Assembly (NCBI GenBank): GCA_963744145.1
Contig: CAVUSO010000001.1
Coordinates: forward strand, 4,064,001 to 4,128,000
Origin: an uncultured cyanobacterium
Lineage (GTDB): Bacteria; Cyanobacteriota; Cyanobacteriia; Cyanobacteriales; CAWUOF01
Direction of reading: 5' to 3'
DNA length: 64,000 nucleotides
The translations under genes and the position numbers were made by a program. The notes under the pieces are model-generated. The model made no database searches. It saw nothing but the letters and a program-made list of their open reading frames with translations, and was not told the DNA's origin. Positions 1-64,000 of this stretch are shown here, in pieces (the first letter of the stretch is position 1; each line of letters starts with the position of its first letter).

Positions 1-65
1 AATTGACATTAGACAACCGACAATCTACAATATCTATTTTCAATGCTTAAACTATACTTACCTGG

Positions 66-515
66 TTATCTAACCAGGGGGAAGCGCCGGGAATTTTTGA
101 CCCGTTTACAGAGTCTCAATTCCGTCCCCTGAGAATTCCAATCAACTTGATCGAAGATTTGGTAGAGAATAAATACTCCTCGACCACATTCCCCATCTAG
201 ATCAGGAATTTGGTTAGAATCATCATCATCACAACAAGAAGGAGGACTAAACCCACCTCCTTGATCGGAAATTACCCACCAATATTCGTTTTGGACTACA
301 GAGAACTGAACCAAAACTTTTTTACTGGGATCTAGTTTATTGCCATGTTTGGCTGCATTGACTAGAGCTTCCTGTAAACCTAACCTTAGCTCTGCTTGCC
401 ATTGGTGAGGGATATCTGCCAATAGCAAATCCAAGATTGGACAAAGATAGAGCGTAGAGGCGAAGCTAATTGTACTCCAATTACGTCCACTTGGACAAAG
501 TGAGATAGCAATCAC
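66..515 (-). CDS. pmgA: Anti-sigma-factor-like ATP-binding protein (HATPase_c, PmgA-like)
   Basis: Motifs LQEALVNAAKHGN, ISDQGGGF and GECGRG. The N-terminus IAISL...WSTISFASTLYLCPILDLLL is typical of cyanobacterial PmgA. Start placed at GTG 515, inside ORF 66..572. Confidence 0.75.
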   Translation of the reverse strand: MIAISLCPSGRNWSTISFASTLYLCPILDLLLADIPHQWQAELRLGLQEALVNAAKHGNKLDPSKKVLVQFSVVQNEYWWVISDQGGGFSPPSCCDDDDSNQIPDLDGECGRGVFILYQIFDQVDWNSQGTELRLCKRVKNSRRFPLVR

Positions 516-790
516 AGAAAAAAACCCCTTAGCTTTCGGGTAGATAGACATCAGTTGGAGCGGGTTAAGCACCCTGATCGCTGAACCACCAAGGTTGCAC
601 CCAAACTTAAGTCAGTCAACAACTTTTTTCATAACGCTAGGGATGACTTATTATCTTCTTTAGCTATAAAAGTTACATAAGTTAAGACCTATGATTTCTT
701 TTCCCAATTTGATTCTAGCACGTTTAAGCCGATTAATATCTTCTGAAAACCGAAGAATTTACAAGATTATTTAAGACCTAAATAGGGGTA

Positions 791-929
791 ATACCAATTT
801 AATGTGAAGTTGCATAGAGCTAGATCCCCCTCGCATCCCCCTTAACAAGGGGGACTTTAAATTCATGCTCCCCCTTTTTAAGGGGGTTGGGGGGATCGGA
901 TTATATGTAGCTTCATAAAAAATTGATAT
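791..929. repeat. MITE-like element with imperfect terminal inverted repeats and an internal C/G-run palindromic pair
   Basis: ATACCAATTTAATGTGAAGTTGCATA and TATGTAGCTTCATAAAAAATTGATAT are imperfect inverted repeats. They enclose GATCCCCC...CCCCCTTAACAAGGGGG and CCCCCTTTTTAAGGGGGTTGGGGGGATC (823-897). Confidence 0.6.
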
Positions 930-969
930 AAGGCAGTTGAGGGGTGTGACCAGACAGGGAGCAGAGGTT

Positions 970-1599
970 TTAATGCTCAAAAATCCCCTGAAATTGCAGT
1001 AAATCAAGAGAAACTAGCACTGATAAGGTCTGGAAGCATTGTTGCGCCAATTCCCAGCGGTTTTCGCGTTTTAGCATGATAGTTAATTGGTGATGGAGAC
1101 TAATCAAATAACGGACATCATTAGCTGCATAGCGTAGTTGTTCCTCAGATAGATTCGTGGGATTACCCCAATCGGAGCTCTGAGCGGTTTTATCAAGTTC
1201 TACCTGCTCTAGTTCTTGGACTAATTCCTTCAGTCCATGTTTATTCGTGTAAGTACGAGCTAATTTACTAGCGATTTTGGTACAAAAAACTGGGGCAACA
1301 TGAATGTCCAGATAATAGCGTAAAGTCGCCAAATCAAACCGAGCAAAATGAAATACCTTATTTATAGTTGGCGTTTCCATCAGTTGTTTTAAATTGGGGG
1401 CTTCAGTCTGTCCCTGAGCAATCCGGACTACTGTAACTCGACCATGGGGATCGCACAATTGCACTAAACACAAGCGATCGCGCAGCGGTAATAAGCCCAT
1501 TGTTTCAGTATCCACCGCGATCGCCGACTGAGCTAAATAATTGACCAATTGCTGCGGATCAAGATCGCGATCGCAGACCTGAAAGTCATCAAATACCAT
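970..1599 (-). CDS. rnd: Ribonuclease D-like 3'-5' exonuclease
   Basis: DEDD motifs AVDTETMGL, FHFARFD, SDW and YAANDV. Confidence 0.85.
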   Translation of the reverse strand: MVFDDFQVCDRDLDPQQLVNYLAQSAIAVDTETMGLLPLRDRLCLVQLCDPHGRVTVVRIAQGQTEAPNLKQLMETPTINKVFHFARFDLATLRYYLDIHVAPVFCTKIASKLARTYTNKHGLKELVQELEQVELDKTAQSSDWGNPTNLSEEQLRYAANDVRYLISLHHQLTIMLKRENRWELAQQCFQTLSVLVSLDLLQFQGIFEH

Positions 1600-1631
1600 A
1601 ATCTTGAGTAGAGATAGCAAAACACTAATTA

Positions 1632-1672
1632 CCCCCCCTTCCCTAGTAGGGAAGGGGGTTGGGGGGTTAGGT
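1632..1672. repeat. Cyanobacterial palindromic repeat (CCCCCTTCCCTAGTAGGGAAGGGGGTTGGGGGGTTAGG)
   Basis: Intergenic hairpin followed by a GGGGGTTGGGGGG tail, related to the repeat at 868-897. Confidence 0.6.
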
Positions 1673-1688
1673 CCGACGCCCCTAAATC

Positions 1689-2957
1689 TTAAATTTGGGC
1701 AGAGCCATTAATATTGAGAAACTTAGCGACTGTTTGCACATCCTTATCTCCCCGTCCGGAACAATTAATCACAATCCGCAGATTACCACTAACTTGAGGA
1801 CAAAGAGTTTCTAAATAGGCGATCGCGTGAGCTGTTTCCAGAGCTGGAATAATTCCTTCCAACTTAGACAAACGTTCAAACGCTTTCAAAGCTTCCTGAT
1901 CCGTGACACTATAATATTCAGCCCGACTGCTATCTTTCAAATAGCTATGTTCCGGACCAACACCAGGATAATCTAAACCAGCACTAATCGAATGGGGTTC
2001 AATCACCTGACCATCTTCATCTTGCAGCAAATAACTCATGGCACCATGCAAAACACCAATCCTTCCTTCAGTTAAAGTTGCAGCGTGCTTATTAGTATTA
2101 ACTCCTTCTCCTGCGGCTTCAACCCCAATCAGTCTGACACAGGGATCATCAACAAATTCGTGAAATAAACCCATCGCGTTCGATCCACCACCAACACAAG
2201 CAAGCAAAATATCCGGTGTTCCTCCCCATTTTTCTAGACATTGATCTCGAGTTTCCCGACCAATAATTGCCTGAAAATCGCGTACTATCATGGGATAAGG
2301 ATGAGGACCAGCAACCGATCCCAAAATATAATGGGTATTCTCCACATTAGTTACCCAATCACGAATTGCTTCTGAAGTCGCATCCTTTAATGTCCCTGTG
2401 CCCGCTGCTACTGGACGCACTTGGGCTCCCATTAACCGCATCCGAAATACATTTAAAGCTTGACGTTCCATATCATGAACGTCCATATAAATTACACAAT
2501 CAATCCCAAACCGAGCGCATACAGTAGCTGTAGCGACACCATGTTGACCCGCACCAGTTTCAGCAATAATCCGCTTTTTGCCCATCCGTTTGGCTAACAG
2601 TGCTTGAGCCAGGGCATTATTAATTTTATGTGCCCCAGTATGATTTAAGTCTTCTCTTTTTAAATATATTTGTGGACTAGTACCATCGCTACTGGTATAA
2701 TGGCTTGTCAGACGTTCTGCAAAATAAAGAGGACTAGGACGTCCCACATAATCCCGTAATAATTGCTGAAGTTCTGTTTGAAATGCTGCATCAGTACGAC
2801 ATTCCTGATAAGCTGCTTCTAGCTCAAATAGTGCGGGCATTAAAGTTTCTGGGACATATTTGCCCCCAAATTGACCAAAGCGCCCGAACGCATCTGGTCG
2901 CTGCACAGAACTATGGTTAGGTAATTGAGAAATAGATGAGAGGGGTATAGCAGTCAC
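1689..2957 (-). CDS. trpB: Tryptophan synthase beta chain
   Basis: [31 protein letters not shown] (PLP lysine), [11 protein letters not shown] and CSGRGDKD. Start uncertain; the ORF extends to 2984. Confidence 0.97.
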
Positions 2958-3103
2958 AGTAGAAAAATAAAATTTAGAGAACAAATCTTATTATAGGTAA
3001 TTTAGGAACTCTTTAAAAAACTTGCCAATTGCCGCTAAGACCCAGAAATGGTTCAATTTGCTCAAAAACTGAACCATATTGGTTTATAGTTAATATCTTT
3101 TTT

Positions 3104-3437
3104 TCAAAGAAACTCTATATGATTCTGCATATCTGACGGTTCAAGAACTTCCCAAATCAAAATTAAGCCACGCACAACTTCACCAAGTGAACGACTATTT
3201 TGATGACAGTAAGCAATACCATAATGTTCTAATCCGCGTTGATGAAGTGCTAAAAAATCATCATCCTTGGTAAAAAATTACTCGCTTTTGAGAAATCGCA
3301 AAAACTAATTGTTCTTCATCTGTTGCACCTAAAAGTTGTGCTTCTGATGTAGTCGTGACATCAATATTCCGTCTTCTTAAAGCTTCGGCGATCGCCAATT
3401 CAACTTGTTCATCCAAATGAAACCGGATCTTTTCCAA
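3104..3437 (-). pseudogene. DUF5615 / PIN-like toxin, frameshifted
   Basis: Manual translation gives MEKIRFHLDEQV..ALRRRNIDV..GATDEEQL..QKRVIF, then TKDDDFLALHQRGLEHYGI..EVLEPSDMQNHIEFL* in the next frame. There is one extra base in the A6 run at 3272-3277, and the length is 334 nt (3n+1). Confidence 0.75.
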
Positions 3438-3744
3438 GCTTCTGCCCTCTTAATTTCTGCTGCACCTTGGAAGGAATTTTTGTTTGCAATTCCTGCACAA
3501 AAGCTTCACTCTCTCGTATTTGTTGGCGAATTTCCTCAAGATGGTCGTGATAATAGGCCAAAGCTGTATACACATCTGCTAAAGTGATGGTGGGATAGCG
3601 CGACACAATTTCATCAGGAGACATTCCCATCTGTTCATGCCATAAGACAATATCTTGAACTCTAATCCGATGTCCAGCAATGCGCGGTTTACCACCGCAT
3701 ACTCCGGGCGTAATTTCAATATGTTCTGCAATAACTGCTGTCAT
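3409..3744 (-). CDS. DUF433 family antitoxin-like protein
   Basis: ITPGVCGGKPRIAGHRIRV...YPTITLADVYTALAYY. Overlaps the downstream DUF5615 gene. Confidence 0.9.
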   Translation of the reverse strand: MTAVIAEHIEITPGVCGGKPRIAGHRIRVQDIVLWHEQMGMSPDEIVSRYPTITLADVYTALAYYHDHLEEIRQQIRESEAFVQELQTKIPSKVQQKLRGQKLGKDPVSFG

Positions 3745-3887
3745 TGGATTTCCTCAAATTTTCAGCTAGCATTTATATTAGTTTATCCCAATCGAAAAGT
3801 ACCAATGATCCTAATGGTGAATCTGCAAGTTTATAGTTGGGATTAAGTCTAAACATAACCAGGCTTTGCTCCCAACTACATTCTAGC

Positions 3888-4478
3888 TCAAATCTGGATT
3901 TCATCAGCAAAGCTAACTTTACGCACAAAATGAAATGGTCCAGCTACCGCTCCCCAAATATGTTCGTGGCTTTCCACATCTCTGCCTCGATCGTGACTGA
4001 TAAATAATTTATCGTCAATTTCAAAGGTACTATCTAGATAAGTAGTATGACCGTTACGCACGACTATACAACCTTTACCTGCTTCTACTTCTCCGTGAAA
4101 ACTATGTCCTGTCCATTTGACAATAAAATTGCAATGTGGTAGTTTTTGCAACTGCTCCACTTTCAATCCTTGCAGAAGTTTTAGATCACGCGCAGCTCCG
4201 TAAAAAAGATGTTCATCCTTCACCGCATAATTTTCAATTTCAATGCGATCGCTATAGGGAACTAACTTCAATACTCGGATGCGATAGGGTTGACTCAGCA
4301 GATAATCATAAGCTTGCTCTACATACAAACTTACCCCTGATAAAAATTCTCCTGGTAAGGGACGCATACAAACACGAATATGGGCAAAAAATGGAGGATT
4401 TTCAAAAGCTTGCTCTTGATTACTAAAATCCGCTGCCATCCATCTAGCTAGGGTGGCAATATCCTGAGAATGAGTCAT
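3888..4478 (-). CDS. cpcT: CpcT/CpeT family phycobiliprotein chromophore lyase
   Basis: MTHSQDIATLARWMAADFSNQEQAFENPPFFAHIRV...SHDRGRD...HIWG. Confidence 0.9.
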   Translation of the reverse strand: MTHSQDIATLARWMAADFSNQEQAFENPPFFAHIRVCMRPLPGEFLSGVSLYVEQAYDYLLSQPYRIRVLKLVPYSDRIEIENYAVKDEHLFYGAARDLKLLQGLKVEQLQKLPHCNFIVKWTGHSFHGEVEAGKGCIVVRNGHTTYLDSTFEIDDKLFISHDRGRDVESHEHIWGAVAGPFHFVRKVSFADEIQI

Positions 4479-4543
4479 TGGTTCGGCTAAATCCAAAAAA
4501 GTAATGGTTTTGAGTATGTTTAAAATTACCATACATTATTGAA

Positions 4544-6010
4544 TTGAGCTGGGAAAAAAACCATCCTGAAATCTGCATCCTGATCATCTACCAGGTAGGG
4601 ACAATTTATAAATTGTCCATTATTCCTGTTTTTCCTGGCGATCGAGTGTATGCTGATCACAGATTAGTATCAACAGGAATGATAATGATCCCGAAGGATG
4701 ATCGCTTATATTCTCTCCCCATCATTCAGTGCTTTAGCTTGATTGTAGCTAGTGCTATTGTTTTGATGGGTGGGAATGGAATGACATCCCCAGGTCCGAG
4801 TGCCGAGCGATCGCGCTGGCAACATCATGTGGATGCTTTAGGAGGTGAAGAAAATCCAGCGACCGATTTAGTACCGATTAATCCCCTTGGACCAGATGAG
4901 TTTCCCGCTAATCCTTTAGAAATTAATGTCCCTGATCCCTTATTACCCGATCCAAAACAACCTCTGAGTCAAGCCGATCGCGATCAATTGGTAAGTGATT
5001 TAGACCGATTAAATCTTGAGGCAAATCATAACCTGCAATTAGGTAATGGGATTCAAGCTTTTGATATTTGGAATCGTGTGATTCGTTTAAACAGAGCTTT
5101 AGGTCCTCAAGCAGAAATAGCAGAGTTGGGAAAAGTTGGGTCGATCGCTTGGGAAAAAAATCAGCCTACCGAAGTTAGATATATTACTGAAAGATTAGAA
5201 ACACTTCACAAACAGGTTGAGAGTAACCCCCAAGATCCCGATCGCACGGTTTTGTTGACAGCATTAGGCACATCATTTAAACTAGTTAGAGATCGGGATG
5301 CTGCCTTAATGGTATATGGAGAAATTCTTACTGACGCTCGGGCACAGCAAGATGCCAAAACAGAAGAAGATACATTAAATACTATTGCCGAAATTGATTT
5401 GAATTGGTTTGATTATCCTCAAGCCGTTGATACCTATCAGCAGTTATTAGCTTTAGCACAAAAAAATGGCGATCAGTTAAAACAGATAAATTATTTAAAA
5501 CAACTTGCTTATATTCACACCCAAGCTCGACAACCACAGCAAGCTTTAGAAGCTAATCTTGCCCTAGCAAGTATATATTTAGACCAAAAACAGTTTCAGC
5601 TAATTCCAGCCTTACAATTAGAGATCGCTGGTGAATATGAAACTCTCAACCAACTCAATCAATCCGCAAAAACCTATCAAGATGCCTATTCTTTAGCTTG
5701 GTCAACGCAACAGTTTAACTATGCTGGAGAAGCTTTATTAAAATTAGCTATTTTATACCGATCGCATAATCAAATTAATGCTGCTTTACAAGTATATCGA
5801 GTGCTTTTAGATGTAGACCAACGAGCTTATGATGTTTATGGCTTAATGAATACCTACGATCAAATTGGACAAATATATCAAGCTCGTCAAGCATACCCCC
5901 AAGCAAGAGCAGCTTTTGAAAATGGCTTAAAATTAGCTAAACAGTTAGGCTATCGCGAAGATTACTTTTCCAAACAAATTCAACAAGTAGATCAAGCTCC
6001 AACTCCCTAG
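4544..6010 (+). CDS. Tetratricopeptide-repeat protein
   Basis: Repeated helical TPR-like units (YPQAVDTYQQLLALA, YPQARAAFENGLKLA). True start is probably near 4679. Confidence 0.75.
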   Translation: MSWEKNHPEICILIIYQVGTIYKLSIIPVFPGDRVYADHRLVSTGMIMIPKDDRLYSLPIIQCFSLIVASAIVLMGGNGMTSPGPSAERSRWQHHVDALGGEENPATDLVPINPLGPDEFPANPLEINVPDPLLPDPKQPLSQADRDQLVSDLDRLNLEANHNLQLGNGIQAFDIWNRVIRLNRALGPQAEIAELGKVGSIAWEKNQPTEVRYITERLETLHKQVESNPQDPDRTVLLTALGTSFKLVRDRDAALMVYGEILTDARAQQDAKTEEDTLNTIAEIDLNWFDYPQAVDTYQQLLALAQKNGDQLKQINYLKQLAYIHTQARQPQQALEANLALASIYLDQKQFQLIPALQLEIAGEYETLNQLNQSAKTYQDAYSLAWSTQQFNYAGEALLKLAILYRSHNQINAALQVYRVLLDVDQRAYDVYGLMNTYDQIGQIYQARQAYPQARAAFENGLKLAKQLGYREDYFSKQIQQVDQAPTP

Positions 6011-6172
6011 GTTATCAATAACTTAACCTTTTGATTACCAGATCCTCACCTATTCCTAGATTTGAGCCAATAATATGGATGAGGGAGGATCGGAGGTTAT
6101 TGGCTTTTTTGGCGAAAGTTGTTATTTATACCCCAACTTAGCCGGTAAACAAAACCCGATGGCCTTGCCGAA

Positions 6173-6814
6173 TTGGTCCCAACTTTAGTAGATAAAAATT
6201 TTATGACGATCGCTACTTTTGACTTACCACCACAAATCCGTCATCTGGAAGAGCAAATCTTAGCAAATCGGGGCGAACTTTTGGCTTCTGAATCTGCACA
6301 AAAATTCAGTCGTCGTGAAGTCATCCCACTGTGGCATGGGATATTATGGAAAATTGACAAAGGAATGGTGCGGACTTTAACTTGGAGTGAAGAAGGAACC
6401 ATTATTACCTTGGGGATTTGGGGTCCGGGGGATATTGTGGGGAAAGCTCTATCGGGAATCGATCCTTATCAAATCGAATGTTTAGGTAACACTGAGGTCA
6501 CGATCATCCCCTCCCATTTAACTAACGAAACATCAGGAGCAATGCTCAAACATATTCAGCAAGCACAAGAACTATTGGGAATTATTCGTCGAGAACGGGT
6601 TTATTTTTGCTTACTGCAATTATTGTTATGGTTAGGAGAAAAATTTGGTAGCAAAATGGAACAGGGCTGGTCGTTGGATTTACCTCTAACACATCAAGAT
6701 ATGGCTGATGTAATTGGGACAACAAGAGTAACTGTGACCCGCTTACTCAAACAGTTTCAGGATGAAGGAATCATCAAACGACAACGACGTCGATTAATAA
6801 TTGTTCGACCCTAA
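6173..6814 (+). CDS. Crp/Fnr family transcriptional regulator
   Basis: C-terminal HTH LTHQDMADVIGTTRVTVTRLL and a cNMP-binding-like region (GMVRTLTWSEEG, GPGDIVG). Confidence 0.9.
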   Translation: MVPTLVDKNFMTIATFDLPPQIRHLEEQILANRGELLASESAQKFSRREVIPLWHGILWKIDKGMVRTLTWSEEGTIITLGIWGPGDIVGKALSGIDPYQIECLGNTEVTIIPSHLTNETSGAMLKHIQQAQELLGIIRRERVYFCLLQLLLWLGEKFGSKMEQGWSLDLPLTHQDMADVIGTTRVTVTRLLKQFQDEGIIKRQRRRLIIVRP

Positions 6815-7048
6815 AAAACTCAGATCAAAAAACAAATCTGCACTAATTTCATTTGCCTAACTTATTGCCTGGTTTAATGACTAAAAAATGCAGTACTGGG
6901 AAATATTTTGGTAATTTGGCACCAAAAGTGGAATAATTGGACTAATAAATATATATAATCAGTATCTGGTAATCTATACTACATTAAAATCAAAAAAAAA
7001 TTAACAAAACCGTAAAAAGTAACAATAAAATATTATATAATCGGCAGG

Positions 7049-8848
7049 ATGTTAAGAATAGTTGATTTAGGTGTGAGGTATAGGGTGATGTTAAAAATAG
7101 GTTCGGACACTCTTTTAAATAGCTCCTTAATCGTAGCGACCAGCTTATTAGTAGCTAATAGCGCGATCGCCGCCGAGACCAGTGAATCTGGTGTCTTGGG
7201 TGAGGGAAATTCTCTAGAGCAAACCCAACAATATGGCCAAGCCTCCGAAGGAATGGACCAAATAACTTCCGTTTCCCAACTGCGGGACGTACAGCCGACC
7301 GACTGGGCATTCCAAGCATTGCAAAGCTTGGTAGAGCGTTATGGATGTATCGCGGGATATCCAGATGGCACATTTCGGGGTAATAAACCCATGACCCGAT
7401 TTGAATTTGCCGCAGGGTTAAATGCTTGTATGGAGAAAGTGACTCAGCTCATTAGTGGTTCTAGTGGTGGTAGTGTCACTAAAAGCGATTTAGCCGTCCT
7501 GCAAAAACTGCAAGAGCAATTTTCGGCTGAGTTAGCCACCCTGCGGGGCAGGGTAGATTCTTTAGAAGCTCGTACTGCTGAGTTAGAAGCAAAGCAGTTT
7601 TCCACCACCACCAAACTCAGAGGTGAAGCAATTTTCGCCGTAGAAGATTTGGTTGGTAATAATGGTCGTCTAGCGGTATCTTCCCGACAGAAAAAAGCAG
7701 CTCTAAACTCATTACAAGACAATGCAGTTTTAGCAGATCGGGTCCGGCTCAACTTTGATACCAGTTTTACCGGTCAGGACTTATTGAGAACTCGTCTGCA
7801 AGCGAGAAATGACATTCAGTATGATAGCACTCGCTCAGGCACTCGGATGACCCGGTTAGGTTTTGACGGAGATAATCAAAACCAATTTACTCTAGATAAA
7901 CTCTTCTATCGTTTCCCACTGGGGAAAGCGACCACAATCCAGGTTGATGCTACTAATGCTGAGTTTAACGATAACGTAAATAACTTCAACCCATTATTTC
8001 AAGCTAGTGGGACTGGTTCCATCTCCCGTTTTGGTCGATTTAACCCCATTTACCGTCAAGTTGGTGCTTCTAGCACGAGTGGAGTCAGCACAGGTGGAGC
8101 TGCCTTAACCATCAGACAATATTTCAGCAAACAAGCTGAGCTATCTTTAGGTTATCAAGCCTTTAGCTCCAACGATCCTAGCCAAAAAGCTGGTCTATTT
8201 AATGGTGCTTATGCTGCACTTGCTCAGTTAGCGTTCAAACCTAACGACGCAGTGAATTTGGGTTTAACCTACGTTCATAACTACTTTCCTGGTGCTTCGG
8301 TGAATATGACCGGAAGTACCGGAAGTACCTACGCTTCAGCTCCCTTTGGCTCGATCGCTACTTCGGGAGATAACTTTGGGATTGAAGGAAGTTTACGTCC
8401 TAGTTCAGCCTTTGTGATTTCCGCTTGGGGTGGTTATACCATATCGACTGCGGAAGTGAATCAGAGTATCACCAAGAATGGTCTCACGACCAGAACGATC
8501 AAAAAAGGAGACACAGCCGATAGTATTAACTGGGCTGTAACTTTAGGCTTGCCCAATTTTGGTGGTAAAGGTAATCTGCTCGGTTTTGTATTTGGAATGC
8601 CACCGAAAATTACAGATACTACTCTCCGCGGTCAAAATGTCTTCGCTTCTAACGGTGTTCTCGTAGGTCAAAAGCCTTTCCGTAATGATAGTAAGGCTAC
8701 TTCTTACCATCTAGAGGCTTTCTATCGTTATCAAGTGACAGATAATATCTCCATTACTCCTGGTGCATTTGTCATTCTCGATCCAGAAGATAATAATGTC
8801 AACGGCAATATCTGGGTAGGAACTTTGCGGACTACCTTCACCTTCTAA
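7049..8848 (+). CDS. Cyanobacterial outer-membrane porin (SLH domain + OprB-type barrel)
   Basis: QITSVSQLRDVQPTDWAFQALQSLVERYGCIAGYPDG, QFSTTTKLRGE and C-terminal GTLRTTFTF. Confidence 0.95.
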   Translation: MLRIVDLGVRYRVMLKIGSDTLLNSSLIVATSLLVANSAIAAETSESGVLGEGNSLEQTQQYGQASEGMDQITSVSQLRDVQPTDWAFQALQSLVERYGCIAGYPDGTFRGNKPMTRFEFAAGLNACMEKVTQLISGSSGGSVTKSDLAVLQKLQEQFSAELATLRGRVDSLEARTAELEAKQFSTTTKLRGEAIFAVEDLVGNNGRLAVSSRQKKAALNSLQDNAVLADRVRLNFDTSFTGQDLLRTRLQARNDIQYDSTRSGTRMTRLGFDGDNQNQFTLDKLFYRFPLGKATTIQVDATNAEFNDNVNNFNPLFQASGTGSISRFGRFNPIYRQVGASSTSGVSTGGAALTIRQYFSKQAELSLGYQAFSSNDPSQKAGLFNGAYAALAQLAFKPNDAVNLGLTYVHNYFPGASVNMTGSTGSTYASAPFGSIATSGDNFGIEGSLRPSSAFVISAWGGYTISTAEVNQSITKNGLTTRTIKKGDTADSINWAVTLGLPNFGGKGNLLGFVFGMPPKITDTTLRGQNVFASNGVLVGQKPFRNDSKATSYHLEAFYRYQVTDNISITPGAFVILDPEDNNVNGNIWVGTLRTTFTF

Positions 8849-8877
8849 TCGGTGATTAATGTAGTTTCTCACTAAAT

Positions 8878-8907
8878 AAAACCTGCCAGATTTGGCAGGT
8901 TTTTTTA
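8878..8907 (+). terminator. Rho-independent terminator after the porin gene
   Basis: AAAACCTGCCA-GATT-TGGCAGGTTTTTTT hairpin with a T tract. Confidence 0.8.
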
Positions 8908-8928
8908 TAATTAATTTAATCAAAAATT

Positions 8929-10083
8929 ATGTCCTATACTTGGTTAAAAAAATCTTTAGATACTATTCATCGAGCTGATTGGTATCGTTCCGTGCAAACT
9001 ATTGAGGGAATGACTGGTGCGATCGTCAGCTTAGATGGAAAACCAGTGATTAATTTTGCTAGTAATGATTATCTTGGTTTAGCAGAGGATGCGCGTTTGA
9101 TTCAAGCTGCGATCGATGCTATCAGGGAATTTGGTACAGGTAGTACAGGTTCACGGTTATTGAGTGGACATAGACAACTTCATCAAGACTTAGAAAGCGC
9201 GATCGCTAGTTTAAAACAGACAGAAGATGCTTTAGTTTTTAGTTCTGGATATTTAGCTAATTTAGGTACAATTACGGCTATAGTTGGGAAACGAGATTTA
9301 ATTTTATCAGATCAATATAATCATTCTAGCTTAAAAAACGGCGCGATTATGAGTGGTGCTACTGTGTTAGAATTCCCTCATCAACAGATAGAAGCTTTAA
9401 AGAATCAATTAGAAATAGTACGCGATCGCTATCGTCGCTGTCTGATTATTACTGATAGTATTTTTAGCATGGATGGAGACTTATGTCAACTCCCAGAACT
9501 ATTAGATGTAGCGACTAAGTTTAGTTGTATGCTTTTAATTGATGAAGCACATGCAACTGGAGTTTTAGGAAAAAATGGTGCAGGAGCAGTAGAACATTTT
9601 CACTGTACTGGGAGGGAAATGATCCAAATTGGCACCTTAAGTAAAGCGATCGGGAGTTTAGGGGGATATGTAGCTGGATCAGCGGAATTAATCGACTATC
9701 TGCGTAACCGGGCTCCTACCTGGATTTATAGTACCAGTTTGACTCCAGCAGATACCGCAGCAGCGATCGCTGGAATTAAAATTATCCAACAGGAACCAGA
9801 AAGACGCGATCGCTTGTGGCAAAATGTAACTAATCTTAAACAAAACCTTTCTCTCCCCACATCACAAATTTTACCTTCTGGATCGCCAATTATTTGTATT
9901 CAGCTTAAAAATGCTGCTACTGCGCTTCAAGTGGGAACGGAACTCAAACAATCTGGAATATTTGTCCCAGCAATCCGACCTCCTACCGTACCTACTAGTA
10001 GAATTAGAATATCTCTCATGACCACCCATCAACCTGAACAAATTCAATACTTAGCTCAAAAGTTAAATATGATAGAAGTATAG
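8929..10083 (+). CDS. bioF: 8-amino-7-oxononanoate synthase
   Basis: [35 protein letters not shown] and AIRPPTVP. Confidence 0.93.
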
Positions 10084-10108
10084 ATCAGACCTCTTGCAAA
10101 AATAAATA

Positions 10109-10172
10109 GGACAGGCAAGATGCCTGTCCCACCAGAATCAATAACTTTTGTGGGACAGGCATCTTGCCTGTC
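10109..10172. repeat. Inverted pair of REP-like palindromes (GGACAGGCAAGATGCCTGTCCCAC)
   Basis: Two inverted copies at 10109-10132 and 10150-10172. A related copy lies at 58007-58043. Confidence 0.7.
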
Positions 10173-10204
10173 AATAACATAGATCAATAAGGACTTTTGC
10201 TTTC

Positions 10205-11719
10205 TTGTCTATCAAACAAAAAATCGAGTCGATTATGAACTATATTTACTGGCGAATTATTATACTTGTTTTAGCGGGAATTATTTTTGGACAACAAATT
10301 AGCACTGCACAACCAAAATTAATCAGTGACAATTCTGAAAGTGAAACCACACAGGACTTTTGGAATCAAGCTCAACAATTAATCCAGGATCGGATGACGA
10401 TCGTTGATCAAATTGAAAAAGTGATTACTGGTGCTGATTCCCATGCTCTACTCGTCGCTGATGGACAATTAACCTTACATCTCTTAGCAACCGATCGCTT
10501 TCTCAAACAATACTCTAACCGTCCTCAGCAGGTCTGTCAATCCTCAACCCCCTTCGACTCCGCTCAGGGTAAACTTTCCCAATTTTCCCCCCAACAACAA
10601 CAAGTTTACTGTAGTCTAGAAACATCCAATCAGGATTTAACTAAACTTAAACCATTATTAAGTAAACAATTACAACGACTTGCATCGATCGCACAAGTTT
10701 CCCAAAGTTCGGCTCAATCTACCTCGAATCATCCGGTAATTGGGAGAATTGCTAAAACACCTCGATCTAATGATCAACCTGTAATTCAACCAGCAATTGC
10801 TCCTCCTAAAACCGTCGCTCCGATCTTGCAAACAGTGAAACAAACGATCGCGCAAACTATCCCAGCTTTTCCGACTACTGCTAAATTTATTTATCCCGAA
10901 GAAATCGAGCAGTTAAATTATCGACAAAACTATGGACTATTGAGTAATGAACCTAATCTTTATGCTAAATTTTTACAAATTCCCAATACTGGGATCGTGC
11001 GGATTTTACCCGCAGAAATTTACCAGACCCCTACGGATACTGTCCCTAATCGCTTATCCCCTACTGTCGCACAACGCTTTCCCTTTGCACCATTATTAAC
11101 TTCAACATCAACTACATCTTCTACTTCAGAATTTATTCCCCGTCTTGCTCTCCAAATCACCGATCAGCAATTCCAAATGGTGCCCAATAATATCGACTAT
11201 GGTTTTATGATTGATTTGGGTGATGTACCATTAGAAAATTTTCAAACTCAAGGAGCGTCAGGAAAAAGTCCAACCTCGATCTTTGGAATTTTACCAGATC
11301 ATTTCCAAAAAGTTACCAAAATTTCCTCTTCTACCTTAGAATTTTTTTTAAATTATCAACCTCCTCAACAACTATATGCACTAGAAGAAGACCGGAATCG
11401 GTTTATAACTGGAAAACAACAATTTTTACCCCAGGGAGAAATCTTATTAAATCAAGTACCCGCATTTCTCAATCATACCTATTTAATGCGAACTCTGCAA
11501 TTTAAGCTTCCTGATTTTATTGTCACTGGTCAACCTTTATTAAGTGCCGATCGTCGCTATTTAAGTGTCTTACTCACCACTCCAAGTAGTGATCTGCTCC
11601 TGGCCTTTCGACCTGTTAACCAACGTGTCGATGGGAGTTATACTGTAATTTGGCGGATTTTGGGTAAATTCCCTGATCCCCAGATCCAAGATTTATATAA
11701 ATATGTCAAGTTTTACTAA
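10205..11719 (+). CDS. Hypothetical secreted protein (contains an in-frame 24-nt mini-repeat)
   Basis: 504-aa ORF with an N-terminal hydrophobic signal-like segment. No family recognised. Confidence 0.6.
   Translation: MSIKQKIESIMNYIYWRIIILVLAGIIFGQQISTAQPKLISDNSESETTQDFWNQAQQLIQDRMTIVDQIEKVITGADSHALLVADGQLTLHLLATDRFLKQYSNRPQQVCQSSTPFDSAQGKLSQFSPQQQQVYCSLETSNQDLTKLKPLLSKQLQRLASIAQVSQSSAQSTSNHPVIGRIAKTPRSNDQPVIQPAIAPPKTVAPILQTVKQTIAQTIPAFPTTAKFIYPEEIEQLNYRQNYGLLSNEPNLYAKFLQIPNTGIVRILPAEIYQTPTDTVPNRLSPTVAQRFPFAPLLTSTSTTSSTSEFIPRLALQITDQQFQMVPNNIDYGFMIDLGDVPLENFQTQGASGKSPTSIFGILPDHFQKVTKISSSTLEFFLNYQPPQQLYALEEDRNRFITGKQQFLPQGEILLNQVPAFLNHTYLMRTLQFKLPDFIVTGQPLLSADRRYLSVLLTTPSSDLLLAFRPVNQRVDGSYTVIWRILGKFPDPQIQDLYKYVKFY
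10551..10574 (+). repeat. 24-nt small dispersed repeat inside a CDS
   Basis: CCTTCGACTCCGCTCAGGGTAAAC, the same unit as the nested array at 14611-14731. Translates as PFDSAQGK. Confidence 0.85.
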
Positions 11720-11725
11720 AAAAAT

Positions 11726-13123
11726 ATGAAAAAGCCAAATTTTGTGGTAGGAATTAGTTTAACGGTTGGGTTGGTAGTTACCCTAACTGGATGTGCAAAT
11801 ACACCGATCGGGAAATCGTTGGAGCAATCTTTAGCAGCAGATCCGCGATTAAAAGAAGAGAATAATCCAGTAGCTGCGAAAAAACCAGTTGACGATCCAG
11901 CAAATGTGAAAGTTACTCCCACAGAAGTAGCAGTAAAAATACCAGAAGATTTTCCCACTGAAATCCCCCAGTATGCTAATGCTAAATTATTAGAAAGCCG
12001 TGCTAATTTACCCAAAGGTGGTTATACTCGTTGGAGCAGTGATGATCCGAGCAATTTAATCGAGAATTTTTTTGAAAAACAGTTCCAAGATAATAATTGG
12101 AATATCGTCAGTAAGTCAAGTAAGCAACAGGTAGTAAATTTAATAGCTCATCGGGATAATTTAGAAGTGAAAGTAGAGATCGAACCGCGATCGCAGACGA
12201 ATAACTCAAGTCCAAGTTCAGTAACAACAGAATTCAGTCTGGAATATAGTCGAGATCAAAATCAAACAACAACTACTCAGTCTTTAGCTAAACCAGAGGT
12301 AAAAACATCTTCTAGTGGAACACCAGCACCAATCATCAAAGAATCACCAAATCCTAGTAAATCAATCAATAGCAATAAAATCCCCCAAGAATTGGCTAAG
12401 TATATCGAAGATTTAGAACAATTGGGAGTTTTTAGTACCACTTCAGCTGAATCAAAAAGTCAAGAAAGTGACCAGAGTAGATTAACCGAACCAAATAAAA
12501 ATATTACTCATCAAGAATATGCAAGATGGTTAATTACTGCTAATAATTTAATCTATGCTAATCGTCCATCCCAACAAATTCGGTTGGGTGGAGAAAATTC
12601 AGAACCAGTATTTAAAGATGTACCGCGATCGCACCCAGATTTTCCAGTAATTCAAGGTTTAGCAGAAGCAGGAATTATTCCTAGTGCTTTAAGTGGTGAC
12701 TCAACTATAGTTAATTTTTCTCCCGATGCTAATTTAACGAGGGAAGAATTAATTACATGGAAAATACCTCTAGATAATCGTAAATCCTTACCTAGTGCAA
12801 CAGTAGATGCGGTCCAACAAACCTGGGGTTTTCAAGACACCGCAAAAATTAGCCCGAAAGCATTACGAAGTATATTAGCAGATTATCAAAATGGAGACTT
12901 AGCCAATATCCGTCGTGCTTTTGGGTTTACAGCACTGTTTCAACCCAAAAAATTCGTCAGTCGAGCAGAAGCGGCAGCTACTTTATGGTATTTTGGAATG
13001 CAGGGTGACGGACTATCTGCTCAAGATGCTTTACAAGCAAAGCGTCAATCTAGTCAACCCTCAGCAACACCAACACCAACACCAACACCAACAACAACAC
13101 CAACACCTTCGGTCAGTCCTTAA
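11726..13123 (+). CDS. S-layer homology (SLH) domain lipoprotein
   Basis: Lipobox LTGC, SLH motifs FKDVPRSHPDFPVIQGLAEAGII and LFQPKKFVSRAEAA, and a C-terminal Pro/Thr repeat. Confidence 0.85.
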   Translation: MKKPNFVVGISLTVGLVVTLTGCANTPIGKSLEQSLAADPRLKEENNPVAAKKPVDDPANVKVTPTEVAVKIPEDFPTEIPQYANAKLLESRANLPKGGYTRWSSDDPSNLIENFFEKQFQDNNWNIVSKSSKQQVVNLIAHRDNLEVKVEIEPRSQTNNSSPSSVTTEFSLEYSRDQNQTTTTQSLAKPEVKTSSSGTPAPIIKESPNPSKSINSNKIPQELAKYIEDLEQLGVFSTTSAESKSQESDQSRLTEPNKNITHQEYARWLITANNLIYANRPSQQIRLGGENSEPVFKDVPRSHPDFPVIQGLAEAGIIPSALSGDSTIVNFSPDANLTREELITWKIPLDNRKSLPSATVDAVQQTWGFQDTAKISPKALRSILADYQNGDLANIRRAFGFTALFQPKKFVSRAEAAATLWYFGMQGDGLSAQDALQAKRQSSQPSATPTPTPTPTTTPTPSVSP

Positions 13124-14191
13124 ATGTCTTTATTAGATTTTGACCATCTTTTTGCAACGATTGAAGAATTAGTGCTACACCATTCTCCTAGTGGTGTGGA
13201 AACAGAGATTGATCAACTATTGATCACTAAATTTACAGCATTAGGAGTTAAAGTTTGGCTGGATGGAGCTGGAAATGCGATCGCGAAAATTCCTGGAAAA
13301 GATCCAAATCGAGCGATCGCGATTACTGGACATAAAGATGAAATTGGTGGAATTGTCAAAACCATCGGTAGTCACGGAAAGGTTCAAGTGCGGAAGTTAG
13401 GGGGTTCCTTTCCTTGGGTATATGGAGAAGGAGTAGTTGATTTATTAGGAGATCACCAGACTATTTCGGGAATACTCAGTTTTGGTTCTCGTCACGTTTC
13501 CCATGAATCTCCCCAAAAAGTGCAACAGGAAGATGCTCCCTTAACCTGGGAAAATGTCTGGGTCGAAACTAAATTAACCCAGAAAGAACTAGAGGAAGCA
13601 GGGATTCGTCCAGGAACAAGGATGGTAGTCGGTAAACATCGCAAGCGACCCCTGCGCTTAAAAGATTTTATTGCCAGCTATACTTTAGATAATAAAGCTG
13701 CTGTGGCAATTTTGCTGGCTTTAGCCCAAATGGTCAAAGCACCAGAAGTTGATATTTATTTAGTCGCTTCTGCTAAAGAAGAAGTAGGTGCGATTGGCGC
13801 TCTCTATTTTACCGCCAGACAGCAACTTGAAGCCTTAATTGCTTTAGAAATTTCTCCCTTAGCACCCGAGTACCCGATTCAAGATGGCTCAATTCCAGTT
13901 TTACTCTCCCAGGATGGTTATGGAATCTATGATGAGGGATTAAATCAGGAATTACAACAAGCAGCCCAGCAAGCTAACGTTCCAATCCAAATGGCTGTAA
14001 TTAGTAGTTTTGGGAGTGATGGGTCGCTCGCGATGAAATTTGGTCATGTAGCTCGAGCTGCTTGTTTGGGTTTTCCGACTCAAAATACCCATGGTTATGA
14101 AATTGCCCATTTAGGAGCGATCGCGAACTGTGCCCGGATTCTCTCTGCTTATTGTCAATCCTTGACCCCAGATCCAGCTAAAAAATTTTGA
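13124..14191 (+). CDS. M42 family metallopeptidase
   Basis: HSPSGVE, GHKDEIG, LDNKA, KEEVG and NTHGYE. Confidence 0.88.
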   Translation: MSLLDFDHLFATIEELVLHHSPSGVETEIDQLLITKFTALGVKVWLDGAGNAIAKIPGKDPNRAIAITGHKDEIGGIVKTIGSHGKVQVRKLGGSFPWVYGEGVVDLLGDHQTISGILSFGSRHVSHESPQKVQQEDAPLTWENVWVETKLTQKELEEAGIRPGTRMVVGKHRKRPLRLKDFIASYTLDNKAAVAILLALAQMVKAPEVDIYLVASAKEEVGAIGALYFTARQQLEALIALEISPLAPEYPIQDGSIPVLLSQDGYGIYDEGLNQELQQAAQQANVPIQMAVISSFGSDGSLAMKFGHVARAACLGFPTQNTHGYEIAHLGAIANCARILSAYCQSLTPDPAKKF

Positions 14192-14210
14192 AATTTTTTT
14201 GATTTAAGTA

Positions 14211-14239
14211 TTGACAACTCAGAATAGATTAGTTACATT
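14211..14239 (+). promoter_or_regulatory. Sigma70-type promoter of tRNA-Glu
   Basis: TTGACA (14211-14216), 17-bp spacer, TACATT (14234-14239), 21 bp upstream of the tRNA. Confidence 0.7.
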
Positions 14240-14260
14240 AATAAAGTTGCAAATAACTAA

Positions 14261-14333
14261 GCCCCCATCGTCTAGAGGCCTAGGACACCTCCCTTTCACG
14301 GAGGCGACGGGGATTCGAATTCCCCTGGGGGTA
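14261..14333 (+). tRNA. trnE: tRNA-Glu (anticodon TTC)
   Basis: GCCCCCATCGTCTAGAGGCCTAGGACACCTCCC-TTTCAC-GGAGGCGACGGGGATTCGAATTCCCCTGGGGGTA folds as a cloverleaf. CCA is not encoded. Confidence 0.97.
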
Positions 14334-14392
14334 TTATTAAAAATATGTTGTTGGCTTTTAGAGATCTAAAAATCAACAACATGTTTTTGCAT

Positions 14393-14496
14393 GTAGGGGT
14401 GAAGCATTCGGGCGACAATTGAACAATCCAGGTTTACCCTGAGTTTACCCTGAGCGTAGTCGAAGGGCAGCAATATTAGATCCGAATGCTTCACCC
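14393..14496. repeat. REPIN/MITE-like inverted-repeat element carrying 24-nt mini-repeats
   Basis: GTAGGGGTGAAGCATTCGG and CCGAATGCTTCACCC form a 15-bp perfect inverted repeat. It contains one full and one half mini-repeat on the - strand (14432-14467). Confidence 0.7.
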
Positions 14497-14577
14497 TGCT
14501 TTTGCGCCGAGCTCCCCAAAAATATTCTTAACTGAATGGATTTTAATATTATAGTTGATCTGTTGGTTGCATAGATG

Positions 14578-14773
14578 GTGAGGGCAAAGCATTTCGGTAA
14601 TATTATTCTTCCCTTCGACTTCGCCCCCTTCGACTTCGCCCTTCGACTACGCTCAGGGTAAACTCAGGGCAAGCTTCGACTTCGCCCTTCGACTTCGCTC
14701 AGGGTAAACTCAGGGAACACTCAGGGTAAACATTTAAGCCATCATTTATTTGCCGAAATGCGAAAGCCCCTAC
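14578..14773. repeat. REPIN/MITE-like element containing a self-nested array of five 24-nt mini-repeats
   Basis: Arms GGGCAAAGCATTTCGGTAA and TTGCCGAAATGCGAAAGCCCCTAC. The array at 14611-14731 has five CTTCGACTWCGC left halves and five TCAGGG(N) right halves. Confidence 0.8.
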
Positions 14774-14874
14774 AGTTAATTTTCACCAAAAATACCATCT
14801 AAATGAGAATGGGCGTATCCATATACGCCCAGACTGATATACCAGTAATTGAGCAATCCTACCGAAACATCCCA

Positions 14875-15534
14875 TTACACACTTAATGAACCCTTGGTTT
14901 GGAGATAAGCAAAAACTGATTTATCTCCAATATCAAGTGGAATTGCCATAAAAACTTTCCGCAGAGCAAAAACTAAAAACAAAATTGCCCATAGTGCTAA
15001 AAGAATCTGTTCCATTTCTGCTGACAAAAATCCGGTTAAATGACCCAGTAGTAAAATTGGCACTAAGGGAGTGAGAATTTTTGTTTCTAAGTGATTGAAG
15101 CAAAAAGCTTCTTTAAAATAAATTCCCGTCAAAGCAACAAAAGTAAACCCAATCCCAAATAGGGTCATCGGGTGCTGATAAACCTCTAATATTAGGGGGT
15201 CACTACTGACCCCAACTAGAGCGATCGCTGCGATTCCCCCAATGATCCAAAAAACTTGGAGTAGTCGGTGTAAAATAGCCAAATAAATATGGATGGTGAG
15301 CAAACTTACCCCAATGGACAACCAAAAACTAGCATACAGAGGCGTCAGCAGAGATAAAATTGTTTGATTATCACCATCCCAAAATACTAAAATTGTACCG
15401 ATGGCAAAGCTAAATGCCGCTATGATCAAACTAGCCCGGTAAATTATTACACCAGTGCGATCGCTTGTCGTAATGGTAAATTCACCAAACTGACCTTGGT
15501 AAACCTCTGGTTCCAAATGCTGCGATTGCGTCAT
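14875..15534 (-). CDS. DUF2301 family integral membrane protein
   Basis: VYQGQFGEFTI, YFKEAFCF and DIGDKSVF, with several TM segments. Confidence 0.85.
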   Translation of the reverse strand: MTQSQHLEPEVYQGQFGEFTITTSDRTGVIIYRASLIIAAFSFAIGTILVFWDGDNQTILSLLTPLYASFWLSIGVSLLTIHIYLAILHRLLQVFWIIGGIAAIALVGVSSDPLILEVYQHPMTLFGIGFTFVALTGIYFKEAFCFNHLETKILTPLVPILLLGHLTGFLSAEMEQILLALWAILFLVFALRKVFMAIPLDIGDKSVFAYLQTKGSLSV

Positions 15535-15611
15535 ATTCTGTTTTCATCCCTAAACGAATACTACTTTCACAATATACTTTAGCCCATAATTTTGGACAAG
15601 AGAGGAATTTT

Positions 15612-16226
15612 ATGTCTAAATCCGATCAACGCTCAAAAAATAACAAGGTAATCCCTAAGACCGAACAAGTAATGATTATTGATGAAATTGTCGAAGGACG
15701 AGTAGAAAGAACAGGAAATAGAAATTTAAAACTTCATTTAATCGATTGGTTAGAAAAGATTCAATTTCTAGAAGAAGATGATGAAGATGAACAAGAAATG
15801 GATGAGGAAGAGTTAAAAGAACTAGAAGCTCAAGAAAATAGAATCCAAACTATTATTGGTTCTGAAGATTTGGAAGTTACTGAAGACACTCTGAAAACTT
15901 ATCTCAATTATCTCCACCAAAAAATTCACCATCCTTGTTACTTAACGGGTATTGATGAGTTTGAATGGGAAGAATATTATATCTTTGGTTCTGGGACTAA
16001 AAAAGAATATGAAAAACTGAAGAAAAATCGTCCATCTTACACAGATATTTTTAAACTGCTCATCTTGAAAGCGGGAAATATAGATGAAGGAATTATGATT
16101 GAAGTTGAACGAGAATCAGATCAGAAAAAATTTACCATTCCTTTAGCACCTCTGGAAGTAACAGACGAAAATTCAGCCAATTATGAATTAATTGATGATT
16201 ATTCAGTTTGGTTTTTCAATTACTGA
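15612..16226 (+). CDS. Acidic hypothetical protein (possibly calcium-binding CcbP-like)
   Basis: Very acidic. The C-terminus IPLAPLEV...YELIDDYSVWF resembles CcbP-like proteins (recalled, not searched). Confidence 0.45.
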   Translation: MSKSDQRSKNNKVIPKTEQVMIIDEIVEGRVERTGNRNLKLHLIDWLEKIQFLEEDDEDEQEMDEEELKELEAQENRIQTIIGSEDLEVTEDTLKTYLNYLHQKIHHPCYLTGIDEFEWEEYYIFGSGTKKEYEKLKKNRPSYTDIFKLLILKAGNIDEGIMIEVERESDQKKFTIPLAPLEVTDENSANYELIDDYSVWFFNY

Positions 16227-17011
16227 GCAATGATTACTTGCACTGACATTCCTAACTCTAATTTTAGTTGTAATTGAGCATTACCTCCATTGACAGCTAT
16301 TTCTACCCAACCATGACTACCAATTAAAGCTAAAAGATGTCCTTGGGGATGATCGCTATAGGTATCAGCTCTTGGGATAGTTATTCCTGCGATCACCACC
16401 CACCAGGTTTGTGGTTGAACTAGATCCCCAGGAATGTTAGTAACTAAGTTACCAAAATGATCGATATACTGAATCGAACCCTCAATCAAGTTTTCGGTTT
16501 GACTATATTCAGGAATCGGTAATTTTACTAAAGTTTGGTCATCGATCGCTGTTCCTAATTCTGTTAACAAAATACCACTAGCTAAATGTGCTGCGATCGG
16601 AGCAAAAATATCTCTTCCGTGAAAAGTTGCACTCGGTTGAGCCGATCGCCAATAATTAGAATTAGTTAGTTCTACTGCTGTAATGATTGGTACTGTTGTT
16701 AATATCCCACTAAATAAACCATTATCCGGTCCAACTAGAAAACCAGTATTTGTCTGAATTGCGATCGCTCTTCTCTGACTACCAACTCCGGGATCAACTA
16801 CTGCTAAATGTACAGTTCCTGCTGGAAAATAAGGATAGCTATTCATCAAATTAAACCTAGCTGCTGCCATATTCTGGGCAGGAATTTGATGAGTTAAATC
16901 AATTACTTTTAAGGTGGGATTAATTTGAGCAATGACACCTTTCATTATCCCCACATAGCTATCACTCAACCCAAAATCACTTAAAAAAGTAATTAGCCGA
17001 TTATTAGCCAT
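16220..17011 (-). CDS. SAM hydroxide adenosyltransferase / chlorinase-fluorinase family (DUF62)
   Basis: ITFLSDFG, VVDPGVGSQR, VGPDNG, TFHGRDIFAP and YIDHFGNLVTN. Confidence 0.92.
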   Translation of the reverse strand: MANNRLITFLSDFGLSDSYVGIMKGVIAQINPTLKVIDLTHQIPAQNMAAARFNLMNSYPYFPAGTVHLAVVDPGVGSQRRAIAIQTNTGFLVGPDNGLFSGILTTVPIITAVELTNSNYWRSAQPSATFHGRDIFAPIAAHLASGILLTELGTAIDDQTLVKLPIPEYSQTENLIEGSIQYIDHFGNLVTNIPGDLVQPQTWWVVIAGITIPRADTYSDHPQGHLLALIGSHGWVEIAVNGGNAQLQLKLELGMSVQVIIAQ

Positions 17012-17052
17012 TAAAAACTACCATTATCTCTGATTAATGGGTTCAATTAAAT

Positions 17053-18789
17053 TCAATTGGAGCTGTTAATTGCTTGTTTCAATTGAGTAGAAGTCAGCGA
17101 TCGGATTAAGGTGACTGGTAGGGGTTCGCGACTGACAGTTTTCACATAAGATTCTTGTAAGTAACGTTGGTATTCCGGGCGATCGGCAATATATTTTTCA
17201 AAAAAAGGTACAGCCAAAACATCCATATAGTAACGCGCTAATTCTGGTGATTCACCAAGGGCAGAATCAGGGACGGGCCAACTCCCGGATGCTGATGCTG
17301 GTTCATTCGGATCAGATTCAATCAGAGTAGAAAAATGCGTACCATTTTTCATGATCAAGAGATACTTTTCTGGTGTCGTTATCGTGGTGAAAGGTTCAAT
17401 TTGTTCTAGTAAAGCTGGTGCGATCGTATCGGCTCCTCCTGCAATCATCATCACTGGAATATTAATTTTTCCCAGTTGCTCTGGTCAAAATAGGCTCCCA
17501 TTCATGGGATTAATCACAAATATCGCTTTAACTCTTTCATCTTGCAAATTATATTGTTCTGGTGGTAACTCCAGAGCGCGACATTGAAGTAATAACGATA
17601 AATTCCAAGATTGGTCTTCGAGCAAACATACTTTTTGTAAGTAATCAAAATTTAGTTTTGCTCCTGCTAAAGCTAAGGCTGTATAGCCACCGAATGACTG
17701 ACCAATTACCCCAATTTTATCTAAATTCAACTTATTTTGAAATAAGGGATTAGATTGATTCCAACGAGTTAATTCATCAATTAAATATTTAATATCTAAA
17801 GGTCGATCAATAAATTCTGACGGTTGGGTAAGTTCGCTCGCCCGACCTGCTGCTAATGCTTCAATTTGTTTAGCATCGCTTCCAGGATGTTGAGGTACAG
17901 CTACCGCAAACCCATAGGAAGCTAAATGTTGGGCTAAATAGCTAAAAGTAATGCGACTGGAACCTAACCCATGGGAAATTACCAAGATCGGGGCTGTTTC
18001 CTGGGCATTTAATTGGGGCATATAAATATCAACCGGAAAAACTCTGGCTCCTGATGACGTCCCAGGCATCTGGCGATTATGATCAGTAAGAGTCAGAGTT
18101 TCTTTTTTCCATAGATAAGGACCATTTTCACCTGGATCGGGCAAATTAGCTAATCCTGGAGCAAGAGCAACTTCAGTTGCAGCAATTTTTTCCAATCCAG
18201 CGATCGCCCGATTGGTTTGATTGATCAGATTACTAAGGTCTCCTACTAAAGCTAACGCTTTTCCCACATCAATCCTCATCCCCTGGGTCGGAAATTTGCG
18301 GAGAGTATTGAGAGGAGTTAGACCTTCGGGAGAAGCAGCTGCTAAAATCAAAGCTGCACGAATTGCATGGGAACCAGGTTGACGAGCTTGGGACTGAATT
18401 ACTTGACCCAATCTTTTGAGTAAAATTTCTCCCTGTGCGGTATAAAGGAACTGAGATATAGCTACCGCATTTAGATCGGCACGAGATACTAAAATCTGGC
18501 GGACCTGTTGGAGTTGGGCTGGGGTTAAATAGGGAGCATAAGCAGCCAAATTTTCATCCATCTCTCCAGTTTTGGCATATTTTTCTAAAGCCTCCACAGA
18601 AATGGAACGTTCAAAAGCTGAATAATTAATATATATCCGTTCCGCAGCGATCGCTGGGCTTATTAAAGAAATTGGTAATAGAAAAAAACACCAAGAAAGA
18701 AGATTTTTTCTAACTTGGTTGTGATGATTAATGGCTGGCTTTGGCTGAGGTTTAACAGAGCCATTTTTGGTCGAACTCAGACAGTTCAT
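17053..18789 (-). pseudogene. DUF1400-alpha/beta hydrolase interrupted by a single in-frame TGA
   Basis: AERIYINY (DUF1400), SHGLGS and GQSFGG. It reads ..GSLF-TGA-PEQLGKINIPVMMIAGGADTIAP..GTHFS in one frame, with the stop at 17485-17487. Confidence 0.8.
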
Positions 18790-18862
18790 TCCTAATATTC
18801 TCCGAGAAATCTAATAGGTAGCTAATGGCTAATGACCATTAACCATTAGCCATCAACTTTAA

Positions 18863-19174
18863 TTAGTCTGGATTAGATTCGGGGAAATGGTTGCGAATTT
18901 GTTCAGCTTCGGGACAATCATCAGAAACTAAGGGTTCAATATTACCTCTGGTCACAGAAGCAAGTTTCTGACTTACTGCACCAATGCTTTCTAAGCGAAC
19001 CAATTCTTCCCACGAAGCGATTTCGTCTTCTTCGTCTGTTTCATACCGTAAGGTTACTAAATCTCCCTCAATATCAATGATCCGAGCTTGTTCGATCCAG
19101 CGTTGCTGGTCCCGCAAGAAAATACATACCTCACGACCCTCACAACAGAGTTGATAAATCTTGCGGTGTAGCAT
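18863..19174 (-). CDS. Conserved cyanobacterial hypothetical protein (DUF6679-like)
   Basis: MLHRKIYQLCCEGREVCIFLRDQQRWIE...SWEELVRLESIGAV. Confidence 0.75.
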   Translation of the reverse strand: MLHRKIYQLCCEGREVCIFLRDQQRWIEQARIIDIEGDLVTLRYETDEEDEIASWEELVRLESIGAVSQKLASVTRGNIEPLVSDDCPEAEQIRNHFPESNPD

Positions 19175-19610
19175 GGGTTGCTTCTCCTGAGCAGATAAAT
19201 TTATCAATTGCTTTATTTAATGTCTCATTAGCCGACGGGGTGAACAGCAGTTCTTCCTAGTCCCAGATACATGATCCGGTGTTGCGGACATAGCTGGGTT
19301 TGAGCTGGGATGTTAATGTATAGCTCAATTATCCCATGCCACAGTTGCCATTTCACGGTTATTTTGAACAATTGAGGTGAAAAATGGGCAATGTGATCAT
19401 AAATGCTTACTGCCCGCAGATAGTTTGATGCTGCTACTTTAATTTGACAGTTTAACTGGAAATGCCACCATTAGTTATTTTATTTTTGTTACTGATTTGT
19501 TTTGGCATATGATTCGGTAGGTAGTCGGTGTCCCGGCAAGACTGCATAGTCTTAATTATATCATAACTTTAAAATCAGAAAATTTCTGAGAACCTTGACC
19601 AAAGGTCTAA

Positions 19611-19755
19611 GGAAAAAGTCCGCCCATGATGGACGGACTTTCTACCTAATTGATGTTTCCCACGGATAGCTAAGTTTGCCAACGACAGCAATGGTTTTCA
19701 CTTTTTTGTCTCCAAAATTTTTCAGGTTTTGGATGGGAATGGGATGGAGTTGACG
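19611..19755 (-). ncRNA. Candidate sRNA (PsrR1/SyR1-like) with terminator and an embedded 19-codon ORF
   Basis: The minus strand reads GGAGAC..GTGAAAACC..CTATCCGTGGGAAACATCAATTAGG, then the hairpin AAAGTCCGTCCAT-C-ATGGGCGGACTTTTT. A -10-like TACACT lies near 19762-19767. Resemblance to PsrR1 is from memory only. Confidence 0.45.
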
Positions 19756-19962
19756 TGGCAGAGTGTAGATGCACCCCTGTTTAGGGGTTAAGGATGCGTT
19801 ACAGTAACAAAGCTATCTAGTTCAGGGCTTTTGACAGCAGTGCGATCGGGGAAAAAATAGCAACTCTCAAAACCAATAGGGTAAATTTTAATTTAGTAAT
19901 ACTGAGAGTAAGTTGAGATCGACCAACTTGGGGCAAAAAATCACCGATGGATTGGCCTAAAT

Positions 19963-20169
19963 TTAGGTAAGTTCCGCAACGATCATGTTAATGGTTCCAT
20001 GAGCTTCGCGTTCAATTTCACCTGTATTCACAGCTTGAAAGAGATGGGCTAGGGCATCTAGATCACAGGACTGACAGACTTTCATCGCCAAGACTTGACG
20101 AATCAGACCTTCAGATTCCACACTAAGACACCCAGTTTGAAAAGCAGATTGTACCAGTGTGCGAATCAT
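19963..20169 (-). CDS. Small conserved cyanobacterial hypothetical protein
   Basis: MIRTLVQSAFQTGCLSVESEGLIRQVL...DLDALAHLFQAVNTGEIEREA. Confidence 0.65.
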   Translation of the reverse strand: MIRTLVQSAFQTGCLSVESEGLIRQVLAMKVCQSCDLDALAHLFQAVNTGEIEREAHGTINMIVAELT

Positions 20170-20473
20170 AACAATTTCAGCATCCTTAACGCATTAATTG
20201 TTATTTTCTATCTTAAACGCTTATTTCTTTTCGTAATTGATAAAGATCTGAACAATCCTGTGATTCTGATCAGGTCAATAAAGTGATGAAAATCACTGAC
20301 AATGAAGATCAGGTAATATAAGTACAGATTGATCGGTGATCTACCCAGCTCAGATGACCAAGGCCAATCAATAGATAAAAAAGCGCACGCCCATGAGAAA
20401 ATAGGCACAGGATCATCTGAGCTGGGATAACTTTATGTCGATTGGTTGTTGTTGATGGTGAGGAAAGAAGAGA

Positions 20474-22156
20474 ATGACCACTTTTAGCGTAGAGCGACTA
20501 TCTATAATTGAACTGGCAAGGCAAGGGAACTTTCGAGCGATCGCTGATTGGATTAATAGCTATCTACTCCCCCAGGGAATTGAAGTAAAAATAGAATCTC
20601 GGCGAGCTAAATGTCTAAAAATTACAGTAGAGTTTGAACGTATCCCCCCCCGTGAACATCTGGTGCGCTTTATCTGTCACTGTCTGTGGAAATTAAATTC
20701 AGACATGATCGAAGGTGCCAGAATTATTGGTCAACTGGCGGGTGAGTCGAAAATTGTCTGGGAACAGTCAGTCCGAATTCTCACTCCAGCTTATCGACAA
20801 AAACGTAGTCGGAGTCGGAGTCGCACTCACCATCTTCGGCAAAAATCGGAACTGCAATTTAGGATTATCCGTTCTCTGTTAGTTAGCGGTGTCGCGATCG
20901 CCGCATTTATATTTGGCTGTTGGTTTAGTTACACAGAAATTCAGCGATCGCGCAGTCGGAAAGCCACTGTTTCCCTCAACCACCCGCAATTTGTTTCTCC
21001 CACATCTCATTTTTCGGCCAAAATTACCCCACCCTTAGCTGCTAATCGTCCCAAAACCGTCCAAGCAGCATTAGAAACTGTTCCAGTGGTGAGTCAACCA
21101 GTGCTTAATCCCAAAGATCCCTCAGTCACCATGATGTTTGGTGGAGATGTTTCTTTGGCTTATGCTTTTGAAGATGCTCTGGTTAAAGATTATAGTAAAG
21201 CTTTTTCCCAGATGGAAGAATACCGCAATGCTGATGTCGCGATGGTGAATTTGGAACATCCACTCACTAAAGCTACTACCATGCAGCCTAATCAAGAATT
21301 TAATTTTAAAGCACCACCAGAATCAGTCAAAATCTTAAAAGAAGGTGGTGTGGGGATGGTTACCCTGGCTAATAACCATATGATGGACTATGAAGTACCA
21401 GGACTTGATGAAACGATCAAAACTCTAGAACAAGCAGGAATTCACCATATTGGTGCAGGTCGTGATCAGAAAGAAACCGAACGTCCAGAAATTCTTGAGG
21501 TTAAAGGTCAAAGGATCGCTTATTTAGGTTATTACTGTGCGGATATCCAAGCCGCAGATCAGCAAACAACGGGTACTAATTATGGCTATAATGAGCGCAT
21601 TGAAGCCGATATTAAAGCCCTTCGCAATCAAGTTGATTGGATTGTGGTCAATTTCCATTGGGGTAATGACCTAGCGAACCATCCAGAACAATGGCAAATT
21701 GATCTAGCTCGTTTTGCAGTTGATCAAGGAGCAGATGTAGTGATTGGACATCATGCTCAGGTCTTACAAGGAGCAGAAATTTACAAAGGACGTCCGATCG
21801 CGTATTCTTTAGGGAATTTTATTTTTGGTGGTAAGTCTTACCAAAATTATGACACGGCAGTCTTGAAGGTAGCGGTAAAAGATCAGCAGATGAAAGTTGA
21901 ATTTATCCCCGTGGAGGTGAGAAATAATCAGCCCAAAGTGATCACAGGCGATCGCGGTAATGCCATACTGAAAAATATTGAACGAATGTCGAGTATGTTT
22001 GACGAACCAATGAAGTCTCCCATGATTATTGATGCGGTGACCAAGAAAGTTTTACCAACTGGTCAAGGTCTTAGTAATCCGGGGGTCTCTCCCAAAGTCA
22101 ATAACATTAGTGGACCGTTTAATCCCCATCCATTTATTGCTACTCCCTCACCATAA
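20474..22156 (+). CDS. CapA family (poly-gamma-glutamate synthesis) metallophosphoesterase-like protein
   Basis: FGGDV, VNLE, LANNHMMDY, FHWG, IGHHAQV and YSLGNFIFG. Confidence 0.9.
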   Translation: MTTFSVERLSIIELARQGNFRAIADWINSYLLPQGIEVKIESRRAKCLKITVEFERIPPREHLVRFICHCLWKLNSDMIEGARIIGQLAGESKIVWEQSVRILTPAYRQKRSRSRSRTHHLRQKSELQFRIIRSLLVSGVAIAAFIFGCWFSYTEIQRSRSRKATVSLNHPQFVSPTSHFSAKITPPLAANRPKTVQAALETVPVVSQPVLNPKDPSVTMMFGGDVSLAYAFEDALVKDYSKAFSQMEEYRNADVAMVNLEHPLTKATTMQPNQEFNFKAPPESVKILKEGGVGMVTLANNHMMDYEVPGLDETIKTLEQAGIHHIGAGRDQKETERPEILEVKGQRIAYLGYYCADIQAADQQTTGTNYGYNERIEADIKALRNQVDWIVVNFHWGNDLANHPEQWQIDLARFAVDQGADVVIGHHAQVLQGAEIYKGRPIAYSLGNFIFGGKSYQNYDTAVLKVAVKDQQMKVEFIPVEVRNNQPKVITGDRGNAILKNIERMSSMFDEPMKSPMIIDAVTKKVLPTGQGLSNPGVSPKVNNISGPFNPHPFIATPSP

Positions 22157-22193
22157 ACAGCTAATCTTTTAAAACTTTACCCCCCGAAAAACT

Positions 22194-23063
22194 ATGTTTG
22201 CGATCGCTGTCGAAAATAAACAATACCAAACCTATATTCTTTCCGACCAAACCGCTAATTCTCAAGTCGAAGTAGTACCAGAACGAGGAGGGATTGTCAC
22301 TAGCTGGAAAGTTGCAGGTAAAGAGATCTTCTATCTCGATACAGAACGATTTACTCATCCAGATTTAAGTGTCCGGGGCGGAATTCCGATTTTATTTCCA
22401 ATCTGTGGCAATTTAATTGATAATATTTACAGTCACAATGGTCAAACATACAACTTAAAACAACACGGTTTTGCTCGCGATTTACCTTGGCAAGTTAGTC
22501 ATCAAAGTACGACAAATGGTGCTAGTATTACCGTGGTTTTAACTAGCAATGATCAAACTCGTGTAGGTTATCCCTTTGATTTTGAAGTCGCTTTTACCTA
22601 TCAACTCCAAGGGAATACTTTAAAAATTAGTCAGAAATATAGCAATAAGTCTCAGGAAAAAATGCCTTTTTCTACAGGACTACATCCTTATTTTGCAGCA
22701 CCAGATAAAAGTCAACTCGAAATAAAGATTCCATCTCTTGAATACTGGGATCAAAAAAATTTAGTTACTGAGACTTTTGAGGGTAAGTTTGATTTTAATC
22801 TTGAGGAAATTGATGCTGCATTTAAAGATTTAACCGGTAGTGAAGCAACTGTAGCTGATCGGAGTCGGAAATTAAAATTAACCATGAGCTGGGATAAATC
22901 TTATTCTACTTTTGTGTTTTGGACGGTTAAGGGTAAAGATTTCTACTGTATCGAACCTTGGACTGCTGGTCGGAATGCTTTAAATACAAAAGAACGTTTA
23001 ATTTACCTTGAACCTGGAGCAGATCTAGAAACAGTGGTGCAATTAACAGTTAGTGAAATCTAA
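22194..23063 (+). CDS. Aldose 1-epimerase family protein
   Basis: RGGIPILFP, QHGFARD, GLHPYF and FYCIEPW. Confidence 0.92.
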   Translation: MFAIAVENKQYQTYILSDQTANSQVEVVPERGGIVTSWKVAGKEIFYLDTERFTHPDLSVRGGIPILFPICGNLIDNIYSHNGQTYNLKQHGFARDLPWQVSHQSTTNGASITVVLTSNDQTRVGYPFDFEVAFTYQLQGNTLKISQKYSNKSQEKMPFSTGLHPYFAAPDKSQLEIKIPSLEYWDQKNLVTETFEGKFDFNLEEIDAAFKDLTGSEATVADRSRKLKLTMSWDKSYSTFVFWTVKGKDFYCIEPWTAGRNALNTKERLIYLEPGADLETVVQLTVSEI

Positions 23064-23247
23064 AGTTTAGCCAAATTTGGGCGATCGCGATTAAATCCCC
23101 ACGATAATTGATCGCTCAAGTTTTACCATGAGGGTCGTCGAAGGGATGATCACTGACAGATCAGTTGAATATAAACAAACTGGTTGGTCGCTGTCAGAAG
23201 AGAGAAAAAAGATCACATTCACGGATGGGTTTAAAGTGGGGTAATTT

Positions 23248-26065
23248 ATGAATCTTTTTAAAGCGAAAGATTTAGCCAATATTGGTGTGATTGTTTTTAG
23301 TAGCAATCTCATTATTGCCCCTCTAGGATGGGGACAAATCATTCCCGATCGTACTCTACCGAACAATACGATTGTCAATGTGAATAATAATATTAATTAT
23401 ATTTCCGCTGGAACCAGAGTCGGTGCTAATTTATTTCACAGTTTCCAAAACTTTTCGCTCCCGACGGGCAATGTGGCTGTTTTTGATAATCCAGTCGATA
23501 TTCAAAATATCATCAGCCGCGTTACTGGTAATAATATTTCTAATATAGATGGATTAATTAAAGCCAACGGTAATGCTAATTTATTTCTGATTAATCCGAA
23601 GGGGATTATCTTCGGACCAAACGCCCAGTTAGGAATTGGCGGTTCCTTGATTGGAACTACTGCGAATAGTATCAAATTTGCCGATGGGAGCGAATTTAGT
23701 GCAGTTAATCCTAATCCACCATCCCTATTAGCAATTAATGTACCCGTAGGATTACAATTTGGCACCAATCCTCAAAGTATTACGAATCAATCTCAAGTCA
23801 CCAGTTTATTACCACTACCATCTGTAGATCCGAGTATTCCCTTACCCAAAAATGTCGGGTTAGAAGTGATTCCTGGTCAAACTTTAGCGCTCATCGGTGG
23901 GGATATTATTTTAAACAATGGTAATTTGACGGTATCATCAGGAGAAATACATCTAGGTAGTGTGGCTAATGCCGGATTAGTCAACTTGCAAACCACTCCA
24001 GTCGGCCTAAGTTTTGATTATAGCAACATTCTCAATTTTGGGAATATAACAGCTAATAATTCCACTATCAATACTAGCGGAATCGGAGGAGGAAAAGTAG
24101 ATATAAAGGGGGGAAATATTCTCCTAAATGGGAGTAAAATATATGCGTTAAATCTAGGAAATGCCGATGGTAGAGGTATCGATATTAACGGTAACAATTT
24201 TCAGGCAGAAGCAGGAACACAAATACATAGTTTAACCCTGGGAGCAGGACAGGGAGGTGATATCAATATCAGCACTAATAACGCAGTAGAATTGAGTGGA
24301 ATTGGAGCTAATAAATATCAACAAACCCTGGCTACTTATCTATTAGAAGGAATTGCTAATCCTTTTGACTCAACATTTGTTGTATTTAGTGGGACTACTG
24401 GCAGTGGACATGCAGGAGAAATTAAGATTGATACTGGGAATTTACTTGTAAAAAATGGCGGTGGTATATCTAGCTCGACTGGGCGGAGCAGGAAATTCTG
24501 GAAATATCACTATTCAGGCTAAAATTGCTACTCTGGATGGTTCTTTCATTCAGAGTGGTACTGATCAGCTTAGTACGGCAACTACAGCGGGAAATATTAC
24601 GTTTGAAGTAGAAAAATTAATCCTACAAAATAACGCATTTGTCGCTAGCACTACCTTTAGTAATACGACATCAGGTAAGATTAATATCCAAGCTTCCGAA
24701 TCCGTAGAAATTCGAGGTTTTACTGATGGAAGTTTTGTGCAAACTTTTATTGCTAATACTAGCCTGGGGGTAGGGGGAAAAGCTGATGATATTAATATCA
24801 ATACTAAGCAATTAACTATCTCTGATGGTGGTACGATTGAGTCTGGAAGTGGTTATGTTTTAGATCAACAAATAATCGGTCAAAAAGCTGGACCCGGAGG
24901 GAATATAATCATCAATGCGACTAAGTCTATAGATATCATAGGCAATTCCGGACTTTTAGTAGATGGTACTCGCCGATATAGTAGTATTAATGCGGAAACA
25001 AATAGCCAAAACTCCGGAGGTGATATCCGGATTTTCACACCTGTACTAACTCTGCAAAATGGAGGAGGGATTTCTACTTCATCTTTAGGCTCAGGAGATG
25101 CAGGAAATATTTTTATCAATGCACAACAGCTCAAACTTATAGCTACGACAGATCCGCATCAATTTAACAGTCAAATTTCAGCTAGTAATGGGATTTTGGA
25201 TAACCAAATTAATCTCAACGCTACAGGAAATGCAGGTTCCTTGAATTTAACTGTTAATCAATTGTTACTCCAGGATGGGACAAGTCTGAATGTGCAAACA
25301 TTAGGAACAGGAAAAGCTGGTAATATTAATGTTGTTGGTAATTTAACTTCCCTGGATAATCAAAGCAGTATTAATGCAGATACAGCCTCTGGATTAGGCG
25401 GTAGTATTAATCTCCAAATCCAGAATTTACAACTGCGTCATAATAGTCGAATTAACACTGATGCCGGTGCTGCTAATGGGGGTAATATTACCATCCAAAC
25501 TAATAATTTAGTCGCTTTAGAAAATAGTGATATTACGGCGAATGCTCAAATCGGTTTTGGTGGGAGTATCAGCATCTATAGTCAAGGGATTTTTGGCACA
25601 GAATATCGACCATATTTAACTCCCCTTAGTGATATTACAGCCACTTCCAGTTTAGGCGCAAAATTTAGCGGTATCGTCACAATTAATACACCTGATATTA
25701 ATCCGGCTACTGGGTTAGATCATTTACCAGTAAATTTTGCTGATTTGAGTAATCAAATTAATAATACTTGTGCCCGAGTGAAAGATAATAATTTTATTCT
25801 CACAGGTAGAGGTGGGGAACCTTCAGCACCCTACGATTTATTATTTCATCGTTCAGTTCTGTCTGATTTAGGAACGAACGAAAAAATACATATACAATCT
25901 GGTAATATTAATAAAAATGCTCCGGAGATATTGACAAAAAAATCTGCTCCTATTGTGGAAGCAAATAGTTGGAGATTTAATCAAAATGGTCAGATACAAT
26001 TAGTAGCAAATTATCAAGAAAATATCCAAAACTTTTGGCATAGAACCTGTCAGCAATCTTGGTGA
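23248..26065 (+). pseudogene. Filamentous haemagglutinin N-terminal-domain (TPS-type) exoprotein split by a frameshift
   Basis: NLFHSFQNF and NLFLINPKGIIFG (haemagglutination activity domain) lie in ORF 23248..24522. The beta-helix repeats and C-terminal FILTGRGG/IVEANSW continue in ORF 24455..26065. The frame changes near 24480. Confidence 0.8.
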
Positions 26066-26237
26066 TTTGGTCTGTGCTTAGTGCTGATTGGGAGTTGGTT
26101 GGAGGAATGGCGATCGCATCAACCAATTTTGAGGGACATAGATTATTGGTGTCTCTTTTTGATTGGTTAGTGAAGGCGCGATCGCATTATCAGTCCCAGC
26201 CAAGTTTTGAGCTAAACTAGTGCAGTTAAATCTTGTC

Positions 26238-28301
26238 TTACAACCCAAATACCGATGTAATTAATGGGAGTAATTCTTGACAAGCTTTAGCAGAGGCTGC
26301 AATAACGGGCAGTCCCGTAACTATGCCTTTGAGCATGGTGATTGCTGTATCGGCCAAGTCTTTTTTATCTTCATCCTTCGGATTTTGACCAGCTTCAGCT
26401 AGGGCTTGTACTTGTTTTAATGCTTTGGTCTTGTCCTTGTCTGATAAATGAGTGTCAGATGCGATCGCTGATTGTAATTGTTTCAATAACTCTGCCAGTT
26501 TAGGAGCTTCTAGAGCTTCAGACTTGGCAAGTTGACTAATAGTAGCGGTTACAGTCCCACTAATATCATCTTCAGCTACAGCAGTTATGTTTTGACTAGC
26601 AACGCCGCCCAGATCACCATCAATGCTTTGTAAAATATTTATATAAGAATCAGACGTTTTATGTTTCGGATCTATCAATCCACTAAGTAACCTAATAATT
26701 GGCTCTCTTTCTGTCAGTAATTTTCTAATATTTTCTAATGTTAAAGATTGAAAGTAAACTAAACTCTCTGAATATTTAGCATTTAATACTGCGTGATCAG
26801 ATTCGCGGGTAGTTTCAGCACGGAGTAATATTTTATCTTTATCTTTACCTTTTCTTTCAAATGAAACTAATTCAATATTTGCCTCTGGATTATTTTCAAC
26901 TAGCTGCTCAAAAGCTAGGACTATTAATCCAAGGTCAGTCGATTTCTTATGATAAAGATTAAGTGGATGTTTCATCGGAGCGATAAAATCAGCGAAGTCT
27001 CCCTTTTTAAAATAGTCATTCCGGTTAGCAGGTTGGCGACAGGGGTTGCAATCCCGAGTTTCTTCAGGCGGTAAAGCGATACAGCTAGGACGCTTATCAG
27101 GAGGCAAGCACATAAACACAAAATTACATTTTACATCATTCAATATTGTTTTAGAAGTAATATTCCATCCTTCAATATAAGCACCTGTTAAATTTGCACC
27201 TGTTAAATCTGTTCGGTCTAGTAAAGTATATACTAATTTACTATTAGAAAGATTAGCATTTTGTAAGCAAGCTTCTTGTAGATTTGTTTCAATAAAACTG
27301 GTTTCAATTAAATTAGCTTCTTTTAAATAGACTCCTTTTAAATTCTGGCGATCAAAGTTCTTATTCTGTCCCTGTCCTGTTTGAACTAGCTCTTGTATTT
27401 GTCTGGTTTTCAAATAGGTATCGCCCGGACGAGCTAAATCTAGTTGTTTAGTTTTTCTAAAGCAAGTCCGAATTAAAGTAGCTTTTCGGAAATCTGTATT
27501 TTTAAGCGTAGTATTGGTAAAATCAGCATCAGTTAGAGTTGCATTGTAAAAAGTAGTTCCGCCTGTAGCAGCAAAAGCAACTGCAATTGTGCGAATCCAG
27601 ATATATTTAGAATCTCCATTAATAGTACACCTGCTGATATAAGTGTAAAATAATATTAATAGAATAGAGGCGACGATAATAACGACGTTTGGTTCATCTC
27701 CAATGAATGCCATACTGATCGCGACGGCGAGGGCGACGGCGAGGACAAATGCACCACCGATGGCTCCAACTAGGACAAAAACTACAGTAACAGTTCCAGG
27801 GAAGACAGCAAGGGTAAGGGCAACAACAGCTAGAGCAAGGGTGAAGGCAGGATTGAAAGCCCCAGCGATGCCAAAAGCAAAAGCCCCAGCGACAATAGCA
27901 GCCATCGCTGCATAAAACCCTCGGCAAATAAGCATAAAATTAAAACCAAAAATTACAAATACACCAGCCCATGCTTCAATAATTTCTTGATTGGCAAGAT
28001 TATCACTAAATCTAGGTATAGCGGAATAACTCAAAAGGGTGATCAGAAATCCTGAAAATACAGACAACAAAAAACAAATAATTAACAAACCAATTATCCA
28101 CTGGTTCTGTAATCCAGCTTTAGCTCCTACAAACTTAGTTCTGGTAAGATTAGCGCGACTAAAGTTAGTTCCTCTAATATCAGCTTTAGAGAAATCTGCA
28201 TCTGATAAGTCTTTACCTTTAAAAGATAAACCTCGGAGGTTTTCACCGCGAAAGTTCCTCCTGCCTTCTGTGTAAAGTTTTAGTAACTCTTGAGCTTTCA
28301 T
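26238..28301 (-). CDS. Pentapeptide-repeat membrane protein
   Basis: MKAQELLKLYTEGRRNFRGENLRG, A(D/N)L/F-type repeats, a central hydrophobic low-complexity block and a helical C-terminus (LLPLITSVFGL). Confidence 0.88.
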   Translation of the reverse strand: MKAQELLKLYTEGRRNFRGENLRGLSFKGKDLSDADFSKADIRGTNFSRANLTRTKFVGAKAGLQNQWIIGLLIICFLLSVFSGFLITLLSYSAIPRFSDNLANQEIIEAWAGVFVIFGFNFMLICRGFYAAMAAIVAGAFAFGIAGAFNPAFTLALAVVALTLAVFPGTVTVVFVLVGAIGGAFVLAVALAVAISMAFIGDEPNVVIIVASILLILFYTYISRCTINGDSKYIWIRTIAVAFAATGGTTFYNATLTDADFTNTTLKNTDFRKATLIRTCFRKTKQLDLARPGDTYLKTRQIQELVQTGQGQNKNFDRQNLKGVYLKEANLIETSFIETNLQEACLQNANLSNSKLVYTLLDRTDLTGANLTGAYIEGWNITSKTILNDVKCNFVFMCLPPDKRPSCIALPPEETRDCNPCRQPANRNDYFKKGDFADFIAPMKHPLNLYHKKSTDLGLIVLAFEQLVENNPEANIELVSFERKGKDKDKILLRAETTRESDHAVLNAKYSESLVYFQSLTLENIRKLLTEREPIIRLLSGLIDPKHKTSDSYINILQSIDGDLGGVASQNITAVAEDDISGTVTATISQLAKSEALEAPKLAELLKQLQSAIASDTHLSDKDKTKALKQVQALAEAGQNPKDEDKKDLADTAITMLKGIVTGLPVIAASAKACQELLPLITSVFGL

Positions 28302-28645
28302 ATAAATGAGTAACCAGTTAGTATTTGCATCAAAATAACCCACAATTAACCAGATGTCAGTATTGCTGAAAACTTCAACATCATTAACTTTTGTTGCAAG
28401 CAGCTATTCCCCAATACCTGGTAACTGTAATGATTTCAGAGATTGAGAGCGATCGCCAATTAACCGAGTTGCTAGTCAGACCCACAGAAAAAATCCCCCT
28501 GGTGAGTGCAGCGGTGGTGACTGCTGCTTGGAAGTTGGTTGGGGAAATAGCGATCGCTACTATAGACCAAGCAAACCAGTTAGTCATGTGATCTAATTCT
28601 CTCAATCTACCTAAAAACCAACAAACTTATGAAAATGCAATTAAT

Positions 28646-28717
28646 AAATTTCCCTGTACCGATCTTCGTACCATTGATCAGTTATGGGTAAAATATAGTA
28701 ATGGTCAATTGTCTTAG
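28646..28717 (+). pseudogene. GUN4-domain gene remnant
   Basis: Translates as KFPCTDLRTIDQLWVKYSNGQLS*, matching the GUN4 core KFPCKDLQTIDNLWVKYSNGHFG of the kinase at 33762-35138. Confidence 0.65.
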
Positions 28718-28780
28718 CGTAAATTATGCTGGTATCGCAGGCTCGTTTTTTAGGCTTTTAATCTGATATCCGAATGCGAA

Positions 28781-29020
28781 GTCAACTACCCACGCTAATC
28801 GGAGTACCGATATAGCGTAGGCTTGCAAAAGCCTAGTTGACCAGTCTCCGTGGTGCTGTTAGCAGTGCCACTACGTTTAAGGCAAGCGTTAAAGAACCTA
28901 CCAGCGGATGCGTAGCTAGTCTTCTGCTCTAGAACTTGAAGGTTAAACAGGCCCCAAGGTTAAGCCAGTGCTTTCAGGATAGTACCGACCTTAAACATTG
29001 ACGAAGCTAACATTACCCAG
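28781..29020 (+). ncRNA. IscB omegaRNA scaffold (HEARO-like)
   Basis: Blocks GTCAACTACCC..GTTGACCAG..CTACGTT..CCTACC..GGATGC..CTAGT..GCTCT..GTTAAACAG..CAGTG..AACATTGACGAAG..ACATTACC lie directly upstream of iscB. The 3' boundary is approximate. Confidence 0.8.
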
Positions 29021-29035
29021 CAATGGAGTTTTCAA

Positions 29036-30349
29036 ATGTCAAATTTCGCATTTGTTTTGGATACGAATAAACGACCGCTAGATCCGGTTCATCCGGCTAA
29101 AGCACGTTTATTACTCAGTCAAGGAAAAGCGGCTGTATTCAGACGTTATCCCTTCACGATTATCTTGAAAGAGGTTTCCACTGAGGCCATTCAAGAATTA
29201 GAAATTAAGATCGATCCAGGCTCAAAAACTACTGGAATTGCGATTGTTCAAGGTGAGAAAGTAATTTTTGGTGCAGAACTAATTCATCGGGGACAAATGA
29301 TTAAGGCTAGTCTAGAATCTCGGCGTTCACTACGTCGAAATCGAAGAAATCGCCATACTCGTTACCGTCAAGCAAGGTTCTCAAATAGAACCCGTCCTAA
29401 AGGATGGCTAGCACCTAGTTTACAACACCGAGTTGAAACGACTGTACGGGCGTATTGCAATACGCCCCTACGGGTAAAAAAATTAATCAAATTAGCACCA
29501 ATTAGCTCAATTGCGATGGAGTTGGTAAAGTTTGATTTACAGCAAGAAGAAAATCCAGAAATAACAGGAATAGAGTACCAGCAAGGAGAGCTACGAGGCT
29601 ACGAAGTGCGCGAATACCTACTAGAAAAATGGGAGAGAAAATGCGCCTATTGTGGAGCAGAAAATCTGCAACTACAAGTAGAACATATTCAACCCAAGGC
29701 TAAGGGCGGTAGCGACCGAATCTCAAACCTTTGTTTAGCTTGCGAAAAATGTAATCAAAAGAAAGGTACTCAATCGATTGAGAAGTTTCTGGCCAAGAAA
29801 CCAGAAATTTTAAAACGCATATTAGCTCAAGCCAAACGGCCATTAAAAGATGCAACGGCAGTTAATTCAACTCGATGGGCATTGTTCAATAGGCTTAAAG
29901 AAACTGGATTACCTGTTGTGACTGGTTCTGGTGGATTAACAGTAGGGGCGTATTGCAATACGCCCGTACATCGGATTCGGTTAAATTTCTCAAAAGCGCA
30001 TTGGATTGACGCTGCTTGTGTAGGCAAGATTGAATCACTGAAGTTACTAACAGCTAAACCATTGTTGATTAAAGCCACTGGTCACGGAACTAGACAAATG
30101 TGCCGGACTAATGAGTTTGGATTTCCGACTAAATACATCCCTAGATTCAAATTTGTTAAAGGGTTTCAAACAGGCGATATCGTCAAAGCAATTGTCACCA
30201 AAGGGAAAAAAATCGGCAAATATGTCGGTCGGGTAGCAATTAGGACAAGAGGTTCATTCAACATTTCAGCTTCCAAATTAGTGACTGATATTAATCATAA
30301 ATACTGCCAGATCGTCCACCATAAGGATGGGTACAATTATGGGTTTTAA
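29036..30349 (+). CDS. iscB: RNA-guided endonuclease IscB (RRXRR + HNH)
   Basis: PLMP-like FVLDTNKRPLDP, RuvC-I IDPGSKTTG, Arg-rich bridge helix, RuvC-II MELVKFD, HNH CAYC..VEHIQPKAKGGSDRISNL..CEKCN and RuvC-III HWIDA. Confidence 0.95.
   Translation: MSNFAFVLDTNKRPLDPVHPAKARLLLSQGKAAVFRRYPFTIILKEVSTEAIQELEIKIDPGSKTTGIAIVQGEKVIFGAELIHRGQMIKASLESRRSLRRNRRNRHTRYRQARFSNRTRPKGWLAPSLQHRVETTVRAYCNTPLRVKKLIKLAPISSIAMELVKFDLQQEENPEITGIEYQQGELRGYEVREYLLEKWERKCAYCGAENLQLQVEHIQPKAKGGSDRISNLCLACEKCNQKKGTQSIEKFLAKKPEILKRILAQAKRPLKDATAVNSTRWALFNRLKETGLPVVTGSGGLTVGAYCNTPVHRIRLNFSKAHWIDAACVGKIESLKLLTAKPLLIKATGHGTRQMCRTNEFGFPTKYIPRFKFVKGFQTGDIVKAIVTKGKKIGKYVGRVAIRTRGSFNISASKLVTDINHKYCQIVHHKDGYNYGF
29444..29471. 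repeat. 28-bp GTAG/REP-like palindrome, copy 1 (in iscB)
   Basis: GTACGGGCGTATTGCAATACGCCCCTAC. Confidence 0.9.
29942..29969. repeat. 28-bp GTAG/REP-like palindrome, copy 2 (in iscB; exact reverse complement of copy 1)
   Basis: GTAGGGGCGTATTGCAATACGCCCGTAC. Confidence 0.9.
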
Positions 30350-30379
30350 TTTACAAATTGTTCAATCGTCTCCCGCTCT

Positions 30380-30403
30380 TGTTTCGACTACGCTCAACAC
30401 AAG
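30380..30403 (+). repeat. Variant 24-nt mini-repeat in the 3' end of the IscB element
   Basis: TGTT-TCGACTACGCTC-AACA-CAAG has the same core as the 14.6-kb repeat with a swapped stem. Confidence 0.7.
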
Positions 30404-30511
30404 GTTTTTGCTATGCAAAAATTTGTTTAGGAGACGTTTCATAATTTGCCTTCCATTCCTCCCGACACCAAACTGGGTACAGTTATGGTGCGGGTCTCCT
30501 GGGAGGCTTTG

Positions 30512-30982
30512 ATGGTAAATTTAATCTGGCACGATCCGGCGATTATTCGCCATACCCAATATCTCTTGAACAGTTTTCGTGATTGGACTGGTCAAACCTT
30601 GCTGGAAGAAGGAACGCCCCAAGTTCAAGCCCAGCAGCTTTTTGAGTCCCCTTTCGTGATTGTGTCTCATGGTGTAGAAACCGACCCCATTTTTAACTAT
30701 GGTAATCAAACAGCCTTAGATCTTTGGGAAATGACCTGGGAACGTTTTACCTCTTTACCCTCCCGTCACAGCGTCGCTCCTGATGAGCAAACCGATCGGG
30801 AAAAACTCTTGGCTCAAGCCCGCTCCTTGGGCTACATTACTAACTACACTGGAATTCGCATCTCCGCTACGGGTCGTCGCTTTTACATTCAAAATGTAAT
30901 TCTCTATGATGTACTAGATGAAAATCAACATCGCATCGGGCAGGCTGCTACCTTTCCTACATGGAAGTTTTTGGAAGATTGA
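30512..30982 (+). CDS. MEKHLA domain protein
   Basis: LLNSFRDWTG, LFESPFVIVSHG..DPIFNYGNQTALDLWE and YTGIRISATGRRF. The ATG abuts the right end of the IscB element. Confidence 0.9.
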   Translation: MVNLIWHDPAIIRHTQYLLNSFRDWTGQTLLEEGTPQVQAQQLFESPFVIVSHGVETDPIFNYGNQTALDLWEMTWERFTSLPSRHSVAPDEQTDREKLLAQARSLGYITNYTGIRISATGRRFYIQNVILYDVLDENQHRIGQAATFPTWKFLED

Positions 30983-31060
30983 AATCGCAAAAAGTGGATA
31001 ATATTTGATTGCTGCATTTGTTGAGTAATAAATGGCTCAGGGCGAGAAAATTATGAAAAT

Positions 31061-31495
31061 TTACTCAGGAACTTGGACAAGATGAATAATTGGAGTTCCT
31101 AAACGAGTAAAGTGATTAGGATTGAGTGTCAGGATAACAGCAACCTCTGCTTTCAGTGCAGATTGGGCGATTAAAGCATCAAAAATACCGCCACCTGGAA
31201 TATTTAAGGTTGCCATTTGAGCGATCACTAATTGATAATCATTGGCTAGCAGTGGAATGGCTTCAATGTACTGTAAAACATCTACAATAATACTATGAGC
31301 TTGTGGGGAGGAAATACGTGGTTGAATTGGTAAGCGTGTGATGACAGAATAGGTTTCTGCTAGAGTGTGAGTTGAAATAAATCCTTGAATTTGTTTAGAT
31401 TCTGCTGCTTGAAGCATTGGGAAACAAACAGAATGCTTTGGATGATTGACAATTAATGCAGACACCAAAACAGAAGTATCAAATAAGACTTTCAT
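31061..31495 (-). CDS. PIN-domain (VapC-like) toxin
   Basis: MKVLFDTSVLV, HTLAETY, IFDALIA and LTLN. Confidence 0.88.
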   Translation of the reverse strand: MKVLFDTSVLVSALIVNHPKHSVCFPMLQAAESKQIQGFISTHTLAETYSVITRLPIQPRISSPQAHSIIVDVLQYIEAIPLLANDYQLVIAQMATLNIPGGGIFDALIAQSALKAEVAVILTLNPNHFTRLGTPIIHLVQVPE

Positions 31496-31794
31496 AAAGC
31501 CATTATATCTTGAATACGTTCTTCTCTTAAATCATCTATGAAAGTATTCAAATTAAAACTTTCTGGTAATTGTGCATCTAACACTAAAACACCTTCTTTT
31601 CGATAGATTTTTGCTTGGTTAGATGCCAGGATATGGTGTAATTCTGAGGTTTGTTCAGGGTATTTTTTAGCCGCTTTCTGACTCAATGCTTCAATTTTTT
31701 CGGCAACAGCTTGACTGATTAGCTGTTCTGGTGAGATTCCCTGAATGGTTGCCCATTTTTCGATATTTTTTTGTAGTTCAGGAGGAAATTTCAT
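31492..31794 (-). CDS. Putative antitoxin
   Basis: Small ORF overlapping the PIN gene start (ATGA), with C-terminus IDDLREERIQDI. Confidence 0.65.
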   Translation of the reverse strand: MKFPPELQKNIEKWATIQGISPEQLISQAVAEKIEALSQKAAKKYPEQTSELHHILASNQAKIYRKEGVLVLDAQLPESFNLNTFIDDLREERIQDIMAL

Positions 31795-31931
31795 AGAAAT
31801 CAACGTTAAAATTAAGAAAATCAAAAAAGCGATCATCTGCAAGTATTTTAATTTTATCAGAGCCAGAGACAAACCGCAATATTTTTGCTATAGTAGTCAT
31901 AGCTGCCTGAGCTAAAAATACCTGAGTGCGA

Positions 31932-32942
31932 TCATATTCTTCTATCAACAAGACAAAGCTGAATTAAATTTTCAGCTCTTTGCTCTAATTGTTGTCTGTA
32001 AATTAAACCTTCGATCCAAGCAGATTTTATTTCTTGATAACCAAATCTTGCTCCTAACAATGCACCAGCAACTGCTGCATTAGTGTCTGCATCTCCACCT
32101 TCATGAATGATGGTGAGAATACCTTCTGTAAATGTTTTTGCATGACGCAATGCCCAAAAACCTGCTGCTAAGGTTTTGAGAGTGTAGCCATAAGTAACCT
32201 TCTCGTGACTATTTAGTCCTTCATCTAAATCTAATACTGCTATTGAATCAGCTTGTGTTTTTTGGAAATAGGTGTTCATTTCTGGATGGTATTCTTCAAC
32301 TTCTTTAGCGATCGCATCAACTAACTTATCTAGATCTTGTTCTCCTTGTAATAGCTGACTAATTGCTAAACAAACAGCGACACAAGATCCAATACAACGG
32401 GGATCTGCATGAGTTATTCGACATACTGTTTCAGCATTAAAACGAACTTTTTCTGGTTCTAAATATTGCCAAATACCAAGGGGTGAAGTTCTCATAACTC
32501 CGCCATTTGGGGCTGATTTTCTTCCCTTAGATTCCCAATATTCTTCAGATGCTAAATGGGGATTTTTGAGAAATTCTGAATGATGAATAACATTATAGAT
32601 TGTTCCACCAATCCCAAAACCATCGGTTTGAGCCCAATGATGAAACCTTGCAGCAATATCATAAATATTGATAGATTGATGAGTAATTATACTGTCAAGA
32701 ATACAAAGCATTTGGTCTGTATCATCTGTCCAATCTCCTGGAGACCAACGTGGATCATCAAGTTGTTCAAATTCGTTGGTAATTTTAGAAAAAAATCTTA
32801 AGTCAGAATAATTGTGTAATCCATTCGGAAAGGTGAAATCAACCTCAGCACGAGATAAGAATTCAGTACCAATACCAAGTGCATCTCCTACAGCTTGACC
32901 AAATAACACCCCACGAATTTTATCTATAACTATCAAATTCAT
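31932..32942 (-). CDS. ADP-ribosylglycohydrolase family protein
   Basis: GQAVGDALG, WTDDTDQ, NGGVMR, ITHAD and GGDADTNAAVAGALLGA. Confidence 0.93.
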   Translation of the reverse strand: MNLIVIDKIRGVLFGQAVGDALGIGTEFLSRAEVDFTFPNGLHNYSDLRFFSKITNEFEQLDDPRWSPGDWTDDTDQMLCILDSIITHQSINIYDIAARFHHWAQTDGFGIGGTIYNVIHHSEFLKNPHLASEEYWESKGRKSAPNGGVMRTSPLGIWQYLEPEKVRFNAETVCRITHADPRCIGSCVAVCLAISQLLQGEQDLDKLVDAIAKEVEEYHPEMNTYFQKTQADSIAVLDLDEGLNSHEKVTYGYTLKTLAAGFWALRHAKTFTEGILTIIHEGGDADTNAAVAGALLGARFGYQEIKSAWIEGLIYRQQLEQRAENLIQLCLVDRRI

Positions 32943-33044
32943 AATATATTCTGTAAAGTTTACTAGATACTATATTATATGGCTAATATTCTGTCTACTA
33001 TTGAGTGCTGATCGGCTATCTATCATTTACCGGGGCAATAAATT

Positions 33045-33686
33045 ATGGCAATTTATCTTGATTCGGCGATTATATCTGAAGCTGAAGCGGTAAGTAAATT
33101 CGGTTGGGTATCGGGAATTACTACTAATCCCACACTTTTAGCCAAAAGTAATTTACCGCCAGATGCGACCCTAAAGAAACTTGCACAACTAACTGCTGGG
33201 GAGGTATACTATCAGATTATCGCCCCTAATTTTGAGGGAATGGTAGCAGAAGGAAAAGCTGCATTTCAATTAATTGGACAACAAACTGTATTGAAACTAC
33301 CAGCAACAGCGGTGGGTTTTCAAGCAGTGGCACATTTGTCACCGGATATTCCTTGTGCGGTAACTGCGATCTATAGTCCAGCACAAGCAGTGGTAGCAGC
33401 AGCAGCGGGGGCAAAATATGCAGCAGTTTATGTGAATCGGGCTACTAGAATTTTAGGAGATGGTATGGCTTTGGTACGGGATCTGGCAAGTGTTTTGAAG
33501 GGAAGTAATACGGAAATTTTAGCAGCAAGTTTGAAATCTCCAATGGAAGCGGTGGCAAGTTTACAAGCGGGTGCAAATCATTTGACACTCAATTTTGAGG
33601 TATTGCAAGCAATGGGATTCCATGAACTATCGGAGCAAACTATTGATGAATTTGCGAAAAATGGGCGGGGAATTGGTACTGTCTAG
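33045..33686 (+). CDS. Transaldolase family protein (TalC/FSA-like)
   Basis: IYLDSA, GITTNPTLL, LKLP and ILAASLK. Confidence 0.9.
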   Translation: MAIYLDSAIISEAEAVSKFGWVSGITTNPTLLAKSNLPPDATLKKLAQLTAGEVYYQIIAPNFEGMVAEGKAAFQLIGQQTVLKLPATAVGFQAVAHLSPDIPCAVTAIYSPAQAVVAAAAGAKYAAVYVNRATRILGDGMALVRDLASVLKGSNTEILAASLKSPMEAVASLQAGANHLTLNFEVLQAMGFHELSEQTIDEFAKNGRGIGTV

Positions 33687-33761
33687 GATTGAGTGCGATC
33701 GCTGGCTTGTTGGGTTTGGGGAGTGCGATCGCTATTAGTAATAGATTAGAGCTTTTAGAGC

Positions 33762-35138
33762 TTACAGGTTACAAGTCTTGGCGCGAGAGAAAACTCGGTG
33801 AAACCCAATCACAAATTCCTTCAAAACAGGGAGATGACCTAGAGCAGCGGTGGTGTTAAAAGTTAGATCACTATAGTTCAACCACTTGCCTCCTTTTTTC
33901 CATCCTACTTTTTCACCAAATTTGTGTTCAATCTCTATTACAGCATTGGGATAACCACCAACATCTTTACTTTCCCATATCTGTTTTTGAACGCTGATCC
34001 CAAAATGACCATTAGAATATTTTACCCATAAGTTATCTATAGTCTGAAGGTCTTTACAAGGAAACTTTAACCAATCATCACCAGTGAGATATCCTTCTTT
34101 TTCACGATTAGCAGCTTCAAGTACAAGACGGTAAGTTTTCTTATCAGCCTCTTTCCATATCCCAGCAGCTAATAAATTAAGCAGAGGAGTGTAATCTATT
34201 TTTCTTTCACTTTCAAGAATAATTTGAGGTGTTTTAGGTAATGACTTAGGATTAAGTTCTTGCAATACTTCACTAGTAGACTGATAGCGATCGTCTAAAG
34301 GAATCGATATCATTTTATCTAAAATAATACTCAAATCACTGCTCACATTAGCATATTGCTGCCATACCCATTTCATCTTATAAAAATCAAACAACTTGTC
34401 TATATTATTACCATTTTCTTCTTCTAATAAACAACCCGTTAAAAGCCGAATACAAGTAACACCTAAACCATATAAATCACTAGCAGGAAAAGTCTGTCCC
34501 TGTAATTGTTCTGGAGCTGCATAACCAGGAGTACCAACCGTTGTACCTATTTTGGTCATTACAGTACCGCTTAATTGTTTCGATACTCCAAAGTCAATCA
34601 GCATCAAACGATTATTAACATCTCTAATAATGTTCTCTGGTTTAATATCTCTATGGATTACATTCTTTTGATGCACAAACTCTAAAACAGGTAAAAGTTG
34701 ATTTAATAAATCTCTAATCTTTTCCTCATTAAATTTTCCGTTCTGTTTTAGTTCTTCTAATAAATCTTTTCCATCAATAAATTCTTGAACTAAATATAGC
34801 CGTCCATCTTGTTCAAGGAATGCTAATAAGTCAGGTATTTGAGGATGTTTACCTAAGTCTCTTAATCGGATAGCTTCTTGTTTAAATAATTCTGTAGCTT
34901 TTTGTAATGCTCCACTACCTTGTAACTGAGGTAAAAATTGCTTAATCACACAGAATGTATCTAATCGTTGTTCATCTATTGCTTTGAATGTTTTACCAAA
35001 ACCGCCCTCTCCAAGAAATTCTACTGCTCGATAGCGATGCGAGAGTAATAACTTATTTCCACAAGATTGACAGAATTTCCAATCAGGTGGATTGTTAATA
35101 TTATTGCATTCAGGAGTTAGACATAAACATTGATTCAT
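33762..35138 (-). CDS. Ser/Thr protein kinase with C-terminal GUN4 domain
   Basis: LGEGGFGKT, HRDIKPEN, DFG and GTPGYAAPE. GUN4 motifs WKEADKKT and FPCKDLQTIDNLWVKYSNGHFGISVQ. Confidence 0.93.
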   Translation of the reverse strand: MNQCLCLTPECNNINNPPDWKFCQSCGNKLLLSHRYRAVEFLGEGGFGKTFKAIDEQRLDTFCVIKQFLPQLQGSGALQKATELFKQEAIRLRDLGKHPQIPDLLAFLEQDGRLYLVQEFIDGKDLLEELKQNGKFNEEKIRDLLNQLLPVLEFVHQKNVIHRDIKPENIIRDVNNRLMLIDFGVSKQLSGTVMTKIGTTVGTPGYAAPEQLQGQTFPASDLYGLGVTCIRLLTGCLLEEENGNNIDKLFDFYKMKWVWQQYANVSSDLSIILDKMISIPLDDRYQSTSEVLQELNPKSLPKTPQIILESERKIDYTPLLNLLAAGIWKEADKKTYRLVLEAANREKEGYLTGDDWLKFPCKDLQTIDNLWVKYSNGHFGISVQKQIWESKDVGGYPNAVIEIEHKFGEKVGWKKGGKWLNYSDLTFNTTAALGHLPVLKEFVIGFHRVFSRAKTCNL

Positions 35139-35423
35139 ATCTAATTGCCCTTTTTATTATTCAACGGTTTTACGGGCTCAGTCATGACTTTTTTGGGCAT
35201 TGTGGGTATTTCACAAAACTCGCGTACTCATTCTAATGTATAACCGGGCAAACGTCTAGTAGCCATTATTTGGCCAAGTTTGTGAAAGTCCAACCCAAAC
35301 CAGGAACCATCTGGGAATACCTTTGGGTCTTTGGTATCATAACTAGGTCTTGTGAGTGCGATCGCTTATTTTAACAAAAGACCAGCTATATAATGGTTGA
35401 GTAATCAACTACTGGTAAAGTTT

Positions 35424-36404
35424 ATGGGAATCTTTGATAGGGTTGCTCAAATTGTTAGAGCAGAAGTAAACAGTCAAAAACTTAATTACGATCACCAGAA
35501 ATTTGTGGGACTTGGGTTAACAACAACTGGCGCTATAGTTGGGGGCAATCTGGGTAAAGCTGGAATTCTAGCAGCAGGTAAAGGTTTTAGTGTCGGTAGT
35601 TTTGGTTTAGCAGGTGCAGGTGCTTTAACTGGTTTAGCTATTTATGAAGCAATATTAATGATCACTCAAAATGATACTTCCTCATTACCAGCGGGTATAG
35701 CAGGTGCTACAGTAGGAGTAGGAATATCAGCCAGTATTGGGAAAATAGGTGTTAGTCTTGCGGGTACTACTTTTGGAGCAGGTTTACCTCATTTAGCTGT
35801 AGCAGGTGCGATCACTGGATTAGGTTTAGCGGGTTTAAATCGATTGTTATTTGAGGGGGAAACTTTAGAAACAACCCTGGAATTAGCAATTGCAGATATG
35901 GAAGAGCAGGTATTACTTTTACAGAAAGCGGTTAAGAATGCTTTTGCCGCTCAATCAGGAGCTGAAAAGATAGCTCAAAAAGATTATAATCATGCTTGTT
36001 CTGAATTAGAAAAATGGAAAAATAGGACTAAACTGGCTTTACAATCTGGTAATCAAGAATTAGCCAGTGAAGCAGAGTTTCAATGGAGACGTTATGACGC
36101 GATTGTTTCCAGGTTAACGCCTTTAATGAATCAACCAGCCAATCCAATATTGGCAGATTTAAAGGCAAAATTAGGTATTTTAGAAGGAAAATTAAGGGAA
36201 GCTAAGACACAGAAAAGTTCTCTTTTATTAGCGATCGCTCAATCTCACTCTAAATATAAATATGAAAAAGAGCTAGTTGATACCTTCGTTAATGATTTTT
36301 ATTTGGATGAACCAGTAACTAGATTAAATAGTTTAGGTTTAGAAAATTCCGAAAAGCAAGTAACAGATATTGAACAACGGTTAATTGAGTTAGAAACTGA
36401 GTGA
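35424..36404 (+). CDS. PspA/IM30(Vipp1)-like protein with a glycine-rich hydrophobic insertion
   Basis: N-terminal MGIFDRVAQIVRAEVNS, then LELAIADMEEQ..LQKAV, KWKNRTKLALQSGNQELASEA and LEGKLREAKTQKSSL. It may extend past the TGA to 36539. Confidence 0.75.
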   Translation: MGIFDRVAQIVRAEVNSQKLNYDHQKFVGLGLTTTGAIVGGNLGKAGILAAGKGFSVGSFGLAGAGALTGLAIYEAILMITQNDTSSLPAGIAGATVGVGISASIGKIGVSLAGTTFGAGLPHLAVAGAITGLGLAGLNRLLFEGETLETTLELAIADMEEQVLLLQKAVKNAFAAQSGAEKIAQKDYNHACSELEKWKNRTKLALQSGNQELASEAEFQWRRYDAIVSRLTPLMNQPANPILADLKAKLGILEGKLREAKTQKSSLLLAIAQSHSKYKYEKELVDTFVNDFYLDEPVTRLNSLGLENSEKQVTDIEQRLIELETE

Positions 36405-36701
36405 TCGAATGAGAATAGTCCCATTAATAAAAAATTAAGTGAGCTAGAGTCTCAGTTATCAAATAATAATCAAGAGCGATCGCCCGATCTAGATTTGATT
36501 AATATTAAATTAGCTGAGTTAGAGTCCCAATTATTATGATTCTTTTGGTTGTGTTTTGTTTCGGGAAGTGAAGGGCGATCGCTTCTAGATTTTGAGAATG
36601 AAATGCGATCGCCCTTAATCCCCTACTCTAATTAATGTTGGTCAGAGGTGAGCGCGATCGCCGAAACCTAGCTCAAAAAATATTTGGGAGGATGACTAAT
36701 T

Positions 36702-36926
36702 TCATTGCTGATGGAACGGAGCTAAATTTGAGCTATCATGATTCTTCGGGTCGCAGTTATATACATTCCCTTGATCATCATGACATGTATTTTCATTCAG
36801 TGATATATTTAATTTCACATTTGAGTCTTTTTGAAGTGCGATCGCTGAAGCTGAATTGGCATTCATCAACACAATTATACCCATAAAAAGCGAAAGGATT
36901 GGGGATATTATCAGAATCAATTTCAT
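36702..36926 (-). CDS. Small putative secreted protein
   Basis: Signal-peptide-like MKLILIISPILSLFMGIIVLMNANSASA. The mature part has two Cys. AGGAA lies upstream. Confidence 0.45.
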   Translation of the reverse strand: MKLILIISPILSLFMGIIVLMNANSASAIALQKDSNVKLNISLNENTCHDDQGNVYNCDPKNHDSSNLAPFHQQ

Positions 36927-37286
36927 AAGTTATTTCCTAGTTAGTAAATCAATTTTTAGCCTTCTTAATTAACTATTAGGAAAAATCTGGAATAATATGC
37001 ACCAGTCAGAAAAATTTTCCCAATCATAATTGCTATCCCCAGAAAATAATCGGCAAATCATTATGTGAAAAAAGTCTGGAATAGATCACAGACTATTTGC
37101 TGCTGATTACAGCTTCCGAAGAGTGACAAGCACTCAATATTGTCAAACCAACTAAATAGACTAGGTAGTAACAGTCCAATGTTGGTCTAATATATAATTG
37201 TTAAAAGTTTAAGTTTTTATGCAAAAATGCTAAATTTTTGATCTAAAATTAGAATAGTAACACACTTGCACCAAAACCCTACTATT

Positions 37287-37667
37287 ATGAACCAGCATAG
37301 CTCGAAAATTTTTCGTTTCCAACTTCCTAGTGTCGGTAGTTTGCTCACCCTAATAGTAGTGATTTGGTTGGTGTGGTCGATTGGGTTAAACGGAATTATT
37401 AATTCGTTCTTAATCCTGATGGGACTATCAATTATTGCCCCAGTGCTAATTTGGTGGGGGTTCCGGTGGTGGTTAAGTCGTAATCTGATTGAATCACAGT
37501 GTCCCGTCTGTGCTTACGAATTTAGAGCTTTCAACCATACTCAATCCCAATGTCCCAATTGTGGGGAACCAATTCAAATTGAAAATGGTCAATTTCAACG
37601 CTTAACCCCACCTGGAACGATCGATGTCCAAGCAATTGACGTATCCACTAAACAAATTCACGATTAG
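37287..37667 (+). CDS. Conserved cyanobacterial membrane protein with Zn-ribbon
   Basis: Two TM segments, CPVC..CPNCGE and TPPGTIDVQA. Confidence 0.75.
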   Translation: MNQHSSKIFRFQLPSVGSLLTLIVVIWLVWSIGLNGIINSFLILMGLSIIAPVLIWWGFRWWLSRNLIESQCPVCAYEFRAFNHTQSQCPNCGEPIQIENGQFQRLTPPGTIDVQAIDVSTKQIHD

Positions 37668-38086
37668 TTGGACTTTTGGGAAATCGAAAGGGTAAAAGGA
37701 TGTTGACCTTGGCGATCGCCAATATATATGGAATAAGTACCTTGATCTCCATAACCAGGAAATTCGATTTTTCCCCCAGAACCATCTTCAAGAATACAGA
37801 AGCGACCTTTTGGCCCTTCAATTAACAGGGTAACATTGGCTTTACTTTGAACAGTAAACCGCAAAAAGGAGATATTCTTGGTGACTTCTAAAACTTGATT
37901 GGGTGTTTTAGCAATAAATCCACAGTCATCAGTGGGGACAGTTCCCCCAGAATTACCTGTAATAGTAATTGGGTCGGGCTGAAAATTGGGGGCAATGGTC
38001 AGCGTGTCACTAAGAGCTAAACTAGAAGTAGCTAAAATTATCCCGAAAACTGTAGGCACACTGATCCAATGAATACCTAGTTGCAT
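37664..38086 (-). CDS. Hypothetical secreted protein
   Basis: Signal-like N-terminus, then CGFI..PNQVL, TLLIEGP.GRFC and GTYSIYIGD. Confidence 0.65.
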   Translation of the reverse strand: MQLGIHWISVPTVFGIILATSSLALSDTLTIAPNFQPDPITITGNSGGTVPTDDCGFIAKTPNQVLEVTKNISFLRFTVQSKANVTLLIEGPKGRFCILEDGSGGKIEFPGYGDQGTYSIYIGDRQGQHPFTLSISQKSN

Positions 38087-38259
38087 ATTGGTTATTCCTG
38101 TCCTGGAAGTTGCAGGACTAAACAATTAGATCTATATATATTTAGACGATCATAGTCTGGGGAGGTTCCGGAGTAACTCAAAAATATTAATGCTATCAAT
38201 ACATATAATAGGAATCAAATCCGATTTTGTCGATCAATTACTAGAGAGATCAAGGTAAT

Positions 38260-38592
38260 ATGAATTCTCAAGAACCTCCAAACTGGGAACGCAAACTCCA
38301 AGAATTAGAAGCAGAATTAAGTAAAAGTCAGACTGCTTTTAATCCGGAAGAAAGACCGATTACAGTGAATATATCGCAACTGTTCCAAATGTTAGTTTAT
38401 CAAGCCTTACACTGGTTTAATGGACTGGCTCAAGTTGGCAAAATTGTCACCATAGTTGGAGTCGGAATTGTGGCTCTTGCTGTTTTACAAGCAGTAGTCC
38501 AGTTAGTATCTCTATTGATGACCTTATTGGTGTTAGGTGGTTTGGGTTTTGTTGGTTATAAGTTTTTCCAACAAAGTAAAAGTAATAGTTAA
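38260..38592 (+). CDS. Hypothetical membrane protein
   Basis: WERKLQELEAE coiled segment followed by two TM helices. Confidence 0.65.
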   Translation: MNSQEPPNWERKLQELEAELSKSQTAFNPEERPITVNISQLFQMLVYQALHWFNGLAQVGKIVTIVGVGIVALAVLQAVVQLVSLLMTLLVLGGLGFVGYKFFQQSKSNS

Positions 38593-38595
38593 TGA

Positions 38596-39366
38596 CTAAG
38601 GACGACGGTGAACTAGAGTAGCATTAGCTTGATCGACTGGAACCAGCATAACTTCACTGATATTAACATGAGCTGGGCGAGTCACACAGAAAAACACCAC
38701 ATCAGCAACATCAGCTGGGGTGAGCGGAGTGAGATTTTGATAAACTCGATCAGCGCGATCGCGATCTCCATGAAACCGAACCAGACTAAATTCAGTTTCT
38801 ACTAAACCTGGTTGTACTTCTGTTACTCGGACCGGAGTTCCTAACAAATCTTGTTTCAAACCTTCAGAAATTGCCCTAACCGCTGCTTTAGATGCACAAT
38901 AAACATTACCACCTGGATAAGTTTGACGACCAGCGATCGAACCAAGATTAACGATATGTCCTCTCCCACGTTGAATCATTCCGGGTAGGAGAGTTCTAGT
39001 TACATATAATAAACCTTTGAGATTGGTATCAATCATTTCTTCCCAATCTTGAATATTACCTGTCTGGAGTTGATCTAAACCTCGACTTAATCCAGCATTA
39101 TTAATTAAAATATCGATCGCAGCCCAATCAGTTGGTAAATTAGATAAAACAGATTCTACTTGATGGCGATCGCCTACATCAAAGGATAATAAACGAATTT
39201 GACTAGCAAACTCTTTAGTTAATTGATCTGCAAGTTGTTCGAGTCGATCTAAACGTCTTGCTGTCAAAATTAATTTCGCCCCAGCTTGAGCAAAAACTTG
39301 GGCACAAGCTGCACCAATTCCGCTACTAGCACCAGTAATTAAAACTATTTGTTGAGAAATCATCAT
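38596..39366 (-). CDS. SDR family oxidoreductase (YdfG-like)
   Basis: ITGASSGIG, NNAG, YCASK and PGLVETEFS. Confidence 0.92.
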   Translation of the reverse strand: MMISQQIVLITGASSGIGAACAQVFAQAGAKLILTARRLDRLEQLADQLTKEFASQIRLLSFDVGDRHQVESVLSNLPTDWAAIDILINNAGLSRGLDQLQTGNIQDWEEMIDTNLKGLLYVTRTLLPGMIQRGRGHIVNLGSIAGRQTYPGGNVYCASKAAVRAISEGLKQDLLGTPVRVTEVQPGLVETEFSLVRFHGDRDRADRVYQNLTPLTPADVADVVFFCVTRPAHVNISEVMLVPVDQANATLVHRRP

Positions 39367-39410
39367 TTTCTTGATTAAAGGGCGTATCACCTACGCCCCT
39401 ATTAATTGAT

Positions 39411-40238
39411 TTAATTAGTACCACTCACAACCCGTAGCCGTTGAGTAACGGCAATCATCCCACCATTACGAACTATAATCGCAGAAAGCCATTGATTATT
39501 GGCTTGATTAGGAGCATGACCAACCTTGAAAATGCCCCCTGCTGGTAAGGTTTGGAGGTCAAAGGAAGTTGGCTTCAAATAGGTACTTAAATTAATTGGT
39601 TCCTCAAGAGTAGTGCCAATCAACAAATCATTTCCTAAAGGTTCTTGCACAATTGCATCAAACTCATAAGTCTGTCCAGGTTTAACCTGGTCTGGTAAAC
39701 GAAAATCAACAGTTGGTGGTTTTTCACCCGCAGTTAATTGAGTACGTTCTGCGAGAATATCCTGATGCACAATCTGCTGATTTTCGATCCTTTGACGAGA
39801 GCGGATGGTTGATTCAAGACGAAAGTTTTTACTATCTACAGTTTTGTTGCCATTAATATTGGTAACAGTCTCAGCGGTAATTCCCTGACCATCAGTTTGC
39901 CAAGATGTAATTGCTGTGGTGTATTTTAGCTGGGGATAACCTTGCCAGAGTTGGGTCAAAGCTTGTTGCAAATTTGGACGGTTTAAACCATCAGAATTAG
40001 TAAAATTGGGACTATAAAACTGGATAATTCCCTGAATATCTTGGTGATTTGCTGCCGAATCAATACTAGACAAGAGACTTGTTAATTCGGGAGGTGCATC
40101 ATTAGCACTTTGTGCCCAGACATCTAATCGAGGGAGTGCCATTATTCCCCAAAGTGCTAAACCTAAGACCAACGGTGTGAAAACCTTGGTCTGGAATCGG
40201 GAAAAAATGGATGAGCAAAATCGCTGATACTTAGACAT
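39411..40238 (-). CDS. NTF2-like (nuclear transport factor 2 family) secreted protein
   Basis: IDSAAN..FYSPNFTNSDGL..LWQGYPQLKY, typical of a conserved cyanobacterial gene next to murG. Confidence 0.65.
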   Translation of the reverse strand: MSKYQRFCSSIFSRFQTKVFTPLVLGLALWGIMALPRLDVWAQSANDAPPELTSLLSSIDSAANHQDIQGIIQFYSPNFTNSDGLNRPNLQQALTQLWQGYPQLKYTTAITSWQTDGQGITAETVTNINGNKTVDSKNFRLESTIRSRQRIENQQIVHQDILAERTQLTAGEKPPTVDFRLPDQVKPGQTYEFDAIVQEPLGNDLLIGTTLEEPINLSTYLKPTSFDLQTLPAGGIFKVGHAPNQANNQWLSAIIVRNGGMIAVTQRLRVVSGTN

Positions 40239-40368
40239 AGAAGAAAAATGTTTGCCAATATCTATACAATGATAGCTGAGAGAATTGAACACCAGATAGC
40301 TGTCGAGGAACCGGAATTTCAAGTCTGCTAGCTGAACTCGTCCAGAAGAAATAGGAGAGATAACAGGA

Positions 40369-41424
40369 GTGGTCAGATTACTAATTGCTGCGAGTGGGAC
40401 AGGGGGACATATATTTCCCGCGATCGCGCTAGCTCAACAACTAAATAATGATCAGATCGAATGGTTAGGTGTCCCCGATCGACTGGAAACCCAGTTACTC
40501 ACTCAATATCCCTATCCTCTTCATACTATCTCAGCTAGTGGATTTCAGCAGCGTTTTGGCTTAAACACCCTCAAAATCCTCTTGCGTCTGCTCACCTCAA
40601 TTCAGACTACTCGACAATTACTCAAACAAAAAGAATTTTCTGGAGTTTTCACCACAGGGGGTTATATTGCAGCACCAGCAATTATTGCAGCTCGGTCTTT
40701 AGGATTACCAGTTATTCTCCATGAATCTAACGCTTTACCAGGTAAAGTAACTCGCTGGTTAAGTCCTTTATGTACTACTGTGGCTTTAGGATTTGCTAGT
40801 GCGGCTAAGTATCTACCCCGAGCTAAAACAATTTATGTTGGTACTCCCGTCCGGACTGATTTTCTCCAAGATGCCAAAATTGACTTACCAATTCCGGACA
40901 ATGTGCCTCTAATTGTAGTTGCAGGGGGATCTCAGGGAGCAGTAGCAATTAATAAGTTAATACGTCAGTGCGCTCCTCAATGGTTTACCGCAGGAATTTG
41001 GATTGTCCATCAAACGGGAGATCATGATCCAGAAGCAGATAATCTACAACATCCCCAATATTTTGCGCTGCCTTTTTCTAATAATATGGCAGGACTATTT
41101 AAGCGAGCAAATTTAGTGATTAGTCGTGCTGGTGCTGGGACTCTAACTGAATTAGCAATCACTAAAACACCGTCAATTCTAATTCCTTATCCTTATGCAG
41201 CTGAAGATCATCAAGCTTTTAATGGAGCAGTTTTTAGTGATATTGGAGCAGCTTTAGTATTCCGTCAAGCAGAATTAACTCCCGAATTATTAACCAGTAA
41301 GGTATTAGATTTATTTTCTCAACCTGAAATTCTCTCCCAAATGGCTGAAAAAGCAGCATCTTTAGCAGTCCCCGATAGTGCCACACAGTTAGCTAAGTTA
41401 GTGCAGCAATTGATGATCAGTTAA
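40369..41424 (+). CDS. murG: Undecaprenyldiphospho-muramoylpentapeptide beta-N-acetylglucosaminyltransferase
   Basis: ASGTGGHIFPA, HESNALPG, GTPVR, GGSQGA, SRAGAGT and AEDHQ. Confidence 0.96.
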   Translation: MVRLLIAASGTGGHIFPAIALAQQLNNDQIEWLGVPDRLETQLLTQYPYPLHTISASGFQQRFGLNTLKILLRLLTSIQTTRQLLKQKEFSGVFTTGGYIAAPAIIAARSLGLPVILHESNALPGKVTRWLSPLCTTVALGFASAAKYLPRAKTIYVGTPVRTDFLQDAKIDLPIPDNVPLIVVAGGSQGAVAINKLIRQCAPQWFTAGIWIVHQTGDHDPEADNLQHPQYFALPFSNNMAGLFKRANLVISRAGAGTLTELAITKTPSILIPYPYAAEDHQAFNGAVFSDIGAALVFRQAELTPELLTSKVLDLFSQPEILSQMAEKAASLAVPDSATQLAKLVQQLMIS

Positions 41425-41427
41425 ATT

Positions 41428-43422
41428 ATGGAACAATTATCTTTACCTTTAGTTTTTGCCAATACATTACCAGAGCAATTAATATGGTTCAAGGAAATAT
41501 TAGCCTTTCTGAATATTAATCCTAATCTTAATTGGCCCGATGCTTTTGGATTATCGTTGCGTAACTACTTTACTAAAAGTAACTATACACCCATTAAAAC
41601 TTTAAGTTTATTTACAGGAGGAGGGGGACTTGATATCGCTTTCCATGATGCTGGTTTTGATATTGTGCAAATGGTAGAGTTAGAAGCTAAATATATTCAA
41701 ACTCTTTTAAAAAATTCTCAGCCAGGAAGATTGTTAGAAAATTCTCAGCCTATTTGCATTGATATTAGAGAGTATTTTCCCAATTCTGAACTAGCAATAG
41801 ACTTTATCATTGGCGGACCACCATGTCAAACTTTTTCCGCTGCGGGCAGAAGAGCGTCAGGTGTTGCTGGACTTAGTGATACTAGAGGAATGCTATTTGC
41901 AGAATATGTTCGCTTAATCAAAATACTGCAACCAAAAGGATTTCTTTTTGAAAATGTTTATGGTATAACTGGTGCTGAAAATGGCGAAGCCTGGAAAAAA
42001 ATCCAAAATGCTTTTAAACAAGCAGGATACCAAATTAATTTTCGCGTTTTAGATGCAGCAGATTACGGAGTACCACAACATCGAGAACGTTTATTTATTG
42101 TCGGAATTAAAGAAGGTAATTATTTATTTCCCTCTCCTACTCATGGTCCTGATTCACCAGGACAAATACCTTTTTATTCAGCTGGAGCAGCAGTTATTGG
42201 TGCTGATCCATCGGACGCAGAATTAGGAATTAGTGGGAGGTATGGATATTTGCTCAATGATATACCACCAGGACTTAATTATAGCTTTTACACAGCAGAG
42301 ATGGGGCACCCTCAGCCTGTATTTAGTTGGCGTTCTAAATTTTCTGATTTTCTTTATAAAGCTGATCCAGAGCTTCCAGTTCGGACAATTAAAGCCCAAG
42401 GTGGACAATACACTGGTCCTTTTAGTTGGGAAAATCGTCGTTTTACAATTGCGGAATTAAAGCGTCTACAAACGTTTCCTGATGCTTATGAAATTGTTGG
42501 TAATCGTTCTAGCTGTATCGAACAAATTGGTAATTCAGTTCCACCACAATTAGGGAGGATTTTAGCTCTGAGTATTTTGGAGCAAGTCATGAATATATCT
42601 CTCCCATTTTCCATGCACTATTTACCACCAACAAAACAGTTAGGATTTCGACAACGCAAACGTCAATTAACTCAGAGATATGCTCAAAAAGCTCAAGCTG
42701 CGATCGCCTTCTTGAAAAGTAATGGTAAATTCAGTTCATCCGCTTCCCCTCATCCGAGATTATCAGAAAAATCTGTACGGTTTTTATCTGAAAATTTTGC
42801 TTGGAGTAAAAATGAAACTTGCCTGAGTACCAAAATTTTTCTGAAGTATGATTTTCAACCAGAAAGCTGGATAATTGAAGCTAATCTTAATGATATTTGG
42901 GAGATTGAAGGTAAATATATAATTGATATTTCATCAGCTAATGGTTGTGAAAATTGGGGTTTAGATACAACCCAAGTAAAATTAATAGCTAGGGATTTAG
43001 ATGGGCGAATTTTTACAGCTTTATGGAAAGCATTCGAGGAAAAATTAACTGAATTGACTCGCAAAGCTGATTTAGTACAATTATCTGGTTATTACCAATA
43101 TAAACCGCATCTAAATAGCAAAATGACAATTAATGATCAATTAAAGAATGACAAATTTTGGCAAATCATTCAATGTCTAATTAATGGAATAGGAGTAGCA
43201 AATCAATTATCTAAACAGCAGCTTGCTTTTCTTTGGGGAGTTAATAATAATGAAATATTTTCCTATTTAAAAAGATTAAGAATTATGGGTTACGAAATTA
43301 GGAATCATCAGACAAATCCTCAGATTAATCCGGGAGAATATTTAATTCCTTATGCTTTTCCGACGCTAACACCCAAAAGTGTGCAATTACGAAAAACCTT
43401 GGGAGAAAATGATGATGAGTGA
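41428..43422 (+). CDS. DNA (cytosine-5)-methyltransferase with a long C-terminal extension
   Basis: Motif I LFTGGGG, IV GGPPCQ, VI FENV, VIII PQHRER, IX RLQTFPD and X QIGNSVPP, followed by ~270 extra residues. Confidence 0.9.
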   Translation: MEQLSLPLVFANTLPEQLIWFKEILAFLNINPNLNWPDAFGLSLRNYFTKSNYTPIKTLSLFTGGGGLDIAFHDAGFDIVQMVELEAKYIQTLLKNSQPGRLLENSQPICIDIREYFPNSELAIDFIIGGPPCQTFSAAGRRASGVAGLSDTRGMLFAEYVRLIKILQPKGFLFENVYGITGAENGEAWKKIQNAFKQAGYQINFRVLDAADYGVPQHRERLFIVGIKEGNYLFPSPTHGPDSPGQIPFYSAGAAVIGADPSDAELGISGRYGYLLNDIPPGLNYSFYTAEMGHPQPVFSWRSKFSDFLYKADPELPVRTIKAQGGQYTGPFSWENRRFTIAELKRLQTFPDAYEIVGNRSSCIEQIGNSVPPQLGRILALSILEQVMNISLPFSMHYLPPTKQLGFRQRKRQLTQRYAQKAQAAIAFLKSNGKFSSSASPHPRLSEKSVRFLSENFAWSKNETCLSTKIFLKYDFQPESWIIEANLNDIWEIEGKYIIDISSANGCENWGLDTTQVKLIARDLDGRIFTALWKAFEEKLTELTRKADLVQLSGYYQYKPHLNSKMTINDQLKNDKFWQIIQCLINGIGVANQLSKQQLAFLWGVNNNEIFSYLKRLRIMGYEIRNHQTNPQINPGEYLIPYAFPTLTPKSVQLRKTLGENDDE

Positions 43423-44734
43423 AATACATTTGCGTGTATTTAAAAATCGAAGTGAGTTAGTGCGATCTGATGGAACAACACAGGTTTTCTTAGAGGGTAG
43501 CATGAATGAAGCAGCAAAAGCTAGATATCAAAAAATAGCTAATGAATTATCAAATAGTTATCTCGAAAAGCAAATCATGATTTGTTATGAGCATCCTGCT
43601 GATCTAGTTTTTTCTCAATTAAAAGAGAATCATATAAATATTTTGACTAGACTGGTAAATTCAGTTACAAGTGAAGTTGGTAGAGCCATAGTTGGGTTAA
43701 CTATTTTGCAATTATCGGTGAAATCAATTGAACCTATGCAAAGTATTAGGTTGCACAAAGGTAGTTCTAGCGTAACAGCTTTTTCATGGTGTGATGGAAT
43801 ATCAATGCGTTCTTTAGATAAGCAATATATCACTCCTATTTTACGAAAATATGACTTACTTAGACTGAATGCGGATGGTTTTATGATGACTCGCAGTTTA
43901 GCAGAAAACTATCCTTATTCACCAGTGTATAAAGCTAATATTAAAGGTGCGCGTCAAGAGTGGCTAAATCTTGTAGAATATATAGAAGTTAATGAAATTG
44001 ATCCTAAATTAGCTTTACATTACATTTTATCTCAATTACTGAATCGAGCAAATGTGTTTAAAATTTTATCTGAACAAACTATCTTATCTCTACAAACATT
44101 TTTAGAGCTAACTAAATCTTGTTTAAATAGAGAATATGCTACTCAATTGATCACAACACATATTAATGAATCCAATTATGCAGCGCGAATTATGGAAATT
44201 GCTATGCACAGTCTGATGCAAACTATGCAAGAATATATGATTTTTTTACCGGGAGAATTACAATCTTTATCTCAAATGCGATCGGCTAATAAAAAACATG
44301 GTAATATTGGAGATATCGAAATCTTAGAAAATGGACAAATTGTTGAAGTATGGGATGCAAAATATGGCAAAAGTTATTTAAGAGATGAACTAGAAGAGTT
44401 AAACGATAAACTTGGTTCTCACCCAAGTGTTTTATTAGCTGGTTTTGTTACGAGTGTTGAACCTGAACGACGTGAAGAGCTAATCCCTCGCTGTCAAGAA
44501 ATAGCAGATTTTTTTGGGATTACAATAGAAATAGTTACTTTTAGAGAATGGATACAACAGCAATTTCAACGAGCAATTAAATCTGAGTTAGTCAACGAGC
44601 AACAATTAGCACAGAAATGGTTAATTGCTTACACAGAATCATTAGCCCAAAAACGTCGAGATATTGCTCCTATTGACGAACCTTGTCAACAATGGTTAAC
44701 TACTTTAAAGCTTTTACTTGAAACTTATAAATAA
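43409..44734 (+). CDS. Putative type II restriction endonuclease (PD-(D/E)xK-like)
   Basis: Overlaps the MTase stop. Candidate catalytic motif GNIGDIEI...VWDAKYG. Confidence 0.55.
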   Translation: MMMSEIHLRVFKNRSELVRSDGTTQVFLEGSMNEAAKARYQKIANELSNSYLEKQIMICYEHPADLVFSQLKENHINILTRLVNSVTSEVGRAIVGLTILQLSVKSIEPMQSIRLHKGSSSVTAFSWCDGISMRSLDKQYITPILRKYDLLRLNADGFMMTRSLAENYPYSPVYKANIKGARQEWLNLVEYIEVNEIDPKLALHYILSQLLNRANVFKILSEQTILSLQTFLELTKSCLNREYATQLITTHINESNYAARIMEIAMHSLMQTMQEYMIFLPGELQSLSQMRSANKKHGNIGDIEILENGQIVEVWDAKYGKSYLRDELEELNDKLGSHPSVLLAGFVTSVEPERREELIPRCQEIADFFGITIEIVTFREWIQQQFQRAIKSELVNEQQLAQKWLIAYTESLAQKRRDIAPIDEPCQQWLTTLKLLLETYK

Positions 44735-44923
44735 TTCAAATATTACTCCTATTTAAGCATCTTGCTAAATCTGTTTGACTATGGAAAGATGTCTTTTAAG
44801 AGACTGGTTAAGTTATGGGCTTCAGAGTGAGGGCCAAAAGCGCGATCGCTAGCTAGTAAATTTTTTCCCTGATGGTGAAACCCCTACTATAAACTCAAGT
44901 TCCAGTTTTTGATCCAAATAATT

Positions 44924-44954
44924 GCGATCGCTTACCCAATAGATAGGATAATTC
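44924..44954 (+). repeat. 31-bp HIP1-anchored direct repeat, left copy
   Basis: GCGATCGCTTACCCAATAGATAGGATAATTC, 29/31 identical to 46775-46805. Confidence 0.85.
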
Positions 44955-44964
44955 TAATTTAAAA

Positions 44965-45813
44965 ATGCTTGTAACTGACATGATAAATTTTTTAGGTAAA
45001 CCCTACTTTCAAGCACCCAATTGCTTGATTTATCAGATGGATTGCTTAGAGGCAATGTTAAAGCTACCAAATGAATGTATTAATCTTACTGTCACCAGTC
45101 CTCCGTATAATATTGGCAAAGAATACGAAAAAATAATGCTACTAGATCAATATTTAAAATGGTGTGAAAAGTGGATAAGTGAGATTTACCGAATTACCTC
45201 TTCTCAAGGAGCTTTTTGGCTAAACTTGGGTTATTTATCAATTCCTAATAGAGCTAAAGCAATTCCTATTCCTTACCTACTGTGGGACAAAATTTCTTTT
45301 TACCTCATTCAGGAAGTAATCTGGCACTATGGTGCTGGAGTTGCTGCCAGTAAGTTTTTTTCACCACGTAATGAAAAGTTTCTTTGGTATGTCAAAAACC
45401 AAGAAAGTTATACCTTTAACTTAGATGATGTGCGCGATCCTAATGTCAAATATCCTCATCAAAAAAAGAATGGCAAAATTAAAGTCAACCCCCAAGGCAA
45501 AAATCCGACAGATGTTTGGGATTTTCCCAAAGTAACATCTGGTCAAAACAGATCGTCGAAAGAGCGTACTGATCACCCTGCTCAATTTCCTAGGGCTGTT
45601 ATAGAACGTATTATCAAGGCTTCATCCCATCGAAATGAAATTATTTTAGACCCTTTTCTGGGTTCAGGAACTACTGCGGTTGTTGCTTTAGATTTGCAGC
45701 GTACTATCATTGGATTTGAGATTTGTAAAAGCTACTGTGATATAGCTGCTAATAGAATTGATGATTTTCTCAGACAAAAACAGCTTAGTGAAGCTCAATT
45801 ATCTTTATTTTAG
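44965..45813 (+). CDS. Site-specific DNA methyltransferase, beta class (probably N4-cytosine)
   Basis: TSPPY precedes HPAQFP and LDPFLGSGTT. Confidence 0.9.
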   Translation: MLVTDMINFLGKPYFQAPNCLIYQMDCLEAMLKLPNECINLTVTSPPYNIGKEYEKIMLLDQYLKWCEKWISEIYRITSSQGAFWLNLGYLSIPNRAKAIPIPYLLWDKISFYLIQEVIWHYGAGVAASKFFSPRNEKFLWYVKNQESYTFNLDDVRDPNVKYPHQKKNGKIKVNPQGKNPTDVWDFPKVTSGQNRSSKERTDHPAQFPRAVIERIIKASSHRNEIILDPFLGSGTTAVVALDLQRTIIGFEICKSYCDIAANRIDDFLRQKQLSEAQLSLF

Positions 45814-45827
45814 AGAAAATAAATTTC

Positions 45828-46433
45828 TTAAATTGGTAATGACAGTAACTTATATTTTTCTACACCAGGACTTAATCTAGCCTGTTGGCCAGTAGCTGCT
45901 TTTTGTCCTTGCCAATCTTCTAGATCAATCCATCCAAATCGAACTAAACTAATTTTTGGAGTTTGTCTGCATTTAATTTTTGGATCAAATTTCTGGAAAT
46001 TAACTACAAGATAATAGCCAGACTTGTCTTTTTTTGACTTTGATCCTGTGGTACTCTGTTGAGCATAACTGCGATTACCGTAAGTGTTGTGATAACTTGA
46101 AGAAGTTTTAATTTCAATTGAGAAGTAATCGTTCTCAATATAAACAATATCTTTGTCAGTATTGCTATGATGGCGTCGCCAAATTTCCGGGTATCGGTTG
46201 GCTAATTCTAATGGAATTAATTCATGCAAAAAAAAGCCCATAATTTGGGGAACTGGAAATAAATCTACTCCTATTTTGTAGCCTCTATTGGTTATACTGG
46301 ACTGAAAGATTTGATCCCAAACTTGCATAACTATTTGATAAATTTCCTGCGACTCAAGAGGGTGTCTCTCGATGAGTTCCAATGTCTTTGCTTGCCAATC
46401 TTGAATAGGAAGTCCTGTATAAGGTGATTCCAT
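45828..46433 (-). CDS. ScaI-family type II restriction endonuclease
   Basis: SPYTGL..W..KT.ELI..HPL, PQIMGFFLHELIP, KDIVY..FSIEIKTSS and GNRSYAQ. Convergent with the SPPY MTase. Confidence 0.75.
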   Translation of the reverse strand: MESPYTGLPIQDWQAKTLELIERHPLESQEIYQIVMQVWDQIFQSSITNRGYKIGVDLFPVPQIMGFFLHELIPLELANRYPEIWRRHHSNTDKDIVYIENDYFSIEIKTSSSYHNTYGNRSYAQQSTTGSKSKKDKSGYYLVVNFQKFDPKIKCRQTPKISLVRFGWIDLEDWQGQKAATGQQARLSPGVEKYKLLSLPI

Positions 46434-46655
46434 TTACTCCATTCCTCTCAATAGCTCGCTAGGTGACACTCCTAACGCTTTGGCTAACCGCAAAATATTT
46501 AACAGGGCTATGTTTCTCTCACCCCGCCCAATACCACCAAGATAGTTCCGGTGTATACCAGCTAGTTCAGCTAACTCTTCTTGAGAAAGATCCCTAATTT
46601 TTCTTAGTCTGCGAACTTGCTCTCCAAATTTTTTTAACTCTGGATTTTCTGCCAC
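46434..46655 (-). CDS. R-M controller (C) protein, XRE HTH
   Basis: FGEQVRRLR..LSQEELAELAGIHRNYLG..GERNIAL.NI..LAKALGVS, directly upstream of the REase on the same strand. Confidence 0.85.
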   Translation of the reverse strand: MAENPELKKFGEQVRRLRKIRDLSQEELAELAGIHRNYLGGIGRGERNIALLNILRLAKALGVSPSELLRGME

Positions 46656-46691
46656 ATAAGCAAGATACTCATAACAGTGCGCTAAAATCTA

Positions 46692-46706
46692 CACACTATA
46701 AGTGTG
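46692..46706 (-). promoter_or_regulatory. C-box-like operator
   Basis: Palindrome CACACT-TAT-AGTGTG (minus strand), ~37 bp upstream of the C gene start. Confidence 0.6.
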
Positions 46707-46774
46707 ATTTTCTCTGAGGATCACAAAGGAAAATTGTCCCGCAACCAATAAGTGGACAAGGGTATTCATCAACC

Positions 46775-46805
46775 GCGATCGCTTGCCCAATAGATAGTAT
46801 AATTC
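46775..46805 (+). repeat. 31-bp HIP1-anchored direct repeat, right copy
   Basis: GCGATCGCTTGCCCAATAGATAGTATAATTC, which contains TATAAT. Confidence 0.85.
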
Positions 46806-46913
46806 CTTTATCTTGACTGTGCTTTTGGTTGATGAATCTCACTTACTATCAAAAACGGTCAATCAAGATCAAAATAAGCATATTTACTTATAATTAACCC
46901 AGAGGATGACAAA

Positions 46914-48368
46914 ATGGCACTAAGAAATATGGAAAATATACCCGTTTTAGAACAATATTTAGCATCCCTGTCTCAAGCACAGCTATTGGATTTGATTTGG
47001 CAATTATGTGATGAATCTAAAGAAGTAAGAACATTTTTGCTCAATCATATTAATGTGCCCAGAGAAATTATTAATAATCAACCTAGTAATGATGATCAAG
47101 TTGAACAGCTCAAAGAAGAAATTAAGCAAATTTTTGATGAACTTGAAGAGCTAATGATGGAGGAAGATGAAGATGAGTATCGATATGATTATGATTATGA
47201 AGATGAAGATGAGGAAATACTAGAGCCTAAACTAGATAGTGTGTTTGAGACTGCTAGATTTTTAAATCTGGCAGATCAAGTGCAAATATATTGGGAGATT
47301 ATCAGCACAGGAACTGATTTATTTGATCGCATTGAAGACTTTACTATTGGTACTACCCAAATTGAAAAAGCTTTCCAATTTTTTGCGGAAACTATTCAAA
47401 ATTTGGAGTTATCACCTCTAGAAAAACAACCTTATTTGCGGGCACTGGTTGCTCTTTTTGATCGGATTATATTTAGCGATCGGGATATCAGAAAAGCGAT
47501 TAAGAACGCGATGGAACTGATTTGTGATGTTCCGGAAGATTACTACTATTTAATTTCCCAAATGGAGCCAAAAGAAGCTGAAGCTATTGATTGGATTACT
47601 GGTTATTATCTGAAATTAGCTGATCATGAAAACTATCTGCGAGTCCGATCAGCTCATCTTGAGCAAGAATCTGATTATCTCGAATTAGCAAAATATTGGC
47701 AACAAAAAGGAAATTCAGAAAAATATTTAGCGACTCTAGAACAATGGATTATCAATCTAGACTTAGATCCAAAATCATCTAATTATGGATTGAGAAGGTT
47801 TTCGATTGATAGCTATCATTTCGTTGAAAAAAAAGTGTTTGATGAACTAACAGAATATTATCGTCAACAAAAAGATGATGATAATTTAAGTCGAATTTTG
47901 TTAAAAATAGCCGAACATCGTTATGTTACTTTGGATTTGTATAAAGAGGTGAAAGAACTTGGTAATAAGTTAGGTAAATGGCCAGAAATGCAGGTAAGTT
48001 TAATTAAATATGCAGAAAAACATGACGAAATTTTAGCCAAAATATATCTATATGAAGAAAATTGGGACAAAGCTCTGGAAATTACCCAAAAAAGTAATAT
48101 TCATGAAGGAATTCAAGTGGTAATTGCGGAGGGAGTTAAACAAAATCGTCCCTTTGAGGCGATCGCAATTTACGAAAAAATAGTTGAATATAATATTGAC
48201 CAAAGAAAACGCGATCGCTATCGTCAATCTGCGACTTATGCTAATAAAATTAAAGCCATTTATTTGCAGGTGTTAAATGATCCAGATGGTTGGCACCGTT
48301 ATCTGAGTACAATTAGAGAAAATCATCGTCGTTTGCCAGCTTTAATTGATGAATTTAGAAGTTTTTGA
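46914..48368 (+). CDS. Hypothetical alpha-helical protein
   Basis: 484-aa acidic helical ORF. The C-terminus RYRQSA....KIK....W..YL..IR..HRRLPALIDEF resembles the C-terminal region of SWIM-finger-associated proteins. Its stop codon is supplied by the end of the TnpB element. Confidence 0.65.
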   Translation: MALRNMENIPVLEQYLASLSQAQLLDLIWQLCDESKEVRTFLLNHINVPREIINNQPSNDDQVEQLKEEIKQIFDELEELMMEEDEDEYRYDYDYEDEDEEILEPKLDSVFETARFLNLADQVQIYWEIISTGTDLFDRIEDFTIGTTQIEKAFQFFAETIQNLELSPLEKQPYLRALVALFDRIIFSDRDIRKAIKNAMELICDVPEDYYYLISQMEPKEAEAIDWITGYYLKLADHENYLRVRSAHLEQESDYLELAKYWQQKGNSEKYLATLEQWIINLDLDPKSSNYGLRRFSIDSYHFVEKKVFDELTEYYRQQKDDDNLSRILLKIAEHRYVTLDLYKEVKELGNKLGKWPEMQVSLIKYAEKHDEILAKIYLYEENWDKALEITQKSNIHEGIQVVIAEGVKQNRPFEAIAIYEKIVEYNIDQRKRDRYRQSATYANKIKAIYLQVLNDPDGWHRYLSTIRENHRRLPALIDEFRSF

Positions 48369-48398
48369 CACTCCCCGGTCTTTCATACACGGGGATTC

Positions 48399-49637
48399 TT
48401 AAGGTAAGGGCGTATTGCTATACGCCCCTTCAGGGGATGAATCGCGCCAAAGCTTTTTTCTTAAAGGGTTCGTCAGCAACCCACTACCCACTCGCTCAAC
48501 AATAGAGTCTGTGGCTACTTTTGATTTTCTAATGATATTAGCCGCACCGTTAACATCTGCATTCAGAATTAATCCTTGAGCAGAACGATACAAACCTCTT
48601 TTTATCCTTTTTCCAGATGGTTGCCAATTGTCAGGTTTTTCGCCGACTGTCACTGGCAATAAATCTCGGTCTAAGAAACTGGATTTTGATGTGTAAGATT
48701 CGTCTTGTTCTATGAATCGCCATCCCCTTAGATCGCATTCTTGCTGTAGTCTCTCCTTGACTTTGGCTGTGGGGATTTGGTAGGGGCGTATTGCAATACG
48801 CCCGTACTGATTGGTTACTCTTCCCATATTAACTTCTTGTTTCTGTCCTTTATTCCAACCAAAGACGATCACATTGATTTGATGATTTTCGCAGTATTTT
48901 ATGATAGTTCTCACCGCTTTATTCACTGCATCTCTCATCCTTCTAGCGCGAGTTTCTGACAACTGTTGTAGCCGTTTTGATGAAAAACCTTTGGGTAATT
49001 TAGCTTGAGAGTGCCTGGTTTGGATTCGGGCTTTTTCTTGGTTAAACAGTTGATTCCAAGACTTGATTTTGCGACCATCAATGATGAATGGTTTGCCATT
49101 ACTAGAAACACAAGTTAACCAGTTGTTTATCCCATGATCTATTCCTAGAATTCCTGTTACTCCTAAGCTACAACTAAGTGCTTGTTTGGTCAGAGATTCA
49201 TGGACATATTCAACCCAGACATCACCATTTCTGGGGATTAGCCTGAGTTCTTTAATTTGGCAATCTCTCAATCTTTCCGGCCATGTCAACCACAGGGCAT
49301 CAGTTCCGAAATGTTCTTTGCCTTTAGTCCCTAGAGGTAATCTCACCCGATTGTCAACTATTTTTAGAGCTTGTCCTGGATAGGAAATTTGATATTTGCC
49401 GCCCTTAACTCTGTATTTAGGTAGTCTTGGCTTTTGGTTAAGTTTTCCTGTCTTGGCTAACTTTTCCAGGGCTAGAAAAGAACTAAAGGATTCTGCTACA
49501 GACTTAAGAGTTTGTTGTGCCACTTGAGAGTAAAGAAAACCGTAATTTTCGTTAGTTTTTGCCATCTTGTACAGCTCAAGATACTTAATTACTTTTTGAT
49601 CTTTAAAGTACCGTTTGTCTTTTTGGACTGCGTACAT
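48399..49637 (-). CDS. tnpB: RNA-guided endonuclease TnpB
   Basis: SQVAQQTLKSVAESF, PRLPKY, RuvC-I GIDHGINN, DESYTSKSSFLD and RuvC-III NADVNGAANI. The real start is MYAVQ at 49637; the upstream part of ORF 48399..49796 runs into IS630 sequence. Confidence 0.9.
   Translation of the reverse strand: MYAVQKDKRYFKDQKVIKYLELYKMAKTNENYGFLYSQVAQQTLKSVAESFSSFLALEKLAKTGKLNQKPRLPKYRVKGGKYQISYPGQALKIVDNRVRLPLGTKGKEHFGTDALWLTWPERLRDCQIKELRLIPRNGDVWVEYVHESLTKQALSCSLGVTGILGIDHGINNWLTCVSSNGKPFIIDGRKIKSWNQLFNQEKARIQTRHSQAKLPKGFSSKRLQQLSETRARRMRDAVNKAVRTIIKYCENHQINVIVFGWNKGQKQEVNMGRVTNQYGRIAIRPYQIPTAKVKERLQQECDLRGWRFIEQDESYTSKSSFLDRDLLPVTVGEKPDNWQPSGKRIKRGLYRSAQGLILNADVNGAANIIRKSKVATDSIVERVGSGLLTNPLRKKLWRDSSPEGAYSNTPLP
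48404..48431. repeat. 28-bp palindrome, copy 4 (3 mismatches), at the tnpB 3' end / omegaRNA region
   Basis: GTAAGGGCGTATTGCTATACGCCCCTTC. Confidence 0.8.
48780..48807. repeat. 28-bp palindrome, copy 3 (in tnpB)
   Basis: GTAGGGGCGTATTGCAATACGCCCGTAC, identical to 29942-29969. Confidence 0.9.
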
Positions 49638-49657
49638 AAGATTTTTGTTAACTACTA

Positions 49658-51237
49658 AGTAGTCGGACAAAAGTAATAGGTACTGTATTAACTTTTGTAA
49701 AACGTATGGGTCAAGCAATAAGCTGGACAAAGTCATCGAAAAATTAGTCCAATCTGGGGAAGATTGGCCAAAGAAGTGGCTGGACAATGGGAGCAAAAAA
49801 TTAGACTTATTTTGGTAATTAAGGGGATAAGTGAGGTCGATTTTAGCTTCAAAAAAAACACCCTGATTGTGAAATAATTATAGAGCTAACTTAAAAGTTT
49901 GAAGAAAATGTCATCTCCTCCTTTGAGAATATTTTTAACATCTGCGGAAAATCAAACCTTATGGGAATTAAATAGAGCCGAGGGAGTTCCACTAAGAACA
50001 AGAGATCGGGCTGCGGCCTTGAGATTATCATCAATGGGATGGAAAGTGGAACAGATCGGCAAGTATCTGAACTGGTCAATTAAGACAGTGAGAGCCACAA
50101 TACATCGTTGGGAAAAACAGGGATTAGCAGGATTATGGGATGCGCCTCGTCCGGGCAGGAAAAGAAAATGGAGTCAGGCAGATTTGGCAGAAATTGAAAA
50201 AAAACTAGAGACAGAGGAACGAGCTTATAATAGTCGTCAGTTAGTGAAATATCTAGCCCAGGAAAGGCAAGTAAAACTGAGCCAAAGACAGTTGCGTCGA
50301 ATCCTCAAAAAAAACTATCGGTGGAAAAGAACGAGAACATCTCTAAAAGGAAAGCAAGACCAGGAAAAAAGAGCAACTAAAAGAAATGATTTAGAGATGT
50401 TGGAATTCGCGGCAGCCGCGGGTGAAATATGTTTAAAATATTTGGATGAATCAGGATTTAGCCTGTGGGCTGAACCTGTATATACCTGGGGGAAAATCGG
50501 CCAACAGAAACAGATCAAACAGCCTAAAAAGAAAGGGAAAAGATTAAATATATGTGGATTTTTGGCCGTGGGAGAAAGCTTTGAATATGGATTAAGTTTT
50601 AAGAGTTTTGACAGTAAGAATTATATCAAATTAATGGATTGGCAAGCCGCGCAAGCGGAAACTAGATTGAAAGAAACGGGCAAAATAACTGTAATTGTCC
50701 AAGACCAATATTCCGTTCACGTAAGTAAATTGACGAAGAGCAACTATGATCAATGGGAAAAACAAGGATTATATATATTCCTATTATCCAGTTACTCTCC
50801 CGAATTAAATCTGATTGAAACGGAGTGGGAAAGAATCAAAGAAGATGAATTAGCTGGTCAAATGTTTGAGAATGAATATGAATTAACCATCGCGGTAAGA
50901 GCAGCAATCGAAGCTCGTCAAACTAGTAAGGGCTTAGAAGTAAAAAGATTTAGATTTGGTGGTCAGCCTAGCCAGGATGAACAAAAATCCTAATCGGGTT
51001 TATTCTAGTTCTAGTCAACCGGAAAAATTCCATTAATTGTTTAATGAGAGGCTGAGGCAAAACTGACCATATTTATAGTTAATAGAAAATCTGGAAATGC
51101 AGTTTTCTTACTCTCTAGTGAAACCTATTCAGTTGGACGGAGGGAATACTTTTATATGCTTTTCTCTGGTAAATTTGTGGGTCAAATTTACTCTTAAATA
51201 AAGTTAACATAGTTAACTTTATTTATGTCCGACTACT
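49658..51237 (+). mobile_element. IS630-family insertion sequence
   Basis: Terminal inverted repeats AGTAGTCGGACA and TGTCCGACTACT, with a TA duplication (49656-57, 51238-39) in a CTAG target. Confidence 0.9.
49908..50993 (+). CDS. IS630-family transposase
   Basis: HTH region (GLWDAPRPGR) and DDE residues in LDESGF, VQDQ..VH and YSPELNLIE. Confidence 0.93.
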   Translation: MSSPPLRIFLTSAENQTLWELNRAEGVPLRTRDRAAALRLSSMGWKVEQIGKYLNWSIKTVRATIHRWEKQGLAGLWDAPRPGRKRKWSQADLAEIEKKLETEERAYNSRQLVKYLAQERQVKLSQRQLRRILKKNYRWKRTRTSLKGKQDQEKRATKRNDLEMLEFAAAAGEICLKYLDESGFSLWAEPVYTWGKIGQQKQIKQPKKKGKRLNICGFLAVGESFEYGLSFKSFDSKNYIKLMDWQAAQAETRLKETGKITVIVQDQYSVHVSKLTKSNYDQWEKQGLYIFLLSSYSPELNLIETEWERIKEDELAGQMFENEYELTIAVRAAIEARQTSKGLEVKRFRFGGQPSQDEQKS

Positions 51238-51498
51238 TAGTTTTTAGTCTATTATATTTACATGAAATATGCTCTTGCTTACGGCAGGATAAATCCTGCA
51301 ATTTGTTTTCATCCCCGGTTTTTAAACCGGGGTTTTCAACTCCGATCCTTATAAGGAGCGAAGTTGGTCCCTAATATGTTTTTTAGCCGAGGATGTTACT
51401 CCGTCCCCGCACCTTGAGTGGTGTAGTCTAGCAATTTCACCACCAACCAAGTTAAACTGAACTTGAGTCTCCCATAATTTATCCCAGTTTATTTTGAC

Positions 51499-51763
51499 AT
51501 GGAAACGATCAGAGTATCAGACCAAGGACAAATGATTATTCCTCCATCTCTGGGGAAAGCTTACGGTTGGGAAGCTGGTCAGGAATTACTCTTAATTGAC
51601 ACTGGTGATGGAATTTTGATCAAACCGAAAAAACCTTTTGTTGAAACAACCTTAAATGATGTTGCAGGTTGTTTAAAATTTCGCTAGTAAAGCAAAAACG
51701 ATCGAAGAGATGGATTATGCTCTTCGTCAAGGAATGGAGGACGAGTGGTGTGGTCGCAGTTGA
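51499..51763 (+). pseudogene. AbrB/MazE-type antitoxin, +1 frameshift
   Basis: VSDQGQMIIP..GWEAGQEL..GDGILIKP..VAGCLKF, then ASKAKTIEEMDYALRQG..GRS* in the shifted frame. 265 nt (3n+1). Confidence 0.7.
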
Positions 51764-52140
51764 TACTAATATTGTAGTCCGGCTATTGACTCAAGATGAT
51801 GAGTTACAGTACTGAAAAGAGTCGAGAAATTTTTCAGACTCAGGATGTTTTTGTTCCTGATACAGTAATACTTGAAACCGAATGGGTACTCAGATTTGCC
51901 TACAAATTTAAACCAACTGAAATATGTTTGGCTTTACATAAACTCTTTGGCTTGTCAAATGTTTACCTTACTAATTCAAACCTAGTTTCTCAAGCATTAC
52001 AATGGCACGAAGCTGGACTAGATTTTGCAGATGCTTTTCATTTAGCTCAGAGCCAGCCATATAATTACTTTTATACCTTTGATGAAAAACTAATCAAAAA
52101 AGCTAGTGGGCTAACATCCTGTGAAGTTAAGAAACCCTGA
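51750..52140 (+). pseudogene. VapC/PIN toxin, +1 frameshift
   Basis: GTG start gives MVAVDTNIVVRLLTQDDELQY, then EKSREIF..VILETEWVL..DFADAFH..TFD. The shift is near 51813; 391 nt (3n+1). Confidence 0.75.
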
Positions 52141-52280
52141 TGAGTTGAATTGCACGTAAAGCATTCCGACGTAATCCCAATTTCATAAATTAGCACTACA
52201 GATAACTGATCTAGACCATCTGTAGTCATAATTACCAGAATTGCTATTACATGGGATCTGCCAATCAGAGCCTACTCTCA

Positions 52281-53516
52281 TTAGTCGCTAAATTTACTAA
52301 ATAAAGCAGCTAGCACAGTATTAGAAAATAAAAAACCCTCTGGATCAGTTAACCTAATTTGTCCTGCTTTTGGCAATTGACCATGAGGTACTAATCTGAT
52401 AGCTTCGCTATTTAATCCAACCAGGTCTACCCACCCTTGATCATAATAAGGTTGCAAACAATTCCAAACTTGGAGCAATGTTTGCTCCCCAAATTCTTCA
52501 GCTAAGGTAGATAATTTAATTCCATCACTTAAACGCAATCCTAACATCAGCTTTTCTAATAAAATATCGTTTTTTTGACTAGACAGATTACTAGATAAGT
52601 TAGGTTCATTTTCGGTAAATTGTCGCCGATTTCTGACCCAATTGTAATACTCTTTAGTTTGCCGAGGTCTGGTAAAACGATATCCATTTACATAACTGGT
52701 TGCTCCCATTCCAAAAGCATAATAGGGACGATTTTCCCAATAAACTCGATTATGACGACATTGATGTCCGGGTAGAGCATAGTTAGAAATTTCATAATGC
52801 TGATAACCTACATCGGTGAGCATTTGTTGGGCTAACCGATACATTTGAGCTGTGGTTTCTTCTGTTGGTAGTGGTTCCCGATTCGGTTGATAATAACGAG
52901 CAAAGACCGTTTTTGGCTCTATAATTAAATCATAACTAGAAATATGGGTAGGTCTAATCTCGATCGCTGCGACTAAAGATGCTTCCCACTGTGTGATGGT
53001 TTGATGTGGTAATCCAGAAATTAAATCGATACTCCATTCACTCACCCCGACTTCGCGCATCGCTGCGATCGCGGCAAAAATATCATTAACATTGTGCGAT
53101 CGCCCACAACTAGCTAACAAGTCATCTTGAAAAGCTTGTATTCCTAAACTGAACCGATTCACACCAGCTAATTGGTATCCTTGTAACTTTTGGCTCGTAA
53201 ATGTTCCTGGATCAACTTCTAGGGAGATTTCCGCCTCAGCGGCGATCGGCAATTGTCGAGCTAATGCTGTTAAAATCCGATTGACTTGCTCTACTGATAG
53301 TAAGGAAGGTGTACCTCCCCCAAAAAAAATAGTCTCTAACGGTTGACAAAATGATTCAGTTGTGTTAATTTCCTCAATCAAAATTTCCACATATTGCTGA
53401 ATTGTCCCCGAATTATCGCCATGTTGGCGATCGCCGACTACGGAGACGGCAAAATCGCAATAATAACAACGACGACGACAGAAAGGAATATGTAAATAAG
53501 CTGAACTAGGAATCAC
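52281..53516 (-). CDS. hemW: Radical SAM heme chaperone HemW (HemN-like)
   Basis: YLHIPFCRRRCYYCDF, FFGGGTPS, HYEISNY and HNRVYW. Confidence 0.9.
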   Translation of the reverse strand: MIPSSAYLHIPFCRRRCYYCDFAVSVVGDRQHGDNSGTIQQYVEILIEEINTTESFCQPLETIFFGGGTPSLLSVEQVNRILTALARQLPIAAEAEISLEVDPGTFTSQKLQGYQLAGVNRFSLGIQAFQDDLLASCGRSHNVNDIFAAIAAMREVGVSEWSIDLISGLPHQTITQWEASLVAAIEIRPTHISSYDLIIEPKTVFARYYQPNREPLPTEETTAQMYRLAQQMLTDVGYQHYEISNYALPGHQCRHNRVYWENRPYYAFGMGATSYVNGYRFTRPRQTKEYYNWVRNRRQFTENEPNLSSNLSSQKNDILLEKLMLGLRLSDGIKLSTLAEEFGEQTLLQVWNCLQPYYDQGWVDLVGLNSEAIRLVPHGQLPKAGQIRLTDPEGFLFSNTVLAALFSKFSD

Positions 53517-53746
53517 GCGAGATCACTTTTTCATCCGATTTTAAGTAATTTCCAGCACAATTCCCACTCAATTGCTCCCCATAAACTGATGTTTACCATA
53601 CAGCTAAAAAAAAGGGGGAAAAACTAGACAGTATAATTCAGAGTAGTAGCTATGAGGAGCAATTTGGCTCATTCTGGCGAATTTCCGGACATATTTCCAG
53701 GGATTTACATCTGGAAGTCAAATATAAATTCAACTGGTTTAGCACC

Positions 53747-54826
53747 ATGATTGATGCAATTATTATCCTTTCATTCATCTTATCAGCCGCAGGCATAGGT
53801 TTCTACAGCGTTGACTTACTACCTAATGATGTCTTGAAACAAGTTAACAATCCGGAAGGATTGGGTCTAGTCACCGCAGGTTTCGCTGCTCTCATTGGTG
53901 GGGCAATTGGGTTAATCGTCCAGACCGGATATCGTCGATTAGAAATCCAAGTTCGGCAAATGCCCGTCGAAGTCATCCTCACGCGCTCAATTGGCTTAGT
54001 TATTGGGTTACTGATCGCCAATTTAATGTTAGCACCAGTTTTCTTATTGCCATTCCCCTGGGAATTTGCTTTCATTAAACCCCTAGTCGCGATCGTGGGT
54101 AGCGTCATGTTCTCGTTTTTGGGGATCACTTTAGCAGATACCCATGGTCGGGCATTTCTGCGGTTAATTAATCCCCATTCAGTGGAAACCATGTTAGTCG
54201 CTGAAGGTACTCTCAAACCAGCCGCGACAAAAGTATTAGATACTAGCTGTATTATCGATGGTCGAATTGAAGAATTGCTGGGAACTGGATTTCTGGAAGG
54301 ACAAATTCTCATTCCCCAGTTTATTCTCCAAGAATTGCAGTTAGTCGCAGATGCAGCCAATGATCAAAAAAGAGTCAGGGGACGTTGGGGATTAGACATC
54401 CTGAATCGGATGAAAGAAGCTTATCCAGAAAGGATCGTGATTAATTCGGCTGACTACGATGATATTACGACCGTTGACGCAAAATTAGTACATTTAACTC
54501 AAGAAATTAACGGCACTTTGCTAACTAATGATTACAACTTAAGTAAAGTCGCCCAATTACAACGAGTTCCAGTGCTAAATATTAATGACCTGACCCAAGC
54601 GGTGCGTCCCAGTTATCTTCCTGGAGATAGTATTGATTTGAAAATTCTCAAGGAAGGTAAGGAACCAGCCCAAGGGATTGGTTACCTTGATGATGGGACA
54701 ATGGTAGTAGTGGAAGAAGGTAGTAACTATGTTGGTGTCCAATTACGGGTAACCGTCACTTCGGCTTTGCAAACTTCAGCAGGACGGATGATTTTTGCCC
54801 GTCCTCACGCTTCAGTAGCAGCTTGA
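53747..54826 (+). CDS. PIN/TRAM domain membrane protein (YacL-like)
   Basis: KVLDTSCIIDGRI, LLTNDYNL, GKEPAQGIGYLDDGTMVVVE and LQTSAGRMIFA. Confidence 0.9.
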   Translation: MIDAIIILSFILSAAGIGFYSVDLLPNDVLKQVNNPEGLGLVTAGFAALIGGAIGLIVQTGYRRLEIQVRQMPVEVILTRSIGLVIGLLIANLMLAPVFLLPFPWEFAFIKPLVAIVGSVMFSFLGITLADTHGRAFLRLINPHSVETMLVAEGTLKPAATKVLDTSCIIDGRIEELLGTGFLEGQILIPQFILQELQLVADAANDQKRVRGRWGLDILNRMKEAYPERIVINSADYDDITTVDAKLVHLTQEINGTLLTNDYNLSKVAQLQRVPVLNINDLTQAVRPSYLPGDSIDLKILKEGKEPAQGIGYLDDGTMVVVEEGSNYVGVQLRVTVTSALQTSAGRMIFARPHASVAA

Positions 54827-54948
54827 GAGTTAGATTTTGCTAATTCTGATCATCGTGACTGAGGTGACGCGCGGATGATAATTTTCCGAACTACCGCAAG
54901 ACAGCTCTATTGCTCCAGAGTTGTCCAGCGTCACACCGTCAGCCGCGA

Positions 54949-55839
54949 TTAATTACCAGACGGTGTAGAGCGATGCCAACGTATTCCTAGAAATATATCG
55001 TAGACAAAGCTTAAAAAACTTTTGCCTTGTAGTAGTCCCAGCGTTTGGGGTGATCCTTTTTCATCTAAAAGATGCTTAGTGGCTAAATAAGCTGGTTGGT
55101 ATTTATACCAGGGAATTGATGGCCATAAATGATGGATCAGATGATAGTTTTGTCCCATAATCAATATATTGAGAATCGGGCTGGGATAAACTCGGGCATT
55201 TTTCCAGCGATCGCGTTCTGTAAATGGTCGATGGGGTAAATAGTCAAAAAACAATCCCAATGCTAGTCCTACCACCAAAGCGGAGGTAAACCAGTAATTC
55301 ACTAGATAGTGAAAAAATCCATATTGAATGGAAAAATAGACGATTAAACCGACCACTAACCGACTAAAAAACCATTCCCATAGCTCATACTTGCGCCACA
55401 GTTGGCGTTTAAAAAAGAAGATTTCATGGTAAAAGAACCGTGCGGCAATCAACCAGAGTGGGCCACCTGTAGAGACAAAGTGGTCTGGATCATTATCGGG
55501 ATCATTAACATGGGCATGATGTTGGATATGAACCCTGGTAAAAACTGGGAAAGCAAAGCCTAAAATCAAAGCACTGCCATGTCCAAGTAAAGCATTGACA
55601 ATTCGGTTACGATGTGCAGCATGATGGGAAGCATCGTGAATTACTGTTCCAGCCATATGTAAGGAAATCACATTCAGGACAAAGGAACACCAATGGGGCC
55701 AATTCCACCACCAATAACCACAGGTAGAGATCGTAAAAATTCCTACTGCGGCAATGAACATGAGCATGGTCGGGTTGAAGTCACCAGGAGGACTCAGATA
55801 CTCTTTGGGCACTGTCAGTGGCTTGCTGGCCTCCGACAT
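54949..55839 (-). CDS. crtR: Beta-carotene hydroxylase
   Basis: His boxes HDASH, HIQHH and HLIHH, plus DPDHFVSTGGPLW and FFDYLPHRPF. Confidence 0.92.
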   Translation of the reverse strand: MSEASKPLTVPKEYLSPPGDFNPTMLMFIAAVGIFTISTCGYWWWNWPHWCSFVLNVISLHMAGTVIHDASHHAAHRNRIVNALLGHGSALILGFAFPVFTRVHIQHHAHVNDPDNDPDHFVSTGGPLWLIAARFFYHEIFFFKRQLWRKYELWEWFFSRLVVGLIVYFSIQYGFFHYLVNYWFTSALVVGLALGLFFDYLPHRPFTERDRWKNARVYPSPILNILIMGQNYHLIHHLWPSIPWYKYQPAYLATKHLLDEKGSPQTLGLLQGKSFLSFVYDIFLGIRWHRSTPSGN

Positions 55840-55947
55840 GATATTTTTACTCCTAAGAACTACTTTTCGGTAGTATACGATAAAGTTTTGTGAATTAAAC
55901 GGCCTGAAGCTGCGGTAGCGAGATGATTAATATCTGGAAATGATTAA

Positions 55948-56019
55948 AGCCGATGGTGGGATTTGAACCCACGACCAACTGATTACGAATCAGCTACTCT
56001 ACCCCTGAGCTACACCGGC
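55948..56019 (-). tRNA. trnT: tRNA-Thr (anticodon CGT)
   Basis: Minus strand GCCGGTGTAGCTCAGGGGTAGAGTAGCTGA-TTCGTAA-TCAGTTGGTCGTGGGTTCAAATCCCACCATCGGCT. Confidence 0.95.
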
Positions 56020-56108
56020 ACTAGACAATCTTCAATTATAGCAGGTTAGCTAGAAAAACGATCTAGCAACCTGCAAAAATTAGCCGAATTTTGGACGATC
56101 GATCAAAA

Positions 56109-57899
56109 TTAAACTGGCAAAAGGGGCTCATTTTGACCAGCGACCGTCCCGGAGTAAATCAAACCTCGCTGCATATCCATGGTCAGGATTGTCCCTTCAC
56201 GAATATTATTAGTCGCATTTTTGACACCGACCATCACTGGTACACCCAAGCGTAAACCAATAATTGCCGCATGACCTGTCAAACTTTCCTCCTCGGTAAT
56301 TACTCCCGCAGCTTTCCGCATCGCTTCCACATAATCCACACTGGTACTAGGTACAACTAAAATTTCACCAGGGCTAAAGTTACCAATTTCTGTCGCACTC
56401 TGAGCTACCCGAGCTCGACCACTCACGACCGTACTTTGTCCTAGAGCTACACCTTTACCCAGGATCGAAGTTACTACTTCAACTTTAATTAAATCCGTTG
56501 AACCAGAAACTCCCTGAAGTGCACCCGCAGTCATCACGACCAAATCACCCTCCGCGACCATGCCGGTTTCCTGGGCCACATTCATCGCCGCTTGGAAAGT
56601 CTGACCGGTAGAATGCAAATCTAACACTAAGAGTGGTTTTACACCCCAGACTAATTGCAACTGTCGTGCGACATCAACATGGGGTGTAATTGCTAAAATA
56701 GGTGTACTCGGTCGAAATTTAGACACATTTCTAGCTGTCGCTCCGCTTTTCGTCAAGGTCATAATTGCCGCAGCATCTAACTGTTCAGCAATTGCACCGA
56801 CAGCTTGACTAATCGCATTAGTGATCGAACGTGGGGAGTGATCTAGATTGTCTACATTACGAGTAATTTTTTCCCTTTCAATTCTCGTCGCAATTTTTGC
56901 CATCATTTCTACTGCTTCCACTGGATATTTACCTACAGCAGTTTCATTCGAGAGCATCACTGCATCAGTACCATCTAAGATCGCATTAGCCACATCCGAA
57001 ATTTCGGCTCTGGTGGGTCGAGGATTATTCAGCATACTATCTAACATTTGGGTAGCAGTAATGACCGGAATCCCCAAATGATTAGCTTTAGCAATTAAAC
57101 GTTTTTGCAGAACAGGAACATCTTCAGCTGGTAATTCTACTCCTAAATCACCGCGAGCTACCATGACCCCATCACACAGGGAAAGAACCTCATCCATCTG
57201 TTCGATTGCTTCATGTTTTTCAATCTTGGCAATCACTGGTACTTGTTTACCAGCACTAGAAATTAGTTCTTTAATCTCCAATATATCTTGGGGATTACGG
57301 ACAAAACTTAACGCTACCCAGTCTACCCCTTGATCTAAACCAAATAACAAATCTTGACGGTCTTTATCTGTCAAGGCTTTAATCGATAGGTAAACACCAG
57401 GAAAATTAACTCCTTTATTATTAGAAAGAGTTCCTCCCACAACTGTCCGACAATATAATTCTTTGGCAACGCGATCGATTTTTTCGACCCGCATTTCGAC
57501 TTTACCATCGTCCAACAGAATGTTCGCATTTTCTGGAACTTCATCTGCTAAAGGTTCATAAGTAACACAAGAGATTTTCTCGGTTCCTGGAACTGATCGG
57601 CTAGTTAAGATGAAGGGATCACCTTTTTGTAATACAATTGAACCAGTCTCAAATTTTCCAAGGCGAATTTTTGGACCTTGTAAATCCTGCAAAATACCGA
57701 CTGGTTGATTGAGTTCAAACGATATCTGTCGGATTAAGCGGATTGTCCGTTGATGATCTTCATGGGTCCCGTGGGAAAAATTGAGACGCAGGGTGGTAGC
57801 TCCTGCCAAAATTAAAGCACTCAGCACTTCAGGTTTAGCCGTAGCTGGGCCAATAGTGGCTACAATCTTTGTCCGACGCAGAGAATGTGGCAATTGCAT
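56109..57899 (-). CDS. pyk: Pyruvate kinase (with C-terminal PEP-utiliser mobile domain)
   Basis: RRTKIVATIGPA, RLNFSHG, DLQGPKIR, MVARGDLGVE, DAVMLSNETA and LTGHAAI. Confidence 0.97.
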   Translation of the reverse strand: MQLPHSLRRTKIVATIGPATAKPEVLSALILAGATTLRLNFSHGTHEDHQRTIRLIRQISFELNQPVGILQDLQGPKIRLGKFETGSIVLQKGDPFILTSRSVPGTEKISCVTYEPLADEVPENANILLDDGKVEMRVEKIDRVAKELYCRTVVGGTLSNNKGVNFPGVYLSIKALTDKDRQDLLFGLDQGVDWVALSFVRNPQDILEIKELISSAGKQVPVIAKIEKHEAIEQMDEVLSLCDGVMVARGDLGVELPAEDVPVLQKRLIAKANHLGIPVITATQMLDSMLNNPRPTRAEISDVANAILDGTDAVMLSNETAVGKYPVEAVEMMAKIATRIEREKITRNVDNLDHSPRSITNAISQAVGAIAEQLDAAAIMTLTKSGATARNVSKFRPSTPILAITPHVDVARQLQLVWGVKPLLVLDLHSTGQTFQAAMNVAQETGMVAEGDLVVMTAGALQGVSGSTDLIKVEVVTSILGKGVALGQSTVVSGRARVAQSATEIGNFSPGEILVVPSTSVDYVEAMRKAAGVITEEESLTGHAAIIGLRLGVPVMVGVKNATNNIREGTILTMDMQRGLIYSGTVAGQNEPLLPV

Positions 57900-58006
57900 G
57901 GCGAAAGTCCAGGAAGTTAGCAAAAATGTTCGGGAATTCCCGATCGCATGGAAGCTAGTGTCTCATTATCTGTTGCTTTTAAACAATCCACTATATTTAT
58001 TTTGCT

Positions 58007-58043
58007 CTGTCCCACCATGGTGGGACAGACATCTTGTCTGTCC
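58007..58043. repeat. REP-like palindrome, same family as 10109-10172
   Basis: CTGTCCCACCATGGTGGGACAGACATCTTGTCTGTCC. Confidence 0.65.
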
Positions 58044-58175
58044 TAATTTCAAGAATATCCTGACTTAGTGATTAATGGGCTGAAAAAAACAATATCTGCG
58101 GTTGGGATTGATTTTGCTGCTTTCCACCCATAACAACTGCATCTCCCTAAAAAGCCCTTTTATTTTTGGATTACC

Positions 58176-60461
58176 GTGACCGAGCTTGCTGTTCCAGATT
58201 TTTCCGCTTGGAATCAAAAAATCTATCAGCGTCTGAAAGTGGCTCTGAGTCTAGGTTTACGTCGGCAAATTTTTGTGGCTATTTGTGATGAGATCGGGGA
58301 AAGAAATCGTTTTTCTACTTGTTTACACAGAGATTTAGTTGTACCCAAGCGCGATCGCCATCCGATCGCTCCATCGGAGGAACAACCAAACTTATATCCC
58401 CATTTCGTCAGTTTAGACTTGAATCTCAGTCATCCTCATCTGATTAACCAAATCTTGGGTTGGATTACAGTCCATCCTCCACCTCTAATTCATACTGGGT
58501 CTGTTCCATCTAAACGTCGCAAATCTTTACCCTCCTTTGAGATTTTAGGTGTGGAACTATTAACCCATCAACCTGCTCAGGTGCAGTATTTATTTCTCAA
58601 ATATCTCCAAGCTATTCCTCTGGAACTAGAAATGGTAGAGTTTAGCTTTTTAATTTGGCTCTCGCGTCCTTGGGTACATACAATTCAGCAATCTGCACCA
58701 AATTTTTGGCGTTGTTGTACTGGTATATTTCCGTTTCAAGAAAACCTAGCGGTGGAACCGGAAAATTTTGTCCCAGAAAACTCAGAAACTAAGGTTAGTA
58801 AGAAAGTGTTGGAAAATCAACTACTCACTGGTTCAGACTCTAGTCCTTTGGTTTGGAATGGCATAGCATCTGCTATCCCTTTTTCATTAAATCAAGAAAT
58901 TCGACCGTCAAACTCAATTCGGTTAACTTTTCCAAAAAATCAACCTGATCAGCAAGAATCTAGCTCTATTTGGGGCATTTCTCCTCTGCAACTTAAGAGT
59001 GTAGCTGCACTTGATGCTGATCAAATTCCGGTGGTTTCATCAAATATCACTAGACAGTTTAATTCTACCAAATTCTTGGCTGAAAATTTGAGCAATAGAA
59101 CTCAGGCTAATCTAGCTAATTTAACTTCTAAGACTAGCACAGAAGCACCGACAGAAACTTTACCAGTAATTTCTCAGGTTTTATTACCTGACTCACCAAT
59201 AGTTTCTCCCTGTCCAGCAACTTCACTGACAGGAATTAAGGAATATATCGATCGCTTACATCGGGAATCAAGTCCACCAACAGCGCTATTAACAGCTTAT
59301 CGCACTCTGGGTGATTTCTGGCGCGATCGCATTGAAGCTGGGGAAGACTCTATTGATAATTTACTCCATGCAATCCGTGCTTATGAACAGGTGTTAGTAT
59401 TTCTAGAGCCAGATTCTACTCTCTGGGCAGATATTTTAAATGATCTGGGTAATCTTTACTGGATGTTATCTCGGATTGCTGGTAATTCTGACCAAATTAT
59501 TGCTTATTTAGATCAAGGAATTCAAGCTTATCAAAGTGCTTTAAGAAATCTTGATCCGCAAACTGCTGCTGCTGCTTATGTGCGGTTACAAAGTAATTTA
59601 GGATCAGCAGCGGTCGATTTAGCCCACTATCGCAATCCGACTGAAAATTTTCGGAAATCTATCCATAGTTTTGAACAAGCACTTTTATATCGTCCAGTGG
59701 AGCATGAAGACGATCGCACCCAGGATGCAGCTATTCACAATAATTTAGGTACTGCTTATTGGCATTTAGCTCAATATCAAACACCGAGTGAACATCTGAA
59801 ACAGGCGATCGCTGCTTATCAACAAGCACTCGAATTATATCAGCAAGAACCAGATTATCTTAATTACGCAATGGTGCAAAATAATTTAGGTACTGCTTAC
59901 TGGAATTTAGCTCAATATGAGGAAACTGAAGAATTATTATGGCAAGCAATTGATCATTATTCCCTAGCTCTAAAATATCGTACTCCTGAAGTAGTTCCTA
60001 GTGCGAGTGCGGCAACTTTTAATAATTTAGGTATTGCTTTTTGGCATCTAGCTAATCATTATAAAAGTCAGATGGAAATCCGACTGAAGTTTTTAGAAAA
60101 AGCGATCGAGGCTTATGAAAAAACCTTGAATATTGCCAGTAATTTGCCTAATCATATTTTACTGACTTTTGATTTATTTACTACCCATAGTAACTTAGGA
60201 ATTGCCCATTATCAAATTGCAACCGAAGCTAATTCTACTTTAGCAGATGCGACTAAATCTAGCCATTTAGAAGCAGCACTATTCCAACATGTACAAGCTT
60301 ATATGGGTTGGAAACAAAAACCAGAATTCCATGAAAATGCTCTGAAATATTTAGTGCAAACAATTCGAGCTTTTTATCAACTCTTTAGTTTACCAGGACA
60401 AAATCTAGCTCTTTCTAAAATTCCGGCTCAATTATTACCAGAAATCCTCCCAAAATTGTGA
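58176..60461 (+). CDS. Tetratricopeptide-repeat protein
   Basis: Repeated NNLGTAYW..AI..Y..AL units. Confidence 0.85.
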   Translation: MTELAVPDFSAWNQKIYQRLKVALSLGLRRQIFVAICDEIGERNRFSTCLHRDLVVPKRDRHPIAPSEEQPNLYPHFVSLDLNLSHPHLINQILGWITVHPPPLIHTGSVPSKRRKSLPSFEILGVELLTHQPAQVQYLFLKYLQAIPLELEMVEFSFLIWLSRPWVHTIQQSAPNFWRCCTGIFPFQENLAVEPENFVPENSETKVSKKVLENQLLTGSDSSPLVWNGIASAIPFSLNQEIRPSNSIRLTFPKNQPDQQESSSIWGISPLQLKSVAALDADQIPVVSSNITRQFNSTKFLAENLSNRTQANLANLTSKTSTEAPTETLPVISQVLLPDSPIVSPCPATSLTGIKEYIDRLHRESSPPTALLTAYRTLGDFWRDRIEAGEDSIDNLLHAIRAYEQVLVFLEPDSTLWADILNDLGNLYWMLSRIAGNSDQIIAYLDQGIQAYQSALRNLDPQTAAAAYVRLQSNLGSAAVDLAHYRNPTENFRKSIHSFEQALLYRPVEHEDDRTQDAAIHNNLGTAYWHLAQYQTPSEHLKQAIAAYQQALELYQQEPDYLNYAMVQNNLGTAYWNLAQYEETEELLWQAIDHYSLALKYRTPEVVPSASAATFNNLGIAFWHLANHYKSQMEIRLKFLEKAIEAYEKTLNIASNLPNHILLTFDLFTTHSNLGIAHYQIATEANSTLADATKSSHLEAALFQHVQAYMGWKQKPEFHENALKYLVQTIRAFYQLFSLPGQNLALSKIPAQLLPEILPKL

Positions 60462-60466
60462 TTTTT

Positions 60467-63400
60467 TTAGCTTCCATGACAGTTAAATAACTGTAATTGG
60501 AAACTATGGGGAACTATTCCTTCCGGATTAGTAGTCAGAACTATTCTACCTCGCTCATCGACCATCCAACCTTGAGCTTCGATAATTTGAGTGGGGATGT
60601 GAGCATGAACAACTTTTTGGGAATTGTGCTGTAGTTGAGATGTTGCTGAAGATACAGCGATCGCTGCTAAATCTACTAATATTGCTGGGTCATTCAAAGT
60701 CTGATGAGGATTTGATGGTAATCCTCCTTTACCAGTAAAATAAAATTGACTGACTCGCGCTTTTTGACAACTATTAGTAATTAAAGAATTGACATCAACT
60801 ACCTTTTGGGTGAGAGCAACTAAACCTTTACTCGGATCAAGATCAGGAGTTTTAATTGCGACTGTCCCATTAATACCAAATTCAGAACTAGCAGTAATAT
60901 TAGTTTCAGGAGATTGAAAAATACCTTGAGTAGCAATTGCAATATTACCACCCTGTCCTTTAACCGCGTTAGCGGTAATATTACTATTTTCTAACAGCAC
61001 TAAATTATCAGAATTAATCCCAATATTACCACCAGTAGCTGTCCCAGTAGCATTAGTAGTAATATTACTTGCATGACGTAAAAATATATTAGCAGCATCC
61101 AAGGTAATATTACCTTGAGATCCGGTTGCAGTATTAGCGTTCAAACTCCCATTATCATCTAAATTAATCTGATTAGCATTTACTTGTAAATTACCCGCAC
61201 CTGGGGAATTTGCACCAGCACTAACATTGACAATTCCACCATTTTGAACAATCAATTTACCAACATTTAAGATTAAATTACCAGCCATACCTGCACCAGT
61301 AGAAGCAACAGATAAACGACTGTTTAAATTTCCATTACTAGAAATACCACTGACTTCCAAGTATGGTGAAGTGATAGTAACAGTACCAGCATTTCCAGCA
61401 CCAGAAGTACCAGCAGTTAGATCAGCACCAGCTTGTACTGCTACGCGATCGCTAACAATAGTTAAATTACCACCTTTACCTGTACCTGTAGAAGCAACTT
61501 GTGCAAATAGGGTACTAGAAGACTTTCCATCGGGAGAAACACCAGATAATTCTACATCTTTAGCATTTACTATTAAACTACCACCATCTCCCATCCCAAA
61601 TGTACCGACAGATATAGCAGCTCCATCAGTGAGGTGCAAAAGATCGGTGACAATAGTTAAATTACCACCCTTACCAGTCGCATTAGGATTAACTTGAGTA
61701 GTCAAACCACCTGGAAAAATACCATTAGGTGAAATCCCGGTTAGTTCGATATCATGAGCTTTGACATTTATATTACCTGCATTTCCTGAACTGATCGTGC
61801 TAGCTGAAACTTCTGCACCACCTTCAATTCGTAATAGATTAGTTTCTACCATAATATTTCCACCTTGACCAGTACCATCTTGACCAATCTGACTAAATAA
61901 TCCACTCGGATAAGACATGGTAGTTACTTGAACAGGATTAGTGGGGGATGGTCCATTGACAGTCTCGGTAACACTGGTGGAAGTGATTGCTTCAGTAGAT
62001 TTACCAATCAAATCGATTTCATTAGCATTGATTGCGATCGTTCCTCCAACGCTATTTCCTATATTACTAGCAGATATTTCGGCTCCATCTTCCAGTCGTA
62101 AAGTTTGAGTATTAATCGTTATATTACCACCTTGACCTGTTGCTAGTGAACCTATTTCTGTATCCAATCCACTTGCTGAACTCAGATCAACAAATCTACC
62201 AGTTAAGTCGATTGTACCTGAGTTAATAATAATGTTAGAACCATTACCACTACCATTAACTGATGCGGATATTTTTGCTCCACCTGCAATCTGTAAGCTT
62301 CCTGTATTTCCTGTATTGATCGTAACATTCCCACCGTTTCCCGTAGCATCTAGATCGACTAAAGAATAGATTCCACTGCGATAATTCCCATTACTTGATT
62401 CACCACTTAATTGAATATTATTAGCTGTAACTGTTAAATTACCTGCATTTCCTGCACTATTAGTGGTATCTGAGATCGCTCCTCCATCAATAATTTGTAA
62501 ATTTTGAGTATTAATGGTTAAATTACCTGCATTTCCGGTTGCTCCTGATGCGGTTACGGAAGAGATGAGACTAGGAAAAGCATCATTAATTGTTTCAGTA
62601 CTACTTATTTTTATAGTTGGAGAATTAATCGTTAAATCACCAGCATTACCTAGACCTAAAGTATTAGTGATAATTCCACCTCCATCAGCAATTTGTAAGT
62701 TAGCAGTCTGAACTATTATATTAGCACCATTACCTGTAGCATTAGGATAAACATCAGCAATTAAACCACTAGAAATTGCGTTACTATCTGTAGTTGTACC
62801 TGTGACCGTGAAACTTTGCGGAGCCGAGATAGAAATATTACCCCCAGAAACAGATCCCAAGGTATTAGCAATCAAAATTGAGCCATCATTAAGAGCGACT
62901 TGGTTACCTTGCAAATGAATATTACCACTACCATTACCACTAACCTCAAGAGACGCAGCACTATTCAGGGTAATATTGCCATAAGTAGTAGTTGTATCCT
63001 GGGGATTAAGAATAATTTCGCCGTTATTATTTAACGATAGAGATAACTGACTATTGCTGACTGACCAAAGTTCAATTCTCCCTGATGGTGCGGTGAGATT
63101 AGCACCCGTCAGAGTAATATCACCTCCAGCCAGAGTTAAAGTTTTCCCTGGTGCTACCATTAAACCAGCAGGTCGATGATCTTCATTCAGTAAATTGGTT
63201 TGGGGATCTACACTGAGGTTATGTCCCGCTCCCTGGAGGAGGATACTACCTGGATTAGACCCAAATTGCAAGCCGATCGGTACATTGATCGATAATAAGG
63301 GAGTTGTGCTAGGATTGAGGGTATTAAATTCGCTGCCATCAGCAAATTTGATGCTATTAGCAGTAGTACCAAGAAAAGAACCACCAATATTTAAAGCCGC

Positions 63401-63775
63401 ATTAGGACCAAAAATAATTCCATTCGGATTGAGTAAAAAGAGGTTAGCAGTACCATTAGCTTTTAGCACACCATCTAGATTAGAAAGAGAGCTACCAGTA
63501 ACACGAGTAATGATATTTTGAATATTTAGGGAATTATTAAAAAAAGCTGTGTCACCGGTCGGGACAGAAAATTGACTAAAACTATGAAAAAGATTACTAC
63601 CCGCTTGACTACCACCAGAAATTATATGGATATTATTTTGTTGAGTAACAATTGAATTAATGGGTAGAGTAGCATCAGGGATAATCTGGGCACAAGCGAT
63701 TTGGGTGATAATGTTCTCAGTCATTGGCAACATAACGATCAGACTAGCGAGCGAAATAAAATGATCAGATTTCAT
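60467..63775 (-). CDS. Filamentous haemagglutinin N-terminal-domain exoprotein
   Basis: QIIPDATL, NLFHSFSQF, NLFLLNPNGIIFG, G(N/Q)GG(N/T)I(T/N)I repeats, FYFTGKGGLP and IIEAQGW. Confidence 0.92.
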   Translation of the reverse strand: MKSDHFISLASLIVMLPMTENIITQIACAQIIPDATLPINSIVTQQNNIHIISGGSQAGSNLFHSFSQFSVPTGDTAFFNNSLNIQNIITRVTGSSLSNLDGVLKANGTANLFLLNPNGIIFGPNAALNIGGSFLGTTANSIKFADGSEFNTLNPSTTPLLSINVPIGLQFGSNPGSILLQGAGHNLSVDPQTNLLNEDHRPAGLMVAPGKTLTLAGGDITLTGANLTAPSGRIELWSVSNSQLSLSLNNNGEIILNPQDTTTTYGNITLNSAASLEVSGNGSGNIHLQGNQVALNDGSILIANTLGSVSGGNISISAPQSFTVTGTTTDSNAISSGLIADVYPNATGNGANIIVQTANLQIADGGGIITNTLGLGNAGDLTINSPTIKISSTETINDAFPSLISSVTASGATGNAGNLTINTQNLQIIDGGAISDTTNSAGNAGNLTVTANNIQLSGESSNGNYRSGIYSLVDLDATGNGGNVTINTGNTGSLQIAGGAKISASVNGSGNGSNIIINSGTIDLTGRFVDLSSASGLDTEIGSLATGQGGNITINTQTLRLEDGAEISASNIGNSVGGTIAINANEIDLIGKSTEAITSTSVTETVNGPSPTNPVQVTTMSYPSGLFSQIGQDGTGQGGNIMVETNLLRIEGGAEVSASTISSGNAGNINVKAHDIELTGISPNGIFPGGLTTQVNPNATGKGGNLTIVTDLLHLTDGAAISVGTFGMGDGGSLIVNAKDVELSGVSPDGKSSSTLFAQVASTGTGKGGNLTIVSDRVAVQAGADLTAGTSGAGNAGTVTITSPYLEVSGISSNGNLNSRLSVASTGAGMAGNLILNVGKLIVQNGGIVNVSAGANSPGAGNLQVNANQINLDDNGSLNANTATGSQGNITLDAANIFLRHASNITTNATGTATGGNIGINSDNLVLLENSNITANAVKGQGGNIAIATQGIFQSPETNITASSEFGINGTVAIKTPDLDPSKGLVALTQKVVDVNSLITNSCQKARVSQFYFTGKGGLPSNPHQTLNDPAILVDLAAIAVSSATSQLQHNSQKVVHAHIPTQIIEAQGWMVDERGRIVLTTNPEGIVPHSFQLQLFNCHGS

Positions 63776-64000
63776 AATTTTCAGGAGAAAAAGAGTAAAA
63801 TAGTAGATGAGGTTTCACGCTTTGAGTTAGATGGGTGTTTGGCAAACGACAGCTAATTCAGGGAAAAACCATTAAATCTGGTTTTAATTAAAAACGATTT
63901 TTCTCGCGCCCTATTATTAGTAATATTTTTGGAATCATTGTGCTTGAACATTTGTTAAACGACGCGGATAGTTCTAACCCGGAGAAATTCTTTCCCTTTC

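What the first reader, a model, noticed from the sequence alone, without database searches (positions are those of the whole stretch)
29444..48807. One 28-bp palindrome repeatedly inserted, frame-preserving, into both RNA-guided nuclease genes (iscB twice, tnpB twice)
Seen: GTAGGGGCGTATTGCAATACGCCCGTAC or its exact reverse complement occurs at 29444-29471, 29942-29969 and 48780-48807, with a 3-mismatch copy at 48404-48431. All four full-length copies I found in 64 kb lie in iscB or tnpB (~2.5 kb together). They add VRAYCNTPLR and VGAYCNTPVH to IscB and YGRIAIRPY to TnpB without breaking frame. Against recalled family consensus (IscB ETT-LTW-VK and GLT-KFN-R; TnpB NQ-xFV-QIP), each insert replaces about 3 codons (net +7, +7, ~+6). 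Established: GTAG-plus-hairpin is the REP architecture mobilised by HUH tyrosine transposases (RAYT), relatives of IS200/IS605 TnpA, and tiny mobile repeats (SDRs) are known in cyanobacteria. Inference: this may be a minimal parasite that preferentially lands in or hitchhikes on OMEGA elements. It could attenuate the nucleases or mark tolerant surface loops.
Basis: partly seen in the sequence, partly recalled or inferred. Interest (0 to 1): 0.8.

Follow-up and report, generated by a model that had tools for sequence, protein, structure and literature searches.

The report
REP hairpin repeat inside iscB and tnpB
The 28-base palindrome is a known kind of tiny bacterial repeat (a REP hairpin moved by a RAYT enzyme) that has landed in frame in two RNA-guided nuclease genes, with no sign elsewhere that it specialises in such genes.

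Summary
The 28-mer occurs exactly at 29444-71, 29942-69 and 48780-807, with a 3-mismatch copy at 48404-31, and nowhere else in the window. All four copies lie in an IscB gene or a TnpB gene.

Uninterrupted homologues show that each copy replaces 7-10 nt. The net changes are +21, +21, +18 and +18 nt, all in frame.

The palindrome is not specific to cyanobacteria or to OMEGA elements. Its edges are sharp (GTAGG...CCTAC) and its flanks are unrelated.

In several phyla it flanks, or sits in frame inside, RAYT genes with the subclass 2.4 motifs. This is the published "double foot" REP, and in-frame intragenic REPs are already documented.

Elsewhere I found no link to IscB or TnpB:
- 0 of 124 loci
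- 0 of 22 cyanobacterial copies
- 0 of 238 close IscB/TnpB homologues

The local 4-of-4 clustering stays unexplained. Verdict: a new instance of a known kind, of moderate interest.

The parts
29444..29471 (-). REP copy 1. Exact 28-mer on the - strand; reads GTAC...CTAC on the iscB coding strand and encodes VRAYCNTPL(R).
   Evidence: In one search it replaces 7 nt (CTGACCT in the O. nigro-viridis homologue), net +21 nt.
29942..29969 (+). REP copy 2. Exact 28-mer, inverted relative to copy 1; encodes VGAYCNTPV(H).
   Evidence: In one search it replaces 7 nt (AAATACA in the homologue), net +21 nt. One search shows the two iscB copies as a 35-nt inverted pair, 94% complementary.
48780..48807 (+). 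REP copy 3. Exact 28-mer; on the tnpB coding (-) strand it is read one base out of register and encodes YGRIAIRPY.
   Evidence: In one search it replaces AACTTTGTC (9-10 nt), net +18 nt.
48404..48431 (-). REP copy 4. Older and degenerate (3 mismatches). It covers the last codons of tnpB and lies in the region that encodes the omegaRNA scaffold.
   Evidence: In one search it replaces AAAGTTTGTC (10 nt), net +18 nt. Sequence stays conserved with the homologue up to ...GGGGAGTGTCAA at about 48365.
29036..30349 (+). iscB, 437 aa. Full length and otherwise intact; 85% identical to its nearest relative, which is 423 aa.
28781..29016 (+). HEARO RNA, the IscB omegaRNA. Full-length match to the model.
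   Evidence: RF02033, 124.8 bits, model positions 1-211 of 211.
48399..49736 (-). tnpB, 445 aa as held in the protein collection. The first ~45 residues are aberrant and the usual start is not conserved.

Best explanation
The 28-mer is a 'double-foot' REP: a GTAG-footed hairpin whose 3' end is the reverse complement of its 5' foot. REPs of this kind belong to the RAYT (TnpA-REP) subclass 2.4 system.

Shown here:
- It is a discrete 28-nt unit found in about 20 phyla with unrelated flanks.
- In other genomes it flanks RAYT genes bearing the subclass 2.4 motifs, and it sits in frame inside them just after the HUH motif.
- In this window four copies have replaced 7-10 nt of an IscB gene and a TnpB gene, adding 6-7 codons each.
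- Three of the copies are identical down to an asymmetric foot (GTAG...GTAC), so they are recent copies of one master. The fourth is older.

Inferred:
- A RAYT encoded elsewhere in the 7.6-Mb chromosome cuts and ligates the hairpin as single-stranded DNA, and a short stretch of target is lost at insertion.
- Copies persist in these two genes because solo OMEGA elements are dispensable and in-frame alleles leave an open reading frame.
- The inserts remove conserved residues, so they more likely damage the nucleases than decorate them.

The concentration in the two OMEGA genes is a local feature of this window, not a property of the repeat family.
For: Unit and spread:
- 76 of 129 unique copies have perfect GTAGG...CCTAC feet. 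Flank complementarity beyond the 28 nt is 10-46% per position, about background.
- An 18-mer should occur by chance only about 9 times in 596 Gb (my arithmetic).
- As single-stranded DNA the copies fold at -8 to -9.8 kcal/mol, z -3.5 to -5.1.

Link to RAYT:
- A RAYT ORF from L015 finds relatives at 8 places among the loci. Seven are strong, of which six overlap or adjoin the palindrome and L071 adjoins a copy that has other feet; L051 is weak.
- In L015, L104, L103, L002 and L089 the REP lies in frame just after the HUH motif. The motifs NH[IFLM]H, WQ and YIxNNP are present.
- A cyanobacterial RAYT (L124) has the REP about 75 nt upstream of its start.
- 5 of the 120 best RAYT relatives carry the same REP peptide, including a cluster that one source names as a transposase of Anabaena azotica.
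- NCBIfam's REP-associated tyrosine transposase model scores 59-68 bits.

Literature, read as passages:
- Quentin 2018 (PMC6006769) describes double-foot REPs and in-frame REPs inside subclass 2.4 genes.
- Di Nocera 2013 (PMC3733652) describes in-frame intragenic GTAG REPs.

In-frame copies inside unrelated genes:
- Copies sit within TrpE, Lgt, an Eco57I-type methylase and two T9SS sorting domains, and before the C-terminal domain of a TonB protein.

Junctions.

No OMEGA link elsewhere.
Against: - No RAYT gene lies in the 64-kb window. None of the 120 best RAYT relatives comes from the 7,634,710-bp contig. The enzyme is therefore assumed for this genome, not shown.
- All four copies fall in 2.7 of 64 kb and none is intergenic, although most copies elsewhere are. 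Uniform placement gives about 3e-6. Allowing only ~16 kb of dispensable DNA gives about 8e-4. Two seeding events followed by local copying give about 0.03 (my arithmetic, post hoc). Tolerance alone does not explain this well.
- Four of four net changes are multiples of three (1/81 by chance), including the copy in the last codons, where selection for frame should be weak.
- The RAYT hits fall below NCBIfam's equivalog cut-off of 80 bits.
- No known HUH transposition mechanism deletes 7-10 nt of target.
Confidence: 0.72

Rival explanations
1. Real targeting. The REP integrates preferentially into IS200/IS605-family OMEGA elements. One possible reason is that these elements pass through single-stranded circles handled by a sister HUH transposase. 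The result is nucleases that are attenuated or disabled.
For: All 4 copies in the window lie in the two OMEGA genes and none is intergenic. Three identical copies sit in two elements 19 kb apart. The inserts replace nearly invariant residues. The two tnpB targets share TTTGTCC at the right junction.
Against: None of 124 loci elsewhere holds an IscB or TnpB relative. None of 84 ORFs near 22 cyanobacterial copies has such a domain. None of 238 close homologues carries the peptide. No tnpA lies in the window. The conservation argument is weak, because most columns in these close alignments are conserved.
Confidence: 0.13
2. Imported with the elements. Both OMEGA elements picked up their REPs in a REP-rich donor genome and arrived by horizontal transfer already carrying them. 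The present genome need not have an active RAYT.
For: The window has no intergenic copies. The nearest relatives of both genes that carry a name are from Microcoleus and Kamptonema. Both genes are single copy in the protein collection. The N-terminus of tnpB is degenerate.
Against: Three copies identical over 28 nt in two separate elements imply recent events while the two elements shared a genome. I could not identify the window's own taxon (one search was unavailable).
Confidence: 0.1
3. A selected function rather than parasitism. The hairpins could act as RNA stabilisers or attenuators within the nuclease mRNAs or the omegaRNA, or the added peptides could modulate the proteins.
For: The frame is kept in 4 of 4 copies. 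One copy lies in the omegaRNA region. Di Nocera 2013 argues that many REPs are transcribed and act as RNA.
Against: The inserts are private to this genome. They replace conserved residues. The same unit sits in unrelated genes and spacers across phyla.
Confidence: 0.05

Closest known systems
'Double foot' REPs of TnpA-REP/RAYT subclass 2.4 (Bertels group 4), Quentin et al. 2018, PMC6006769
   Same: A 5' GT[AG]G foot, a long hairpin and a 3' C[TC]AC foot. [quoted passage not shown] The subclass is found in cyanobacteria, Bacteroidetes and scattered phyla. RAYT motifs are NH[IFV]H, WQ and YIxNNP (matched).
   Different: The hosts here are IscB and TnpB genes, which the passages I read do not mention. 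The cognate RAYT of this genome was not seen. The figures with REP sequences are not held, so identity with a published consensus could not be checked.
Intragenic GTAG REPs, Di Nocera et al. 2013, PMC3733652
   Same: GTAG-tagged palindromes lie entirely within ORFs and encode extra residues without breaking the frame. Some genes are hit twice, and cyanobacterial families exist (GTAG-12, -15, -16).
   Different: That paper stresses replication and repair genes. This 28-mer and its peptides do not appear in the four supplements held as text. The family number cannot be assigned without Figure 1.
REPINs (Bertels and Rainey 2011)
   Same: Non-autonomous units built from inverted REPs and replicated by a single-copy RAYT. 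[quoted passage not shown]
   Different: This unit is 28 nt with no spacer. What I know of REPINs comes from a search listing and abstracts only, and their typical length from recall.
Small dispersed repeats (SDR) of Nostoc, Elhai et al. 2008
   Same: From recall only: units of 21-27 nt, some forming hairpins, nested in heptamer repeats and minitransposons. Here, copies in Trichormus (L012, L042) and Dolichospermum (L055) lie among heptamer-like repeats, and five to seven copies sit inside a MITE-like element.
   Different: The paper is not held, so membership is untested. This repeat reaches far beyond the Nostocales.

Membership tests
REP of the RAYT subclass 2.4 system (double foot) | 5' GT[AG]G foot, hairpin, 3' C[TC]AC foot | tested here: met
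   (76 of 129 copies are GTAGG...CCTAC); hairpin fold. The window's variant is GTAG...GTAC.
REP of the RAYT subclass 2.4 system (double foot) | Dispersed copies with sharp ends and unrelated flanks | tested here: met
   across about 80 assemblies; four copies in the window.
REP of the RAYT subclass 2.4 system (double foot) | The same REP flanks or interrupts a RAYT gene with NH[IFV]H, WQ and YIxNNP motifs | tested here: met
   Met in other genomes. NCBIfam REP_Tyr_transpos scores 59-68 bits, below its cut-off of 80.
REP of the RAYT subclass 2.4 system (double foot) | A cognate RAYT in the same genome as these four copies | not testable with these tools
   No Y1_Tnp ORF in the window. The source chromosome was not available, and none of the 120 best RAYT relatives comes from its contig.
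REP of the RAYT subclass 2.4 system (double foot) | Cleavage and joining of the hairpin by RAYT | not testable with these tools
   This needs biochemistry.
IscB OMEGA element | RRXRR/RuvC plus HNH protein with a HEARO omegaRNA upstream | tested here: met
TnpB OMEGA element | OrfB_IS605 plus TNB domains, and a conserved 3' end that encodes the omegaRNA | tested here: met
   The N-terminal ~45 residues are aberrant. No Rfam family matched the 3' RNA.
PATE/MITE derived from IS200/IS605 ends | The repeat equals the end hairpins of the host IS | tested here: not met
   The copies are internal to the genes and absent from 238 close homologues and from the O. nigro-viridis elements.
CRISPR repeat | Regularly spaced array with short spacers | tested here: not met
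   Within each gene the copies start 498 and 376 nt apart and lie inside coding sequence.
Cyanobacterial SDR (Elhai 2008) | Match to one of the eight SDR consensus sequences | not tested
   The paper is not held.

The most novel reading that the evidence does not exclude
RAYT-driven REPs preferentially integrate into IS200/IS605-family elements while those exist as single-stranded transposition intermediates. They do so by a reaction that swaps 7-10 nt of target for the 28-nt hairpin. The effect is to overwrite conserved motifs of IscB and TnpB and part of the omegaRNA. One HUH system, possibly domesticated by the host, would then be disarming the RNA-guided nucleases of another.
Probability: 0.1. 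Interest if true: 0.8.

Novelty: new member of a known kind. Interest (0 to 1): 0.42.

Why it matters
As it stands, the finding adds IscB and TnpB to the list of genes that carry in-frame REPs. It also gives four nucleotide-level junctions for such insertions: 28 nt in, 7-10 nt out.

Two side results may interest people who work on REPs:
- One exact 28-mer is shared by about 20 phyla.
- It travels inside the reading frame of its own presumed transposase, which would explain both its spread and its conservation.

If the local clustering reflects real targeting, it would show interference between two HUH-based mobile systems and a natural way of disabling OMEGA nucleases. The evidence from other genomes argues against that.

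Tried and rejected
- AlphaFold2 of IscB with 42 sequences gave a poor model (mean pLDDT 44.6, pTM 0.23), so I drew nothing from it.
- The TnpB model is moderate (pLDDT 67.6, pTM 0.51). It puts most of the insert (first 8 of 9 residues) in a low-confidence coil (residues 299-318), which is too weak to call it a surface loop.
- phmmer of TnpB against the PDB found nothing at E<=1e-5.
- The IscB match to solved IscBs covers insert 1 but gives no domain labels.
- Text searches for the 16-mer and for the three peptides found no paper. The 9-mer hits listed were all on unrelated subjects (170 papers held the term, 20 were listed).
- Di Nocera's four supplements held as text lack the sequence.
- Elhai 2008 could not be read.
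- The plasmid collection holds only two weak matches to the 28-mer.
- I considered that the feet might derive from the target. I rejected this because three copies in three different targets share the same asymmetric feet.
- I considered that the palindrome extends into its flanks or inserts into existing hairpins. I rejected this because flank complementarity is at background.
- I checked whether tnpB is frameshifted at its 5' end. No other frame matches better.
- The MITE-like carrier found in other cyanobacteria is absent from the window.


Full report
OBSERVATION

The 28-mer GTAGGGGCGTATTGCAATACGCCCGTAC occurs exactly at 29444-29471 (- strand), 29942-29969 (+) and 48780-48807 (+). A copy with 3 mismatches lies at 48404-48431 (-). 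No shuffle of the window gave any match. The 18-nt core with up to 3 mismatches is found at these four places only. A scan for other GT[ACG]G-footed palindromes in the window found none.

ORF 29036-30349(+) is IscB: RRXRR 6.5e-70 plus HNH, and guided_IscB at 444 bits. A full-length HEARO RNA, its guide RNA, lies just upstream at 28781-29016 (124.8 bits). ORF 48399-49796(-) is TnpB. The window is 39% G+C and holds 62 HIP1 octamers, so it comes from a cyanobacterium. The protein collection places both genes on a contig of 7,634,710 bp.

JUNCTIONS

Of the 119 best IscB homologues, 112 are 423 aa long, against 437 aa here. The alignment shows LTW replaced by VRAYCNTPLR and KFN replaced by VGAYCNTPVH, +7 aa each.

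In TnpB, NFV is replaced by YGRIAIRPY (+6 aa). The last residues KVCP are replaced by EGAYSNTPLP (+6 aa).

I aligned the DNA with uninterrupted homologues on an Oscillatoria nigro-viridis plasmid (L125, L126). The 28 nt stand in place of:
- CTGACCT (7 nt)
- AAATACA (7 nt)
- (G)AACTTTGTC (9-10 nt)
- AAAGTTTGTC (10 nt)

The net changes are +21, +21, +18 and +18 nt. These homologues are only 70-81% identical in protein to the window's genes, so the lost bases are approximate. The two tnpB targets share TTTGTCC at the right junction.

The fourth copy lies 39-66 nt from the point where similarity to the homologue stops (...GGGGAGTGTCAA, about 48365). That is inside the stretch that encodes the omegaRNA scaffold in TnpB elements. 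The location of the omegaRNA there is established knowledge of the family; no Rfam model matched it.

None of the 238 close homologues (119 IscB, 119 TnpB) carries any of the peptides. The inserts are therefore real and private to this genome. Each gene sits alone in its 90% identity cluster (1 member, 1 contig), and no other protein among the best 120 hits of either search comes from the source contig.

WHAT THE PALINDROME IS

I scanned one genome for each of 185,579 species with the 18-nt core. By my count of accession prefixes and titles, they come from about 80 assemblies and about 20 phylum-level groups. These include Planctomycetota, Omnitrophota, Atribacterota, Sumerlaeota, Nitrospirota, Chloroflexota, Bacteroidota, Patescibacteria and Cyanobacteriota. 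Chance would give about 9 sites in 596 Gb (my arithmetic).

Of 129 unique copies with 25-nt flanks, 76 read GTAGG-core-CCTAC. The flanks are unrelated to each other, and left and right flanks pair at only 10-46% per position. The unit therefore ends sharply at 28 nt. As single-stranded DNA it folds at -8 to -9.8 kcal/mol.

An ORF spanning the palindrome in L015 (Zixibacteria) is a Y1 HUH transposase. Local tblastn with it found relatives at 8 places among the loci. Seven are strong (41-64% identity) and one, L051, is weak. In L015, L104, L103, L002 and L089 the REP lies in frame just after the HUH motif (...MPNHIHGII-[RGVLQYAPT]-...RSPSQTIG...). The motifs NH[IFLM]H, WQ and YIxNNP are present. 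In a cyanobacterial genome (L124) the REP and a loop variant lie within about 75 nt upstream of the RAYT start.

A database search with that N-terminus gave 5,654 relatives at E<=1e-10. Among the best 120, five carry the same REP peptide, among them a cluster that one source names as a transposase of Anabaena azotica. Most of the others carry different REP-like peptides at the same place, such as VGAHRRAPN, RGVCDTPLR and VGANGRSPL.

All this matches published descriptions. Quentin et al. 2018 define RAYT subclass 2.4 by NH[IFV]H, WQ and YIxNNP. They describe 'double foot' REPs (5' GT[AG]G ... C[TC]AC 3') and REPs inserted in frame inside the RAYT genes. They place the subclass in cyanobacteria, Bacteroidetes and scattered phyla (passages read). 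Di Nocera et al. 2013 list many GTAG REPs lying in frame within genes, sometimes twice in one gene (sections read). Neither text, as far as I could read it, mentions IscB or TnpB as hosts. A search for RAYT, TnpB and REPIN together listed no paper on this (two passages checked).

IS THERE A PREFERENCE FOR OMEGA GENES?

Outside the window I found none.
- Of 85 unique copies in loci of 2 kb or more, 34 lie in a stop-to-stop frame of at least 150 aa. Of these, 21 have a Pfam match, and none is IscB or TnpB.
- The clear in-frame cases are within TrpE, Lgt, an Eco57I-type methylase, two T9SS sorting domains and the RAYT itself, and before the C-terminal domain of a TonB protein. Many of the other 34 sit at the very start of the frame and are probably upstream of the real start codon. 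One (L053) is a bare core without feet and is probably native coding sequence.
- Six IscB and TnpB queries hit none of the 124 loci at E<=1e-4.
- Around 22 copies in six other cyanobacterial assemblies, none of 84 ORFs of at least 80 aa within 1.2 kb has an OrfB_IS605, RRXRR or TNB domain. One lone 153-aa HNH ORF lies about 350 nt from a copy.

Against this stands the window itself. All four copies lie in 2.7 of 64 kb and none is intergenic. Uniform placement gives about 3e-6. Restricting to about 16 kb of dispensable DNA gives about 8e-4. Two hits followed by local copying give about 0.03. These figures are my arithmetic and the category was chosen after the fact. I cannot resolve this without the rest of the chromosome.

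FRAME

The consensus palindrome is open in two of three frames on either strand; the third frame holds TAG. The GTAC foot opens that third frame, which is the one tnpB uses.

Because 28 is not a multiple of three, a simple insertion would always shift the frame. The in-frame state comes from the 7- or 10-nt loss. Four of four would occur by chance 1 time in 81. Selection on the reading frame is the plain explanation and fits the in-frame cases in housekeeping genes. However, the last-codon copy and the signs of decay in tnpB weaken it here, so a mechanistic cause is not excluded.

EFFECT ON THE NUCLEASES

The residues replaced are nearly invariant among relatives: T138/W139 and K310/F311/N312 in IscB, flanked by invariant T309 and R313, and N317/F318/V319 in TnpB. 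This does not look like a variable surface loop.

The first ~45 residues of TnpB are aberrant. A BLAST alignment of the first 80 residues gives 50% identity with gaps, nearly all of it from the conserved second half, against about 80% over the whole protein, and the usual start codon is not conserved. The rest of IscB and its HEARO RNA look intact.

The structure models did not help.

VERDICT

The repeat is a known kind of element, a double-foot REP of the RAYT subclass 2.4 system. The new points are its hosts, the exact junctions and its reach across phyla. The claim of a dedicated parasite of OMEGA elements is not supported by other genomes. It stays open only because of the local clustering.

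NOT CHECKED
- The source chromosome.
- Elhai 2008.
- The figures of the two key papers.

Noticed in passing
L015:2189-2836, L104:1-645, L103:49-609, L002:2549-3262, L089:1-618: The same REP sits at the same place (just after the HUH motif) in RAYT genes from five different phyla. The enzyme's presumed substrate thus travels inside its own reading frame. That could explain why the 28-mer is identical across phyla while the proteins are only 41-64% identical.
   Followed up: partly
L022, L045, L084, L024, L047 (variants L057, L026), around the palindrome: In three cyanobacterial assemblies the REP lies at the centre of an element of about 85-90 nt with inverted ends (TAGACATCTCC...GGAGATGTCTA). 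This looks like a MITE carrying the REP, so here the REP does hitchhike on another mobile element. The element is absent from the window.
   Followed up: partly
Proteins P0242-P0361 (RAYT relatives): The variable stretch after the HUH motif is made of REP-like peptides that differ between proteins and are often repeated in tandem, such as VGAHRRAPN, RGVCDTPLR, GRGELHSPL and VGAGFKPA. This suggests many REP 'alleles' within one enzyme family.
   Followed up: no
L012, L042 (Trichormus sp. NMC-1), L055 (Dolichospermum): Copies here are embedded among heptamer-like tandem repeats (AGGAGTC/AGGAGTT). From recall, this resembles what Elhai described for SDRs.
   Followed up: no
window 49500-49800 (- strand): The 5' end of tnpB is degenerate. 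The usual ATG is not conserved, about 8 codons are missing, and identity over the first ~45 residues is low. No other frame matches better.
   Followed up: yes
window 29444-29471 with 29942-29969; 48404-48431 with 48780-48807: In both genes the two copies are in opposite orientation (458 and 352 nt between them), like a very wide REPIN. The iscB pair brackets the HNH-coding segment. This may be chance (1 in 4).
   Followed up: no
window 41428-46433: A cluster of restriction-modification genes lies just upstream of the tnpB element: a C5 cytosine methylase, an unassigned 451-aa ORF, an N6/N4 methylase and a ScaI-type endonuclease.
   Followed up: no
window 49899-50993: A DDE_3 (IS630-like) transposase ORF abuts the 5' side of tnpB, so three mobile-element genes lie within 22 kb.
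   Followed up: no
window 23248-26065 and 60467-63775: Two large ORFs carry TPS (two-partner secretion) domains. A PIN-domain ORF with a small upstream ORF lies at 31061-31872, which may be a toxin-antitoxin pair.
   Followed up: no
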